A DNA stretch of 64,000 bases. Origin: Styela clava (lineage: Eukaryota). The notes under the pieces were generated by a model that saw only the letters and a program-made list of their open reading frames with translations, was not told the origin of the DNA and made no database searches. The translations under genes and the position numbers were made by a program. Shown piece after piece: positions 1 through 64,000 of the stretch. How positions within the stretch are numbered: the stretch's first letter is position 1; every line of letters starts with the position of its first letter. The DNA lies in assembly GCF_964204865.1 (NCBI RefSeq), contig NC_135258.1, positions 5,394,001 to 5,458,000 on the forward strand, read 5' to 3'.

Positions 1-1030
1 ATAGCCGACCGGAAAGCGTGGAGAGTCTTGAGGGTCTAAAAAGCGTTCCAAGCTACGAGTACGACCCATATTGTCTATTTCAATTGTGACCACGCGGTGG
101 TGGTTGTCCATTAAGTTTCCCATATAAGGCTAAAACTACAAGAAAAACAAAAATTACTTCCTGCAAAAACAGAAAATTTCACTTTAATAATAAGAATGGA
201 AATTGCTACCCTTTAGCAAAAAAAATAACTCAACCTAGCTTACCAAACATATTACATCCTGGGTGAGGCGGTAGGATTGAATTTATATCTGAGATTTTGA
301 ACTGCGTGTCCATTTTCGCTGATTCGTTCATTTCTATTGAGAGAACACGGTAGTTCCTAAACTGGTGTCCGTGGACCCCTGGGCCTGGCGGTTCGTGTTG
401 ACTGCACAGGGGGCCCGCAACATTATGAGTCTAAAACATTTACAAAAATATCATAATCTTATCGAAGTGCCGTTAGCCAGTATTTACCGTTAGTATGTTT
501 CGATTCAGACTTTTGTGAGTTATATTTTGTCAAAGGAAACATTATACTTCTTCGTTGGTTAGGCACAGAAATTGATACGACATAGGATGGGGGTTCGTCA
601 AAAATATAATTCACAAACAGGGGTTCGCGGCTCAAAAAGTTTAGAAAACCCGGTGCCAGAGAATGTCATCGGATATGTATATCCTACTTTCTACTACATA
701 ATGCCAGAATCACACACGCAGAATACTAAGTCTGATGATCCATCAACGTAATATCTACATAGGATAAATCTTAGCTATTTGACTTGTACAGTGAATAAAA
801 TCCCAAGTTTCGGTTTCCATTTATATATGACGTAATTGTACGCCTAAACAACGTAGCCATTACTAACCAGGGAACTATTATTTTTAAAAGGCGTCCGGCA
901 TAGTCTACAGAATTTATTACGCCCAATGAGGCGGAGGGCATAGAATTTGTATCCGAGATTTTAACTTGCATTTTTATTGTATTTGTCTGTTTCTCTTGAG
1001 GAAACGCGGAAGTGAATGTCATCGGAAATA

Positions 1031-1199
1031 TAGGGTGTCCATGAAGTCTTGGAAATTTTTAAATTTACGAAGAGAATTTATCGAAACTACAAATCGTTTT
1101 GTCCTGCAGATATATTAGATGAAATAAAAATATTTAGATATATTGAGAACTGACTTCATAACAAAATTGAAATTGTGGACGGACTTCATGGACACCCTA
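1031..1199. mobile_element. Tc1/mariner(pogo)-type MITE
   Basis: 18-bp TIRs TAGGGTGTCCATGAAGTC / GACTTCATGGACACCCTA flanked by TA on both sides. Related copies occur at about 20823-21018, in the other ZF spacers and at 47897-48091. Confidence 0.75.
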
Positions 1200-4100
1200 T
1201 ATAACCTTTCTACGACTCAGTGCTTGAACGACGCATAAAAGTCTGATGTTCTATCGATGCACTATTTCCATTAGATTAATGTTAGGTTTTGACTGGCGTA
1301 GCCAAGAATAATTCTAAGTTTCGACACAGTAACATAACGGTGATCTCGTTGGCGGGGAGTCATAATGAGACGTAATCAATGGATTGGATTTTTTACGTTC
1401 ATTCTCGCGCCTACTAAGGTTTTCCGATTTTGTGTTATGGCACCATATTGTTTTATTTACACTACAATGCCTGCTTTCTAAGATCTTAATTCAGTGGTTT
1501 TCATAATGTAACACGGAAACAATTGCATTTATTCTGGGTAAAACATAGTATTAGAATTAGACATACAGGGTGCTTCTCTCCCCTGGGATAAATATGTAAA
1601 TTCTATCCTATCCATATAGTCCTTTTACAATTTCGTCATGAAGTCAGTTATCAATATATATTAACCGGATTTGTTATTTTTAATCAGTAATTGTTTACGT
1701 GATTTCTACTTCATTTAATACATCTTTAAGGCCCAAGACAATATATGGTATCGATAAATTTCATTTGCAATTTTGACAAATCTTACGACCTTATGGACAC
1801 CCTATATTCTGAATTTTCGATAATTGTTTTTTCTTCTTCTATATTAAGTTTTATTCTAGGAATTTTGAATTTGTGATTAAATGATCTGTTACAATAATAT
1901 CAAAATGATAATGGCATTTGTATATAAACGGTTCTTCGAATATGGAACTTGTGGTCCGTCATAATCTAAAAAAAAAAATGAAAGAGGAATATTCGCCATA
2001 ATTGCCGACAAAATGCGTGTATGGTTGTCAACGGTGGGACCTCGTTTCAATTTTATTCACTTTCAATCGTAATAACTTTGTTTTGAATTGATTGGCCCTG
2101 CGATTTCTTAGTTTGTAACGAGATGAGAAAGTTTGAGAACCAATGCCATGTGAGAACCTTGGGTGTCGCTGCTAATAATCAGCTTTGGTTCCCCGTGGTG
2201 TCCATTCCACAGTAAAACTGTGCGCTTACTTTATTCCTCCAAATTTGTGCACGATTGATTTTTTGAGTCTAGCGAAGTAAACGCCGTAACTCGTTGAATA
2301 ACGCTAAACAAAAGTGTAATCTGTCTGGCGTGAAATGAAATTCGCAAATTCGCGCTCGACAGGCTGTCTATTTCAAGTCAAACCCACCCAATCTATGATT
2401 AAGCCGGTTTGTCCCATGTCATATAGGGTATAGCGTGATTTGAAGAAATAAAATTCGGGCGATATTTTTGAATCACATTTTTCTATGGCGTTGTTAGCAG
2501 TTACAGCATTTACATTAACATAACATTTTTGTCTGGCGTTATTTGAGCACTTACGGCGTGTGGGTTTCAGACACGATTTTTCAGGGGTAGGAAAAATAAA
2601 CTTGTCCTAACTACACAATTGCCTGTCTCAAAATACTGATAGACTTTTTCTTATAAACATATTCTCGCTATGTCTATTCTATGTCTTGCGAAACCTCAAC
2701 TGATAGTTACACGAATTATTGTCTCAGTAAAGCTCGACTCTACTGTTCTGAATGATGAAACCTTTAATTTATGTTAATTGTCCAAATAAACGTCCATCAA
2801 CCACGCTATTCTACACAAAAACATGTAATACCAATATGGGAAATATGTCGTCATTGCGTGGGACAGTCAGGAAATATGAAGGAGTGGAAAAATCCGTATA
2901 AATGACTTAGGAGGCATCAAAACAATGAGAATGTCCGAGGTCATGTATGATTACAGATATGTTTATCTACGGCTAAGCTAAATATTAAACACGACTTAGG
3001 TAATACTATAATTATGCATGAGCATTCAGGGTAGGCCTTACCTAGGCTGTGTGCTCGCCAGCTTTTACATTTACGCGGAGAGAGGTGTTTCCTAACTCAG
3101 GGGTTGGTACAATTTTGGGTACTCATGTAGTATGTGTACCAGGTTAGGTCATAATTTTCCTTATTTGAGTTTCATTACGAGTTCGGGGACTGTCTGTGTT
3201 AGCTAAGTGAATATATCCCCTGCCCATAGATTCCAGTCCCGTTACACAACTTGACGTAAAGTGACGATTAGTGACTTGAGAAATTGTGTTTTGTATTTGG
3301 CTTACCATCTGTACTGGAAGGAATATACGCCACTTCCTGAATATTCAAATACAAATGTATTTATATCCTCGAACTGTATTTACATATTGTTTGCATTAAT
3401 TGTCTAGTCGATAGCGAAAAATCTCGCCTACACGTTTTAAATGATTAATAATCTATGTTTTGCAATTATCTTGAATAAAAACGTGTTATTTATAAGTAAA
3501 TGGATATCGGTTCTCATATTTTGTATTTCAAAATCTCGCCATTCTCTTTTTTGTAAGTTTGTTTTCGGTAAATGAAAATAGAAGACATCCTCCGAAAATA
3601 AGCCCTAGTGTTATTTTTCGGATAAAAATTGAAATAAGACCCAGTCTTATTTTCGGGGAAACACGATATTTATACGAAGATAATTATGTTTAGGATAAAT
3701 CTGAATGTGTGTTTGCTATGAATAACCGACACATTTTTTTTACACACGTATTGCTGTATTGGGCCATCGAGTAAATGAGTGCGGGTTGGCTTAATTGAAC
3801 TTGCTGGTGTAATTCACGTAAACGCTGGTCGACTACGGATTCTAAAAACAAATACCTGGTCAACTATTCCATACCCGACATAGACTTGTAAACGTGGCCG
3901 TGGTTCATCATATGATTAAGCCGTCGGCTTTCATCTTCTCAACAGCCTTTTCTCCATTTTTAGTTCTATTGCGAGTTCGTGGACTGTCTGCGTTAGCCAA
4001 GTGAATATACCCCGTGCCCATAGGCTTCCGTCCCTTTACACAACTTGATGTTTATTAAGGCGAAAAAAAATAGTTACCTCCATATTGGTACACATACGTC

Positions 4101-6654
4101 TGGAGCGCCCAAAAATAATGTATGAAACACGTCATAACAGAATTTTTCACTCTCGAATTTGAGCCTCTCATATTTACCGAAAACATAAGTGATGTTTTCT
4201 TGACCTTCCAGAAATTTTTTTTTATAACAATTGCAAATTTTTCACTTGCTGTCAATCATCAGTTTCTATTTATTTTCCTTGTTTAATTAAACTCTTTCAT
4301 CAACATAGAACGCGGGGGCTAAAGGTCACCTTTTTATTTACTAATGTGATGACGACAATGCCAAGAAGTCATGAATTGGTGACACTATTGTGTTTCTGAA
4401 ATTTCCCGTGTTTGGAGTCGGACGAAGTCTGGTATCTGCTGAAGAGAATATATATCAATGTCCAAATTAAAAAATCAATGTTCAATACATTCATTTTGCG
4501 TTTCTCAAGTTCCTCTATGAAGATATATATCTCAGCAAGAAAAATATCTAAATCGGCGCCGTCGGATGGTCCTTCATTTCACGCTCTCGCTCTCTACGGC
4601 TTTCTTTCCATCATTCCCTATTGGTGTTGTTCGCTACGTCTCTTTGTTCATTTGCTGAACTTTGCCTCTATGCCGTCATCAAGCCTGAATTCAAATTCTG
4701 ATGATTCAACTACCAAGCCTCGCTTATCAATGATAACAGTTCTCCAACAATTAAGTTGCTAAAACTTGGCTAATGTTTATTTAGATATTTGAACCTTGGG
4801 TGTCGCTGCTTGATAACCAGCTTTGGTTCCCCGCGGCTTTCCTTTCCCAGTGAAATGTGTATTCGATATTATTTATTTGTCTTAATTTTGCATGTATACT
4901 TTTTTTACTGAATGGAAAAAATAATCTTGACTATGACTATGACTTATCTGGTTTGCGACACATTGTAGCAGAATTACAGCCGAAAATAAAGCAAAGGAAA
5001 CATTTACTTATTCGAATGAAAGCCGTTCACGGGCTAATCGTGTGTATTGCTTAATATTTGTTTACTTTAATATTACTCACCATCATGATTCAAGAATTCA
5101 AGATTCAATTTATTGTCTCAATGTTACAGCCGACAGGATAGATGCGGCGTGGATAAGACGTGTCAATGTGCATCTGTGAACCACGATTTTAACAAGAAAT
5201 TGTTTCCCGTACAAAATCGCGTTAGCGCTACAATCTGAAAACAATTCGCTAAGTGGGCAGGCACACGTGCTGAGCAAAGCGCGGTGTCTTCACGCTCAAT
5301 TCCAGGCTTCGGCATTATTGTACGAGCTTTTCCTTTGCCAGTACACCAGAAATAGTTTCATAAATATGATATATAGTGCTCGTTTACCTGGTAGATATTT
5401 TCGTAGATATTTTCGTGTTCAGAGATTAGTATGGAATAGGATTTTTTTTATTCATCCAAAGGACAGAGGGAAGAGGAAAGTCGATAAGTCAGCATAATCA
5501 TACCGGTACTGTTTACCACGACTTATGGTCCAGTTGCACTACCGGTACCGTACGGTACCGGTATCAGACTATTCGCCAACAGCCGAGATTACTCGATTAG
5601 GCTGTCTTCTCTGACTTTTAGGGTATCCTAAATCTATAATGATCCTCTAAATACAGAAATATCTGAATTCGCTTGGCATTGGTGTACCGTACCGGTACTG
5701 ATAATTAGAGATAAAAGCTCAGCGGTGTGGCGCATTGTCTAGCCAGTAGTCAGATCGTGGTAAGCGTAAAGATAATGCTTGCCACGGCACCTCGACTGTT
5801 GATTACCTGAGATGGGATTCCCTCTAGATTGGGAAACGCTGGATTACCATTCTTTGAAATAACTTTTCAGATAGAGAGACATAGTCCCGTTTCAGAGAAT
5901 CCCATTTTGACGAAGAAAAAACACCCCTCCTTTGGGGGAGATCTTGACATTGTTGTCCCTCAATATCAATAAAATGAAGTTGCACAAAAAACTACAAAGA
6001 AGCGCAAGAATAGACCGATTTACTGGAGGAAATAATTTTCTAACATGGCATTCGAGAGTGTTTAGCAAAAAACGGCAATATTGATCATGTGGCAGCCGCA
6101 ATTAATTTAGATTATTATCGAGGCAAGCATGGCGCGATATGACGCATCTGCCGTCGTGTCAGACGCCCCTCGTGAGACACATGCAGTGTTTGTTTGTTTC
6201 ATTGAACCAAATGAAGAGATATTCTTGGAATTTGCATAGTGCGTCGTACTGTAGGTGGGGTTTTTTGTATATTTCATTCGCGGAAAAAAGCAATATTATG
6301 GCCTTTCAGGTCTAATTTAAAACTAACTAACTGAATGGTTTTACTAAATTTCAGCATTATCCCACGCAGATAATCAGAGGTCCGATGACAAACACATTCT
6401 TAACGTTTAGAAAACGGAATGAGAAATCAAAGATTTACATTTTTTCTGTATTTTTGAAACAGTGCTTGTAGTTCCGCCATTTTGGATTAATGACCTTATA
6501 TATTATGAATAGTGAATTATGAATAGTGCTTTGAGAAATTGCTTTAAACATTTTATTTTTCTATTTCAATTTTCTTATTATGAATTAAATATCATTAGTT
6601 ATATTGTCATATTCTCGAATGTAACATAAATTGTTACTTGATGTATTAATATTC

Positions 6655-6966
6655 ATGGGAAATCATCCTTCATCAAAATTTTCTCCTGAATTTGAAGAAT
6701 TGCGAAAAAAGTCTTTTAGAAAAGCAAAACCACGGTTAATAACAGGAACGTCCGTCGGTGATATACTCTTCCTTGTTGTCTTCACGTCAGCGTTTGCTTA
6801 CACAATTTATACCGAAGGAGCAAGGCGACAAGCGGATCCGAACTCTTCAATTTATACTGTTGATAATCCTCCCCCTACTTTATTTGAAAGAGGTCAAAAA
6901 ATCTATAAAGAAAAAGGATTTGAGGGATTATTGGGAATAGATAAAAACGATGGGAAGACTAAATAA
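6655..6966 (+). CDS. Small single-pass membrane protein (103 aa), weakly COA3/CCDC56-like, overlapping the NOP2 start
   Basis: First in-frame ATG is at 6655 (the ORF-track TTG start at 6631 is not used here). The protein has a basic segment, then a hydrophobic helix VGDILFLVVFTSAFAYTIY, then a charged tail. There is no ATG in any frame between 6658 and 6949. The TAA stop at 6964-6966 lies 17 nt into NOP2. Confidence 0.6.
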   Translation: MGNHPSSKFSPEFEELRKKSFRKAKPRLITGTSVGDILFLVVFTSAFAYTIYTEGARRQADPNSSIYTVDNPPPTLFERGQKIYKEKGFEGLLGIDKNDGKTK

Positions 6967-9232
6967 AGATGAGATAAACCAGAGAGTTAGGGGGCCTGGT
7001 AAAAAAGCAAGACGGCAACAAGATTTCGAAATGCCAAAGGTATGGAAAGATGAACAAAAAGAAGGAAAAGGAATGACTAGTAGAGCGAAAAAACGAATGA
7101 AAACTCGCGAACAAAAACAGAAAAAAACGAAGACAACGCAACTTGACGAAGTCGGACAAGAAGAGAATGGGATAACGGACAACGATGTTTATATGGAGAA
7201 CGATAAACTTGGTGTGGATTATTCGAATAACAACGGCGATGGATTAAAACTTTTTTCTGGTGACGATGATTCAGAATTGGAAATGGATGATGATTACGGC
7301 GAGCAAATGGACAGCGAGGACGAGGCTAAAGCTGCAATAAAACAAAAAGTTTTAGAAGAAATGCTGAGCGATGAGGAAGGGACAGAAACCGAGGATGAAA
7401 ATGATACAGGAACACTTCTTGATGTAGAAAAAAAGACGAAAGCTCTACAGAAAAAAAGAATGGAAATTAACATCGCAGTCAAGGACGATCAAATTCAAAC
7501 GAATATCCAAGAATCTGAAGCGTTTGTTCTACCAAGTGGGCAAGAGATAGAAAAGGATAGCATTCCTGCTGCTGGTTTGGAAGTTATTCAGCAAAGAATA
7601 AAAGATATTCTTTCTATATTATCAGATTTTGCCAACAAGAGAGATCCAAATCGAAAAAGGAAAGAGTATTGCACTGTGTTGTGTAAAGATTTATGTACAT
7701 ATTACAGCTATAATGAATTCCTTATGTCCAGGCTCATGGAATTGTTTTCCTTATCTGAACTAGTTGAATTCTTGGAAGCAAACGAAGTACAACGTCCGAT
7801 CACCATTCGTACAAATACTCTGAAGACAAGAAGAAGAGACCTGGCACAGGCTTTGATTGGCCGCGGAGTGAACTTGGATCCGCTCGGTAACTGGACTAAG
7901 GTTGGGTTGGTTGTCTATGATTCTTCTGTTCCTATCGGAGCAACGCCGGAGTACTTAGCTGGTCATTATATACTTCAGGGAGCATCAAGTTTTCTTCCTG
8001 TTATTGCATTAGCTCCTCAACCAGGAGAAAGAATTCTTGACATGTGTGCTGCCCCTGGCGGCAAAACGTCTTACGTTGCTCAATTAATGAAAAATACTGG
8101 CCTGGTGTTTGCGAATGATGTCAATGCTGCTAGAATACGTGCTGTAGTTGGAAATCTGCACAGACTCGGGGTTAGTAATTCTGTCGTTTCGAATTATGAT
8201 GGGAGATCGTTTCCTACCATTATGGGTAATTTTTCTCGGGTTTTACTGGATGCTCCATGCAGTGGAACCGGTGTGATATCTAAAGATCCTTCAATAAAAA
8301 CAAATAAGGACGAAGACGATATAAAACGATGTTCCCATTTACAAAAAGAATTAATTTTGTCGGCTATTGATTCTTGCAATGCTAAATCAGATACAGGTGG
8401 ATATATTGTTTATTGTACTTGTTCTATTCTGGTTGAGGAAAATGAGGATGTGGTGAATTACGCTTTGAAAAGGAGAAACGTAAAACTTGTTGAAACTGGC
8501 CTCGATTTCGGCACAGCTGGATTCGTAAATTACCGTAATTTCCGATTCCATCCTTCGCTGAAATTAACAAAACGAGTGTACCCACATACTCAAAATATGG
8601 ACGGTTTTTACATTGCAAAATTGAAGAAATTTTCGAACACAATTCCTGTCGTGAAAGACGAAGAAATTGAAGGAGGGGAAGATGTTGAGATTGAAAATGC
8701 TGAAAAGACAGAAAAAACAGAATCAGAAACAGAAAAACCACAGGGAAAAAAGAAAATTCAAGATTCAAAAGGAACAAAACGGAAAGTAGATGCAATGAAA
8801 CAGCTTAAAAAGTATCAAAAGAATAAACATAAACCCGGTGCTTTAATTCGTCCAATCATTGGAGTGAAAGAGAAAAAACGTAGTATTACTAAATACATAG
8901 AGGCCAAACAAGGTAAAATAGCACCAAAGAACATAAAGAAAGAAAAGAACGTGCCCCAAGCCAACCCAAAAAAGCAAAAGTCAAAGAAACCTGATCAGAA
9001 GTTGAACAAAATAAACAAAAATACAAAACCGAAAATTAACGAAACGAAAAAAGTGGACATTCTACCCGCCGTGAAAAAGGACTCTGAAAAGTCGCCCAAA
9101 ATTGAAAAACCTGCGACTGAAAAACCTAAAATAGAATCAGGTATTCAGCAAAAAAGTCCCAAAGCTAAAAGTAAGCGTCGTATGAGCATGAAGGAGATTA
9201 TACGAATGCGACAGAACCTTCTAGACGAGTGA
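6950..9232 (+). CDS. NOP2: NOP2/NOL1/NSUN1 28S rRNA cytosine-C5 methyltransferase, intronless
   Basis: N-terminal MGR...RGPGKKARRQ, an acidic tract, RTNTLKTRRRDLAQALI, SAM motif DMCAAPGGKT, catalytic DAPCSG and TCS motifs, PHTQNMDGFY, and a Lys-rich tail. Confidence 0.97.
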   Translation: MGRLNKDEINQRVRGPGKKARRQQDFEMPKVWKDEQKEGKGMTSRAKKRMKTREQKQKKTKTTQLDEVGQEENGITDNDVYMENDKLGVDYSNNNGDGLKLFSGDDDSELEMDDDYGEQMDSEDEAKAAIKQKVLEEMLSDEEGTETEDENDTGTLLDVEKKTKALQKKRMEINIAVKDDQIQTNIQESEAFVLPSGQEIEKDSIPAAGLEVIQQRIKDILSILSDFANKRDPNRKRKEYCTVLCKDLCTYYSYNEFLMSRLMELFSLSELVEFLEANEVQRPITIRTNTLKTRRRDLAQALIGRGVNLDPLGNWTKVGLVVYDSSVPIGATPEYLAGHYILQGASSFLPVIALAPQPGERILDMCAAPGGKTSYVAQLMKNTGLVFANDVNAARIRAVVGNLHRLGVSNSVVSNYDGRSFPTIMGNFSRVLLDAPCSGTGVISKDPSIKTNKDEDDIKRCSHLQKELILSAIDSCNAKSDTGGYIVYCTCSILVEENEDVVNYALKRRNVKLVETGLDFGTAGFVNYRNFRFHPSLKLTKRVYPHTQNMDGFYIAKLKKFSNTIPVVKDEEIEGGEDVEIENAEKTEKTESETEKPQGKKKIQDSKGTKRKVDAMKQLKKYQKNKHKPGALIRPIIGVKEKKRSITKYIEAKQGKIAPKNIKKEKNVPQANPKKQKSKKPDQKLNKINKNTKPKINETKKVDILPAVKKDSEKSPKIEKPATEKPKIESGIQQKSPKAKSKRRMSMKEIIRMRQNLLDE

Positions 9233-10024
9233 ATTTGGCATTACGGCCCTTCTCCCCATGAAACGTCCTCCCCCCACCCTCTTCTCAAAAAAAAAATCAA
9301 ATAAGTATAATTTTTCCTTTGATGTCATTAAATAAGTCATGGAACATTGTAAAAATATTTGCTGGGAAATTCTGACTGACATCAATAATATTAAATCATA
9401 AATCAGAATTCTAAAATATCTAATTTTTCGATAAAAACAGTTCTAGTTTAGCTGCATGCTAATTTCTGTTTAACATTTTGGACATTAATTTTGAATGCTG
9501 TTTTCCGCCAGTGATTGTAGAGATATCATATTATTCTGTATTTTTTTGTTTAAACTTATTTCCAATGTTCGCATTGTATTTGCCTTATACTTTGCCTCAT
9601 TTGAACTTTACAACTTCTGGTGTGGTGCCCTAAATGGTCTCAATTATTTTGATCTTACAGCTCAATGACTCCCACTTTACCCGATGTATTGAATTGGGTA
9701 AGCCATAACAACTTCCCCTAAAAAATAGTATTTAAAAAACCTATTGTAAAATGTGTATTTCTTGAATAGAAAAATTTGAAATTTAGTGAATGAAATGGCA
9801 TAATTATTATGTCCCAAAATGTTTGGCACACTGATGGTCTTGCAGCTTGAAGACTTCACAATGAATACCCACCACTTTGGCCAGGATAAGCCATGCTAAA
9901 CACACTATTTGTGAAAAATTAATTGCGTTTCCGAACTGAGTATCGAATGGAAAAACTTTGATTTAGTGAAGGCATTTGTAAACTTATTTCCCAAAATATT
10001 TGGCACATGTTACATTATTTTCAG

Positions 10025-10237
10025 GGTACTCCTGTAGTGTGTGTACCAGGTTAGGGTTAGGCCATATTTCATTCCTATCTTCCTTGTTTTAGTTCTATTT
10101 CGATTTTGGGGACTGTCTGTGTTAGCCAAGTGAATATACCCCCTGCCCATAGAGTTCCGTCCCTTTACAAAATTTGATGTAAAGTGGGCGAACAAAATTA
10201 GTTCCCTCCATATTGGTACACACACTTCTGGACCGCC
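10025..10237. mobile_element. GG-terminal MITE containing GGTTAGGGTTAGG (Merlin-like family)
   Basis: Runs GGTACTCC...GGTACACACACTTCTGGACCGCC. Similar copies at about 3118-3270, 3950-4110, 51823-52007, 58657-58865 and 63136-63290. Confidence 0.7.
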
Positions 10238-10377
10238 CTCTTTAGTACCCATGATGACTTTAAATTATTCGCCCTGTTTCAATTTGTTAATCACAATACA
10301 TTAATGCGACTTTTGTTGTTTAATTGTAGATTATTAGTTAATGTTAACGTTAATATACTTGGTAGCAGTCTACAAAA

Positions 10378-11622
10378 ATGGGAAATGAAGCTTCGCAACC
10401 GACTTCAAGTAAAAAGATTGAAAACGACATAAAAATAAATTGGAAGCAGCTCAGTAAATGCCCTTTTCAACCAAGAGAAGGGCAGTGCTGTGCAAGCATC
10501 AGAAATAAATTATATATTTTTGGTGGAGTTATTTGCGGCGCTGAACAGCAAACTGCGAATAATAAAGAGTCAAATCAACTTATTAGTTTCGACGTAGAAT
10601 CGAATAAATGGGAAGAAGTTGAAGTATCGAATGAAATACCAGAACCACGATCAGGAGCGACGCTATCTGCTGTGGGAGATAAGTTATATTTGTTTGGAGG
10701 TTTGAGTGAGAACCATGGTTGGCTAAATGACATGTATGTCTTTGAAATAACAAGCGGAAAATGGTCGAAAGTTTCTAAATTTGAGGGTGAACCTCCATGT
10801 CCAAGGGATAAATTAACATCTGGTGTGTTTGGGACCGATGTATATTATTTCGGTGGGTTTGGACCGGGTGCTTCTCCCACTGATTTGGAAGATATTCCAG
10901 AAGATGACGGCGATGAGAATTATGAAGATGAAGAAGTACAAGAGTTTGAACAAGAACAGCAAGCCGCCATGTTCACCTGGTTTAACGATGTTTACAGATT
11001 TGATACTTTAACACAGCGTTGGGATTGGTTGCATAGTGGAACTAATAGACTATCTCCAAGCCCAAGAGCTGCACACACAATGTGTACCATGGACCAATCG
11101 TTGATCGTTTTCGGTGGAAGAGACTCTGTCGGACGTAAAAATGATGTTTGGTCGTTTTCAGTTGCTACAAATGAGTGGACCGAGTTGACAACACTAGGTT
11201 ATGCTCCTGAGCCACGTTCGTTTCATGCTGCCGCCGCTATTAGTGGAAGAATTGTCATTCTTGGTGGTCGTGGAATTGACAATACGCATTTCAAAGACTT
11301 TCATGTATATGATCTAGACACAAATCAGTGGTTTCAACCAAATTTTTCTGATGACGCTGCCACGCCTCCAGCTATGGGGTTACATTCACTCTCTGCCGTC
11401 AAAAATCATTTATTGCTTTGTTTCGGAACGTCAGATCTTGACCCGGTATTGAACTCTTGCACTACATTTTATACAGATTGTTATGCAGTGCCTGTTGAGA
11501 ATATTTTGACTGGTGGGGCTTTAAAGAAAGAAGAAACCGAGCAACAACAAGTGAATGAACAACAATCTTCTTTACCTGCATTCCTGAACTTGCAACCAAC
11601 ATCCAATAGTAGTAATAACTAG
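10378..11622 (+). CDS. Kelch-domain beta-propeller protein, KLHDC1/KLHDC2-like, intronless
   Basis: About six kelch repeats (FGG...W), including PRDKL..YFGGFG, an acidic insert, PSPRAAH..FGGR..RKND and PRSFH. This motif order matches KLHDC1/2 as I recall them. Confidence 0.85.
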   Translation: MGNEASQPTSSKKIENDIKINWKQLSKCPFQPREGQCCASIRNKLYIFGGVICGAEQQTANNKESNQLISFDVESNKWEEVEVSNEIPEPRSGATLSAVGDKLYLFGGLSENHGWLNDMYVFEITSGKWSKVSKFEGEPPCPRDKLTSGVFGTDVYYFGGFGPGASPTDLEDIPEDDGDENYEDEEVQEFEQEQQAAMFTWFNDVYRFDTLTQRWDWLHSGTNRLSPSPRAAHTMCTMDQSLIVFGGRDSVGRKNDVWSFSVATNEWTELTTLGYAPEPRSFHAAAAISGRIVILGGRGIDNTHFKDFHVYDLDTNQWFQPNFSDDAATPPAMGLHSLSAVKNHLLLCFGTSDLDPVLNSCTTFYTDCYAVPVENILTGGALKKEETEQQQVNEQQSSLPAFLNLQPTSNSSNN

Positions 11623-12626
11623 GAAAATTTGTAGAAATTAGTTTATTATTATTATGTTCATGCCGTAGATGAAATCATGGTTAACGTCGATGATCTCCAT
11701 AAGCTTCAGTCCATATTTTTGGCATGGCTGTAAGATTAAGATTCTATTCAATTCAAAACTATTTGAAAAACTGGCTCCCACTCCCACCACCAAAATACAG
11801 ACTTCATTATCCTGACATACAGCCAGGGGAAACCCCCCTTTTTGAAATGTAAAAAAAGGCATTTTTACATACATAGCAACTTTTTGTTGCTTAAAACGCT
11901 TTTTAGACCGCCAAGACTTATGAAAACCTATTTCTTTCATCCTCTGGCCAGACCCATGGATCGTATGAACTAACTTGGCAATTAGAAAATTATGGGCTAC
12001 GCTTAGTGTATCAATTCAACTATATCTTACTAATATGTGCAGGTATCCCATGTCAAATTGAGCATAAACAATGTACCTGAATTTTTAATATGCCTTATTT
12101 CCCTTTTTATAAAATTCATCCGCCCACTGCCCTTCATTTATACCTTAAATTGTAAAAATTAAAATTTTTGTAGATTTTTTTAGCCTTTCTTATCATACTG
12201 ATATATATTTAATGTGTATCTTTTTAACTATATCTCACTAATATGTGATGTTATTGTTATCCAATGTCAAAGTAAGCATGAATTTTGTACTTCAATTTAT
12301 AATGCAGTTGTTAGATTCAATTTGAAATAAAATTTGTTCTGTTTTTTATTAGAAAGCGAGCTATCTAAGTCTATTTCAGTTTGTTGTTTAAATAATTTAT
12401 TCCAAATTTGTGACACCAGGTTACGAATTGCTGTGATGATGCCGTAAAGTGGATAAAGCGTTAGAATGGCATTATAAGTTGAACATCTCAGGTTCAAACA
12501 CCTCTCCCAGAGTGCAAGAAATTGGGTAGGCAGTACTGAGCCGGAAAGATTCTGTTTCCTACTTACATATTCCCATTAGTAGAGGTTACGCGAGACAAAC
12601 TCTCAATCCTTTTTTAATGTCTTAGT

Positions 12627-12804
12627 CAGTAGTGGGATTCAGCCGGTTCGCACCGAGTCTATAGAACTGTCTCACAGTATTTTATGAGATCAGGGAACCG
12701 GTTGGCATTATTGAAAAAAACTTGACTTTATGTAACAGAATCGGCTGAAAAATATGGCATTTGTTGATGGAACCGGCTGACAAAATATTTGAACCTCACC
12801 ACTG
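12627..12804. mobile_element. hAT-type MITE
   Basis: CAGTAGTGGGATTCA...TGAACCTCACCACTG with a perfect 8-bp TSD GTCTTAGT. A second copy at 37954-38131 has TSD CACAAAAC/CACATAAC. Confidence 0.85.
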
Positions 12805-12965
12805 GTCTTAGTGCTAGTGGATTTGTATAATGCAAGAATAAAAATACGATTTTCTACAATTCAAGACACACCAAAACCAATATATTTCCCTAACATTTCG
12901 TTTAAAGTTCGTCAGACAAGCAGTTTACAGGACTCTTGAATTGCATAGTATGGTATTTTTATTGT

Positions 12966-13332
12966 GGTGACCGTACATTTGAACCCATGTGTATATCCGC
13001 GGGTTCAATCTATATGCAGGTGCTAAAACCCATGGGTTAGGGTTAGTATGGGTTCAAATGTCCGCAAAACAAAAAAATTTCTATAGGTGCAATAGTATGC
13101 AGGGGTTCCATTACATTTGAACCCATGACAATTGCACCTGTATGCTATTGCATCTATGGAATTTTTTTTGTTTTTCGGATAGTTGAACCCATACTAACCC
13201 TAACCCATGGGTTTTAACACCCGCATATAGATTGAACCCGTGGATATGCACATGGGTTCAAATGTACGTGGGTTCAAATGTACGGTCACCGTATGCAGGT
13301 GCTATTGTCGTGGGTTGAAATGTACGGGAACC
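12966..13332. mobile_element. GG-terminal MITE with a nested inverted copy of itself (13104-13290)
   Basis: Outer 9-bp TSD TTTTATTGT (12957-12965 and 13333-13341). Inner 9-bp TSD GTATGCAGG (13095-13103 and 13291-13299). Confidence 0.85.
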
Positions 13333-13789
13333 TTTTATTGTTATTACATATTGTTAGATACCAGTGGCTGTTTGTACAGGGCCTTGTTCTGAGCAAAAGG
13401 CATGAACTAGTGTTGTTAAAGGAAATTAACATGATTTTCACTTGCCCTGGTATACTTGAATACTTGCTGATGCCAAAGCACGGGCCCAATGGCATGTTCA
13501 CCCCAGAGTTGTGGAGTCAAAAAATATTCACAAATAACCTCTGACTTTGTAATAAAAAATAATTTTACTGTGACGTCTATGATGTAATCCAGCTTCGTAT
13601 AATAGACTGTTTTTAGGAACACTTAGTAAAGTTAAAGCTTTTTAGGTTTCTGAAGATAATTTTAATACTCAGCATAAAATTTAGACTCTCTACTTCGGAG
13701 AAGAGACTCTTTATAGAGTTTTATTCCAGTGATAAATGCATTTCTCAAATTCTTTATAGTCCTCCCAGTTTACCTCCATCATGAAAATT

Positions 13790-14170
13790 ATTACTTATCG
13801 ATCTTAAGATCGGTAAGTATATTGATAGGTATTTGTCTGTATGTATGTCTGTCTGTGTGTCTGTTAGATGAACGCGATATCTCGCGAATGCGAGGTTGAA
13901 TCTGCTCCAAATTTTGCATGTGCATTCATCTTATCTCGGACCAGAAACCTATTGATTTTGGGCGAATTATGTCGTATAATTAGCGAGTTATCAATCAATT
14001 ATTGATATAGTGAGCTAGATTTTTGTAAAGCGAGAGAATTTTGAGACGAGTGTGTGTGTGCGATGCGCAGTGCGCAAGTTACAAGAGCGGATGAATCGAA
14101 ACTGCAGTTTCTGTTTTGGGGATCCCCTATCGATCGATAAGTCTTCGGTTTCCAACCGATATTCTCGTTT
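13790..14170 (+). mobile_element. Non-autonomous Helentron/HINE (DINE-1-like) element
   Basis: Sub-terminal inverted repeats ACTTATCGATC / GATCGATAAGT, a 5' hairpin, a (GTCT/GTAT)n microsatellite near the 5' end, a 3' stem-loop TCGGTT-TCC-AACCGA, T-rich ends and no TSD. Partial copy at about 40347-40480. Confidence 0.6.
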
Positions 14171-14441
14171 ATATCTTGAAAGCGAGCGGATTACTTGACT
14201 ACTGTGTGTCACAGGTTGATTCATATAACTATATATAACTGTTTGTGAATTTTATTTTTGACGGATCCTTATTCTATGCCGTATCAATTTCAATGCCTAA
14301 CCAATGATAAAGGATAATGTTTTCTTTGACGAATTAAAACTCATGGAAGTCTGATTCAATACATACCGTACTATTTGAACACATTGACCTAATTTAATTG
14401 TGTATATAACTACAGTGTCACACAGTCTACTAAATTTTGTT

Positions 14442-14970
14442 CCATGGCCCTTCTTTGCAACAACGGTAACAGGCTCAAATGACCTTAGCAAAGTCGTACA
14501 AGTTATCAACTGGTGATAACTCAGTAACCCATACGATCAATTATTACCGACGATGTAGCTCTGTGACGAAGGTCTACCTCACAGACGCTAAAAACAAGAA
14601 TCCTTCTACAACATCTTTTTCACCCCCATTGTTGAAGTTTCGTAACACTTGCGATTGCGTGAACTTAAGATTTTATCTCGTTCAAGAATGTCTATGTGGC
14701 GACATATTTAACTAAATTCCGTTTCATGCCCCTTCCTTGCAGCAACGGTAACAGGCTCAAATGACCTTAGCAAAGTCGTACAAGTTATCGACTGTTGATA
14801 ACTCAGTAACCCATACGATCAATTATACCGACGATGTAGCCCTTTGACTCTGACGCTAAAAGCAAGAATCGTTCTACAACATCTTTATCACTCCCATTGT
14901 TAAAGTTTCGTAACAATACCGATTTGCGATTGCTTGAATTTTTGACTTTATCTCGTTTGAGAATGTCTAT
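14442..14970. repeat. Two-copy direct tandem duplication, period about 283 bp
   Basis: CAACGGTAACAGGCTCAAATGACCTTAGCAAAGTCGTACAAGTTATC and the sequence after it occur at about 14461 and 14743. Confidence 0.85.
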
Positions 14971-15559
14971 TTGACAGTGTTTGTATACGGTAAAATGTAT
15001 ATGTTTCAAACTCTTTTTATATCGTTGCGGACCCCCTGTGCAGTCATTACAGACCCCAGTTTGGCAAACCCTGTTGTAACTGACCGATTACAGTTTCTTC
15101 CAATTCCACATATTTGGTTTATCTTCCTCATGAAAATTATCTATGTTGACGTATTGTAGATCTGGGTAACTTTGGATGGTTTCACTATTTCACTATATTT
15201 TCAATAATATGTTTTCCATTTGTTGTCCACTTTACGTCAAATTTGGGATATATTACATTATTGTTATTTTTCTTGCCTTATTTTCTGTTATCTGTCACCA
15301 CGCCACTAAATGTCTAACTTCGGATGGAGAATCCCCGCTCTTTGTCACCGCAACTTAGAGCGGAGAAGGAATTTAGTTGGGATATAAACAATTGGAAAAA
15401 TAATCCGAAGTTACAGGTTTTACTGTATCTTGGCGTCACAGTGTGGTTTATGTAACTTTTCATGGTTTATTTAAACTTCACATCCCTGGTTTATCTTTTT
15501 AAATATTCACATTCTTATATTGAAGTATGTCATGCCAAGTTGTCTGAGTTATTCTAGTT

Positions 15560-15825
15560 CAGTGGTTCTCACCCTGTGGCCCATAGAGAGGGCCACAATG
15601 CTAGACGCAAACTGATTTTTCGTTCCCCTTCACAAGAGCATTCCCCGTTCTTCCTAGTTTCATTGCTTGATAAAGTTATTTCACAGGGTGTTTTCACTTT
15701 GTTCAGCATGAATTGTTTGAACATAATGAAATTTGGAATTTACCACCGAAAGGATAAAAGGGGGCCATGAGTGCTAAAAGCCTCTAGAAAAGGGGCCATG
15801 AGCCTTAAAAGGTTGAGAAGTACTG
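15560..15825. mobile_element. hAT (Charlie-like) MITE upstream of each ZF gene
   Basis: CAGTGGTTCTCA...TTGAGAAGTACTG termini. Duplicated copies precede ZF2-ZF5 (e.g. 26074-26312). Family members also at 37625-37926, 50816-51048 and about 54162-54410. Confidence 0.7.
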
Positions 15826-15931
15826 TTCTATCCGATCCTATTTCTTACTTTGTATATTCGCCGGCGTTTCAGACTGATTGAACAAAGAATGCCAACTTAT
15901 TATCATTGTTTTCTTTTTATACTTTTAGAAT

Positions 15932-18007
15932 ATGGAAACTGTGCCTAAAGATTTCACTTATGTTGAAATCTGTATAGATGAAGACATAATATATGAAGCA
16001 AGTCATTTATCTGGGGGTTTTTCTTTATCGACCAATGACTGTAGAACATCTGATAGAGACAAAATTACAAATATTTCTGGCAACACTACAATCAAAGATA
16101 ATGGCAATGCTGATATCAATGATAAATATATGCTATGTGAAGACACGGGAGAATTTACGAGCCATAACCAAGATACTGTTAGAGCTAATATAAACAGTAC
16201 TGTTGTCTATGAAAAAGACAATCATGAATTTGATTCTGTCATGGCGGTACAGGAGCAGAATGAATCTAATGCTGATCTTCTAACTGGTTCCAATTTAGGG
16301 TTCTTATCAAATGGTGAGTTATCTGACTATCTTCAAGAGGATTTGCCTAACTGTACAGATAACGCCTATCAAATTGAAAAGGGCCTAATTACTGATGAAG
16401 GGCTAACTAATACCACTTGTCTAGGTGATAAGAATGAACCGAAATTGCTCACCAGTATTGATAAGGCTTATCTAACTGATAACAGGCAGAAATCGTCTGA
16501 TTGTAATGAAGGCACCCATCTGAGTGATAAGGAGTTAACTACTGATAACACTTCTTTAAATGCTACTTCTTTAAGTGATGAATATCTCATTATTAATAAG
16601 GATTTCATTACTGATGAAAATTGTTTTGAGATAGCTCGCAGTCTTTTGAATGATATTATTGATTATATCATCAAAAAAGATATTTCTAATAAAACTGAAA
16701 TTTGTAACATATGTGAGAGGATGTTCGACTCGTCAGATAAATTGGAAAGGCATTTAAAGTTCCACAAAAAAGGTCGAAAAGTACTATATTGCCATGTGTG
16801 TGGCAAGGATTTTGATCAAAAATCGCATCTGGAGTATCATATTATGGTGTTTCACACCGGTGTAAAGCCTTATACATGTGAAATATGCGGGAAGACTTTC
16901 ACTCATAAATCGTCATTAAACATGCACATAAAATCTCACACATCTCAACCAAATGTTCCTTGTGAAATATGCGGAAAAAAGTTTTGGACAAAACACATCT
17001 TAAATACGCATAAGAAGAAACGACATATGGGGAAGCCTTTTGTTTGTACCATTTGTGGAAGCTCTTTTAGTCAAAAAAAAAGTTTGGTAAGACATGTGAA
17101 CCAGCATCCGCCACATATATGTGAAATATGTGGCAAGAAGTTCGACAATTATAAAAGTCTTCGCTGGCATTTTCCTTCTCATAAACCGAGCTGCCCTGAG
17201 CATGTCTTTGGGGACGATGCGAACACTTTTTTATGCAAAGTTTGTAAAAGAACATTTCGTCGACGACAAGACCTGACTTTCCATTCGCAAGCTCATGCTC
17301 CAAGAGTTCATAAATGTCAAGTTTGCGGGGCTGGTTATGTTCGCGATAGCTTTTTAAAGAAGCATATGATTGCACACTCGAACAGACCATATAAATGTAA
17401 ATTATGTGGGAAAAGTTTTCATTATGAATGGTCGTTAGAAAATCATCAAAAATATCATACAGGATTTAAGCGCTTGGGTTGCCACATTTGCGGAAGAAGA
17501 TATTATTTTAAACACCGCTTGGCTATACATCTAAACCATCATAAAAATGTGATAACTGAAAATGCTGTACCTAGTAATGATTCTGAATTCACTCAGCAAA
17601 CTTCTTCTACATTACAATGTGGAAGAAAGAAGATAGATGAAGCATCTGGAATTGGTAGCACAGCACCAAGTAATGGAGGTAATTGTATTTCCGTAGGACA
17701 AAAAGGGAACTCACAAACATCAACATTCACAATAGGGGAAGCTGAGGAATTCAATCTTGGCTCTGTGAAATTAATCGGGCATAAAATAGTATTCTCTCCT
17801 GAAGTGAATTCATTGTCTCTCCCTTCTGAACAAACTCAAGCAATTGCAATTTTAGATGCTAAATCGATACTCACATTTGCGATGCATAATTTCTCGAAAA
17901 AAACTAACGAATCAGTTAAGGTGCCAAAGATGACTAACATAATGACAATCAGAGAGGGGGAATCTGATCCATATAAGATCAGGACTATAGGTGATGAGCA
18001 CTCATAA
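15932..18007 (+). CDS. C2H2 zinc-finger protein (10 fingers), tandem copy 1, most divergent
   Basis: Ten CxxC...HxxxH fingers with TGVKPY-type linkers, an acidic N-terminal region and a conserved C-terminal region of about 105 aa. Intronless, with acceptor TTTTAG|AAT-ATG. Confidence 0.93.
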   Translation: METVPKDFTYVEICIDEDIIYEASHLSGGFSLSTNDCRTSDRDKITNISGNTTIKDNGNADINDKYMLCEDTGEFTSHNQDTVRANINSTVVYEKDNHEFDSVMAVQEQNESNADLLTGSNLGFLSNGELSDYLQEDLPNCTDNAYQIEKGLITDEGLTNTTCLGDKNEPKLLTSIDKAYLTDNRQKSSDCNEGTHLSDKELTTDNTSLNATSLSDEYLIINKDFITDENCFEIARSLLNDIIDYIIKKDISNKTEICNICERMFDSSDKLERHLKFHKKGRKVLYCHVCGKDFDQKSHLEYHIMVFHTGVKPYTCEICGKTFTHKSSLNMHIKSHTSQPNVPCEICGKKFWTKHILNTHKKKRHMGKPFVCTICGSSFSQKKSLVRHVNQHPPHICEICGKKFDNYKSLRWHFPSHKPSCPEHVFGDDANTFLCKVCKRTFRRRQDLTFHSQAHAPRVHKCQVCGAGYVRDSFLKKHMIAHSNRPYKCKLCGKSFHYEWSLENHQKYHTGFKRLGCHICGRRYYFKHRLAIHLNHHKNVITENAVPSNDSEFTQQTSSTLQCGRKKIDEASGIGSTAPSNGGNCISVGQKGNSQTSTFTIGEAEEFNLGSVKLIGHKIVFSPEVNSLSLPSEQTQAIAILDAKSILTFAMHNFSKKTNESVKVPKMTNIMTIREGESDPYKIRTIGDEHS

Positions 18008-18132
18008 TAAGGGGGAGTTGATCGCCGCACCATGCTAAGCTTTAGGAATACTCTTGACAAGGTACCTCTGATTACTCTATGCTGGTTAGAGTCTCATGGG
18101 GCGTAACTATTTCCATACCCCACATGGACAGG

Positions 18133-19611
18133 TATGGTGGCCCATCGTTGTCACTCGTAAAATTGAAAAATAAAAATAAATTAAAAAAATAGTTGTGAAA
18201 AAACATTAAAATAAAATGAGAAAAAAATAAAATGCAAAAAAAAAAGTTAAAAATAAAGCGAAAATAAAATAAAAACGAAATAAAAAAAAGCAAATAAATA
18301 AACGTGAATAAAAAGGTTGACAACGATTTCATTTTGAGAAAATTTGCTACTGCTTGGGACCAACGTTGTCATGCATAATCCTACGCGCACAAACTGGGTT
18401 TCTAACTCACTGATTTTCTTGAGCAATATCCAATAAATTCAAAACGAAAATGTTCTCTAAATTCTCCATGCTACAAGTTTGACTAGAAGTAATATATTTA
18501 TTATGTTGATAAGAGAATATAGAATTGAGTACGAAAATTCGGGAAATTTGTTTTTACGTGTAGAAGGTAATTAAAGTGCTGCTCAACTGCTCAGTTGTCT
18601 AGCTAGACACTCTTGCGATACCGGTACCATCTGACCGCAATTGTACCTATGCAAGACCTCTTTTCAGCCATTGTAATAAGTACCTGTATAGTAATCGTAA
18701 TTTGTAATAACTGCAAAACTAAAATGTGAATAATTCACAAAGCACAGACTTGAATTATTAGAAAAAAGACTGTGTGCATAAAGTAGCCTAGTTAGACTCG
18801 TCCGTCGGCTCTAGCCACTACTGTTCGATCGTACAACCACGAGGCGATTAGGGTTAGACCTGATTTCAATGGAACGTGCATTTCGGCATGTGCATACGGT
18901 ATGGCATACCGTACAGCCGTAACGTACCGATCCAGACGAATGATAAATCACGCGGGCTCAACCATTTATTTCAATCCTACCGCGATTCACCATATTATTC
19001 TACTAGACTATCCGTATTTCCCACTCGTGTCATGCGTGACTATATGCTGGGTACCGGTACGATCAGACAGTATCGGTATCGCACGAGTGTCCGGACAACT
19101 GAGCATTTAAGCAGCATTCTCCAATTCAATTACCTTCCACACGTAAAAACAAATTTCTCGAATTTTCGTATTCAATTCTATATTCTCTTATCGATATTTT
19201 AATTATATATATTACTTCTAGTTGAACTTGTATCATGGAGAATTTATAGAACATTTGCATATTAAATTTATTGAATATTGCTCAAGAAAATTAGTAATGA
19301 GTTAGAAACCCAGGGAACACCGTTTGTGCGCGTAGGATTATGCATGACAACGTTGGTCCCAAGCCGAAGCAAATTTTCTCAAAATAAAAACACGTGACAA
19401 CGATGGGCCACGAGGCGGCCCATCGTTGTCAACCGTTTATATTTTCTTTTTATTCACTTTTTTTTTTTTTTTTCACCTTTTTTTATTCCGTTTTTATTTT
19501 ATTTTTGTTTTTATTTTTAATTTTTTTTTTTACATTTTATTTATGTTTTTTCAGAACTATTTTTTTTATTTTAATTTTCAATTTTACGCGTGACAACGAT
19601 GGGCCACCATA
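18133..19611. mobile_element. Foldback-type non-autonomous DNA element with long TIRs of about 500 bp
   Basis: Termini TATGGTGGCCCATCGTTGTCAC / GTGACAACGATGGGCCACCATA. The arms (about 18133-18650 and 19050-19611) are inverted copies. Flanked by GACAGG/GACGGG; the paralogous site after ZF2 is empty. Confidence 0.85.
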
Positions 19612-21116
19612 GACGGGTAACCGAACAAGCTAGGCTTTAGTTATTCCCATATCGGGTATGGGCTGGTAACCAGTTGAGGTTTACCATATGATTAAGCCGT
19701 CTTACCGACTTTCCTATTCTCTCCCTATTTTTGATGACGTCCAGAGATTAATAAAGTTGCATGCATTCAGGCAACCACAGAAATGCAGAGAGCTATTGAA
19801 TCTGCTAATTTGAATATGGATGGGAGACTTCAGCATTTCAAGTCATTACTATAAAACGAACATCCAAAAGGTAGAATTTCTACATAACTGGCATTCTTTG
19901 AATAAACTATTGGAATTAAAATTTCTTTGTTTAATGAAGGGCATGCTCACAGTAAACGAATGAGAGTTTGTGTCTGAAAACTTTTCTTAATACCATTTTT
20001 TTTAAATATGAATTTCATATATTATACGGTAATCAAATTCCTTTTTGTAGAATTTGCTGTTTTTTCTTTCGAAGTATGATCATTATCAATCTGGCTGTGT
20101 CTCCAATATTATTCACTTGCTGATAAAACATTTTGTTTGACTATTTGTATTGAAATTGGTCACAAGAAGGGTTTCGTATAAAGGAGGACTGAGATTACTG
20201 GTAGCCAATAACACAACGCAAATTTATTTTCATTGGATATCTGAGGTCAGTCAGTCAATACACATATTACATATAAAAGTAATGATTTTTGTGCGAAATT
20301 CGCCACATTTTAGAAAGTTACACACTCTCCCATTCCCACCACCTAACGCCATTGATTGTCTACAAAGTTGTCATGTTCAAACTCAACTCTCGTGAATTTT
20401 CTTTTGTGTGTTGTCATAATTTTTCTATCTTATGGTTATTAGTTTTTTTTTTTTAAATCACCCTATTAGGCTGATTTTTTAGTTCAGAAATAAATTTATT
20501 GTCCAAGAGAGTGTGCCGGTTTTATGTGAATCACACTACAACGGCGAGGAGTCCAGAAATCTTCTTGCACATGACTATTTCTACATGGGAATCGAACCTG
20601 CGAACCAACGCAGGGTATAGCATCATGTGCGGTATCGCCGAGCATTAACATGATTTTCACTTGCCTTGGTATACTTTATTATTTGCTGATGCTGAAGAAG
20701 GGAGCAATGGAATGTTCACCTCAGGTTTGTGGATTTAAAAAAAATTCACAAATACCTCCAGACTTTGTAATAAGAAAAATATGACTGCGACCTCTTGGTT
20801 TTTGGAAAATGTTTTTTTTTTCTATAGGGTGTCCATAAACATAGTCTTAATTTTTTTCAGATTGCGAAGGGAATTTATCGATACAATGTTTTGTTTTGGC
20901 CCTTAAATGAAGTAAAAATACTTAACTATTACTGATTAAAAAAACAACAAACTTGGTCAAGATTTATTAGAACTGACTTCATAGTGAAATTGTAAATAGA
21001 CTTTATGGACACCCTGTATATCTGGATACCATGAGGCAATAGAATTACCAGACTTCTCTGCGCCACACAGTGGTTCATGTAACTGACCGATTACGACTTC
21101 TTTCAATTCCATATCT

Positions 21117-21440
21117 GACACGGCGGTGTGGCTTATCGTGCTAAGCGTTAGGCATATGCTGCCACCGCACCTCTGATTACCCTGCGTGGGTTTGAATCTC
21201 ATGCAGGGATGGTTACGTGCGAGAGGATTGCTGGACTCCTCACCGCCGATTGCGCGGTTAATGTAAACGCTGGCCGGTTACGGCTTCTTCCACCATCAAG
21301 TCCATGCTTCCAAAAACAAATACCTAACTAATCCCATACCTGAGTTGGAATGGAAACTGGACGAGAGGCCATGGTTCGCCATATGGTTAAGCCGTCTTAT
21401 CGGCTTTCCTCTTCCCCAGGACACATATGTAAATCCTATT
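21117..21440 (+). mobile_element. tRNA-derived SINE, copy amplified with the ZF unit
   Basis: Same family as 56777-57115. Duplicated at about 25370-25691, 29843-30140 and 34286-34609. Confidence 0.8.
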
Positions 21441-22012
21441 CGTGGTTTACCTCCCTCATGAAAATTATCAATGTTGAATCTGAATACCCTGTAGGAGAGG
21501 ATTGCTGGGATCCTTAGTGTCACATTGTGGTTTATGTAACGTCTTATGGCTTCTTCAAAATTCATATTCACATTTGCTGCTTAATCTCAGTTGCAAAGTG
21601 TCTCAGACTAGATGACTCTGTGAGTCTTTTCGCGTCAACTGCAACAAGCCGATATCTGTTTGTCATTTATTTACAATATATTATTTATTCATTCTTCATA
21701 TCGCGCATTCTTTTTGCATGGCGAAAATATATATCTGAAGTATATCATGCCAGATTTTCTGAGTTATTCTAGCTCAGTGGTTCTCAACCAGGGAATTGTA
21801 GTCCATCAAGAGGCCCACAAGGCCCATTCTCTCTACAAGATAACTCTCCTTCCTACTGAGTTTCATTGCTTAATATGGTTATTTCGTGGGGCGTTTTCAC
21901 TGTTTGAGCATAATGAAATTGATAAACAGGGGGGCCATGAGGCCAAAAGCCATAAAATGTTGAGAACCCACTGCCAACTTATTATCCTTGTTTTTTTTTA
22001 TAACTTCAGAAT

Positions 22013-24100
22013 ATGGGATCTGTACCTAGAGATTTAACTTATGTTGAAATCTGTCTTGATGAAGACATAATATATGAAGCAAGCCTTTTATCTGAGGAGA
22101 TAAATAGAGAGGAAATTACAAGTATTTCTGGCAACACTACAGTCGAAGATATTTGCAATGTTGATAATAGTGATGAATATACGCCATGTGAAGACACAGG
22201 AGAATTTACGAGCCATAAGCAAGAGACTGCTAGAACTGATATAAACAGCACTGTTATCTTTGAAGAAGATAATCATGAATTTGATTCTGAAGAATCCTCC
22301 GTCATAACAATGCAGGAGCAGAATGAACCCACTGCTGTTTTTGTAACTGATTCCAACTCGGGGTTCTTATCAAAAGATGAATTATCTGACTATCTTCAAC
22401 AGGAATTGCCCAGCGGTATTGATAATGCATATCTAAGTGATAATGGCTTAATGACTGATGATGGGCACAATAATAACACCCGTCCACGACTAGGTGATAA
22501 GAATGGATCGAAATTGCCCACCAGTATTGATAACGCTCATCCATTCGATAACAGGCGGAAATCGTCTAATTGTAATGTAGGCACCTATCTGAGTGATAAG
22601 GAATTAACTACTGATAAAGAAGGAATGTTACCCAACTCCAAAGATAGCACTTCTCTAAGTGATAAAGATCTCATTGTTGATAAGGATTCCCATACTAATG
22701 AGAATTATTTTGAGATAGCTCGCAGTTTCTTGAATGACGTTATTGATTATATTATCGAAAAAGAAGTTTCTGATAAAACTGAAAGTTGTAATATATGTGA
22801 GAGGAGATTCGGCACATTAGCCAAATTGGAAAGACATTTGAAGTTTCACTATAAAGGCCGAAAAATACTTTATTGCTCTGTGTGTGGCAAAGATTTTGGT
22901 CAAAAATCGCATCTGGAGTATCATATGGTGCTGCACACCGGTGTAAAGGCGTATTCATGTGAAATATGCGGAAAGACTTTCACTCAAAAATCGTCGTTAA
23001 ACATGCATATAAAATCTCACACATCTCAACCAAATGTTCCTTGCGAGATATGCGGAAAAAAGTTTTGGACAAAATACATCTTAAATTTACATACGAGGAA
23101 ACGACATATGGGGTTGCCCTTTGTTTGTAACATTTGCGGAAGTTCTTTTAGTGGAAAACAAGGTTTGCTACACCATGTGAGCCTACATCCTCCACATATA
23201 TGTGAAACATGTGGCAAGGAGTTTGACAATTATAAAAGTCTTCGCTTGCATAAAGATTCTCATAAACCAAGTTGGCCTGAGCATGTCTTTGCGGACGGTG
23301 TAAAAGGTTTTCGCTGCGAAGTTTGTAGAAGAACATTTCGACGAAGACAAGACTTTACTTTCCATTCTCAAGCTCATGCTCCAAAAGTTCATAAGTGTCA
23401 AGTTTGTGGTGCTGGATTTGTTCGTGATAGCTATTTAAAGAAGCATATGATTGCACACTTAGAAAGACCGTATAAATGTGAATCATGCTGGAAAAGTTTC
23501 CATCATAAAAAGTCGTTAGAAAATCATCAAATATATCATACAGGAATAAAGCGCTTTGATTGCAACATTTGCGGAAAAGGATATTATTGGAAACATCGCT
23601 TGGCTATACATCTAAAACTTCATAAAAATGTAAAAACTGAAAATGCTGTACATAGTAATGATTCTGAATTTGCTCAGCAAACTTCTTCTACATTACAATG
23701 TAGAAAAAAGGAGATGGATGGAGCATCTGGAATTGGTAGCACAGCACCAAGTAATGAAGGTGTAATGTTGGGAAATTGTATTTCCGTAGGACAAAAAGGG
23801 AATTCACAAACATCTACATTCACAATAGGGGAAGCTGAGGAATTCAATCTCGGCTCTATGAAATTTATCGGGCATAAAATAGTATTCTCTCCTGAAGTGA
23901 ATCCATTGTCTCTCCCTTCTGAACAAACTCGAACAATCGCAATTTTGGATGCTGAATCGATAGTGAAATTCGCTATGCATAACATGTCGAAAAAAACTAA
24001 AGAACCAGTTAAGGTTCCAAAGATGGCGAACATAATGACAATAAAAGAGGGGGATTCTGATCCCTATAATATCAGGACTATGGGTGATGAGCACTCATAA
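22013..24100 (+). CDS. C2H2 zinc-finger protein (10 fingers), tandem copy 2
   Basis: Paralog of copy 1 with an intact 695-aa ORF and acceptor TTCAG|AAT-ATG. Confidence 0.93.
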   Translation: MGSVPRDLTYVEICLDEDIIYEASLLSEEINREEITSISGNTTVEDICNVDNSDEYTPCEDTGEFTSHKQETARTDINSTVIFEEDNHEFDSEESSVITMQEQNEPTAVFVTDSNSGFLSKDELSDYLQQELPSGIDNAYLSDNGLMTDDGHNNNTRPRLGDKNGSKLPTSIDNAHPFDNRRKSSNCNVGTYLSDKELTTDKEGMLPNSKDSTSLSDKDLIVDKDSHTNENYFEIARSFLNDVIDYIIEKEVSDKTESCNICERRFGTLAKLERHLKFHYKGRKILYCSVCGKDFGQKSHLEYHMVLHTGVKAYSCEICGKTFTQKSSLNMHIKSHTSQPNVPCEICGKKFWTKYILNLHTRKRHMGLPFVCNICGSSFSGKQGLLHHVSLHPPHICETCGKEFDNYKSLRLHKDSHKPSWPEHVFADGVKGFRCEVCRRTFRRRQDFTFHSQAHAPKVHKCQVCGAGFVRDSYLKKHMIAHLERPYKCESCWKSFHHKKSLENHQIYHTGIKRFDCNICGKGYYWKHRLAIHLKLHKNVKTENAVHSNDSEFAQQTSSTLQCRKKEMDGASGIGSTAPSNEGVMLGNCISVGQKGNSQTSTFTIGEAEEFNLGSMKFIGHKIVFSPEVNPLSLPSEQTRTIAILDAESIVKFAMHNMSKKTKEPVKVPKMANIMTIKEGDSDPYNIRTMGDEHS

Positions 24101-26349
24101 AAAATGGACAGTTGACCGTCGTGTCGTGCTGAGCGTCAGGAATACGTTGCCATCGAACCTATGAACATCCTACGCTTAAAATCTCATGGGCATTATTATC
24201 ACCATGCCCGACATGAACTGGTAACCAAACGAGCTAAGCATTAGTTATTCCTATACCGGGGCTGTGGTTTGCCATATGATTAAGCCATCTTATCGACTTC
24301 CCTTTTCCCTCCGAACAGCCATAAGTTAGTGAGTCTACATAACTGGCATTTTTTGAATAAACTATTGGAATAAAAATTTCTTTGTTTGATAAAGGGCATG
24401 CTCAACAGTAAACGAATGAGAGTTTGTGTCTGAAAACTTTTCTTAAAAATATTTTTTAAAATATGAATTTTATATAATTTGCCGTTTTTCCCCTCAAAGT
24501 ATGATCCTTATCAATCTGGTTGTGTCTCTGCTGTTATTCACTTGCTGATAAAACATTTTGTTGGACTATTTGTATTAAAATTGGGTCACAAGAAGGGTTT
24601 CGTATAAAGGAGGACTGACAATACTGATAGCCAATAAGTACACCGCAAATTTGTTATTTATTGAATATCTGAGGTCAGACAGTCTATATACATATTACAT
24701 AAAAAATTAATGATTTTTGTGAAAACTTCGCCACATTTTAGAAAGTTTCACATCTCCCATTCCCACCACCTGACGCCATTGATTGTCCATAAAGTTTTCC
24801 CTTTTGTGTGTTGTCATTTTTTATAGCCTCTTGCACATGACTATTCTCACATGGGAATTGAGCCTGCGAACCAACGCAGGGTATAGCATGATGTGCGACA
24901 TCGCCGAGTGTTAACATGATTTTCACTTGTCCTGGTATACTTTTATATTTGGTGATGCTGAGGCATGGGCACAATGGCCTGTGCACCCCATGGTTGTGAA
25001 TTTGAAAAAAAAAACGCAAACAAATTTTCTACATTTCTCAAATTCTTTATAGCCACAGTTTACCTCTGTCAATAAAATAGTTTTTGTTCTATAGGGTGTC
25101 CACAAACATGAAGTCTTCAAATTGCGAAGGGAATTTATCGATACCATATATTGTTTTGGCCCTTAAATGAAGTAAAAATATTTGAACTATTACTGATTAA
25201 AAAAACAACAAACCTGGTCAAGGTTTATTGAGAACTGACTTCATAGCTAAATAGTATCGTCACCCTGTATATCTGGATACCATGAGGCAATAGAATTACC
25301 AGACTCCTCTGCGCCACAGAGTTGTTCATGTAACTGACTGATTACGGCTTCTCGCTCAATTCCATATCTGACGCGGCGGTGTGGCTCATCGTTCTAAGCT
25401 TTAAGAATACGCTTCCACCCCACCTCTGATTACCCTGCGTGGGTTTGAATCTCATGCAGGGATGGTTACGTGTGAGAGGATTGCTGGACTCCTCACCGCC
25501 GATTGCGTGGTTAATTTAACCAATGGTCGGTTACGGCTTCCTCCACCATCAAGTCCATGCTTCCAAAAACAAATAACTATCTAATCCCATACCCGACTTG
25601 GAACGGTAACCAGACGAGAGGCCATGGTTCACCATATGGTTAAGCCGTCTTATCGGCTTTCCTCTCCCCCAGGACTCATGTAAATCCTATCCGTGTTTTA
25701 CCTCCCTCATGAAAATTATCACGGTTGAATCCGAATACCCTGTATGAGAGAATTGCTGGAATACTTGGTGTCACATTGTGGTTTATGTAACATCTTATGG
25801 CTTCTTCAAACTCCATATCCACATTTGTTACTTCAACTCAGCTGCAAGCTGTCGCTGACTAGATGACTCTGTGAGTCTTTTCGCGTCAACTGCAACAAGC
25901 CGATATCTGTTTGTCATTTTGTTACATTATATTATTTATTCATTTTTCATATCGCGCATTGTTTTTGCATGATGAAAAAAATAAATATCTGAAGCTATCC
26001 CTGGTTACCTTATTAAATACTCATTTGCTTATATTGAACTATGTTGTGCCAGATTGTCTGAGTTATTTTAGCTCAGTGGTTCTCAACCAGTGATCTGTGG
26101 TCCATCAAGAGGCCCCTGATTTTTCTATTGTCTCTACAAGACAACTCCCCCTTCTTCTTAGTTTCATTGCTTGATAAGGTTATTTCGTGGGGTGTTTTCA
26201 CTGTTTGAGCATAATGAAATTTGGAATTGACACAGAAATGATAAACGGGGGCCATGAGTGCCAAAAGCCTTCAGAAGAGGGCCACAAGCCATAAAAAGGT
26301 TAAGAACCACTGTCAACTTATTATCTTTGTTTTTTTATAACTTTAGAAT

Positions 26350-28389
26350 ATGGAAACTGTGCTTAAAGATTTAACTTATGTTGAAATTTGTCTTGATGAA
26401 GACATAATATATGAAGCAAGCCTTTTATCTGAGGAGATAAATAGAGAGAAAATTACAAGTATTTCTGGAAACACTGCAGTCGAAGATATTTGCAATGCTG
26501 ATAATAGTGATAAATATGTGCCATGTGAAGACACAGGGGAATTTACGAGCCATAACCAAGATACTGCTAGAACTGATATAAACAGCACTGTTATCTTTGA
26601 AGAAGACAATAATGAATTTGATTCTGAAGAATCCTCCGTCATAGCAATGCAGGAGCAGAATGAACCCACTGCTGTTTTTGTAACTGATCTCAACTCAGGG
26701 TTCTTATCAAAAGATGAATTATCTGTTTATCTTCAACAGGGATCTATTGATAACGCCCATCAAAGTGATAATCGCTTAATTACTGATGAAGAGCAAAATA
26801 ATAAGTTAATCGGAGGTAATGGACAGAAATTGTCCAACTTTATTGATAACGCTCATGTAACTGATAACAGGCAGAAATCATCTGATTGTAATGAAGACAA
26901 TCTTCTGAGTGATAAGGTATTAACTACTGATAAAGGAGGAATATTGCAAAGTAATCATGATCTCATTATTGATAAGGATTCCCATACTAATGAGAAACAT
27001 TTTAAGATAGCTCGCAGTCTCTTGAATGATATTATTGATTATATTATCGAAAAAGAAATTTCTGATAAAACTGAAATTTGTAACATATGTGGGAGAGGAT
27101 TTGACTCATCAGCTAAGTTGGAAAGGCATTTGGAGTTCCACATAAGAGGTCGAAAAATACATTATTGCTCTGTGTGTGGCAAGGATTACGATCGAAAATC
27201 AAATCTGGAGTATCATATGGTACGACACACCGGTGTAAAGCCTCATACATGTGAAATATGCGGGCAGAGTTTCACCCAAAAACCATGGTATAACATACAC
27301 ATAAAATCACATACATCAAAACCAAATGTTCCTTGTGAAATATGCAGAAGAAAGTTTTGGGCAAAACACATCTTGAATAAACATAAGAGGAAACATCATA
27401 GTGGGTTGCCTTTTGTCTGTAATATTTGCGGAAGCTCTTTCAGTGGAAAACAAGGTTTGGTACAGCATGTGAACGTACATCCGCCACATATATGCGAAAC
27501 ATGTGGCAAAGAGTTTAATAATTATAAAAGTCTACGCTTGCATTTTCCCTCTCATAAACCAAGTTGGCCTGAGCATGTCTTTGCAGACGGTGTAAAAGGT
27601 TTTCGTTGCGAAGTTTGTAAAAGAACATTTCATCGAAGACAAGATCTGACTTTCCATTCGCAATCTCATGCTTCTAAAGTTTATAAATGTCAAGTTTGTG
27701 GTCTTGGATTCGTGAGGGATAGCTTTTTAAAGAAGCATATGATTGCACACTCAGAAAGACCGTATAAATGTAAATTATGCGTGAAAAGTTTCCATCATGA
27801 AAAGTCTTTAGAAAATCATCAAATATATCATACAGGAATAAAACACTTCGGTTGCCATATTTGTGGTAGAAGGTTCTATTGGAAACATCGCTTGGCTATA
27901 CATCTAAAACGCCATAAAAATGTAAAGACTGAAAATGCTGTACCTGGTAACGATCCTGAATTCGCTCAGCAGACTTCTACATTACAATGCGAAAAAATGG
28001 ATATGGATGAAGCATCTGGGATTGGTACTGTAGAACCCAATAATGGAAGTGTAATGTCGGGAAATTGTATTTCCATAGGACAAAAAGGGAACTCACAAAC
28101 ATCAACATTCGCGATAGGCGAAGCTGAGGAATTCAATCTTGGTTCTGTGAAATTTACCGGGCATAAAATAGTATTCTCTCCTGAAGTGAATTCATTGTCT
28201 CTCCCTTCTGAACAAACTCGAGCAATAGCAATTTTGGATGCTGAATCGATAGTGAAATTCGCTATGCATAACATGTCGAAAAAAACTAAAGAATCAGTTA
28301 AGGTACCAAAGATGGCGAACATAATGACGATAAAAGAGGGGGATTCTGATCCATATAAGATCAGGACTATGGGTGATGAGCACTCATAA
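26350..28389 (+). CDS. C2H2 zinc-finger protein (10 fingers), tandem copy 3
   Basis: Intact 679-aa ORF, nearly identical to copies 4 and 5. Confidence 0.93.
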   Translation: METVLKDLTYVEICLDEDIIYEASLLSEEINREKITSISGNTAVEDICNADNSDKYVPCEDTGEFTSHNQDTARTDINSTVIFEEDNNEFDSEESSVIAMQEQNEPTAVFVTDLNSGFLSKDELSVYLQQGSIDNAHQSDNRLITDEEQNNKLIGGNGQKLSNFIDNAHVTDNRQKSSDCNEDNLLSDKVLTTDKGGILQSNHDLIIDKDSHTNEKHFKIARSLLNDIIDYIIEKEISDKTEICNICGRGFDSSAKLERHLEFHIRGRKIHYCSVCGKDYDRKSNLEYHMVRHTGVKPHTCEICGQSFTQKPWYNIHIKSHTSKPNVPCEICRRKFWAKHILNKHKRKHHSGLPFVCNICGSSFSGKQGLVQHVNVHPPHICETCGKEFNNYKSLRLHFPSHKPSWPEHVFADGVKGFRCEVCKRTFHRRQDLTFHSQSHASKVYKCQVCGLGFVRDSFLKKHMIAHSERPYKCKLCVKSFHHEKSLENHQIYHTGIKHFGCHICGRRFYWKHRLAIHLKRHKNVKTENAVPGNDPEFAQQTSTLQCEKMDMDEASGIGTVEPNNGSVMSGNCISIGQKGNSQTSTFAIGEAEEFNLGSVKFTGHKIVFSPEVNSLSLPSEQTRAIAILDAESIVKFAMHNMSKKTKESVKVPKMANIMTIKEGDSDPYKIRTMGDEHS

Positions 28390-30799
28390 AAAATGGACAG
28401 TTGACCGCCCTGTCGTGCTCAGCGTCAGGAATACGTTGCAATCGAACCTCTGAATATCCTACGCTTAGAATCTCATGGGCATTATTATCACCATGCCAGA
28501 CATGAACTGGTAACCGGACGAGCTAAGCCTTAGTTATTCCTATACCGGGGCTGTGGTTTGCCATATGATTAAGCCATCTTATCGACTTTCCTTTTTCCTC
28601 CGAACAGCCATAAGTTAGTGAGTCTACACAACTGGCATTTTTTGAATAAACTATTGGAATAAAAATTTCTTTGTTTGATAAAGGGCATGCTCACAGTAAA
28701 CAAATGAGAGTTTGTGTCTGAAAACTTTTATTAAAAATATTTTTTAAAATATGAATTTCATATAATTTGCCGTTTTTCCCCTCAGAGTATGATCCTTATC
28801 AATCTGGTTGTGTCTCTGCTGTTATTCACTTGCTGATAAAACATTTTGTATGACTATTTGTATTGAAATTGGTCACAAGAAGGGTTTCGTATAAAGGAGG
28901 ACTGACAATACTGATAGCCAATAAGTACACCGCAAATTTGTTATATATTGAATATCTGAGGTCAGACAGACAGTCTATATACATATTTCATGAAAAATCG
29001 ATGATTTTTGTGAAAACTTCGCTACATTTTAGAAAGTTACACATCTCCCATCCCCACCACCTGACGCCATTTATCGTCTATAAAGTTTTCCCTTTTGTGT
29101 GTTGTCATTTTTTATAGCCCAGTTCAAAATAAATTTTCTATCTCATAGTTATTGCGCTTTTAGTTTTTTTCGAAATCACCCTATTTGGCTGATTTACTAG
29201 TTCGGAAATAAAATTAATGTTGAAGAGAGTGTGCCGGTTTTATGTGAACCACCCTACGACGGCAAGGAGTCCAGCAATCCTCTTTCACATGACTATTCTC
29301 ACATGGGAATTGAGCCTGCGAACCAACGCAGGGTATAGCATGATGTGCGACATCGCCGAGTGTTAACATGATTTTCACTTGTCCTGGTATACTTTTATAT
29401 TTGGTGATGCTGAGGCATGGGCACAATGGCCTGTGCACCCCATGGTTGTGAATTTGAAAAAAAAAACGCAAACAAATTTTCTACTAGAAAACTACATTTC
29501 TCAAATTCTTTATAGCCACAGTTTACCTCTGTCAATAAAATAGTTTTTGTTCTATAGGGTGTCCACAAACATGAAGTCTTCAAATTGCGAAGGGAATTTA
29601 TCGATACCATATATTGTTTTGGCCCTTAAATGAAGTAAAAATACTTGAACTATTACTGATTAAAAAAACAACAAACCTGGTCAAGATTTATTAGAACTGA
29701 CATTTATAGCTAAATTGTAAATAGACTTCATGGACACCCTGTATATCCTGGATACCATGAGGCAATAGAATTACCAGACTCCTCTGCGCCACAGAATGGT
29801 TCATGTAACTGACCCATTACGACTTCTTTCAATTCCATATCTGACGCGGCGGTGTGGCTCATCGTGCTAAGCTTTAGGAATACGCTTCCACCCACCTCTG
29901 ATTACTCTGCGTGAGTTTGAATCCCATGCAGGGATGGTTACGTGCGAGAGGATTGCTGGACTCCTCACCGCCGATTGTTACGGCTTCCCCCACCATCAAG
30001 TCCATGCTTCCAAAAACAAACAAACAACTAATCCCATACCCCACTTGGAACGGTAACCGGACGAGAGGCCATGGTTCACCATACGGTTAAGCCGTCCTAT
30101 CGGCTTTCCTCTCCCCCAGGACACATATGTAAATCCTATTCCTGGTTTACCTCCCTCATGAAAATTATCACTGTTGAATCCGAATACCCTGTATGAGAGA
30201 ATTGCTGGGATCCTTAGTGTCACATTGTGGTTTATGTAACATCTTATGGCTTCTTCAAACTCCATATCCACATTTGTTACTTCAACTCAGCTGCAAGCTG
30301 TCGCTGACTAGATGACTCTGTGAGTCTTTTCGCGTCAACTGCAACAAGCCGATATCTGTTTGTCATTTTGTTACATTATATTATTTATTCATTTTTCATA
30401 TCGCGCATTGTTTTTGCATGATGAAAAAAATAAATATCTGAATCTATCCCTGGTTACCTTATTAAATACTCATTTGCTTATATTGAACTATGTTGTGCCA
30501 GATTGTCTGAGTTATTTTAGCTCAGTGGTTCTCAACCAGTGATCTGTGGTCCATCAAGAGGCCCCTGATTTTTCTATTGTCTCTACAAGACAACTCCCCC
30601 TTCTTCTTAGTTTCATTGCTTGATAAGGTTATTTCGTGGGGTGTTTTCACTGTTTGAGCATAATGAAATTTGGAATTGACCACAGAAATGATAAACGGGG
30701 GCCATGAGTGCCAAAAGCCTTCAGAAGAGGGCCACAAGCCATAAAAAGGTTGAGAACCACTGTCAACTTATTATCTTTGTTTTTTTATAACTTTAGAAT

Positions 30800-32839
30800 A
30801 TGGAAACTGTGCTTAAAGATTTAACTTATGTTGAAATTTGTCTTGATGAAGACATAATATATGAAGCAAGCCTTTTATCTGAGGAGATAAATAGAGAGAA
30901 AATTACAAATATTTCTGGAAACACTGCAGTCGAAGATATTTGCAATGCTGATAATAGTGATAAATATGTGCCATGTGAAGACACAGGGGAATTTACGAGC
31001 CATAACCAAGATACTGCTAGAACTGATATAAACAGCACTGTTATCTTTGGGGAAGACAATCATGAATTTGATTCTGAAGAATCCTCCGTCATAGCAATGC
31101 AGGAGCAGAATGAACCCACTGCTGTCTTTGTAACTGATCTCAACTCAGGGTTCTTATCAAAAGATGAATTATCTGTTTATCTTCAACAGGGATCTATTGA
31201 TAACGCCCATCAAAGTGATAATCGCTTAATTACTGATGAAGAGCAAAATAATAAGTTAATCGGAGGTAATGGACAGAATTTGTCCAACTTTATTGATAAC
31301 GCTCATGTAACTGATAACAGGCAGAAATCATCTGATTGTAATGAAGACAATCTTCTGAGTGATAAGGTATTAACTACTGATAAAGGAGGAATATTGCAAA
31401 GTAATCATGATCTCATTATTGATAAGGATTCCTATACTAATGAGAATTATTTTAAGATAGCTCGCAGTCTCTTGAATGATATTATTGATTATATTATCGA
31501 AAAAGAAATTTCTGATAAAACTGAAATTTGTAACATATGTGGGAGAGGATTTGACTCGTCAGCTAAGTTAGAAAGGCATTTGGAGTTCCACATAAGAGGT
31601 CGAAAAATACATTATTGCTCTGTGTGTGGCAAGGATTACGATCGAAAATCAAATCTGGAGTATCATATGGTACGACACACCGGTGTAAAGCCTCATACAT
31701 GTGAAATATGCGGGCAGAGTTTCACCCAAAAACCATGGTATAACATACACATAAAATCACATACATCAAAACCAAATGTTCCTTGTGAAATATGCGGAAG
31801 AAAGTTTTGGGCAAAACACATCTTGAATAAACATAAGAGGAAACATCATAGTGGGTTGCCTTTTGTCTGTAATATTTGCGGAAGCTCTTTCAGTGGAAAA
31901 CAAGGTTTGGTACAGCATGTGAACGTACATCCGCCACATATATGCGAAACATGTGGCAAAGAGTTTAATAATTATAAAAGTCTACGCTTGCATTTTCCCT
32001 CTCATAAACCAAGCTGGCCTGAGCATGTCTTTGCAGACGGTGTAAAAGGTTTTCGTTGCGGAGTTTGTAAAAGAACATTTCATCGAAGACAAGATCTGAC
32101 TTTCCATTCGCAAGCTCATGCTTCTAAAGTTCATAAATGTCAAGTTTGTGGTGCTGGATTCGTGCGGGATAGCTTTTTAAAGAAGCATATGATTGCACAC
32201 TCAGAAAGACCGTATAAATGTGAATTATGCGTAAAAAGTTTTCATCATAAAAAGTCTTTAGAAAATCATCAAATATATCATACAGGAATAAAACACTTCG
32301 GTTGTCATATTTGTGGTAGAAGGTTCTATTGGAAACATCGCTTGGCTATACATCTAAAACGCCATAAAAATGTAAAGACTGAAAATGCTGTACCTGGTAA
32401 CGATTCTGAATTCGCTCAGCAGACTTCTACATTACAATGCGAAAAAATGGATATGGATGAAGCATCTGGAATTGGTACTGTAGAACCCAATAATGGAAGT
32501 GTAATGTCGGGAAATTGTATTTCCATAGGACAAAAAGGGAACTCACAAACATCAACATTCGCGATAGGCGAAGCTGAGGAATTCAATCTTGGTTCTGTGA
32601 AATTAACCGGGCATAAAATAGTATTCTCTCCTGAAGTGAATTCATTGTCTCTCCCTTCTGAACAAACTCGAGCAATAGCAATTTTGGATGCTGAATCGAT
32701 AGTGAAATTCGCTATGCATAACATGTCGAAAAAAACTAAAGAATCAGTTAAGGTACCAAAGATGGCGAACATAATGACGATAAAAGAGGGAGATTCTGAT
32801 CCCTATAATATCAGGACTATGGGTGATGAGCACTCATAA
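30800..32839 (+). CDS. C2H2 zinc-finger protein (10 fingers), tandem copy 4
   Basis: Intact 679-aa ORF. Confidence 0.93.
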   Translation: METVLKDLTYVEICLDEDIIYEASLLSEEINREKITNISGNTAVEDICNADNSDKYVPCEDTGEFTSHNQDTARTDINSTVIFGEDNHEFDSEESSVIAMQEQNEPTAVFVTDLNSGFLSKDELSVYLQQGSIDNAHQSDNRLITDEEQNNKLIGGNGQNLSNFIDNAHVTDNRQKSSDCNEDNLLSDKVLTTDKGGILQSNHDLIIDKDSYTNENYFKIARSLLNDIIDYIIEKEISDKTEICNICGRGFDSSAKLERHLEFHIRGRKIHYCSVCGKDYDRKSNLEYHMVRHTGVKPHTCEICGQSFTQKPWYNIHIKSHTSKPNVPCEICGRKFWAKHILNKHKRKHHSGLPFVCNICGSSFSGKQGLVQHVNVHPPHICETCGKEFNNYKSLRLHFPSHKPSWPEHVFADGVKGFRCGVCKRTFHRRQDLTFHSQAHASKVHKCQVCGAGFVRDSFLKKHMIAHSERPYKCELCVKSFHHKKSLENHQIYHTGIKHFGCHICGRRFYWKHRLAIHLKRHKNVKTENAVPGNDSEFAQQTSTLQCEKMDMDEASGIGTVEPNNGSVMSGNCISIGQKGNSQTSTFAIGEAEEFNLGSVKLTGHKIVFSPEVNSLSLPSEQTRAIAILDAESIVKFAMHNMSKKTKESVKVPKMANIMTIKEGDSDPYNIRTMGDEHS

Positions 32840-35247
32840 AAAATGGACAGTTGACCGCCATGTCGTGCTCAGCGTCAGGAATACGTTGCCATCGAACCTC
32901 TGAACATCCTACGCTTAGAATCTCATGGGCATTATTATCACCATGCCCAACATGAACTGGTAACCGGACGAGCTAAGCGTTAGTTATTCCTATACCGGGG
33001 CCGTGGTTTGCCATATGATTAAGCCATCTTATCAACTTTCCTTTTCTCTCCGAACAGCCATAAGTTAGTGAGTCTACATAACTGGCATTTTTTGAATAAA
33101 CTATTGGAATAAAAATTTCTTTGTTTAATAAAGGGCATGCTCACAGTAAACGAATGAGAGTTTGTGTCTGAAAACTTTTCTTAAAAATATTTTTTAAAAT
33201 ATGAATTTCATATAATTTGCCGTTTTTCCCCTCAAAGTATGATCCTTATCAATCTGGTTGTGTCTCTGCTGTTATTCACTTGCTGATAAAACATTTTGTT
33301 GGACTATTTGTATTAAAATTGGGTCACAAGAAGGGTTTCGTATAAAGGAGGACTGACAATACTGATAGCCAATAAGTACACCGCAAATTTGTTATATATT
33401 GAATATCTGAGGTCAGACAGACAGTCTATATACATATTTCATGAAAAATCGATGATTTTTGTGAAAACTTCGCTACATTTTAGAAAGTTACACATCTCCC
33501 ATCCCCACCACCTGACGCCATTGATCGTCCATGAAGTTTTCCCTTTTGTGTGTTGTCATTTTTCATAGCCTAGTTCAAAATAAATTTTCTATCTTATAGT
33601 TATTGCGTTTTTAGTTTTTTTTCGAAATCACCCTATTTGGCTGATTTTCTAGTTCGGAAATAAATTTAATGTTGAAGAGAGTGTGCTGGTTTTATGTGAA
33701 CCACCCTACGACAGCGAGGAGTCCAGCAATCCTCTTGCACATGACTATTCTCACATGGGAATTAAGCCTGCGAACCAACGCAGGGTATAGCATGATGTGC
33801 GACATTGCCGAGTGTTGACATGATTTTCACTTGTCCTGGTGTACTTTTATATTTGGTGATGCTAAGGCATGGGCACAATGGCATGTTCACCCCATGGTTG
33901 TGAATTTGAAAAAAAAATGCAAACAAATTTTCTACTAGAAAACTACATTTCTCAAATTCTTTATAGCCACAGTTTACCTCTGTCAATAAAATAGTTTTTG
34001 TTCTATAGGGTGTCCACAAACATGAAGTCTTCAAATTGCGAAGGGAATTTATCGATACCATATATTGTTTTGGCCCTTGAATGAAGTAAAAATACATGAA
34101 CTATTACTGATTAAAAAAACAAACCTGGGCAAGGTTTATTGAGAACTGACTTCATAGCTAAGTTGTAAATAGTATGGACACCTTGTATATCTGGATACCA
34201 TGAGGCAATAGAATTACCAGACTTCTCTGCGCCACAGGGTGGTTCATGTAACATACTGATTACGACTTCTTTCAATTCCATATCTGACGCGGCGGTGTGG
34301 CTCATCGTGCTAAGCTTTAGGAATACGCTTCCACCCCACCTCTGATTACTCTGCGTGAGTTTGAATCCCATGCAGGGATGGTTATGTGCGAGAGGATTGC
34401 TGGACTCCTCACCGCCGATTGCGTGGTTAATGTAACCGATGGTCGGTTACGGCTTCCTCCACCATCAAGTCCATGCTTCCAAAAACAAATAACTAACTAA
34501 TCCCATACCCGACTTGGAACGGTAACCGGACGAGAGGCCATGGTTCACCATATGGTTAAGCCGTCTTATCGGCTTTCCTCTTCCCCAGGACACATATGTA
34601 AATCCTATTCCTGGTTTACCTCCCTCATGAAAATTATTACTGTTTAATCCGAATACCCTGTAGGAGAGAATTGCTGGGATCCTTAGTGTCACATTGTGGT
34701 TTATGTAACATCTTATGGCTTCTTCAAACTCCATATCCACATTTGTTACTTCAACTCAGCTGCAAGCTGTCGCTGACTAGATGACTCTGTGAGTCTTTTC
34801 GCGTCAACTGCAACAAGCCGATATCTGTTTGTCATTTTGTTACAATATATTATTTATTCATTTTTCATATCGCGCATTGTTTTTGCATGACGAAAAAATA
34901 AATATCTGAATCTATCCCTGGTTACCTTATTAAATACTCATTTGCTTATATTGAACTATGTTGTGCCAGATTGTCTGAGTTATTTTAGCTCAGTGGTTCT
35001 CAAGAGGCCCCTGATTTTTCTATTGTCTCTACAAGACCACTCCCCTTTCTTCTTAGTTTCATTGCTTGATAAGGTTATTTCGTGGGGTGTTTTTTGACTG
35101 TTTGAGCATAATGAAATTGGGAATTGACCACAGAAATGATAAACGGGGGCCATGAGTGCCAAAAGCCTTCAGAAGAGGGCCACAAGCCATAAAAGGTTGA
35201 GAACCACTGTCAACTTATTATCTTTGTTTTTTTTATAACTTTAGAAT

Positions 35248-37287
35248 ATGGAAACTGTGCTTAAAGATTTAACTTATGTTGAAATTTGTCTTGATGAAGA
35301 CATAATATATGAAGCAAGCCTTTTATCTGAGGAGATAAATAGAGAGAAAATTACAAGTATTTCTGGAAACACTGCAGTCGAAGATATTTGCAATGCTGAT
35401 AATAGTGATAAATATGTGCCATGTGAAGACACAGGGGAATTTCCGAGCCATAACCAAGATACTGCTAAAACTGATATAAACAGCACTGTTATCTTTGAAG
35501 AAGACAATAATGAATTTGATTCTGAAGAATCCTCCGTCATAGCAATGCAGGAGCAGAATGAACCCACTGCTGTTTTTGTAACTGATCTCAACTCAGGGTT
35601 CTTATCAAAAGATAAATTATCTGTTTATCTTCAACAGGGATCTATTGATAACGCCCATCAAAGTGATAATCGCTTAATTACTGATGAAGAGCAAAATAAT
35701 AAGTTAATCGGAGGTAATGGACAGAAATTGTCCAACTTTATTGATAACGCTCATGTAACTGATAACAGGCAGAAATCATCTGATTGTATTGAAGACAATC
35801 TTCTGAGTGATAAGGTATTAACTACTGATAAAGGAGGAATATTGCAAAGTAATCATGATCTTATTATTGATAAGGATTCCTATACTAATGAGAATTATTT
35901 TAAGATAGCTCGCAGTCTCTTGAATGATATTATTGATTATATTATCGAAAAAGAAATTTCTGATAAAACTGAAATTTGTAACATATGTGGGAGAGGATTT
36001 GACTCATCAGCTAAGTTGGAAAGGCATTTGGAGTTTCACATAAGAGGTCGAAAAATACATTATTGCTCTGTGTGTGGCAAGGATTACGATCAAAAATCAC
36101 ATCTGGAGTATCATATGGTACGACACACCGGTGTAAAGCCTCATACATGTGAAATATGCGGGCAGAGTTTCACCCAAAAACCATGGTATAACATACACGT
36201 AAAATCACATACATCAAAACCAAATGTTCCTTGTGAAATATGCGGAAGAAAGTTTTGGGCAAAACACATCTTGAATAAACATAAGAGGAAACATCATAGT
36301 GGGTTGCCTTTTGTCTGTAATATTTGCGGAAGCTCTTTCAGTGGAAAACAAGGTTTGGTACAGCATGTGAACGTACATCCGCCACATATATGCGAAACAT
36401 GTGGCAAAGAGTTTAATAATTATAAAAGTCTACGCTTGCATTTTCCCTCTCATAAACCAAGCTGGCCTGAGCATGTCTTTGCAGACGGTGTAAAAGGTTT
36501 TCGTTGCGAAGTTTGTAAAAGAACATTTCATCGAAGACAAGATCTGACTTTCCATTCGCAAGCTCATGCTTCTAAAGTTCATAAATGTCAAGTTTGTGGT
36601 GCTGGATTCGTGCGGGATAGCTTTTTAAAGAAGCATATGATTGCACACTCAGAAAGACCGTATAAATGTGAATTATGCGTAAAAAGTTTTCATCATAAAA
36701 AGTCTTTAGAAAATCATCAAATATATCATACAGGAATAAAACACTTCGGTTGTCATATTTGTGGTAGAAGGTTCTATTGGAAACATCGCTTGGCTATACA
36801 TCTAAAACGCCATAAAAATGTAAAGACTGAAAATGCTGTACCTGGTAACGATTCTGAATTCGCTCAGCAGACTTCTACATTACAATGCGAAAAAATGGAT
36901 ATGGATGAAGCATCTGGAATTGGTACTGTAGAACCCAATAATGGAAGTGTAATGTCGGGAAATTGTATTTCCATAGGACAAAAAGGGAACTCACAAACAT
37001 CAACATTCGCGATAGGCGAAGCTGAGGAATTCAATCTTGGTTCTGTGAAATTTACCGGGCATAAAATAGTATTCTCTCCTGAAGTGAATTCATTGTCTCT
37101 CCCTACTGAACAAACTCGAGCTATAGCAATTTTGGATGCTGAATCGATAGTGAAATTCGCTATGCATAACATGTCGAAAAAAACTAAAGAATCAGTTAAG
37201 GTACCAAAGATGGCGAACATAATGACGATAAAAGAGGGGGATTCTGATCCCTATAAGATCAGGACTATGGGTGATGAGCAATCATAA
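35248..37287 (+). CDS. C2H2 zinc-finger protein (10 fingers), tandem copy 5
   Basis: Intact 679-aa ORF. Confidence 0.93.
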   Translation: METVLKDLTYVEICLDEDIIYEASLLSEEINREKITSISGNTAVEDICNADNSDKYVPCEDTGEFPSHNQDTAKTDINSTVIFEEDNNEFDSEESSVIAMQEQNEPTAVFVTDLNSGFLSKDKLSVYLQQGSIDNAHQSDNRLITDEEQNNKLIGGNGQKLSNFIDNAHVTDNRQKSSDCIEDNLLSDKVLTTDKGGILQSNHDLIIDKDSYTNENYFKIARSLLNDIIDYIIEKEISDKTEICNICGRGFDSSAKLERHLEFHIRGRKIHYCSVCGKDYDQKSHLEYHMVRHTGVKPHTCEICGQSFTQKPWYNIHVKSHTSKPNVPCEICGRKFWAKHILNKHKRKHHSGLPFVCNICGSSFSGKQGLVQHVNVHPPHICETCGKEFNNYKSLRLHFPSHKPSWPEHVFADGVKGFRCEVCKRTFHRRQDLTFHSQAHASKVHKCQVCGAGFVRDSFLKKHMIAHSERPYKCELCVKSFHHKKSLENHQIYHTGIKHFGCHICGRRFYWKHRLAIHLKRHKNVKTENAVPGNDSEFAQQTSTLQCEKMDMDEASGIGTVEPNNGSVMSGNCISIGQKGNSQTSTFAIGEAEEFNLGSVKFTGHKIVFSPEVNSLSLPTEQTRAIAILDAESIVKFAMHNMSKKTKESVKVPKMANIMTIKEGDSDPYKIRTMGDEQS

Positions 37288-38520
37288 AAAATGGACAGTT
37301 GACCGTCGTGTCATGCTGAGCATTAGGAATACGTTGCTATCGTACCCCTAAATACCCCACGCTGCTTAGAATCTCATGGAGCATAATTATTCCCATACCG
37401 GACATGGACTGGCAACCAGACATGCCGCCGTGTCGCCATATGATTAAGCCATCTTATCGACTTCCCTTCCTATATTTGATGAGAATTAAATAAAGCTACA
37501 TGCACTCAGAAATAAAAGAGGCAAAATTAGAGAGAACCACTGAAATGCAAACTGCTACTACATCCACAAGTAATTTTTGATTGCTGAGAGACTTCAGCAT
37601 TTTAAGTCAATACTATCAGGATAACAGCGGTTTCCAACCGGTGGCCTGCTCAAAAGGGCCACAGAGCAGTTGGAGGGGGGCCATGATGCTAGACGAAAAA
37701 CTGATTTCACCTTTACATTACAATAAACTCCCATTTTTTCCTAGCTTTATAAGGCTATTTCACAGAGTGTTTCTACTTTGTTAAGCAAGAATTGTTTGAA
37801 CATGATTGGATTTGGAATACAACAATCGAAATAACACTATAAATTTCAATGGAATGATGAACAGAAGCCATGAGTGGTGAAAGCCTTCAGAAGGAGGCCA
37901 CGATCCCAAAAGGTTGAGAACCACTGAGCTATAAGGTAGTGAGGGCACAAAACCAGTGGTGGGATTCAGCCGGTTCTAAAGAACCATCTCATAGAATATT
38001 GAGAAATCAGCGAACTGGTTGGCATTAAGCGGTTTATTTGTTGAAAAAATATGACTTTTTGTAACAGAACCGGATGAAATATATGACTTTTGTGATGGAA
38101 CCAGCTGACAAAAATTTGAATTCCACCACTGCACATAACTAACGTGTTTGTAAGAAACTATTTCTTTTTTTGAAGTGTACACTGAAAATGACTGAAAAGC
38201 ATGTATCCTACTATGTTTTTCACTTATGTTCACATACTAACCCAATAAATAGAAAGTATGTCATTTCACTGATAGGGATTGTGATGAAAGTTCTCCATTA
38301 TTCGCTCTTGTGTATTGTCATTTTTTTGTAAAATTGCTGAGTTGTAAAAAAATCATTATCTCTTTTATATTTTGGACAACCAACCTATTCACGCTATATT
38401 GTTAAATTTTAATTTGGAAATAAATTTTATGTTGAAAAGGGGATTTCTATTTGATCTCGTAATAGCTTGTTGCTCATACAGCATCTGCTAACCGTCTATG
38501 CCAGTGGTTCCGGAATAGCG

Positions 38521-38833
38521 GACGCGGCGGTGTGGCTCATCGCGATAAGCAATAGGAATACGCTCGCCACCGCACCTCTAATTACTTCGAATCCCATGCG
38601 GGATGGTTATGTGCGAGAGGATTGCTGGACTCCTCGCCGCCATAGGGTGGTTCACGTAACCGCTGGTCGGTTACAGCTTCTTCCACCGTCAAGTCCATGC
38701 TTCCGAAAAACAAGTAACTAACTAATCCAATACCCGACATGGATTGGTAATCGGTCGAGAGGCCGTGGTTCACCATATGGATACGCCGTCTTATCGGCTT
38801 TCCACTCCCCTGTGATGAATATGTAAATCCTAT
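38521..38833 (+). mobile_element. tRNA-derived SINE
   Basis: Near full-length copy of the 56777 family. Confidence 0.8.
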
Positions 38834-39657
38834 CTTACCGTGAACCAATTACGACCTGCCAAACTTGGCTGAAATAATTGAAAAATCATGTTTTTTTTAA
38901 TTTTCTGTGTTTTTAAGACCTCTGATTGTTACTTCATTATCACCATTTGGATGTATGTATACTCGTAACAATCCAATTATACAATCTTAATTATACATAC
39001 CGATATTGGCCCCCCACGTCTAATTTGGTCCCCAGTCAATCAACTTTTGTTATAAGCATTCAGTTCCCTTGGCTAAAAAGATGCGTGGTTGGTGTGTCAT
39101 GCGTCAGGAACAACTCTGTCTTTCAGATTTGAATCCTGCCGGGGAAATTTATGTGTGACAGAGTTGCTGGACACTTACGCAACTTATGGGAATGACTGAA
39201 CACGTCCATAACTCTATATCCGACATGAACTTGAAACCAGACGAGAGTATGTGGTACACCATATTATTATGTCATCTAAATATCTACAAAAATCCCTTAT
39301 TATCATTTCCTAAATTATAATAGGCTTATAGTTTGAAATTTACAATTAACGCTTTTTCCAATGTGTCAGCAATTATTGGTTAATAAGGCACATTAAGGTC
39401 AGTTTTGCTATGAATCCGATCAGAATGTTGGTTTTCAACTGGGCATCCTCTGGTTCCGCAAGCTTCCATTCAAATCAGAGAATCTGTATTATTATATGTA
39501 AATTGTTTAAATATACCCAAATACCAATTCGATTTGTAACTTGTTGAACGTGCTACACTTTGAAAAATTTTAATTTATAGTTGATGAAATTCAGACAATA
39601 AGACTATTATTACACACGGATTCTCTGAACTCTTGGAAAATTTTATTGGGGTTTGAC

Positions 39658-39847
39658 CAGGGGTGGGCAACATGCGGCCCGCGACGAGATTTTGACCGGC
39701 CCGCTTACATTATGATAAATTTAAACTTTACTTCAAACGCGATTTATAATTTTCTTTCTTGCATTAGCGAATAAATATGTGATTTAGATATTGAATACTA
39801 TTCATGGTATAATCCCGCCCGCTGAGAACTTCATTTTCCCACCCCTG
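39658..39847. mobile_element. hAT-type MITE
   Basis: CAGGGGTGGG...CCCACCCCTG TIRs with a perfect 8-bp TSD GGTTTGAC. Confidence 0.88.
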
Positions 39848-40591
39848 GGTTTGACTTTGCCTAAAAGGATGAAAACCACTGGATTATGGCTCCTAACCCA
39901 CAAATTAAGGGCAATGAAATTTCATATGCACTCGTTAAATTCTGAGCCGTTAAAAAAGCACATTCAAGCAAGGCTTGAAAATCCTGTTCCAGATGCATGT
40001 GGACTTGAAAATGTATTGCATCGGAAAGTATCTTGGGGCAGTATATATAGCACATCGCAAATCGATTATAATGTGACTCGTGCAACACCTGAAGAGGCAA
40101 ATTAAAAATGTCTTCCCCCGCTATGGACTTGTAATTTTGCACAGATATATAAGTATTGGGTTTTGAACTACTATTGCAATCTTGCCGGTTCAAATTTTTT
40201 TATCCTTGGAGGAATCTAATGACTTTTGACCTGCGTGCTGGCCCCAATGATGCACAAATTACAAGGTTGGCTTTCTTTCATTATTTATTTTAAAAAACAA
40301 TATAGATGACAAAATACTATAATTCAAAAACGGTAGTATACAGTACATAGGTATTTGTCTGTCAGTTAGATACACGCGATATCTCACCTGCTCCAAGTTT
40401 TGCATGTGCATTCATCATATCTCGGATTGATTTTGGATGAATTATGCCATATAATTAGCGAGCTATCAATTAATTAGTGATGGGACAAATGTGTTGTTAG
40501 AACATAATGAAATTTTCAGAGTGTATCTAAAATGGTAATTTGATTTTGGCTTGAAGAAAAAAATAAATGAACTAGCAACATTAAATTATAA

Positions 40592-41377
40592 TCATGAGTC
40601 ATCGCTATGATGGACATTCCCTCTGTTTGGAAGAACACCAATTTCAGAATTGATGTCTTCATTCCGACTTAAAGCCATGAGAAGCCCAAAGTATGTTGTT
40701 TTTGAAGATTTAGAAAGTTCACTGTGAACATGTTGGGAGTCTGGACTTGGCGCACTTTTTGGTAGCTTTACTTTTAGCTTCTCAATCGCTTCATAAAAAG
40801 CTTGACTCTGTACACCTTCAGTGTTCCCCTGTGAAAAATTTCTCTTTTTCTGTTGCCAGGTATCAGATGTGGGAACAACAATGGATGAACCATTAATCAA
40901 ATGTTCATAAACTTCTTTACATAAAGTTAAATATTCCTCGTAATAAAACTGAATTTGAAATGCATATACAAAGTCTATAAAGGACATTAAACAGTCAAGA
41001 GCATCTTCCATTAGCACAATATGTGCAGTTCTCTGAACAATGTCCAATGGAAAATCATAACATAACAAACATAGTAGGGAATGATATTCTTTACCACTCA
41101 GCAGTTCGCCGTAGCCTGCAAGTTTATTAAAGCATCTCCAGAAACATGAGATTAAACTTTTTCTGTTTTTTGTTGTGGCAGAAACATATTCAAACTCTCT
41201 AAATAAAGTATTTGTTCCTTCATGTGCACTTTTAAAATAATCCGATAAAAATCGAGCGGGAACCATTTTTGGAGTTTCATCTTTTTGTTCTAGTAGTTGA
41301 TTAATTGCATCTTCCATGTATTTCACAATTTCATGACGCTCCAGATATTCACTCAAAGATTCTCTTGCTTGGGACAT
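40592..41377 (-). CDS. CSTPP1: Centriolar satellite-associated tubulin polyglutamylase complex regulator 1 (C11orf49/UPF0705) ortholog, intronless
   Basis: EYL..H....YMEDA..QLLE, ARF...YF, LFREF, FWRCF, KEYH.LL.LLC.DFPL, IVLM.DA.DCLMSF.DF..AFQIQFYY and LMALS match the human protein as I recall it. Acceptor AG at 41401-41400, 22 nt before the ATG. Confidence 0.9.
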   Translation of the reverse strand: MSQARESLSEYLERHEIVKYMEDAINQLLEQKDETPKMVPARFLSDYFKSAHEGTNTLFREFEYVSATTKNRKSLISCFWRCFNKLAGYGELLSGKEYHSLLCLLCYDFPLDIVQRTAHIVLMEDALDCLMSFIDFVYAFQIQFYYEEYLTLCKEVYEHLINGSSIVVPTSDTWQQKKRNFSQGNTEGVQSQAFYEAIEKLKVKLPKSAPSPDSQHVHSELSKSSKTTYFGLLMALSRNEDINSEIGVLPNRGNVHHSDDS

Positions 41378-42582
41378 TTTGTAAAATAAATTAAATATTC
41401 TGAAATATATAAAATATTATTAGTTATAATCAGGGCTTTTTAGTCATACTATGAATCATAGTCTATGATACTTATTAATTTTCAACAACAAATACGAGGA
41501 ACTGCATCCATACATCTGAGGGTATTTACCGGTAATGATATATTGCAGCATGGTCGATGCATGTTTTGCTTGGTGAAAATTTTTTCTGTCAGTTTTGATC
41601 TGTATTGATTGAGTTCGGTTTCGGATGGCGTCATCTCAATCGGCCGTGAGCTCCGCTCGGCTTGTTCGAGTTCCGAATTATGTTCCGAATGCCGCAGCAT
41701 TTTTGACTTGAATGCGTTTGTCGACTACCGAAGTATCATTGTACACTCAATTTGTATTGTACTACTAAATTGTAGTTTTTGATATCGCAACTGCAAAATC
41801 ATTACCCGACAACATAACAGAAAAACATTATCCCTTGAAAAAATGGGCTATTTCACAAGTGGCCTGCCTGATTGCGGTGACGGTTTTATGGAAATTTCTG
41901 ATTTATACTCCCCCTCCTCTTTTTGGTAATTCTGACGGCGCCCTTGAACGTATTTCAACCTCTGTGTTATCGAACCTTCCTTTATGACATTTTGTGTCTG
42001 GTTCAAAATTCAAATTCTGCAATCTTTTCTAACCAGAACCTGAATCGCAACTAGATAATTACTAGTTTATTATTTCAGAATGTAGCGCTTTTTTCAAATA
42101 TCACATTAGTGGTGAGGGCTTTGTACCAAAGATCCGTATTTTGCAAGCCTTTGGATACAGAAATTATAAACGAAACCATACTGTGACCATCAACTGATTT
42201 TTAAAACATAGGCATTTATTCAAGATCTTGCATTGTTTTAATCACTGAGCTGAAGTTATAAACCTTTTATTACTTTCAAATATCTCGTGTATCATGCGCC
42301 AAAGCATTACATTTCCCAAGGTGAGTTAACCTCTTCTCCATTAATGCATATGCGTTTGCCGATAAAACAGCGTAACAAGGCTAAGACAATCGTTGTTTTG
42401 ACAAACGAAACAAGATGTACTGCAAATAGCGTTGCCAGTAATATAAGTGATACAGGCGCTCCCGTTTTCTTTCTAGAGTCCCTAAACTGCTAAAGGTTTA
42501 TGACTTCAAGCCGAACATGCTGATTTCAATAAACAAATGTGTCCAGGCAATGAATAAATAATGTAAACAATGAATAGCTTGA

Positions 42583-42910
42583 CAGTGTGGCGTATCATGC
42601 TAAGCGTTAAAAATAGGCTCGCCATCGCACCTCTGATTACTCTGTGTGGGCTTGCAGGTTTGAATCCCTTGGGGGTATAATTAGGCTATGTGCAAGAGGA
42701 TTTCTCACCGTTTTAGGGTGGTTCAAGTAACTGCTGGCCAGCTACAGCTTACTCTACCGGTCCTAAGTTACTAAGCGTTACTCTAAGTCCATGCAACTGG
42801 AATGGTGGTAACAACACAATATGGACTGTTAACCGGATGAAGTGCCATGGTTTTTACAATATCACTAGGCCGTCTTATAGGCTTTCTTCTCTAATAATGT
42901 AAATCTTATC
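42583..42910 (+). mobile_element. Degenerate tRNA-derived SINE copy
   Basis: Matches the 56777 copy from GTGTGGCGTATCATGCTAAGCGTT through GCCGTCTTATAGGCTTT and TGTAAATCTTATC. Confidence 0.7.
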
Positions 42911-45843
42911 TAACGTGGTATGAACAGCAAGAATGTTAGAATTTATTATTCTAATCAAGTCCATTACACACCCAACTAAACTGAACAAAGGGGTACCGAC
43001 CATTAGGGATCAACCTATTACAGTATTAACAAGCCACTACATTCAGATATTGGTTTCCGATCCCAGCAATTTTTTCCCAAACGCTAATTACCGGTACTCT
43101 AGCATTATTGTTGAAATATTTAGCTATTCATCCTTGAATAAAGTTTGCCTGCGTTAGCCATAACAAAACTGCAGCAAGATTGGTGAGAAAACGCGTGGTC
43201 TTTCAAGAGCTAGTTGCATGCTTTCAAATTAACTGTTGGGTTAGTTAGTTTCAGTCAGTTATTAAACTCGTTAGTATAGTTTACGAACTGTGTTTGTTAC
43301 GATCTGAGAGTTGAAAAATCCAGATTTCTCGGTGGTTACAAGAAAACCGTTAGCTGCAACGCATGTCTGAGTGACGTTGCCTTGGCGACATCTCTCATGC
43401 GTGATCGGCGCGTTTCGTCAAGAATATTTTCTTTGTTTTTTTATTTGTGTTTCTTAGGTTTGAATATAAATCAAACAATTCAATGTTCATACATACCGGT
43501 ACGGTACCCTATTCCGCTGTCTCATACTGCTGTACTGCCTTCCATTGGAAGAAAAACGTCTGCATCTCCTCTAGGACAAACAAAAAGAAACCTAGCAGTT
43601 TCTGCCAAAGTATCCCAGTGTGTTGATCAATCAGCTCTACTAGCAATATTTCAATCATTACTACTTAGCCATATTCGATATTGTTGTTCAGTCTGCCTTC
43701 ATGGTAATAAAACACTTGTCTCAAAACTGCAGAGTATTTGTAATAATTTTTTAAGAACAGTTTTTTTAAGTGTAGACTCTTACTTCAAATCACTAAATAA
43801 ACCTAAGGTTGAATATATGATGAAATTTGAAATATTATCCCTAGCTCACGACTTATGAAACGGTATTGTGACATGCATGAGTATATTTTTTTTTAAATAT
43901 ATAGGTAGCTGACATACCCGAATGATATTTTCTTTAAATAACTTATCACTTCACGTTGTGTTTTTATCTTTTTCTAGCTGTGATGTCCTTATCATACACG
44001 CTTGGTCCTATGTTTGAGTGGTGGTATAAGTGCAACTAGGCGAACAGTAGAGCTATGTTGGATTCTCCCCTTCAGATTTTAGTTTGCTGTGGGTCATTGT
44101 AATTGGATGTGGTTTTTATATCATTTATGTATGCATGCATGTTATGTTAAGGATTGGTATTGGTGTTTGAGTTGACTTGTTGGCCAAGGTATAGATAGTA
44201 AAATTTTGTGTGTTTTTTTGCATGGTGTGATAAATTTTTCCCGGTCCCAAGCAGAATGTCATCATAGATCATCTATCCATCGCTACCGGTATATAATGAC
44301 AATACATCCCATTTAATCAAACAATTATTTTTTGCCTGTGATAAATAGTTCAGAGCGTTCCCCTTCACCCAATCATTGAAACATCTACTCGCGGTTTTAA
44401 TTTTTGTTTTTCAGGTTACTTCAAAGTGATTAAATGAAGTAAAACACATAAGGAAAAAATCAAAAAAAGACTCCGATATCCTGTGAAATAACAACCTTAT
44501 TCCTATATCCTTGTCTGAAATCAATACCCAAGAATGAAAAACCTCACTTACACTCTTTGTAACCAATTTATTTCCACATCCTACTTTACTTAATTATAGT
44601 AATTTTACTGTTACCGGTAACTTTAATTACTTATTTCAATCTGGACTACAAATTGGCAATAATAGGATCTAATTTGGGGAATGAAATGGTCTGTCTCGCC
44701 CACCTCTTCATGCACCCAATTCTGGCAACTTTGGTTGGGCAACTTGGCATTTGACTCCAACTATAATCAGCTTGGCAATATGTTTTCAATAGAATCTTCC
44801 TTTTATATTTTATTTAACGATTAGAAGATCGATCAATTTGGCAATGGCAACCATTACAAAAATATCAATATGGTGTGGCAAATAATTTTTTTCTTTTCTA
44901 GTATTTATTTATTTTTTTGTTTACCGTATAGTATACCCTAAATTTATCGCGTTTTATTCTTACCCAAATAACTTCTCAGTGGTTGTGTGTGTGTATTTGC
45001 ACCTGCCAACCTTCCAGGCAGCCGCAATTATAAGTAACCAAGAACCAAGTTATCTACTCTTCAGTTTCATCTTGGTTTACTACAAATCCGCGCTGTTTCC
45101 CAATTGCTCCACACCAAAATATAGAAACATAACTAAAAACTTACTCTTGGGACCAGAACTAATATTATGTTGAATGCTTGCAGGGGCATATGAAAATCTG
45201 AGCAGCAAATTAAATTTTGACAATTACTTAACGCCAATTTGTTGTAACACTCAAGAATATTGATGTCTATGGAAAAACAGGTTGTGAGGACACAAAACTT
45301 GTCTTTGTGTAAGCAGGTAGCTGCAAAGCTAATTTCATGGTGGCAAATGCTAGCGACAAAATATGAGAATATAACAATAATTTTGGGTCGGTGTCTATCG
45401 TTTTCAAGATTCCATTGTGCTACGCAACCAGACAGTCATGCACATGAAAACATATTAGATATCCTGGATATATATTTTCGTGAATAACATACATGCGATT
45501 CAATATATACATATACAAGTTTTTCAAAATGCATTGTAACGTAAGAGAACAAATATTTCAACCATTAGTAAACAAACTAAGTTGTATGGTGAAATTACTT
45601 TATCTCATGATTCAAAGTAAGTGTTCTATCTCCATCAATTTCAGTTTAACTGCCACATCTTTAGACAAGCAGTTCTTCAAAATAAGCTTTGAAAGGCAGA
45701 AATATCCATTTCACCAAATGCAGTGGTGTGTGTAGGCCACCACCACTTCAATAGTTCTCCCATTCCACCTCGCTTGAGAGAGAGAAGTGCTCAGATGACA
45801 TCCTGGAGATTCACACTTTACAGCATAATAAGCGATGCATTTT

Positions 45844-46234
45844 GTTACATAAAAATGTTTTAAGAGTCATTAATTAAACTTCAAAGTCTTGTGTGATCTG
45901 ATCTTGTAATCACTATATTTTGGCACACAGCTTTTAGCTGGCCATTTTTGCTGATAATGCAGTATTCAGCATAAGTAAGTTTTCATATATTCATTCTTTG
46001 GAAGGACCGAGGTCCTACCCGTTTTATTACTCACACCCAGTTACATAAAAATGTTTTAAGAGTCATTAAATAAACTTCAAAGTCTTGTGTGATCTGATCT
46101 TGTAATCACTATATTTTGGCACACAGCTTTTAGCTGGCCATTTTTGCTGATAATCCAGTATTCAGCATAAGTAAGTTTTCATATATGCATTCTTTGGAAG
46201 GACCAAGGTCCTACCCGTTTTATTACTCACACCC
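45844..46234. repeat. Near-perfect two-copy tandem duplication, period 196 bp
   Basis: GTTACATAAAAATGTTTTAAGAGTC...TTATTACTCACACCC at 45844 and 46040, with only a few mismatches. Confidence 0.9.
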
Positions 46235-46775
46235 CGGGTGAAGGGGTGGGCATGAGATGGTACTCATTCACGCCCTTCACTTCGTACAAAGCCCTGCACA
46301 AGCAGCAATAGATCAATACGTAAGGGACTACTATTTTTGTAGGGACGGGAATCTTTTCGGTTCGGCAATGCCTACCCAATTTATTACACCCTGGGTGAGG
46401 TGGTGGGCATTGCATGCCAACATAGGTAAATCGAATAATCTAACTACTTGGCCATCGCGCCCAAACATATTTTAGTAAAACACAATTTCAAATTACAAAA
46501 TAGGCGAAAGATTTGAAACTATCATTACCATTGTTCCTATGATGTAAGACATATTCATGGTGATTTGCGTTGTTACATCACATGAGCCAATTTGAAATTG
46601 ATAGTTTCAGATATCTTGCTTCACATATTTCATAAATATACAATCAGTCATATTTACAATAGAAATAATAATCTATATACAAAAGATAATGATTGTGTGA
46701 TTCAATTTGAATTTACATTAAAACTTTCTATATTTATCTTGGGAAAGAGGAAAGCAGATATATCGCTCAAGCCAT

Positions 46776-46996
46776 GGTACTCCTGTAGTATTTGAACGAA
46801 GATGGCGGGCCCCCGGAACGTAGTATATGTGCCAGGCTAGGGTTAGGCCATAATTTCAAACACTAAGGGAGTCACTTGGCTAATCGCCGAACTTGTAATA
46901 GAATTAAAATAAGAAATAAAATTATGGCCTAACCCTAGGATGGTAGACGTACTACGTTACGTTGTGCGTCATCTTGGTTCATACTTCTGCAGCGCC
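46776..46996. mobile_element. GG-terminal palindromic MITE (Merlin-like family)
   Basis: Diverged copy of the 53781/61172 family. An internally deleted copy lies at about 47653-47809. Confidence 0.65.
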
Positions 46997-49900
46997 TTTT
47001 TATCTAGTTACCAGTCCATGTCAGGTATGAGAATAATTAAGCACAGTACTGCTTCTGAGATTCTGATATCTGGGTATATGCTGATAGCATACTTCATATT
47101 AACCAGGGTGGTCATATAAATTGAAATTGTTAGGCCATAATATGTATGTACGCAAGAATATAGTATCGGTGTGCGCCGTGAGGTAGCTACATAATACCTG
47201 GAATGGTTTAGTAATCTTTATATCAGACATGGACTGAAAAATAGAACAGAGTTCATAACTTGATAGTTTGCCATTCCTCCCTCTCTGCCAGGGTAAATAT
47301 GAGAAACTCCGTCCTATTTATTACAACATCACATTTATCAATCTACTCTAAATTAACTGTAAATTACTACCAGAATATATACATAGAATATGGCAATCCA
47401 AAATTCATAACACTTTTAAATTGCTTAGCTACCAAAAAATCATAGCACCCACTAGTGATACTGAAATTGGAAATCATGAGAGTTACTCAGAATGTCATTT
47501 TTTCTCTAACACAGAATTTAAATTTGTTAAATACTTCTTACATTTAGCTGGCGATTTAATATACATACCAATTCAAATTAAATATTTTCACCAAATTTGA
47601 AAGGGAAAAATATGACAATTTACTATAGTGCCAATCAATACCAAAATAATTTGGTACTCCCGAAGTATGTGAACCAAGATGGCGGACATTGAAACCTATA
47701 TATGTACCAGGTTAGGGTTAGGCCATGATTTTATTCAAATTTTTCTTATTTTAGTTTTACTAAGAGTTTGGGGACTAGCCAAGTGCCATCTTGATACTTT
47801 GGGAGTACCATCAATTGCATACGTCATCCATAACACGCTATCAAAAATTCCAATATTTCAGTTTGTAACAATACTATTCAAGGTTTCTTTTAGATATACA
47901 GGTATTCATACAGTTTTATAAAAGTTTCTCGAATTGCCAAGTAGCCACATACAGTTTGGTGCCCCCTAAAAGTGTATTGAATGAAGTAAAAAAAAACTAA
48001 ATTAAACACTGATGAAAATAGAAAAATAAATCTTGAGTACCGGTTTCATAAGAAAATTGAATTTGTAACAGGACTTTATGAATACCTTGTATATCTAAAT
48101 CTGATTTGGGTTATACAAACACGCTGACGAAACAGCAAAAAAATAATTTGAGTGGCAAAAATTATAAAAGATATTGACATGATTGTCAAAACATTCGTTA
48201 TTTAACAAAATATGGATAAAGTATCGAATTCCCAACCTTTCCCGTGGCCCCCTTTCTGGAGTCTTCTAGCATTCATGAATCCGCTGTTTGTCATTAAAGT
48301 AGTATTTATAGACATAGTGTTATTTTGATTACTCGTAATAGATTCCAAATCCAATTATGTTCAAACAATTCATCTTCAACAAAGTGTGAATACCCTGTAA
48401 AATGACCTTATCAAGCAATGAAACTAGGAAGAACTGTTTTCTTGCAAGGAGGAAAAGTAAAATCAATTTTGCGAACAACTTAAAGACCCCTCGGGGGTCA
48501 TGGGCCCCAGGTTGGGAGCTGATGTGCTAGTTGGTCTCTATAGACCTTCACCACAAAACTAAGCCCATATTTTGAAGCTGCTCAATCAGAATTATATTCC
48601 CAAAAAATTATATAACCGATAATAGATCAATCAGGATTATTAGATTTTCTGTGGTGAAATTTTAGTTTTAAGTTAGGAGTCTGAGTCAAAAACCAAGAGT
48701 CAGAAACAAGGATGTATGGAGTCAAATTTTAAAGTCAAAATTTCCAGACAGCTCTGGTCATGACTCTCTTCCCTCATTTTCTGATGGGAAAAAGCTTCCA
48801 GGATAACGTTTTTCGAACCTTTCTTTTAATCTCGGCTTTAGAAAATGGTTGGAAAATCTATTTTTGTTCGAAAATAAAATTCCCTGGAAACTACAGATAA
48901 CAAACGTCTTTAAAAGGCAAAAACATTAAAAATATAAAAAATAAAAAATGAGAAAATGACTCATGTATGACATAAAATATGCTGTCAAAATAATAAGATG
49001 AAGATGGGGTTGAACCTGTGACACTTTACCATAGTAGTCCATAGCAAAAGTCAATTACAATCTGTATGCAAAATATAAAAAATAGGCACCGCCTATTTAT
49101 AATATCTTCACAGAACCAGGTCAAATTAATATATATAATCAAAGCATATATGTATACTTATAACTAAAATAATGGATACTGATGTCATACATGGGTCATT
49201 TTCAATGAATTCACAGTGTTAAAATAAAGGTATAAGGCACAGTGTTAGAATAAAGCTATGTACAAGACTTTACAAAGATGCGGTGGAATGAACATGAATG
49301 TACACCTTTAATTTGTCATATTCGAAAGAATGATACTGAACTTTCCAAAACTTGAAATTAACAGATTTTTTGCATCTAGCACTTTAAGTTAAAATCGATC
49401 AAATTTTAAGAGATTCTTAGGAGTTATAAATATTCTTAGTAAAAACATAGACTTGTCAAAGTTTACTATCATAAGACTTATAGAATTATTCATTTCATGG
49501 TATCAAGAAAAAATGGCAGATGTTGAAATTTTGAAGAACAGTTTACTTAAAAATATTACAAAGAAATAGGCGCTCTTGAAGCAGATATCTAATCATAGTT
49601 TAAAATAATTTTCAATAAATAGGCCGAGGGTTAAAGCCCATTAAAAGTCACAAGAAAATCAAAAATTTATGTCTTCTTCTATTTCTCAAAACAGCTTTTT
49701 TAAGAATTTTTTGTTTCCGCACTTCATAGAGAATTTTTTTCACGTCTCGGATATAAAAGCTTTTGAAAGAACAAGAAACAAAGGTGATAGGTCAATAGCT
49801 TTCCACCGCATCTACATTTGGAGGGTGAGCGCTGCACAAACATTACATGATAAAATATTATAATGGAGATATTGAATTCAAATATTGACATACAAATTTA

Positions 49901-51376
49901 TGAAATTTATATGACCAGAATCTTTTAAACGGTAAAATTATAATGTACTATTCTAATATTGCAAGAAAACACTGTATTTCTCCGGGTATAACACTCACTT
50001 TCATGTTTAAATTTCACCTCCAGAATAAGAGGGTACGTAAAAATCAGACAGAATGTCTGAAATCCCTGGCAAAAAAAAAACCTGCAAAGAAAGAGATGAA
50101 GGAAAACATAATATATGGAAATTGGAACTTTCTGCTAAAATACGCATGTGTATTATTATTATTGGTGCGTGTTATGCAGGGAGAAATACGGTATACCCAG
50201 AATCTAGATAAGTAAGGCTAAATGGGAAAAAATTTCAAAAGGACCGAAAAAGTTTCTAATGTTAAATCAAGTGTCACAAACTATTATTCAAATCTAAACC
50301 AAGATAGATAAAGACTTCATCAGAAGTTTTAATGAGTTAAAAAATGTATATCATCGCATATAAGCTGACCTGAAAGAGCCCTTAAATGGAGAATTTATAA
50401 AAATTCATGACAACCAATCACAGATAGTTATCGCTGTCATAGCATACCAAGCACTGCTTCACGTGTGTGCATGCACACTCTTCAATTAATTTAGTGTAAT
50501 ATCATTTCGTTTTAGTGCAATCAGAGTTATGCACGGCCCATTTAGTTTGGCGGCTTTTTTTTTAGATTTTTAAAATCAGCTTATATGCCAGAGTATACAG
50601 TTATTCAAATTTAGAATTTCAAAAAACAGAAAATCAGTAAGCTTATTATCATGTAATATGTTAGCAGCAAAATACAACAAATATTGAGAATTCAATTCTC
50701 TTTTCCATAACAGCAACACGTAAACAAAGATGTCCAAATCGAATAATATGAAATTTCTGAAGACATTCGATAATTGTATTTTTGAGCATTGAATATATTT
50801 GAAAATATTCTGGAGCACTGGTTCTCAAATTAAGGGGCGCGCCCAACAAGGGTGGTGTAGACAATTTTTTAGATTTGATCCTACCCGCCCTATTTTGGAT
50901 ATTTACATTTCTTTCTTTTGGATATTTAAGTTCCATCCACATGTTTTTAGAATATAACATACTTTTGTCATAGCTATTTTTGAGGTGTGGCACGAGATTT
51001 GACAAATTCTTAAAAAGGGGGGTTGCTTGAAAAGTTTGAGAACCACTGTGATAAAATTGAATTAAAAAAAAAAATGGAAAGTTAAAACAAATAATGAACA
51101 GATTGGCCATTTCATTTTTACAGTCTTCAGAAATTAAAAAAAGGCCTTTTTGATCATGATGTGAAACATCAATTGCTAGAAATTATGCCTTTTCAAATGA
51201 AACTAATCAAAGTCATTCTAAAAATAAAAAATACACTGAATTAATTTTATTCGTTTTGGACATCTCTGCAACACGAAACAATACGGTCACCCTCCATACT
51301 CTAAAAGAAACGATAACACAGTGTCATTGCACAAGTTTTTGTCACAGTGATTGAAAATACGAAAAAAAGAATTTAC

Positions 51377-54300
51377 CACTATTGCACCAACATTCTGTAC
51401 AGATGGACGTAGTACACGCAGAATCTGAAAATAAGTAATTTCTGGAAATTGTTAAGAAAATTATTTTTATTAAAATATTTATGAAGAGTGAAACGGTTTT
51501 GTTTTTGTTATGACTGAGAATTGCCAATATTTTGCTTATGCCTCATTTTTTCATCACAATGCTCGTGTCTCTCGCTCTATACAGGGCATTTTAAATGCAA
51601 CCACTGCAAGATAAGAAGCTATAATAGCTTGGAATGATCTAAATCAGAGCTACCCAAACTTTTAAGTTCCCGACCCTTTTCAATATATAAAAATTTTCTG
51701 TGACCCCTGTTAGGTCAGCATTGATATGCAAGCGCCTTGCTCAGTCTTACTATCAAAGTCGGCATTACTATGCAGGCTTTTCTGATTCTATGTATTCTCT
51801 CGAAATTGCAAGATTTGTGTTTGGTACTCCCATAGTATGTTTACCAGATTAGGGATTGTTAGGTCATAGTCCTATTCCAATTTTCCTTTTATATCTATTA
51901 CGAGTTCTGGACTTGCCCATGGGTTTTATTCCCTTTAGACATCTTGATGTAAAATAGACGAATAAAAAACTATACCTTCACATCGGTACACACACATTTG
52001 GAGCGCCTTATGTTTTGCGCTAGTTCTAATTATTGTATTTTGAATTAGCTCTAAAAAAAGGGAAATAAATATAGTATATTATAGGAAATGGTGAACTCTT
52101 TGCAACCCCGAAAATTCATTGTGTGCCCCTCAGCGAAGTCGCAAATCCCAGTTTGGGTGGCCCTGATCTAGATCTCTCCTGTTCAGCATTGCTCACCCAC
52201 TTTATTACACCCTGGGTAAGGTAGGGGGCAAAGGATTTGAACCCATGAGTTTTGATTGAACAATTAGTGAACACACAGAAAGAATAAAAAACATACCTCT
52301 GAAGAGATACGTGCTTGGCAATGTTCAGGAACTGGGGGTTTCTTGTTTATGATTGACAGCAATAGCAGTGGAGATAATATTATGATTAGTCCTTCCCCCC
52401 AAACCTGCCAAATTTTTTAAAGATATTGATTAACGGCTTGCCGTGGTGTGGCGCATTGTTGTGTGGAATATGCTCGCCACCGCACCTCTAATTACTCTGC
52501 GTGGGTTCGCAGGTTCAAATCTTATGTGGGGATGGTTATGTGCGAGAGGATTGCTGGACTCCTCGGCGCCATAGGGTAGTTCACGTAACCGCTGGTCAGT
52601 TTCGGTAACACAGCTTAATCACATGGCGAACCACATCTTCTCATCCGATGTCGGTATGGGATTAGTTAGCCAAGTATTAGTATTCGAAAACATAGACTTG
52701 ATGGGAAGGAAGCCGTGACCCACCAGCAGTTTGGTGAACCACCCTAGGACGATGAGGAGTCCAGCAATCTTCCCGTACATTATCGACTTGGAAACCCACG
52801 CATGTCAATCAGGTGCGGTGACGAGCAATCCATTATTTTAATTACCGTAGTAACATTTACTTGTGCTGTGTTAAGTTAAAAGGCCTATTTTTAAGATACT
52901 TATTTTTGAATCATTACAGGCGACTAAAAAAAACCTGTACACGTGGCCACTGATATTTAATGATATGTTAATAGAAATTATTTTTTGGGAACTAAAGTAT
53001 GACCATAAAGCCCTATATCTAGGATTACCATATATATGAAAATAAAAACCAGGACAGATTGGATTGGACAAGCCTTGGTTCGATTTTAAGGCTTAGCAAT
53101 ATTCAACTCATATGAATATTCAATATAATAGATAATTTGAATAATCAGTGATAATGGCCTCCATTAACAAATGAAAATTTTGTATTAATATGGATTAGAA
53201 AATTTCTATATGATGGACATACCGGGGCAGCTTGTCAGAATTGGGAGTGTCCTGGCTAAACCAGGATGTATTGTAATAGGCCTACCTATATCACATTTTT
53301 GAAAACAGATAAAATAGTGAACATATTTCCTATTTTTTTTATTTTTCAATATAAAAATAAAGCTCCCGAAGTATGTGCACCAAGATACTTCGAAAGCGCT
53401 AAAAAATATCTCTCACTTAAACTTACCAGAAGTCTTGAAAGTTGATAATTGTTGCCAGGTGCAGACGCCAAAGAGGCAGTTTCTCCAAGTATCATGGAAA
53501 AATTACTAGAAGATCCTGTTAAAAACATGAATATCGCTGTGAAAGCTAAGTTCTTGATGAGTGAGATTTCTTGGTGTATTTTGTCAACTGGGTTGGATAA
53601 AATACATCAGTTTAAAAATATGCGTAAACGTTGAAATAACATTTCCTCACACTGATGCATAAGAAGCACCAGTTAATTTTAAAAAATTAAACTAACAAAA
53701 ACAAAATTCAGTTTGATTTTCATAAATATCAGCTAATTTTGAAAATTAAGTTTAGCTTTGAGAAATATGGTAAATACCAAGGTACTCCTGAAGTATGCGT
53801 ACCAAGATGGTGGACACCAAAACGTAGTATTTGTACCAGGTTAGGGTTAGGCCATAATTTTATTCCAATTTTTCTTATTTCAGTTCTATTACGAGGTCGG
53901 GAACTAGCCAAGTGACTCTCGTAGTATTTGTACCTGAAATTATGGCCTAACCATAACCCGATATACATACTACATTCCGGTGTCCGTCCTCTTGTTACGC
54001 ATACCCCAGGGGTACCAATACCAAAGCATAAAGATAGCAACAGTCTCTTGGAAGGCGTATTTTTCGTTTTACCAAGCATTGTACGAATGAATTGCATTGT
54101 AAAAAAAATTCTATCAAATTATATAATGAGTCCTCACATATCAACGACTGGTTTGTGTAGAGCAGTTGTACCCAACCTTTAATGGCTCGGGGCCCTTTCA
54201 AACGCTTTTAGCGCTCACGCCCCCCCGTTTGTCATTGCAGTAGAGTATTTTTTTCATTGGTAGATTCCGAATCCCATTAAACAATAAATGCCCAATACCC

Positions 54301-57300
54301 TGTGTAAAACACCCTGTGAAATAGCCTCTTAATGAAGGTGAAGTTTCTTTGTAGAGAGAAAAGTAAAATCAATTTTGCACCTAGCAGTGTAGCTCTCGGT
54401 TGAGAACCGCTTGTATAGACCCTCGTCTGTAATGCAGGAGTGAAAAACTTACCCATTGTCAATGCTCTATCAGATGCTACAGATGAGGCAACATCACTCC
54501 CAGAAGCTCTGATAGCAAGTTCAATTTCGGGAAGTTGGAATCGGAATGGATCTGGGTTTTCATAAGCTGAACAACAAAAAGCTTATTTTAAGGGCACTGC
54601 CATGAGAGGTCATAACATAAAATTCCATATCTACCTTTGTTTGGTCACTGTTTCGTCCACTATCACTCAACTATTTTTACAAAAACTCTGTATACGAAAC
54701 TTGAAAATTTGTGGGATCCAGTCTTCCCAGAAAATATACTTCACAGTAAGCCTAAAGCCTAAGCTTATTTAACAGTAAATAAATAGTGTATTTGACTTTT
54801 TAGTTGGAGAGGTAACGGAAAAGCAACTCGTGTTAAATTGGATAACCACAAAGTGCAAGAAGAAATCTTCAATAAAGATTGTTGTAGTTCCCCGACTGGG
54901 GATTATTTGCCAACCGAGACAGTCTATTATTGCATCACAGTTCTTTTTGTATATAATTTGGTGCAAATATGAGAAAATGATGAAAACAACTCTAAAACTA
55001 TAAATAAAAGGTATTTGATAAAAGGAAACTTTTACATATCCCAATTTAATGATGACAATGCTCTAAGAAGCATGTGGGGTCTGAATTAAATACTCATAAG
55101 GCCTGGATTATCACCTTTCTTCTCTGCTGGCAGAATTAAATTTTATATATAAAAGATACATAATATTTAGGTACGTCACTTTAAACAGCTTGTACTAATA
55201 TTGAAAACAATCAAACAACATTACAGGGAATTAAATATCAAACAATTTACTTCTAATAACTAGTGAAGGCTCGGGGCCCCCTGAGAAACAATAGGTGGTC
55301 GCCTCGGAATCCAAAGGCCCAGGTTCAGGCCCTATATATCTCAGAAGAATACTTGTTGAACGCAACAAAAACATTACCTTTCATGGGAATGGTTACTTCA
55401 TTGTTGTTTTCATCAAGATAAAGAAGATCACCTTCAAGACAAATATTGCAAATAATTTTTCATTTGATAAAGTGGGAAAAAAACAAAAAGCTGTGGTGTC
55501 TACTGCTGTACTGTGTATATCAGGGGTGAGCAAACTACCAATCCAACACACCACCAAAGTGCTTTAGCCCACTTGTGTCCGCTGAAATTACGACTATGCT
55601 TGTAGTTTTTATGAAAATGAATTTCCATTGAGAATATCGATGAAAATAAAGCCACAATGACCCTTTCAACAAGTTTGAATTTCGAAAAACATGAAAGTCG
55701 CCAAATTTTAAAAGGCATAATATCTCCCTACATATTTTTTTGAAAATTATATTATTAGTTCCTAATACATCAAACGCTGGCTTCAGGGGCGGACACTTTC
55801 CATAATTTTGGGGGGGCGAACTTGGATCGCCTACCGAAAAACACCGCGCCGTGTATCGTCACGTAACAATAACCTGTCGATGTCATTCTCTAAGTATTAG
55901 CATGTCATTTTGCTACTCATATATAGATTACCTAGGCTGCTTTGCTCGGACACGGAACTTGCGCGTCACTGAACCAATTTCTTGAATTCCGATTTATTAA
56001 ATCATCATTTGAACTCGAAATAACATTCAGGATTCACGCAATGACTTTGCAGGGTTTTTATTTATAATTTAATACGAAAATAAACAGGCACAAGTTCAGG
56101 CGCACAGCCAGGATTTAAAAAAAAAAGCGGGGTCAAAGTCTGAACTTCCCATTGCCGTCTGCAACAAGCACCGTGATTACGCGCTCGTTAAAAGAGCCGC
56201 CTATTTGAAGCGTATAATGATTTTTCTGTCGATCCATGACAGCCACGAGATTCTAAAATGTCCTTATATATTAATTTAATTGTGTGCAACGTAACTCGCG
56301 GTTGCGACTTCTTACGTCCAAATAAAAATATTACTAAACTAAAGTACCACGGCGATATGTGGACATAAAAATATGAGATAAGCTGCCTGATGTATTTAAA
56401 TTTGATACGTATTTTTGCAATCTTCCGAACTCGTTATCGCCGTTACAAAAATCTCGATATCTGATATAAAATCCCATATAGTACAATTTTAATTCATACA
56501 ATGAAAATAATTATAAAGTATACTAGTAAATCAAAAATACAAATTCATCGCCTCAAAATCCACGCGGAACAGTCGCCGCGATTACGCCACTTGTTAAAAG
56601 AGCCGACATTATCATTGAAAAATGTGCAAAGTAATCAATCAAAGACCGATACGGGCATATTCAAAATGTCTTGATTTATTAATTTAATTGTCTTCAATTT
56701 AAAGTTCAGTTAAATTTAAATTTAAAGTTAAAGTTTATTTAAAGTTAAAGTTAAATTTAAAGTTCAATTTAAAGTGGCGCGGCGGTGTGGCTCAATGGGC
56801 TAAGCGTTAGGAATACGCTCGCCACCGCACCTCTAATTACTCTGCGTGGGTTCGCAGGTTCGAATCCCATGCAGGGATGGTTATGTGCGAGAGGATTGCT
56901 GGACTCCTCGCCGCCGTTGGGTGGTTCACGTAACCGCTGGTCGGTTACGGCTTCCTCCACCACCAAGTCCATGCTTCCGAAAACAAACAATACAGTAAAA
57001 CTAATCCCATACCCGACTTGGAATGGTAACCGGACGAGAGGCCGTGGTTCGTCATATGGATAAGCCGTCTTATCGGCTTTCCTCTCCCCCAGGATAAATA
57101 TGTAAATCCTATCCTTAAACTGCGTTTGAATCGACAAAACAAGAGCCACTCTAAAACACGACGGCAATCCGCGGACATAAAAATGTGTGGTAAACTGCCC
57201 GTTTATATATTGTTTTGATCCGTATTTTTGCTCTTTTGCGCATTCGATAAATTTGAGATGTACTTGTCACACTGGCTCTGCTCAATCGCAATGTTGTCAC

Positions 57301-60300
57301 TCCGATTATTTTTAAAGATAAAACCTTTCGAAAAATCCGTAAATTTTCTGTCAATTCTCATGTATTAAAAGTTATTTCAGTACAATAAAAATACATAAAT
57401 AAATACAAAAAGTGATCGGATATACTTTAGTTATCTTATATATCATCACAAACCGGGGAAAAGTCGCGTTCTCAGCTTTGTTTAATGTTAACACGAAAAT
57501 TTTCAACGTCAATTTAAAAGTAATGGATAAAAAGGCAAATCCCGCTCACAATTGACAGTGTTTCGATTTTAGTGACGAAATGTTTTTAAAGGTCAAGCAA
57601 ACATAATTTGTGCCGTAGGCACACGAAATTTTGCGATTTTCGATGCCTAGAAAAGCGTTTTTAGACTGTCCCAGGCCTCAACAAAACTTATATTATTTAC
57701 AGTTTTATTTTTAGTATTTTATATTGCCGCCTTTCAACTTTTCGACATAGTAAATGCTTTGATCTTTGCCCGCAAATTATGCTGGGCCTTGCACGAAATC
57801 CATAACGTGAAAAGATACGTCCATCGGTGAAAATTGTTTATAACAACTTTAGATCTAGTTAATTTTTTAGCGATAATAATTAATTGTTGTAATGAAACAC
57901 AGTTTGCCTCTTTCACTTCTCTCGCAAGTGCCAACAATAACACAATTGAAAAATTTTGACAATGAGAAAATCATATTAAATTGTACAAAAATGAATTACC
58001 GGTAGTTGTGCAAAACCGTGGCGCGTGATCGGCGGTGCGTTTGAAGACGGAGTATTACCTGTGAGGGCGCGCATGTTTTTCAAATGTGAGGTGCTCCGAA
58101 GGCGCTCTGGTCCCCATTATTGTAAGGAAACAGTTATAATATCGGCAACTATTAACCGTTTAATTGCGTTTGCGTTAAAACCGTTTCATTTAAATTTTTT
58201 TGCGAAATTATTGGGGGGGGGGGGGGATCGCCGGGTGTTCGCCCCTGGCTGGCTTGTACATAGCCTAGTTTGTATTAAGAGTGTGGAAGACCTTCATGAA
58301 AGACTTACCTGGTAACAACGCTCTATCACATGCTGAGGCAACATCGTTTCCGGGTACTTCATCAGGTGAACGCCCGTTGAATAGCGGAAAAGTAGAATTG
58401 CCAGCTCTGATAGAAACTCCAACATGTTGAGAAAGTGGTAAACAGATCGACCCCCAATTTTTGCAAGCTAAACAATAAAAAGCTTATTTTAAAGGCTATG
58501 AGGGAGTAGTTTTTTCTCGTTGATTACAGCTCCCTCCACTACCATAGTCCGTGCATATGGCCAAGCGGTTAAAGTGTTAGATATAACTGTGACACTACAG
58601 GTTAAAATCTTAGGCTTCATTCAATGCCAACCACCTAGCCTGGGGTGTAATGAACAGTACTCCCATTATATGTGCACCAGGTTAAGGTTAGGACATAATT
58701 TAATTCCGATTTTACTTATTTCAGTTTTATTTCGAGTTCGGGGACTGTCTGGCTTAGCCAAGTGAATATACCCCATGCCCATAGATTTCAGTACCTTTAC
58801 ACAACTTGATGTAAAATAGGCGAACAAAATTCGTTACCTCCATATTGGTACACACACTTCAGCGCTAGTTTAACCTCAGCGAAAAATGGCAGCGGGCTTT
58901 ACTTGAGCAAAACAAAATATATGTTGCAAAATTTTTACGCTGTGAACTCTCTACATATACAATTACTATTGAGGAACAGTACAATACCAAATATAAAATA
59001 AACAATAAAAATAACTAAAAATAAAAGGTCGCAACCCATAAGTTGGAAAACACTGAACTAGGGAACTAAGGATCAGGCATATAATTGGATCAGGATCGGA
59101 TAAGGATCAGGCATATAATCATAAATAAATTTCATCATTATTCATCTATTATTTAATCTACCAAGAAATGCTCTGATCACCATGTTTTAATAAGAAAAAC
59201 AAACGAATGAAGAAGAATAACGACATTGCAGTAAAAAAATTAAATAAAGAAAAGTCGATTCACATTAAATAAAGGAAGGCATTGCAAATTGTACCGGGTA
59301 AAGGCTTGTGACCCCAAAAATATCGCAGGATAGCACTCCAGAGATTTTACGGCCCAGTTTTGAAAGAAGAATGCAAGTTTGACACAACAGAAACTTTACC
59401 TTTCATGGGAGTGGTTTCTTCATTGTTGTTTTCCCCAAGATCACCTTGAAGACAAATGAAATAATAGTTGCATAAAGTAGAACAAACAAAGAACCATGGT
59501 GTTTTGTAGCGGTGATGTATATACAAATGAATATATCATCTACTAGCAGTGGCTGCTTGGGCAGAGACTTGTTTTTAAAAAAAGCTCGGTGATGTGGCGC
59601 ATCGCGCTAAGTGCTTGGAATACGCTCGCCCCTGTACCTCAGGTTGTGTACCAGGTTAGGGTTCAGGTTATGCGACATCTTGGTGCGCATACTTATATTG
59701 GAGTACCCAATATACGGTATTGATAAATTCCCTTTACGATTTGAAAAAAGTTCAAAACTTTATGAACACCCTATAAGGTGGAGTCGAGTTTGAATCTGAA
59801 AATTGGAGAAAGTCAAATCAAAACACTGATTTGATTGGCATTGATATTTTACAATTCAATTCAAAAATTATGGCGATAATTTTTTATACATAATTATTCT
59901 CAAATATATCTAAATTGAAGTCTGCAGATTGTCGAAGTTCGAACGTCCGATTCATTTTGGACATCCTCAATGACAGAATATGAAATTCCTACCTTGAGTT
60001 GCATCAGTGTCTTTCTTAATGTTTTTTCCATTATGGAAATTATCAGGGTCATCAGAACCATAGTGAGAGTTTTCGTGAATTGGACGTTTGCACCCAGGCC
60101 TGAAGAAATTGATGAGAGTTAATTATATAAATATATAACTATAGAAGAAAATTTTTAGAAATTGTTTTGCCCCTTTCCCCTTTAAAAATAACTAGCTAAC
60201 AATAAACTACAGGTAACACATAATAAGGCGAAAGTATGTTTAATTCAGAAAACATGTTGAAAACGCGTGACTAGGGCTGTCCAAAATCGAATAATTTTTT

Positions 60301-63012
60301 GATTCGAATCGAATATTTTCGCCAAATCGAACCGAATATTATTGCGCAATCCTAAATCTGTCTATATTATACAATAAATGCCTGCCCTTCGATGTTGTGG
60401 TAACGTATGTGCAGTTACATCTGACTTACTTTCAGTTTTATGGAAGAAGATCACACGCTTGTATGAACTGGTCAAAAAAATTGGAGAACTCCAAAATTTG
60501 GGTTTCGAAAACTGTTGAGTGTTATGAGTAAGAATTGCACAATTCAAAAATTGCAATCTCAACTCTAATGGATTCCGTTTCAACAGGACATGTAAAGCCT
60601 GTAGAAAGAGAGTAGTCTGAGCTCGAAGCGCCGCCACTTGCTTTAGCGATTCGAAAATTAGCCGAAAAACGATTCGAATAATTTGTGATTCGACTCGATT
60701 TCGAATATTTGGTTCGCTTAGACAGCCCTACGCGTGACTGGAAAGTAAATATCCAAAATGAGGAAAAGTAAATATCCAAAATAAGGTGGGCAAGATCATA
60801 ACAATTCATGCAAATGAAATTGCATTGAAATCGAAATCTTGCACCTAGTATTGTGCCCCACACCGACTGCTCTGTGGCCCACTTGGGCCAGATTAGTAAG
60901 ACTCTGGTCGTCCTTTATTTATCAGTGACTGTTTATGTGAAGCATTGTTCAGGGTATTTTTTCCTACCCGCTGCTCAATCATGGTTTTCACTGTCAACAA
61001 GGCACACTGTGAAGAGCTCCTCATAAATTGTTTGGCAATTATTACAAATTAATCAGAGCCAAGGACGTTAATAATAGTCTATTACGGAATTACTCAGACT
61101 CACTCCATCAGAAAACTGATTGGAATTAATGATATTTAGGTTAAATAATGTGACACTATCTATGTGTGTTAGGTACTCCCGAAGTATGTGAACCAAGATG
61201 GCGGACACCGGAACGTAGTTTGTGTACTGGGTTAGGGTTAGGCCATAATTTTATTCAAATTTTCCTTCTTTTAGTTCTGTTATGAGTTCAGAGACTAGCC
61301 AAGTGACTCCCGTAGTATTTGTACCTGAAATTATGGTCTAACCCTAACCTGGTACACATACTACGTTCCGGTGTCTGCCATTCTGGTTCACATACTTTGG
61401 GAGTACCGTGAACTTTATAGGGGTTCAAGACCACCACCCCACTCAGTCTGTGAAAAATTACGTCGGCAATATATCTATGTGTTCAGCAGTGTTCACTCTA
61501 AAAAAATCATGAGTGCATGGGTGCCTCGTCTCATTTTAGTGTACACTGGAACTCACTGTAAAAACATCATACCTGTGCCATATCTCCTCTGAAGGGTCTT
61601 CATTCGGTCCCCAATGTTCAACAATTCTTCGGCAGTAATAACATTTAACTTGATCGTCGGAACCAGTGTAAACAAAGCCAGCTTTCGCTAAAACATCAGG
61701 CAAAATGGGACAATCCGTTGGATAACTCGTAAATGTCTGTCTTCTATTGCTCTGGATGTTGTATGAACCTTTGATACAGTGATAAAGTAATGTGTATTTA
61801 AATTAAATTTATATGGGTAGAGAAGAATAAAATAGAATAAGAAAGAATAAAAAGAAGTATAATATTATTATTATGTTCCCAGGTTGCATTACTACTAAGA
61901 ATTGATTTTTCCAAAATCATTCTACTGTAGTAGTTCCCTTGTTGGAATGAATTAAATCCGTATTTTTATCCATTTTTTTTTATCATTGAAACGTTTTTTT
62001 GCAAATTGAAAAATATGATAAACTCTCTGCAAGACTTGGACAGCACAATAATGTATATTCCAAAAAAATGAACTACCATAGTAGCTCCCTTATGTTAGAA
62101 TAAATTAAATCAGGCCTCATATACAATTGTTTTATCATCGAAACGTTTTTGCAAATCCAAAATTATGATGAGTCAGCAGATTGCCATCCCTGACCTACAC
62201 AATCAGTTCTTACCAGACAAGAAGCTGTCGTCGGTAAAAGAATCATTTATCCGAGTGATTCTGTTCCGGGTTGTTGTTTGATTTTCTGGTCTACACCCCC
62301 TGAAAGACAATTTTAAAATGCAGCAGTTTCACAAAATAATAAGTGCATTTAAATTCAATTATTAGAACATGCTCTATGTCGTGTATCCCATAGTTGGGAC
62401 TCCTCTTGGATTGAACCCCTATTTTAAATACTCCAGTGCAAACGGTGCAGCTTTCCCATCATTAGTGCAACTTCAATTAATTTCTGGTGAAATACAAGTT
62501 GTGATAGGTGTAGAAATGATTGTTTGTTATTGGTAAAATATTTTTGCAAACATAAACATATTCAAAACACATAAAAATGCATTTGCCTGTTCACCAATAT
62601 TACACATGCAAACATATGAAAACACTGCTATAAAAATTCATAATACCTTTGTCCTTCTTGCAGAAACGGCAGATTCCACTCGGTAGGTTGACCAATGCAA
62701 TCTCTACTCCACCCTCCACACCCTCTTTTTGCCGTTTGTACATTTTCATTCCCACCTGTGAGAATAAGTAATATAAGTATGAGTAAAATGTTTATTTCGA
62801 CTCCATAATCAGCATAACAATAAAATGATTGATATATTTTTAAGACGTTGCAAATTGGTAATAACCACCTCCTCTCATCTGATCATCAGATTTCATCCTT
62901 TTCCCTCCCCCAGCAAAACTCAATTTATTTTCTTCTTCAAAATCTCCATTTCCCATGAAGTTTGGTTCAGACTGGTTCATTTCACAGGCCTTTCCACGGT
63001 CAATAAGCGTAC
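51377..63012 (-). CDS. Multi-exon BIR-domain (IAP-like) gene; 5' and 3' ends uncertain
   Basis: Phase-consistent GT-AG exons on the minus strand: 63012-62869, 62755-62647, 62299-62214, 61768-61573 (BIR), 60099-59993, 59444-59400, 58467-58309, 55431-55378, 54566-54453, 53515-53427, and less securely 52404-52297 and 51424-51377. A possible upstream exon lies at 63593-63530. The reading frame stays open across the joins. Confidence 0.75.
51645..52165. mobile_element. hAT (Charlie-like) non-autonomous element with a nested GG-terminal MITE (51823-52007)
   Basis: CAGAGCTACCCAAACT...AGTTTGGGTGGCCCTG TIRs with TSD ATCTAAAT/ATCTAGAT. Confidence 0.75.
52441..52830. mobile_element. Two SINE copies in inverted, tail-to-tail orientation
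   Basis: Forward 5' part at 52441-52605 and reverse copy at about 52620-52830. Confidence 0.75.
53781..54016. mobile_element. GG-terminal palindromic MITE (Merlin-like)
   Basis: GGTAC...GTACC long imperfect TIRs with a perfect 8-bp TSD AATACCAA. Confidence 0.88.
55784..58247. mobile_element. 2.46-kb non-autonomous hAT element in an IAP intron, containing a SINE
   Basis: TIRs CAGGGGCGGACAC / GTGTTCGCCCCTG with a perfect 8-bp TSD GCTGGCTT. No transposase ORF. Confidence 0.85.
56777..57115 (+). mobile_element. Full-length tRNA-derived SINE (best-preserved copy)
   Basis: Pol III A box TGGCTCAATGGG (56788) and B box GGTTCGAATCC (56857), a conserved body and an (ATCCT)n tail. More than 10 related copies or fragments occur in the window. 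Confidence 0.88.
60272..60730. mobile_element. hAT (Ac-like, TAGGG termini) non-autonomous element
   Basis: TAGGGCTGTC...GACAGCCCTA with a perfect 8-bp TSD CGCGTGAC and subterminal TCGAAT repeats. Confidence 0.9.
61172..61407. mobile_element. GG-terminal palindromic MITE (Merlin-like)
   Basis: Imperfect TIRs of about 80 bp, GGTACTCCCGAAGTATGTGAACCA... / ...TGGTTCACATACTTTGGGAGTACC, containing GGTTAGGGTTAG. Confidence 0.8.
61573..61768 (-). CDS. BIR-domain exon of the IAP-like gene
   Basis: Translates SYNIQSNRRQTFTSYPTDCPILPDVLAKAGFVYTGSDDQVKCYYCRRIVEHWGPNEDPSEEIWH, showing the R..TF..P, LA.AGF.Y.G..D.V.C..C and W...DP BIR signature. Confidence 0.9.
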
Positions 63013-64000
63013 CTGTTAATAGGTTATTAGTTAGTTAGCAACAAAATGAACAGAAATTTGTACTTGAAGTCAAGATTCGAACTTGAGTCCGATAACCGCC
63101 ATAATAAATATGCATTTTATACCAGTATAATTTGGGTACTCCTGTAGTATGTTTACTAGGTTAGGGTTAGGCCCTAATTTAATTCCTATTTTGCTTATCT
63201 TAGAAGCATTACGAATTCGGGGACTGTTTGTGTTAGCCAAGTGAAAATACCCCCTTGCTCTTATGTTCCAGTTCTATTACACAACTTTGAGTATGAGTGC
63301 TATGAGTATGAGGTATGAGTGCTAGAAATCTCCGGAAGGGGTCCATGAGACATGAAAGGTTGAGAATCACTGCCCTAAGGGATTAAAAAATAAGCAGCGT
63401 AATAAGGAGTGTGATTTCAAGGGTGTGCCATATACTTTGCATCAACAGGTGAGCGTTTACATAACAATTGAGCTTGAAGTCTCGTAAACAAATGAATCAA
63501 TAATAACGGTTTGTTATTTAACGACATACTTGAAGAACTCATTGATTTGGGAACACATTGATTTGGGAAACTCGACGAAGAAATATCAGAAATCTGAAAA
63601 ATAATATATTCAATCAGATTAATATTTTAATTATGAAATCAATTATGAATTAAAACAGTAGCTTCAACTGCAAAGCTTTATTATTCCAACTTTAGCTCTG
63701 GCTCCATAACCATAACGATTTTTTGGTATGACCACCACCACTATTAGCGCACTTTTTTGCGAAAATTGGGAAGCACTTTCGCAACTTTTTTTAGGGACTG
63801 CGAAATAGCACTTTTTTCCGATTTTGAAGAGAAATAGCACTTTTTTCCGATTTTGAATGGAATAAAAATTCAAAGTTGACTAATATTTTTGTATGAGTAT
63901 TAAATTGCCAAATAAGTAACATACTAGTACTTTTGTAACTCAATTCTGCATATCATAACGATATTTACCGGAATTCTAACCTATGAGATGCAGACATAGG

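What the first reader, a model, noticed from the sequence alone, without database searches (positions are those of the whole stretch)
6655..6966. Apparent bicistronic small-protein/NOP2 locus built for leaky scanning
Seen: (1) a 103-codon ORF whose stop lies 17 nt inside NOP2, in another frame. (2) Its AUG context is weak (ttcATGg, T at -3), whereas NOP2 (acgATGg), the kelch gene, all five ZF genes and CSTPP1 have A at -3. (3) There is no ATG in any frame across the 292 nt between the two starts, where a rough base-composition estimate expects about 5. (4) The NOP2 N-terminus MGR...RGPGKKAR matches the conserved start, so 6950 is the true start. Established: a weak first AUG, an AUG-free interval and a strong second AUG are the hallmarks of leaky-scanning bicistronic mRNAs. 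Inference: one mRNA makes both a membrane microprotein and the nucleolar rRNA methyltransferase, and the overlap makes each ribosome translate one or the other. Two tiny upstream ORFs (ATG-TAA at 6619, ATG-TAT-TAA at 6641) could tune this if they are transcribed.
Basis: partly seen in the sequence, partly recalled or inferred. Interest (0 to 1): 0.85.

Follow-up and report, generated by a model that had tools for sequence, protein, structure and literature searches.

The report
Overlapping upstream ORF before sea-squirt NOP2
Just upstream of the sea squirt's ribosome-biogenesis gene NOP2 lies a 103-codon reading frame that looks like a real small membrane protein gene and overlaps the NOP2 start, but I could not test whether one mRNA makes both proteins.

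Summary
In this Styela clava window, ORF 6655-6966 (103 codons, one hydrophobic helix) ends 17 nt inside intronless NOP2 (ATG 6950), in another frame. No ATG lies in the 292 nt between the two starts (5.3-5.8 expected). The upstream ATG has T at -3; NOP2 and seven other genes have A.

New evidence favours a coding ORF. Its codon usage sits at the median of real-gene segments and above 124 of 129 other ORFs. It is the best-scoring open segment in window 1-7000. It is the only ORF outside the NOP2 coding sequence in 528 kb of strand sequence that spans an ATG-free run of 295 nt or more.

Against: no homologue was found anywhere (Pfam, 1.84 billion protein representatives, metagenomes). It is single-copy. 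It is not COA3, which lies on another contig.

The key claim, one mRNA carrying both ORFs, could not be tested. Ascidians trans-splice most genes, and plausible unpaired acceptors at 6790 and 6890 could remove the upstream ATG from NOP2 mRNA.

Verdict: a plausible bicistronic, overlapping-uORF locus (about 0.4), unproven and of moderate interest. The scan had noted this stretch once before.

The parts
6655..6966 (+). 103-codon upstream ORF (MGNHPSS...KNDGKTK*). Predicted helices at residues 11-23, 34-59 (hydrophobic) and 76-92. The stop lies 17 nt inside NOP2, in the +1 frame.
   Evidence: sequence and translation; codon LLR 0.178 bits/codon in frame, against 0.037 and -0.057 off frame; top total LLR in 1-7000. 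AF2 single-sequence pLDDT 64.7. ESM recognition 2431, above the 2300 threshold.
6950..9232 (+). Intronless NOP2 (28S rRNA cytosine-C5 methyltransferase), 760 aa.
   Evidence: Pfam PF01189, 7e-71; 100% identity over residues 230-580 to the Styela clava NOP2 entry; 98% identity over the whole protein, with a conserved N-terminus.
6658..6949 (+). 292-nt interval with no ATG in any frame, between the two start codons.
   Evidence: The 12 other genes examined have their nearest upstream ATG only 7-96 nt away.
6754..6831 (+). Coding stretch for the predicted hydrophobic helix (residues 34-59). T-rich DNA.
   Evidence: helix 34-59. Sequence.
6769..6790 (+). Candidate unpaired 3' splice (trans-splice) acceptor: ttccttgttgtcttcacgtcAG.
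   Evidence: pyrimidine fraction 0.79, CAG. Prediction only.
6867..6892 (+). Candidate acceptor: polypyrimidine tract tcctccccctactttattt followed by gaaAGAG, 58-60 nt before the NOP2 ATG. It has a weak (10 of 13) resemblance to the 3' part of the Ciona spliced leader.
   Evidence: The exact 20-mer is single-copy in the genome, so it is not an SL RNA gene.
6580..6649 (+). Three minimal uORFs: ATG-AAT-TAA at 6580, ATG-TAA at 6619 and ATG-TAT-TAA at 6641. The last one stops 5 nt before ATG 6655.
6500..6650 (.). AT-rich trough (GC 17-18%) with TATA-like strings (6497-6505, 6600-6606). GC rises to 41-48% inside the ORF. Possible core promoter, so the TSS could lie on either side of ATG 6655.
   Evidence: composition; sequence. 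The promoter reading is inference.
6962..6967 (+). AATAAA hexamer that contains the upstream ORF's stop codon. A possible poly(A) signal for a short separate transcript.
   Evidence: It is also forced by NOP2 codons L-N-K, so it may be coincidental.

Best explanation
The 103-codon frame is a genuine, lineage-restricted coding ORF in the 5' leader of Styela clava NOP2. It acts as an overlapping upstream ORF on the NOP2 transcript.

Because it ends 17 nt past the NOP2 AUG in another frame, a ribosome that starts at AUG-6655 cannot also translate NOP2. NOP2 is made only by ribosomes that pass AUG-6655. They could pass by leaky scanning (U at -3, possibly also closeness to the cap). They could also pass because they have just finished the mini-uORF that stops 5 nt upstream and are not yet ready to reinitiate. 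They would then cross the 292-nt AUG-free stretch to the strong AUG-6950.

Shown: the anatomy, its statistical rarity and the coding-like codon usage.
Inferred: that both ORFs sit on one mature mRNA, that the upstream ORF is translated, and that its product (a predicted single-pass membrane protein) is functional.
For: Anatomy is confirmed.

AUG-free leader:
- NOP2 has 295 nt without an ATG; 12 other genes have 7-96 nt.
- P = 0.004 among genomic 292-nt windows and 0.023 under the local Markov model.

Open frame:
- P = 0.002; jointly with the AUG lack, 8e-5.
- Of 39 ATGs in 528 kb of strand sequence that are followed by 295 nt or more without an ATG, only this one and one inside the NOP2 coding sequence open an ORF spanning the gap.

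Coding signal:
- Codon usage trained on independent long ORFs gives 0.178 bits/codon. Real-gene chunks give 0.161 +/- 0.107 and other ORFs 0.004 +/- 0.086; 5 of 129 reach it.
- The signal is frame-specific.
- It has the highest total score of any open segment in 1-7000.
- ESM recognition is 2431, above 2300.
- AF2 predicts three helices, mean pLDDT 64.7, without an alignment.

Acceptor: unlike neighbouring genes, NOP2 has no strong acceptor within 25 nt of its ATG.

Precedents for the mechanism: sloth1/sloth2 (PMC9681215) and the SLC35A4 uORF protein (PMC12183330).
Against: No RNA evidence of any kind was obtainable.

No homologue was found:
- Pfam.
- 5.8-billion-cluster word search.
- HMMER against 1.84 billion representatives. 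The only hit, P0121, is a repetitive artefact.
- Metagenome contigs.
- No paralogue in the genome itself.

The S. clava NOP2 entry starts at MGR, and the databases hold no entry for the small ORF.

In the ascidian Ciona, 50-80% of genes are SL trans-spliced (PMC4691747, PMC11155486). Acceptor-like sites at 6790 and 6890 could remove AUG-6655 from NOP2 mRNA.

The hydrophobic helix is coded by a T-rich tract of the kind that non-coding DNA also yields.

The AUG lack is not a codon-choice signal (P = 0.31).

A crude multiple-testing estimate is about 1e-4 per gene by chance. Over the thousands of genes the scan has read, that gives roughly 0.3 such loci before the codon-usage evidence is counted.
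Confidence: 0.4

Rival explanations
1. The two ORFs are never on the same mature mRNA. NOP2 pre-mRNA is SL trans-spliced at an unpaired acceptor inside the ORF (6790 or 6890), or transcribed from a start site downstream of 6655. NOP2 mRNA then has an ordinary AUG-free leader of 60-160 nt. The upstream ORF is either a separate small orphan gene read from the untrimmed or short (AATAAA 6962) transcript, or part of a discarded outron.
For: - Trans-splicing is the rule in the ascidian Ciona: about half of genes (PMC4691747), or 9850 of 12,397 non-operonic genes (PMC11155486). Outrons average about 440 bp.
- Sites 6790 (Y-rich tract + CAG) and 6890 (19-nt Y-rich tract + AAG) resemble acceptors.
- Neighbouring genes carry strong acceptors just before their ATGs, so such processing is common at this locus.
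- Earlier notes of this scan report SL RNA genes and many operon candidates in this genome.
- AATAAA overlaps the ORF's stop.
Against: - It leaves the ATG-free stretch upstream of the acceptor (133-235 nt) to chance, roughly 0.01-0.07.
- Both acceptors are weaker than those of neighbouring genes. The 6890 site has A at -3 and a gaa spacer; the 6790 site lies in the T-rich helix-coding tract.
- A Ciona-type operon with no intercistronic DNA cannot give a complete upstream product here, because the ORF's stop lies downstream of any possible NOP2 acceptor (PMC1488885 describes that architecture).
Confidence: 0.3
2. Chance ORF. The region is a non-coding leader, outron or promoter-proximal stretch, and the open frame with its hydrophobic segment has no biological meaning.
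For: - No homologue anywhere and single-copy.
- 32 other ORFs of 100-249 codons lie outside the long ORFs (250 codons or more) in 264 kb.
- T-rich DNA readily translates into hydrophobic helices.
- An antisense frame of the same stretch also scores 0.131 bits/codon, which shows how noisy the statistic is at this length.
- The finding was picked from a scan of hundreds of windows.
Against: - Joint probability of open frame and ATG lack is 8e-5 under a conservative local model.
- Codon usage is in the top 4% of ORFs and at the median of real genes.
- It is the best-scoring open segment in 7 kb.
- ESM recognition is above the level reached by only 9% of shuffled or reversed sequences.
Confidence: 0.2
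3. A purely regulatory overlapping uORF. Translation of the frame represses NOP2, as an ATF4 uORF2-like gate tuned by the mini-uORFs, but the peptide itself has no function.
For: - The architecture matches: tiny uORFs at 6580, 6619 and 6641, then a long out-of-frame uORF overlapping the main start.
- Overlapping uORFs are described as predicted to be the strongest translational repressors (abstract of PMC13405301, seen).
- NOP2 is a growth-linked nucleolar protein (my own knowledge).
Against: - 103 codons is far longer than repression needs.
- The codon usage looks selected.
- The last mini-uORF stops only 5 nt before AUG-6655. That would favour bypass of the long uORF, not the ATF4-type reinitiation at it.
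- There is no evidence that the mini-uORFs are transcribed.
Confidence: 0.1

Closest known systems
Drosophila sloth1/sloth2 bicistronic transcript (SMIM4/UQCC5 and BRAWNIN/UQCC6 orthologues), PMC9681215
   Same: Two ORFs sit on one transcript. The first has a non-optimal Kozak context and the second an optimal one. A small single-pass membrane peptide is encoded upstream. Reporter assays there showed that the downstream ORF is read by leaky scanning.
   Different: The sloth ORFs do not overlap (5 nt apart). Both are small, conserved paralogues with shown function and a shown single transcript. Here the downstream ORF is a 760-aa nucleolar enzyme, the ORFs overlap by 17 nt, the upstream ORF has no known relative, and the single transcript is unproven.
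SLC35A4 upstream-ORF protein (AltSLC35A4 / SLC35A4-MP), PMC12183330
   Same: A 103-codon upstream ORF encodes a single-pass membrane protein in the leader of an unrelated main ORF. The arrangement is bicistronic, with the main ORF thought to be reached partly by leaky scanning.
   Different: AltSLC35A4 is described there as highly conserved, with orthologues reported in many vertebrates, detected by mass spectrometry and placed in the inner mitochondrial membrane. From my recollection of its sequence it does not resemble this ORF, and I did not align the two. The Styela ORF has no evidence of expression.
ATF4-type overlapping inhibitory uORF (delayed reinitiation); general knowledge
   Same: One or more short uORFs are followed by a long uORF that overlaps the main start codon out of frame, so translating it excludes the main ORF.
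   Different: In ATF4 the spacing allows reinitiation at the long uORF. Here the last mini-uORF ends 5 nt before it. The long uORF here is about twice as long and looks coding.
Ciona SL-resolved operons lacking intercistronic DNA, PMC1488885
   Same: Same-strand genes with no spacer in an ascidian, where each primary transcript may yield either the upstream or the downstream mRNA but not both.
   Different: In Ciona the upstream mRNA ends at the downstream gene's acceptor, so its stop codon lies upstream of that acceptor. Here the upstream stop lies inside the downstream coding sequence, so that processing would truncate the small ORF.
COA3/CCDC56 (Pfam PF09813), proposed by another first-reader note
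   Same: About 100 aa, with one transmembrane helix preceded by basic residues. The Drosophila gene is known as a bicistronic passenger (my own knowledge).
   Different: No Pfam match even at E = 1. No BLASTP alignment to the genome's own COA3. That canonical COA3 lies on another contig and scores above the Pfam cut-off.

Membership tests
Leaky-scanning bicistronic mRNA (uORF-encoded protein plus main ORF) | Both ORFs are present on one mature, capped mRNA | not testable with these tools
Leaky-scanning bicistronic mRNA (uORF-encoded protein plus main ORF) | Upstream AUG in a weaker context than the downstream AUG | tested here: met
   ttcATGg against acgATGg. A at -3 in 8 of 8 large ORFs of the window. 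G at +4 keeps the first site from being very weak.
Leaky-scanning bicistronic mRNA (uORF-encoded protein plus main ORF) | No AUG between the two start codons | tested here: met
   0 ATG in 292 nt, with 5.3-5.8 expected. P = 0.004 empirical and 0.023 under the local Markov model.
Leaky-scanning bicistronic mRNA (uORF-encoded protein plus main ORF) | The upstream ORF is a real coding sequence (conserved or translated) | tested here: inconclusive
   Codon usage and ESM recognition favour coding. No homologue was found. Translation was not testable.
COA3/CCDC56 (PF09813) | Match to the Coa3_cc profile | tested here: not met
   No hit at E <= 1. The genome search with PF09813 finds another locus (C18, 32.7 bits) and not this one. 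BLASTP between the two gives no alignment.
Ciona-type SL-resolved operon without intercistronic DNA | The upstream cistron, stop codon included, ends at or before the downstream trans-splice acceptor | tested here: not met
   The stop at 6964-6966 lies downstream of the NOP2 ATG at 6950, and any acceptor must lie upstream of 6950.
Ciona-type SL-resolved operon without intercistronic DNA | The downstream gene carries the spliced leader | not testable with these tools
   No reads were available. The S. clava SL sequence could not be established. Matches to the Ciona SL pattern were a tRNA array and dispersed repeats.
ATF4-type delayed-reinitiation leader | A short uORF followed, at a distance that permits reinitiation, by a long uORF overlapping the main start out of frame | tested here: not met
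   The overlap and the frame offset are met. The last mini-uORF stops 5 nt before AUG-6655, too close for efficient reinitiation by the established model.
NOP2/NSUN1 rRNA m5C methyltransferase (downstream gene) | RsmB/F methyltransferase domain and the conserved N-terminus MGR..RGPGKK | tested here: met
   PF01189 at 7e-71. 98% identity to the Styela clava entry, with invariant N-terminal residues.

The most novel reading that the evidence does not exclude
In a chordate that trans-splices most of its mRNAs, a young, lineage-specific membrane microprotein is co-encoded with the essential nucleolar methyltransferase NOP2. The 17-nt out-of-frame overlap makes each ribosome choose one product. Optional SL trans-splicing at an acceptor inside the small ORF (6790 or 6890) switches the locus between a bicistronic and a NOP2-only mRNA. 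That would be a splice-controlled bicistron.
Probability: 0.12. Interest if true: 0.6.

Novelty: new member of a known kind. Interest (0 to 1): 0.35.

Why it matters
If one mRNA does carry both frames, this would be a clean natural case of an overlapping, protein-coding uORF gating a core ribosome-biogenesis enzyme. It would sit in an animal lineage where spliced-leader trans-splicing is thought to strip harmful upstream AUGs from leaders. The locus would show how bicistronic translation and trans-splicing coexist, and it would add an orphan membrane microprotein to the ascidian proteome. If NOP2 turns out to be trans-spliced downstream of 6655, the locus is ordinary: an outron, or a tiny neighbouring gene.

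Tried and rejected
**Homologues of the 103-aa ORF: none found**
- Pfam: only DUF485 at E = 0.13.
- Word-indexed search: nothing.
- HMMER against 1.84 billion representatives: one spurious repetitive hit, P0121.
- ESM Atlas: best score 0.90 to unnamed clusters. Small mitochondrial membrane proteins scored 0.84-0.86, which is only a lead.
- Metagenome contigs and the genome itself: nothing further.

**COA3 idea: rejected**.

**RNA evidence: unavailable**

**Comparative DNA: unavailable**
- The second metagenome scan, with a NOP2 alignment, returned only distant eukaryotes and no tunicate.

**Spliced leader of S. clava: not established**
- The Ciona SL plus GT with up to 2 mismatches hit a roughly 100-copy tRNA-gene array on C3, not SL genes.
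- The 14-mer TCTATTTGAATAAG is 6-fold enriched, but the copies sit in dispersed repeat families and none is followed by GT.
- The SL-like 13-mer at 6879-6891 matches 10 of 13, which is chance level, and its 20-mer is single-copy. I dropped the idea of an SL relic or a NOP2 retrogene.

**Other dead ends**
- The CpG profile was too noisy to place a promoter.
- I considered the ORF as a terminal exon of an upstream gene. No AG lies between the upstream in-frame stop (6622) and ATG 6655, and no coding-like segment lies in 1-6600, so this is unlikely.

Full report
**Organism and setting**

The downstream gene is NOP2. Pfam RsmB/F scores 7e-71. The protein is 100% identical over residues 230-580, and 98% identical overall, to the Styela clava NOP2 entry. 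The window is therefore from the leathery sea squirt S. clava, at G000:C10:5394001-5458000.

NOP2 here is a single 760-codon exon. Its N-terminus (M1 G2 R3 ... R14 G15 P16 G17 K19) is invariant across tunicate and other NOP2 proteins, so ATG 6950 is the true start.

**The observation**

- ATG 6655 opens a 103-codon frame that stops at 6964-6966. That is 17 nt inside NOP2, in the +1 frame.
- The upstream context is ttcATGg and the NOP2 context is acgATGg. All eight large ORFs of the window have A at -3.
- No ATG occurs in any frame across 6658-6949, where 5.3-5.8 are expected.
- The mini-uORFs at 6619 and 6641 exist, with a third at 6580.

**How unusual is it?**

- Only 5 of 1283 ATG-to-ATG gaps in the window reach 295 nt. 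In 528 kb of strand sequence (window plus 200 kb of flanks) the figure is 39 of 10,146.
- Genomic 292-nt windows lack ATG 0.4% of the time. Real coding chunks lack it 0.5% of the time.
- A first-order Markov model trained on the ORF itself, which is therefore conservative, gives P(no ATG) = 0.023, P(102 codons open) = 0.002 and P(both) = 8e-5.
- Of the 39 ATGs followed by 295 nt or more without an ATG, only two open an ORF that spans the gap. One is this ORF. The other lies inside the lysine-rich tail of NOP2 itself.
- For the 12 other genes I could examine, the nearest upstream ATG is 7-96 nt away. NOP2's 295 nt is the outlier.

Two caveats apply.
- Resampling synonymous codons for the same peptide gives zero out-of-frame ATGs in 31% of trials. 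The lack of ATG therefore lies in the amino-acid sequence (no Met, Cys or Trp), not in codon choice.
- At roughly 1e-4 per gene by chance, a scan that has read thousands of genes would meet about 0.3 such loci before any other evidence is counted.

**Is the ORF coding?**

I trained a codon log-likelihood score on five independent long ORFs from the flanks.
- The ORF scores 0.178 bits/codon in frame, against 0.037 and -0.057 in the other two frames.
- 103-codon chunks of the window's real genes score 0.161 +/- 0.107.
- 129 other ORFs of 70-249 codons score 0.004 +/- 0.086. Only five of them reach the candidate. A first version trained on the window's own genes gave the same picture.
- The ORF has the highest total score (18.9 bits) of every stop-free segment on both strands of window 1-7000.

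Other points in favour:
- The ESM Atlas recognition value (2431) passes the 2300 mark. That mark is reached by 91% of proteins of known families and 9% of shuffled or reversed ones.
- AlphaFold without an alignment gives three helices (11-23, 34-59, 76-92) at mean pLDDT 64.7.
- GC rises from 17-18% just upstream (6500-6650) to 41-48% inside the ORF.

Points against:
- An antisense frame of the same stretch scores 0.131, so the statistic is noisy at this length.
- The hydrophobic helix is coded by a T-rich tract that could just as well be a polypyrimidine tract.

**Relatives**

None were found.
- Pfam gives only DUF485 at E = 0.13.
- The word-indexed search of 5.8 billion clusters gives nothing.
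- HMMER against 1.84 billion representatives gives one hit, P0121. It is a 1181-aa repetitive sequence matched in ten weak hydrophobic stretches, which I take as an artefact.
- Metagenome contigs give nothing, and the genome holds one copy only.

The COA3/CCDC56 resemblance proposed in another first-reader note fails. The genome has a canonical 94-aa COA3 on contig 18 that passes the Pfam cut-off, and BLASTP finds no alignment between it and this ORF. If real, the ORF is an orphan restricted to Styela or its close kin.

**The untested link**

I could not test this.
That also blocked access to the 2759-nt contig behind the congener NOP2 P0003.
- The second metagenome scan returned no tunicate DNA.

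**Why the link matters in an ascidian**

- In Ciona about half of genes (PMC4691747), or 9850 of 12,397 non-operonic genes by TSS-seq (PMC11155486), are SL trans-spliced. Outrons average about 440 bp.
- One proposed role of trans-splicing is to remove leader elements that harm translation (PMC4691747).
- Neighbouring genes in this window carry strong polypyrimidine-plus-AG acceptors 3-25 nt before their ATGs. NOP2 has none there.
- Two acceptor-like sites do lie inside the small ORF: ttccttgttgtcttcacgtcAG at 6790, and tcctccccctactttatttgaaAG at 6890. Trans-splicing at either would give a NOP2-only mRNA with an ATG-free leader of 160 or 59 nt.
- A classical Ciona operon without intercistronic DNA (PMC1488885) does not fit. 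The small ORF's stop lies beyond any possible NOP2 acceptor, so the upstream mRNA would lack its stop codon.
- I could not establish the S. clava spliced leader. Ciona-SL-like matches were a tRNA array and dispersed repeats.

**Weighing the readings**

- A bicistronic or overlapping-uORF reading explains both anomalies, the open coding-like frame and the AUG-free run, at once.
- The trans-splicing or separate-transcript reading explains the frame. It leaves 133-235 nt of ATG lack to chance (about 0.01-0.07).
- A plain long non-coding leader explains the ATG lack. It leaves the open frame (0.002) and the codon usage (0.04) to chance.

Given the low prior for true bicistrons, the high prior for trans-splicing, and the absence of any RNA or conservation evidence, I assign:
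- about 0.4 to the overlapping upstream ORF on the NOP2 mRNA, read past by leaky scanning, or bypassed after the mini-uORF that ends 5 nt before it;
- 0.3 to separate mature mRNAs;
- 0.2 to a chance ORF;
- 0.1 to a purely regulatory overlapping uORF.

**Comparison with known systems**

The mechanism would be that of sloth1/sloth2 in Drosophila, where a weak first and strong second Kozak context and leaky scanning were shown by reporters (PMC9681215). It would also match the 103-codon SLC35A4 uORF protein (PMC12183330). The out-of-frame overlap adds the feature of ATF4 uORF2. Membership in that class cannot be claimed until the single transcript and translation are shown.

If true, this is a new member of a known kind, with the extra interest of occurring in a trans-splicing chordate. 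If NOP2 is trans-spliced downstream of 6655, it is ordinary. Interest: 0.35.

Noticed in passing
G000:C3:24847563-24961794 (L016 = C3:24877000-24881000): A roughly 115-kb tandem array of tRNA genes with about 100 units. Rfam finds tRNAs of 73 and 82 nt alternating every 0.5-1.8 kb. Each unit carries the string ATTCTATTTGCATAAG about 40 nt upstream of a tRNA, which mimics the Ciona spliced leader.
   Followed up: partly
window 15932-37287 (+): Five tandem, intronless C2H2 zinc-finger genes of 691, 695, 679, 679 and 679 aa. The last three are equal in length with matching upstream leaders. In the three I inspected, a strong polypyrimidine tract plus AG lies 3 nt before the ATG (candidate trans-splice or 5'UTR-intron acceptors).
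   Followed up: partly
G000: 34 dispersed sites, e.g. L123, L124, L127 and L119, L131, L136: The 14-mer TCTATTTGAATAAG (the last 14 nt of the Ciona spliced leader) is 6-fold over-represented. It sits inside at least two dispersed repeat families and is never followed by GT in the 20 copies read.
   Followed up: partly
G000:C18:18872656-18872763 (L002 1477-1761, minus strand): The canonical COA3 gene of this genome: a 94-aa single-exon ORF scoring 32.7 bits on PF09813.
   Followed up: yes
window 6879-6891: TTATTTGAAAGAG matches 10 of 13 positions of the 3' part of the Ciona SL, exactly at the candidate acceptor 58-60 nt before the NOP2 ATG. With NOP2 being intronless, this raised the idea of an SL relic from a retrocopied mRNA. 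The match is at chance level and the surrounding 20-mer is single-copy.
   Followed up: partly
window 8795-9182 (+): The lysine-rich C-terminal tail of NOP2 is itself ATG-free for 387 nt. Biased real coding sequence can therefore lack ATG over such lengths.
   Followed up: yes
window 6474-6485: CCGCCATTTTGG resembles, from memory, a YY1 core-promoter motif. It lies about 180 nt upstream of ATG 6655 and just before the AT-rich trough. Not tested.
   Followed up: no
window 40592-41377 (-) and 43382-43858 (+): Two ORFs of 261 and 158 aa have no Pfam family at E <= 0.001.
   Followed up: no

What the first reader, a model, noticed from the sequence alone, without database searches (positions are those of the whole stretch)
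15932..37287. Young zinc-finger array diverging at DNA-contacting residues
Seen (helix positions -1,2,3,6): finger 2 is QSHY in copies 1, 2 and 5 but RSNY in copies 3 and 4. Between the nearly identical copies 3/4 and 5, the only changes in this finger are CGA/CAA (27193 vs 36091) and AAT/CAT (27202 vs 36100), exactly positions -1 and +3. Finger 3 goes HSSM, QSSM, QPWI; finger 4 THIT, TYIL, AHIK; finger 5 QKSR, GQGH, GQGQ. Fingers 7, 8 and 10 are nearly fixed and all five ORFs are intact. Established: these positions set C2H2 specificity, and tandem expansion with contact-residue turnover typifies TE-repressing KRAB-ZFP and ZAD-ZNF clusters. Inference: an independent, KRAB-less system of the same kind in a MITE/SINE-rich genome.
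Basis: partly seen in the sequence, partly recalled or inferred. Interest (0 to 1): 0.7.

Follow-up and report, generated by a model that had tools for sequence, protein, structure and literature searches.

The report
Sea-squirt zinc-finger gene array, partly retargeting
A sea squirt carries five tandem, intact copies of a ten-finger gene of a kind that usually binds DNA, whose front fingers change their predicted DNA-reading residues about three times faster than the rest of the finger; this likely gives three copy types different targets, but nothing here shows that they silence transposons.

Summary
The array is real: five intact ORFs with ten C2H2 fingers each, fingerprints as reported. 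Database relatives are named Styela clava. The copies form three older types (dS 0.25-0.34); only copies 3-5 are young (dS 0.02-0.03). RefSeq holds the same types as 1+3+1 against 1+1+3 here, so copy number likely varies. Contact residues evolve faster than other finger sites (omega 0.54 vs 0.28, p=0.007; fingers 1-5: 0.91 vs 0.26), but never above 1, and M2a gains nothing on the finger array. The headline finger-2 pair is one event; within types contact sites show no excess (6/40 vs 21/130). Unexpectedly, types 2 and 3 differ about twice as much at silent sites in the fingers as in flanks, as gene conversion opposed by selection would give. No KRAB, ZAD or other known effector domain. No evidence of transposon targeting; expression and read depth untested. 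It is one small cluster among about 294 ZNF ORFs of this species.

The parts
15932..18007 (+). Copy 1 (type 1), 691 aa, 10 C2H2 fingers at 16703-17542
   Evidence: 95.9% identical to RefSeq XP_039263667.1
22013..24100 (+). Copy 2 (type 2), 695 aa, fingers at 22787-23623
   Evidence: 96.3-98.1% identical to three RefSeq proteins XP_039262821/822/823
26350..28389 (+). Copy 3 (type 3), 679 aa, fingers at 27079-27915; finger 2 RSNY
30800..32839 (+). Copy 4 (type 3), 679 aa, fingers at 31529-32365; finger 2 RSNY; mosaic of copy-3-like and copy-5-like sequence
   Evidence: in copy-3 coordinates 4 of 4 variable sites at 27138-27301 set c5 apart, 14 of 15 at 27346-28020 set c3 apart
35248..37287 (+). 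Copy 5 (type 3), 679 aa, fingers at 35977-36813; finger 2 QSHY as in RefSeq XP_039263562.1
27079..27555 (+). Variable finger module F1-F6 (shown for copy 3); contact omega 0.70 (F1-6) or 0.91 (F1-5)
27607..27915 (+). Conserved finger module F7-F10 after a 17-aa linker (shown for copy 3); contact omega 0.27
28066..28386 (+). Family-specific C-terminal region (shown for copy 3), under purifying selection, no known relative; candidate effector domain (inferred)
   Evidence: C-terminal omega 0.25-0.34; 5 hits in the genome, all in this array; no credible outside hit among 1.84 billion representatives; fold not predictable, pLDDT 36
19857..37468 (+). Four tandem duplication units of about 4.3-4.45 kb (19857-24311, 24312-28600, 28601-33050, 33051-37468), each with upstream DNA and one gene
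   Evidence: self-BLAST and alignment
25364..25691 (+). SINE-like repeat carried in every unit of copies 2-5 (also 21111-21439, 29837-30139, 34280-34608)
   Evidence: 80-87% identical to the young copy at 56775-57114

Best explanation
This is a tandem cluster of five intact ten-finger C2H2 genes of three diverged types, likely encoding DNA-binding regulators in which fingers 7-10 would hold a shared site and fingers 1-5 would give each type its own specificity, with unequal crossing-over likely changing copy number. Shown: the anatomy, the three types, faster change at contact residues of the front fingers while their other residues stay constrained, mosaic copies, and a silent-divergence peak over the gene core between types 2 and 3. 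Inferred: gene conversion and unequal crossing-over keep blending the flanks, while selection removes conversions that would erase the differences between finger cassettes, so the types are kept because they bind different sequences. Inferred: the acidic N-terminal region and the conserved C-terminal region carry the regulatory output. The targets may be genes or repeats; this reading does not need a transposon arms race, and the average rate at contact sites is about neutral rather than adaptive.
For: Contact vs other finger sites: omega 0.79 vs 0.41 (shared silent rate) or 0.54 vs 0.28 (finger array with its own silent rate), p=0.007 in both. F1-5: 0.91 vs 0.26, p=7e-5; F1-6: 0.70 vs 0.28, p=0.0015; front vs rear contact sites p=0.0009 and 0.03; helix +1/+5 omega 0.10, structural sites 0.08, so the fingers are not decaying as a whole. 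All three types are intact in this window and among the RefSeq proteins, with type fingerprints almost unchanged. Silent differences c2 vs c5: 44/222 in the finger array vs 26/304 in N- and C-terminal coding flanks, p=2e-4, also at non-CpG two/three-fold sites 15/111 vs 6/123, p=0.02; four-fold sites 19/67 vs non-coding 310/2252, p=0.002. c1 vs c2 shows no such excess (30/211 vs 28/270, p=0.21), which argues against a simply higher mutation rate in fingers. Copy 1 is the odd sequence at 62 of 87 sites at the gene ends but 118 of 328 in the core, 0 of 300 permutations. A divergence peak under conversion is a described sign of selection keeping paralogs different (PMC3924837, passages). RefSeq proteins split 1+3+1 by type against 1+1+3 here.
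Against: Only three independent lineages, a mosaic history that violates the tree, and my own GY94/F3x4 code rather than codeml. The F1-5 and F1-6 splits were chosen after seeing the data. Contact omega is compatible with 1 (p=0.71 for F1-5), which relaxed constraint also predicts. Within types there is no contact excess (6/40 vs 21/130, p=0.64). The conversion-resistant core (alignment codons about 124-656 of 706) is wider than the finger array and begins in an indel-rich stretch that could block conversion mechanically; at silent sites alone the odd-one-out contrast is not significant (12/49 vs 16/38, p=0.11). At non-CpG four-fold sites the excess is not significant (8/32 vs 5/30). Positions -1,+3,+6 are aromatic in 15 of 90 cases vs 36 of 777 in other ZNF loci of the genome (p=8e-5), and several linkers are non-canonical, so the usual recognition code may not apply. 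Expression, DNA binding and read depth are untested.
Confidence: 0.45

Rival explanations
1. Relaxed constraint: fingers 6/7-10 do the binding, the front fingers keep their fold but no longer read DNA, so their contact residues drift; copies come and go neutrally.
For: Contact omega in F1-5 is 0.91, with 0.5 and about 1.5 as rough 95% limits; M2a gives no gain on the array; type-3 finger 3 has Pro, Trp and Tyr in place of Ser, Ser and the core Leu; no contact excess within types.
Against: Neighbouring helix positions +1/+5 stay at omega 0.10; all ten sequences keep all ten fingers; the silent-divergence peak between types 2 and 3 is not expected without selection or a mechanical barrier.
Confidence: 0.22
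2. One reading: a KRAB-less repressor family in an arms race with transposons, with contact residues under positive selection and an unknown effector domain recruiting silencing.
For: Young high-copy repeats exist: a 340-bp SINE-like element with 40 of 40 scored hits at 98-100% and 3888 first-look candidates, and a MITE-like element with 2803 candidates. ZNF and retroelement numbers correlate across animals and S. clava has 294 ZNF and 2147 retroelement ORFs (PMC10547256). Contact sites do change faster. Type-2 proteins start with a PxDL[ST]-like motif (pattern recalled).
Against: No omega above 1; five genes only, with N- and C-terminal regions shared with no other gene in the genome; no known repressor domain; no PxVxL-type motif (pattern recalled); acidic N-terminus (20-22% Asp+Glu) fits an activator at least as well (own knowledge); no target evidence.
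Confidence: 0.2
3. The fingers bind RNA or protein rather than DNA, so the 'contact' changes tune another interface.
For: Aromatic and hydrophobic residues are three- to four-fold enriched at -1,+3,+6 (15/90 vs 36/777; 27/90 vs 88/777); short and long non-canonical linkers.
Against: The rate excess falls on the very positions that contact bases in DNA-bound C2H2 fingers (established knowledge); F2-F3, F8-F9 and F9-F10 linkers are TGEKP-like.
Confidence: 0.1
4. Copies 3-5 are an assembly or haplotype artefact.
For: RefSeq has one type-3 protein; c3-c5 differ about as much as alleles do (97% aa). Read depth is untested.
Against: Three different sequences cannot be two haplotypes of one locus; all three differ pairwise at 3.5-4.5% of non-coding sites, have intact frames and show a recombinant pattern; RefSeq likewise has three different type-2 proteins.
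Confidence: 0.03

Closest known systems
Lineage-specific tandem C2H2-ZNF clusters of metazoans (Wells et al. 2023, PMC10547256), including the S. clava zf-C2H2 expansion (PMC8122590)
   Same: Poly-finger array in one ORF, tandem birth-and-death, variable base-contacting residues, no KRAB. S. clava is in that survey with 294 ZNF ORFs; 154 zf-C2H2 genes are reported by PMC8122590.
   Different: This five-gene family was not analysed in what I read; fingers sit in the middle, with a 157-aa C-terminal region; aromatic-rich contact positions; two finger modules with different rates.
KRAB-ZFPs (tetrapods)
   Same: Clustered, copy-variable poly-finger genes with faster change at contact residues.
   Different: No KRAB domain; omega above 1 not found; no TE target shown; tiny family.
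FiNZ-ZNFs (cyprinid fish; PMC10547256)
   Same: KRAB-less tandem ZNFs.
   Different: About 700 genes with a shared N-terminal domain, M2a favoured in 4 of 7 clades and TE derepression on knockdown. Here the non-finger regions are confined to five genes and M2a is not favoured on the fingers.
ZAD-ZNFs (insects; Oddjob-Nicknack cluster, PMC7655104)
   Same: Small tandem cluster; long, poorly structured, fast-evolving region before the fingers; here too 10 of the top 15 sites of the whole-gene M2a fit are N-terminal.
   Different: No ZAD; no PxVxL-type motif; in ZAD-ZNFs selection falls mainly on linkers, not contact residues.
Human red/green opsin pair as a model of selection against gene conversion (PMC3924837)
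   Same: Tandem paralogs with homogenised flanks and a divergence peak over the functionally different part.
   Different: Here the peak is broad, modest (about two-fold), seen in one pair of types, and the functional difference is untested.

Membership tests
KRAB-ZFP | N-terminal KRAB domain | tested here: not met
   Pfam scan of copies 1-3 at E<=0.1 lists no KRAB. No conserved upstream coding exon seen in about 500 bases aligned or 2 kb translated, and RefSeq models start at the same Met; an upstream exon is not excluded without transcripts.
KRAB-ZFP | Tandem array of C2H2 fingers in one exon | tested here: met
   10 fingers in one ORF, 5 of 5 copies
KRAB-ZFP / FiNZ-ZNF | Positive selection (omega > 1) at base-contacting residues | tested here: not met
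   omega 0.54-0.79 overall, 0.91 for F1-5, 1.19 for F3-5 (not different from 1, LRT 0.35); M2a vs M1a LRT 0 on 281 array codons. Low power: three lineages.
KRAB-ZFP / FiNZ-ZNF | Faster change at contact than at other finger positions | tested here: met
   p=0.007; p=0.034 by permutation between types, p=0.64 within types
KRAB-ZFP / FiNZ-ZNF | Binding to and repression of transposable elements | not testable with these tools
   No motif predictor or binding data on hand
KRAB-ZFP / FiNZ-ZNF | Expression in germline or early embryo | tested here: inconclusive
   No RNA holder listed; gene ids in the PMC8122590 table could not be matched to these ORFs
FiNZ-ZNF | Shared N-terminal effector domain across a large family | tested here: not met
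   N-terminal 240 aa and C-terminal 107 aa each match 5 places in the genome, all in this array. No FiNZ profile was available to scan.
ZAD-ZNF | N-terminal ZAD (zf-AD) domain | tested here: not met
   No zf-AD hit
Lineage-specific birth-and-death C2H2-ZNF cluster | Tandem paralogs without orthologs outside the lineage | tested here: met
   Only S. clava proteins match the N-terminal region (3 of 1891 candidates) or cover the C-terminal query fully (3 of 79 hits); coverage of other tunicates in the collection is unknown
Lineage-specific birth-and-death C2H2-ZNF cluster | Copy-number turnover | tested here: inconclusive
   1+1+3 here vs 1+3+1 among RefSeq proteins; proteins only, their genomic order not seen, read depth untested

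The most novel reading that the evidence does not exclude
A tunicate-specific, KRAB-independent programmable repressor: a constant finger module (F7-10) anchors on a repeat family, a swappable front module (F1-5) tracks its subfamilies, selection protects the finger cassette from gene conversion while copy number of each type segregates in the population, and an undescribed C-terminal domain recruits silencing.
Probability: 0.15. Interest if true: 0.72.

Novelty: new member of a known kind. Interest (0 to 1): 0.36.

Why it matters
Whether invertebrate poly-finger expansions act like KRAB-ZFPs is open: Wells et al. say binding in non-mammalian species still needs direct validation. This cluster is small, has three clean types and natural single-finger variants (QSHY vs RSNY), so it is an easy test case in an invertebrate chordate. 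If the divergence peak holds up, it is a case of selection keeping zinc-finger cassettes apart against gene conversion. As it stands it is an ordinary fast-evolving ZNF cluster with a modest signal and no shown target.

Tried and rejected
Read depth and transcript mapping over the array were not obtained, so the artefact test by reads and expression stay open. Sequencing-run search: no RNA holder listed; unlaid shares are not used as evidence. Positive selection: M2a on the whole gene gave LRT 6.3, p=0.04, but 10 of the top 15 sites lie in the indel-rich N-terminus and the model ignores the two-fold silent-rate difference, so I do not count it; on the finger array alone there is no gain. CpG mutation as the sole cause of the silent peak: the excess is stronger at CpG-prone sites but also present at non-CpG two/three-fold sites for c2 vs c3/c4/c5, not at non-CpG four-fold sites; partly rejected. 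Effector domain: Pfam none; 1.84-billion-protein search with the C-terminal 107 aa gave the family itself and one repetitive protein, judged spurious; AlphaFold2 models too poor for a fold search (pLDDT 41 with 10 sequences, 36 for the C-terminal piece); the Atlas gave no answer. Upstream coding exon: none evident. Rfam: 0 matches in the window at E<=0.5, so the SINE call rests on A- and B-box-like sequence read by eye. Motif prediction against repeats was not attempted: no recognition-code tool, and many contact residues are atypical. Literature: searches (7 and 2 papers) showed no paper on this cluster; the library lacks most subscription journals. Earlier scan notes: 8 of 50 fitting notes shown, none on a zinc-finger cluster.
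Full report
Observation. The window holds five uninterrupted ORFs on the + strand, each with ten C2H2 fingers: c1 15932-18007, c2 22013-24100, c3 26350-28389, c4 30800-32839, c5 35248-37287. Copies 2-5 lie in tandem units of 4.3-4.45 kb. A splice-acceptor-like pyrimidine tract and AG sit three bases before each ATG. The window lies in a 377-Mb genome, G000; the only full-length relatives in the protein collection are named Styela clava by UniRef and nr.

Age and types. There are three types: c1, c2 and c3-c5. Between types dS is 0.25-0.34 and protein identity 74-81%; within type 3 dS is 0.019-0.029 and identity 97%. So only c3-c5 are young. RefSeq holds five proteins of the family from another sequence set: one type 1, three different type 2 and one type 3 with QSHY in finger 2. 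The three type-2 proteins differ from each other throughout (96-98% identity), so they are not splice isoforms; one is a shorter 599-aa model. I infer a 1+3+1 haplotype against 1+1+3 here; I saw proteins only, not their order on DNA. Copy 4 is a mosaic: 4 of 4 variable sites over fingers 1-3 (27138-27301) group it with c3, 14 of 15 from finger 4 onward (27346-28020) group it with c5. RSNY therefore arose once. Three distinct intact sequences, 3.5-4.5% apart in non-coding DNA, cannot be two alleles, so an artefact is unlikely; read depth was not obtained.

Is change concentrated at contact residues? I fitted GY94/F3x4 codon models of my own on 671 gap-free codons of the five window copies. With one silent rate, omega is 0.79 at the 40 contact codons, 0.41 at 130 other non-structural finger codons, 0.12 at structural codons, 0.53 N-terminal and 0.25 C-terminal; contact vs other finger p=0.007, contact vs 1 p=0.26. 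The finger array has a two-fold higher silent rate (lnL gain 8.4); allowing for it gives 0.54 vs 0.28 (p=0.007) and contact omega below 1 (p=0.006). On the array alone M2a does not improve on M1a (LRT 0). On the whole gene it does marginally (p=0.04), with 10 of the top 15 sites N-terminal and two contact sites, F4 +6 and F5 +6. The excess is in the front fingers: F1-5 contact 0.91 vs other 0.26 (p=7e-5), F6-10 contact 0.23 vs 0.29; split at the 17-aa linker, F1-6 0.70 vs 0.28 (p=0.0015) and F7-10 0.27 vs 0.27. Helix +1/+5 stay at 0.10. For F1-5, omega 0.5 and about 1.5 are the rough 95% limits. Both splits were chosen after seeing the data. On amino acids of all ten sequences: between types 23/40 vs 47/130 (p=0.034, counting the two finger-2 changes), within types 6/40 vs 21/130 (p=0.64). 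Verdict: a real contact-specific excess between types, no demonstrated positive selection, and the finger-2 pair is an anecdote.

Silent differences between c2 and c5 are 44/222 in the finger array and 26/304 in the coding flanks (p=2e-4; c3 and c4 give the same); c1 vs c2 gives 30/211 vs 28/270 (p=0.21) and c1 vs c5 39/212 vs 32/261 (p=0.07). Four-fold sites in the array differ at 19/67 against 310/2252 non-coding sites (p=0.002). The SINE-like copy shared by the c2 and c3 units differs at only 29/328 sites. Copy 1 is the odd sequence at 62 of 87 sites at the gene ends but only 118 of 328 in the core (0 of 300 permutations). The simplest reading is that conversion or unequal crossing-over has blended the ends and flanks of types 2 and 3 while the core stayed apart. 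Such peaks are a described sign of selection keeping paralogs different (PMC3924837, passages). Limits: the core is wider than the fingers and starts at an indel-rich stretch that may block conversion; part of the excess is at CpG-prone sites; with silent sites alone the odd-one-out test is not significant (p=0.11).

Effector domains. Pfam finds only C2H2 families on copies 1-3 (3 of the 5 copies scanned). The acidic N-terminal 240 aa and the C-terminal 107 aa each match only these five places in G000. The C-terminal piece has no credible relative among 1.84 billion representatives yet is the most constrained non-structural part. Its fold could not be predicted. Type-2 proteins begin with PRDLT, like a CtBP-binding motif (pattern recalled), in 3 of 4 sequences, the fourth being the short model; types 1 and 3 lack it. 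No conserved upstream coding exon was evident. Contact positions are unusually aromatic: 15 of 90 against 36 of 777 in 21 other ZNF loci of the genome (24 loci L006-L029 less 3 near-duplicates).

Transposon link. The genome has young, abundant repeats: a 340-bp element with a tRNA-like head (A- and B-box read by eye) has 40 of 40 scored hits at 98-100% among 3888 first-look candidates; a palindromic 236-bp element has 2803 candidates. That is context, not evidence of targeting. The genome also holds many other poly-finger loci (326 matches, a lower bound), some sharing an N-terminal segment and with canonical helices; these look like better candidates for a broad repeat-binding family.

Literature. 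Wells et al. 2023 (PMC10547256; I saw passages, the Discussion, and a search of its supplements with 3 files not searched) show that ZNF and retroelement numbers correlate across animals, list S. clava with 294 ZNF and 2147 retroelement ORFs, and describe KRAB-less FiNZ-ZNFs that repress TEs in zebrafish. PMC8122590 (passages and part 1 of 11 of the supplement) reports 154 zf-C2H2 genes in S. clava. Searches listed no paper on this cluster; some searches were seen as listings only.

Mechanism. Shown: anatomy, three types, contact-specific rate excess in the front fingers, mosaicism, silent peak. Inferred: DNA-binding regulators with a constant rear module and a type-specific front module, kept distinct by selection while unequal crossing-over changes copy number (0.45). 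Rivals: relaxed front fingers (0.22), TE arms race (0.20), RNA or protein binding (0.10), artefact (0.03). It works like the known birth-and-death poly-finger clusters and is a member of that loose class; it is not a KRAB-, ZAD- or FiNZ-ZNF. Interest 0.36; new member of a known kind.

Noticed in passing
window 56775-57114: 340-bp SINE-like repeat with a tRNA-like head; 40 of 40 scored hits at 98-100% identity and 3888 first-look candidates in G000: a recently active family. Older copies sit in each unit of copies 2-5 and at 38515-38833.
   Followed up: partly
window 18133-19611: 1479-bp element with about 500-bp inverted ends (76% alike, 38 of the first 40 bases matching) directly behind copy 1; looks like a foldback or non-autonomous DNA transposon.
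   Followed up: no
window 12972-13268, 53780-54016, 61172-61407: Palindromic MITE-like elements; the last has 2803 first-look candidates, best hits 89-93% identical.
   Followed up: partly
L006, L007, L009, L011, L015, L021, L024, L025, L029 (G000 C5, C9, C19): Poly-finger ORFs of 6-25 canonical fingers that share an N-terminal segment before the first finger: a larger dispersed ZNF family, a better place to look for a tunicate FiNZ-like domain.
   Followed up: no
L021/L022 and L025/L026/L027 (G000 C5, 5.80-5.95 Mb): ZNF ORFs repeated at 70-75 kb spacing with 98-100% identical N-termini and identical fingerprints: very recent segmental duplication or an assembly duplicate.
   Followed up: no
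window 6941-9232, 10366-11622, 40592-41416 (-): NOP2-like RNA methyltransferase (763 aa frame), kelch-repeat protein (418 aa) and a 274-aa frame without a clear Pfam family are each one long open frame, apparently without coding introns.
   Followed up: no
window 45844-46234: Two head-to-tail 195-bp copies, 98% identical.
   Followed up: no
P0009 (RefSeq XP_039262823.1): Type-2 protein whose C-terminal end carries the residues of types 1 and 3 at three sites where other type-2 proteins differ, and which lacks the first 96-99 aa: possible chimera from unequal crossing-over.
   Followed up: partly
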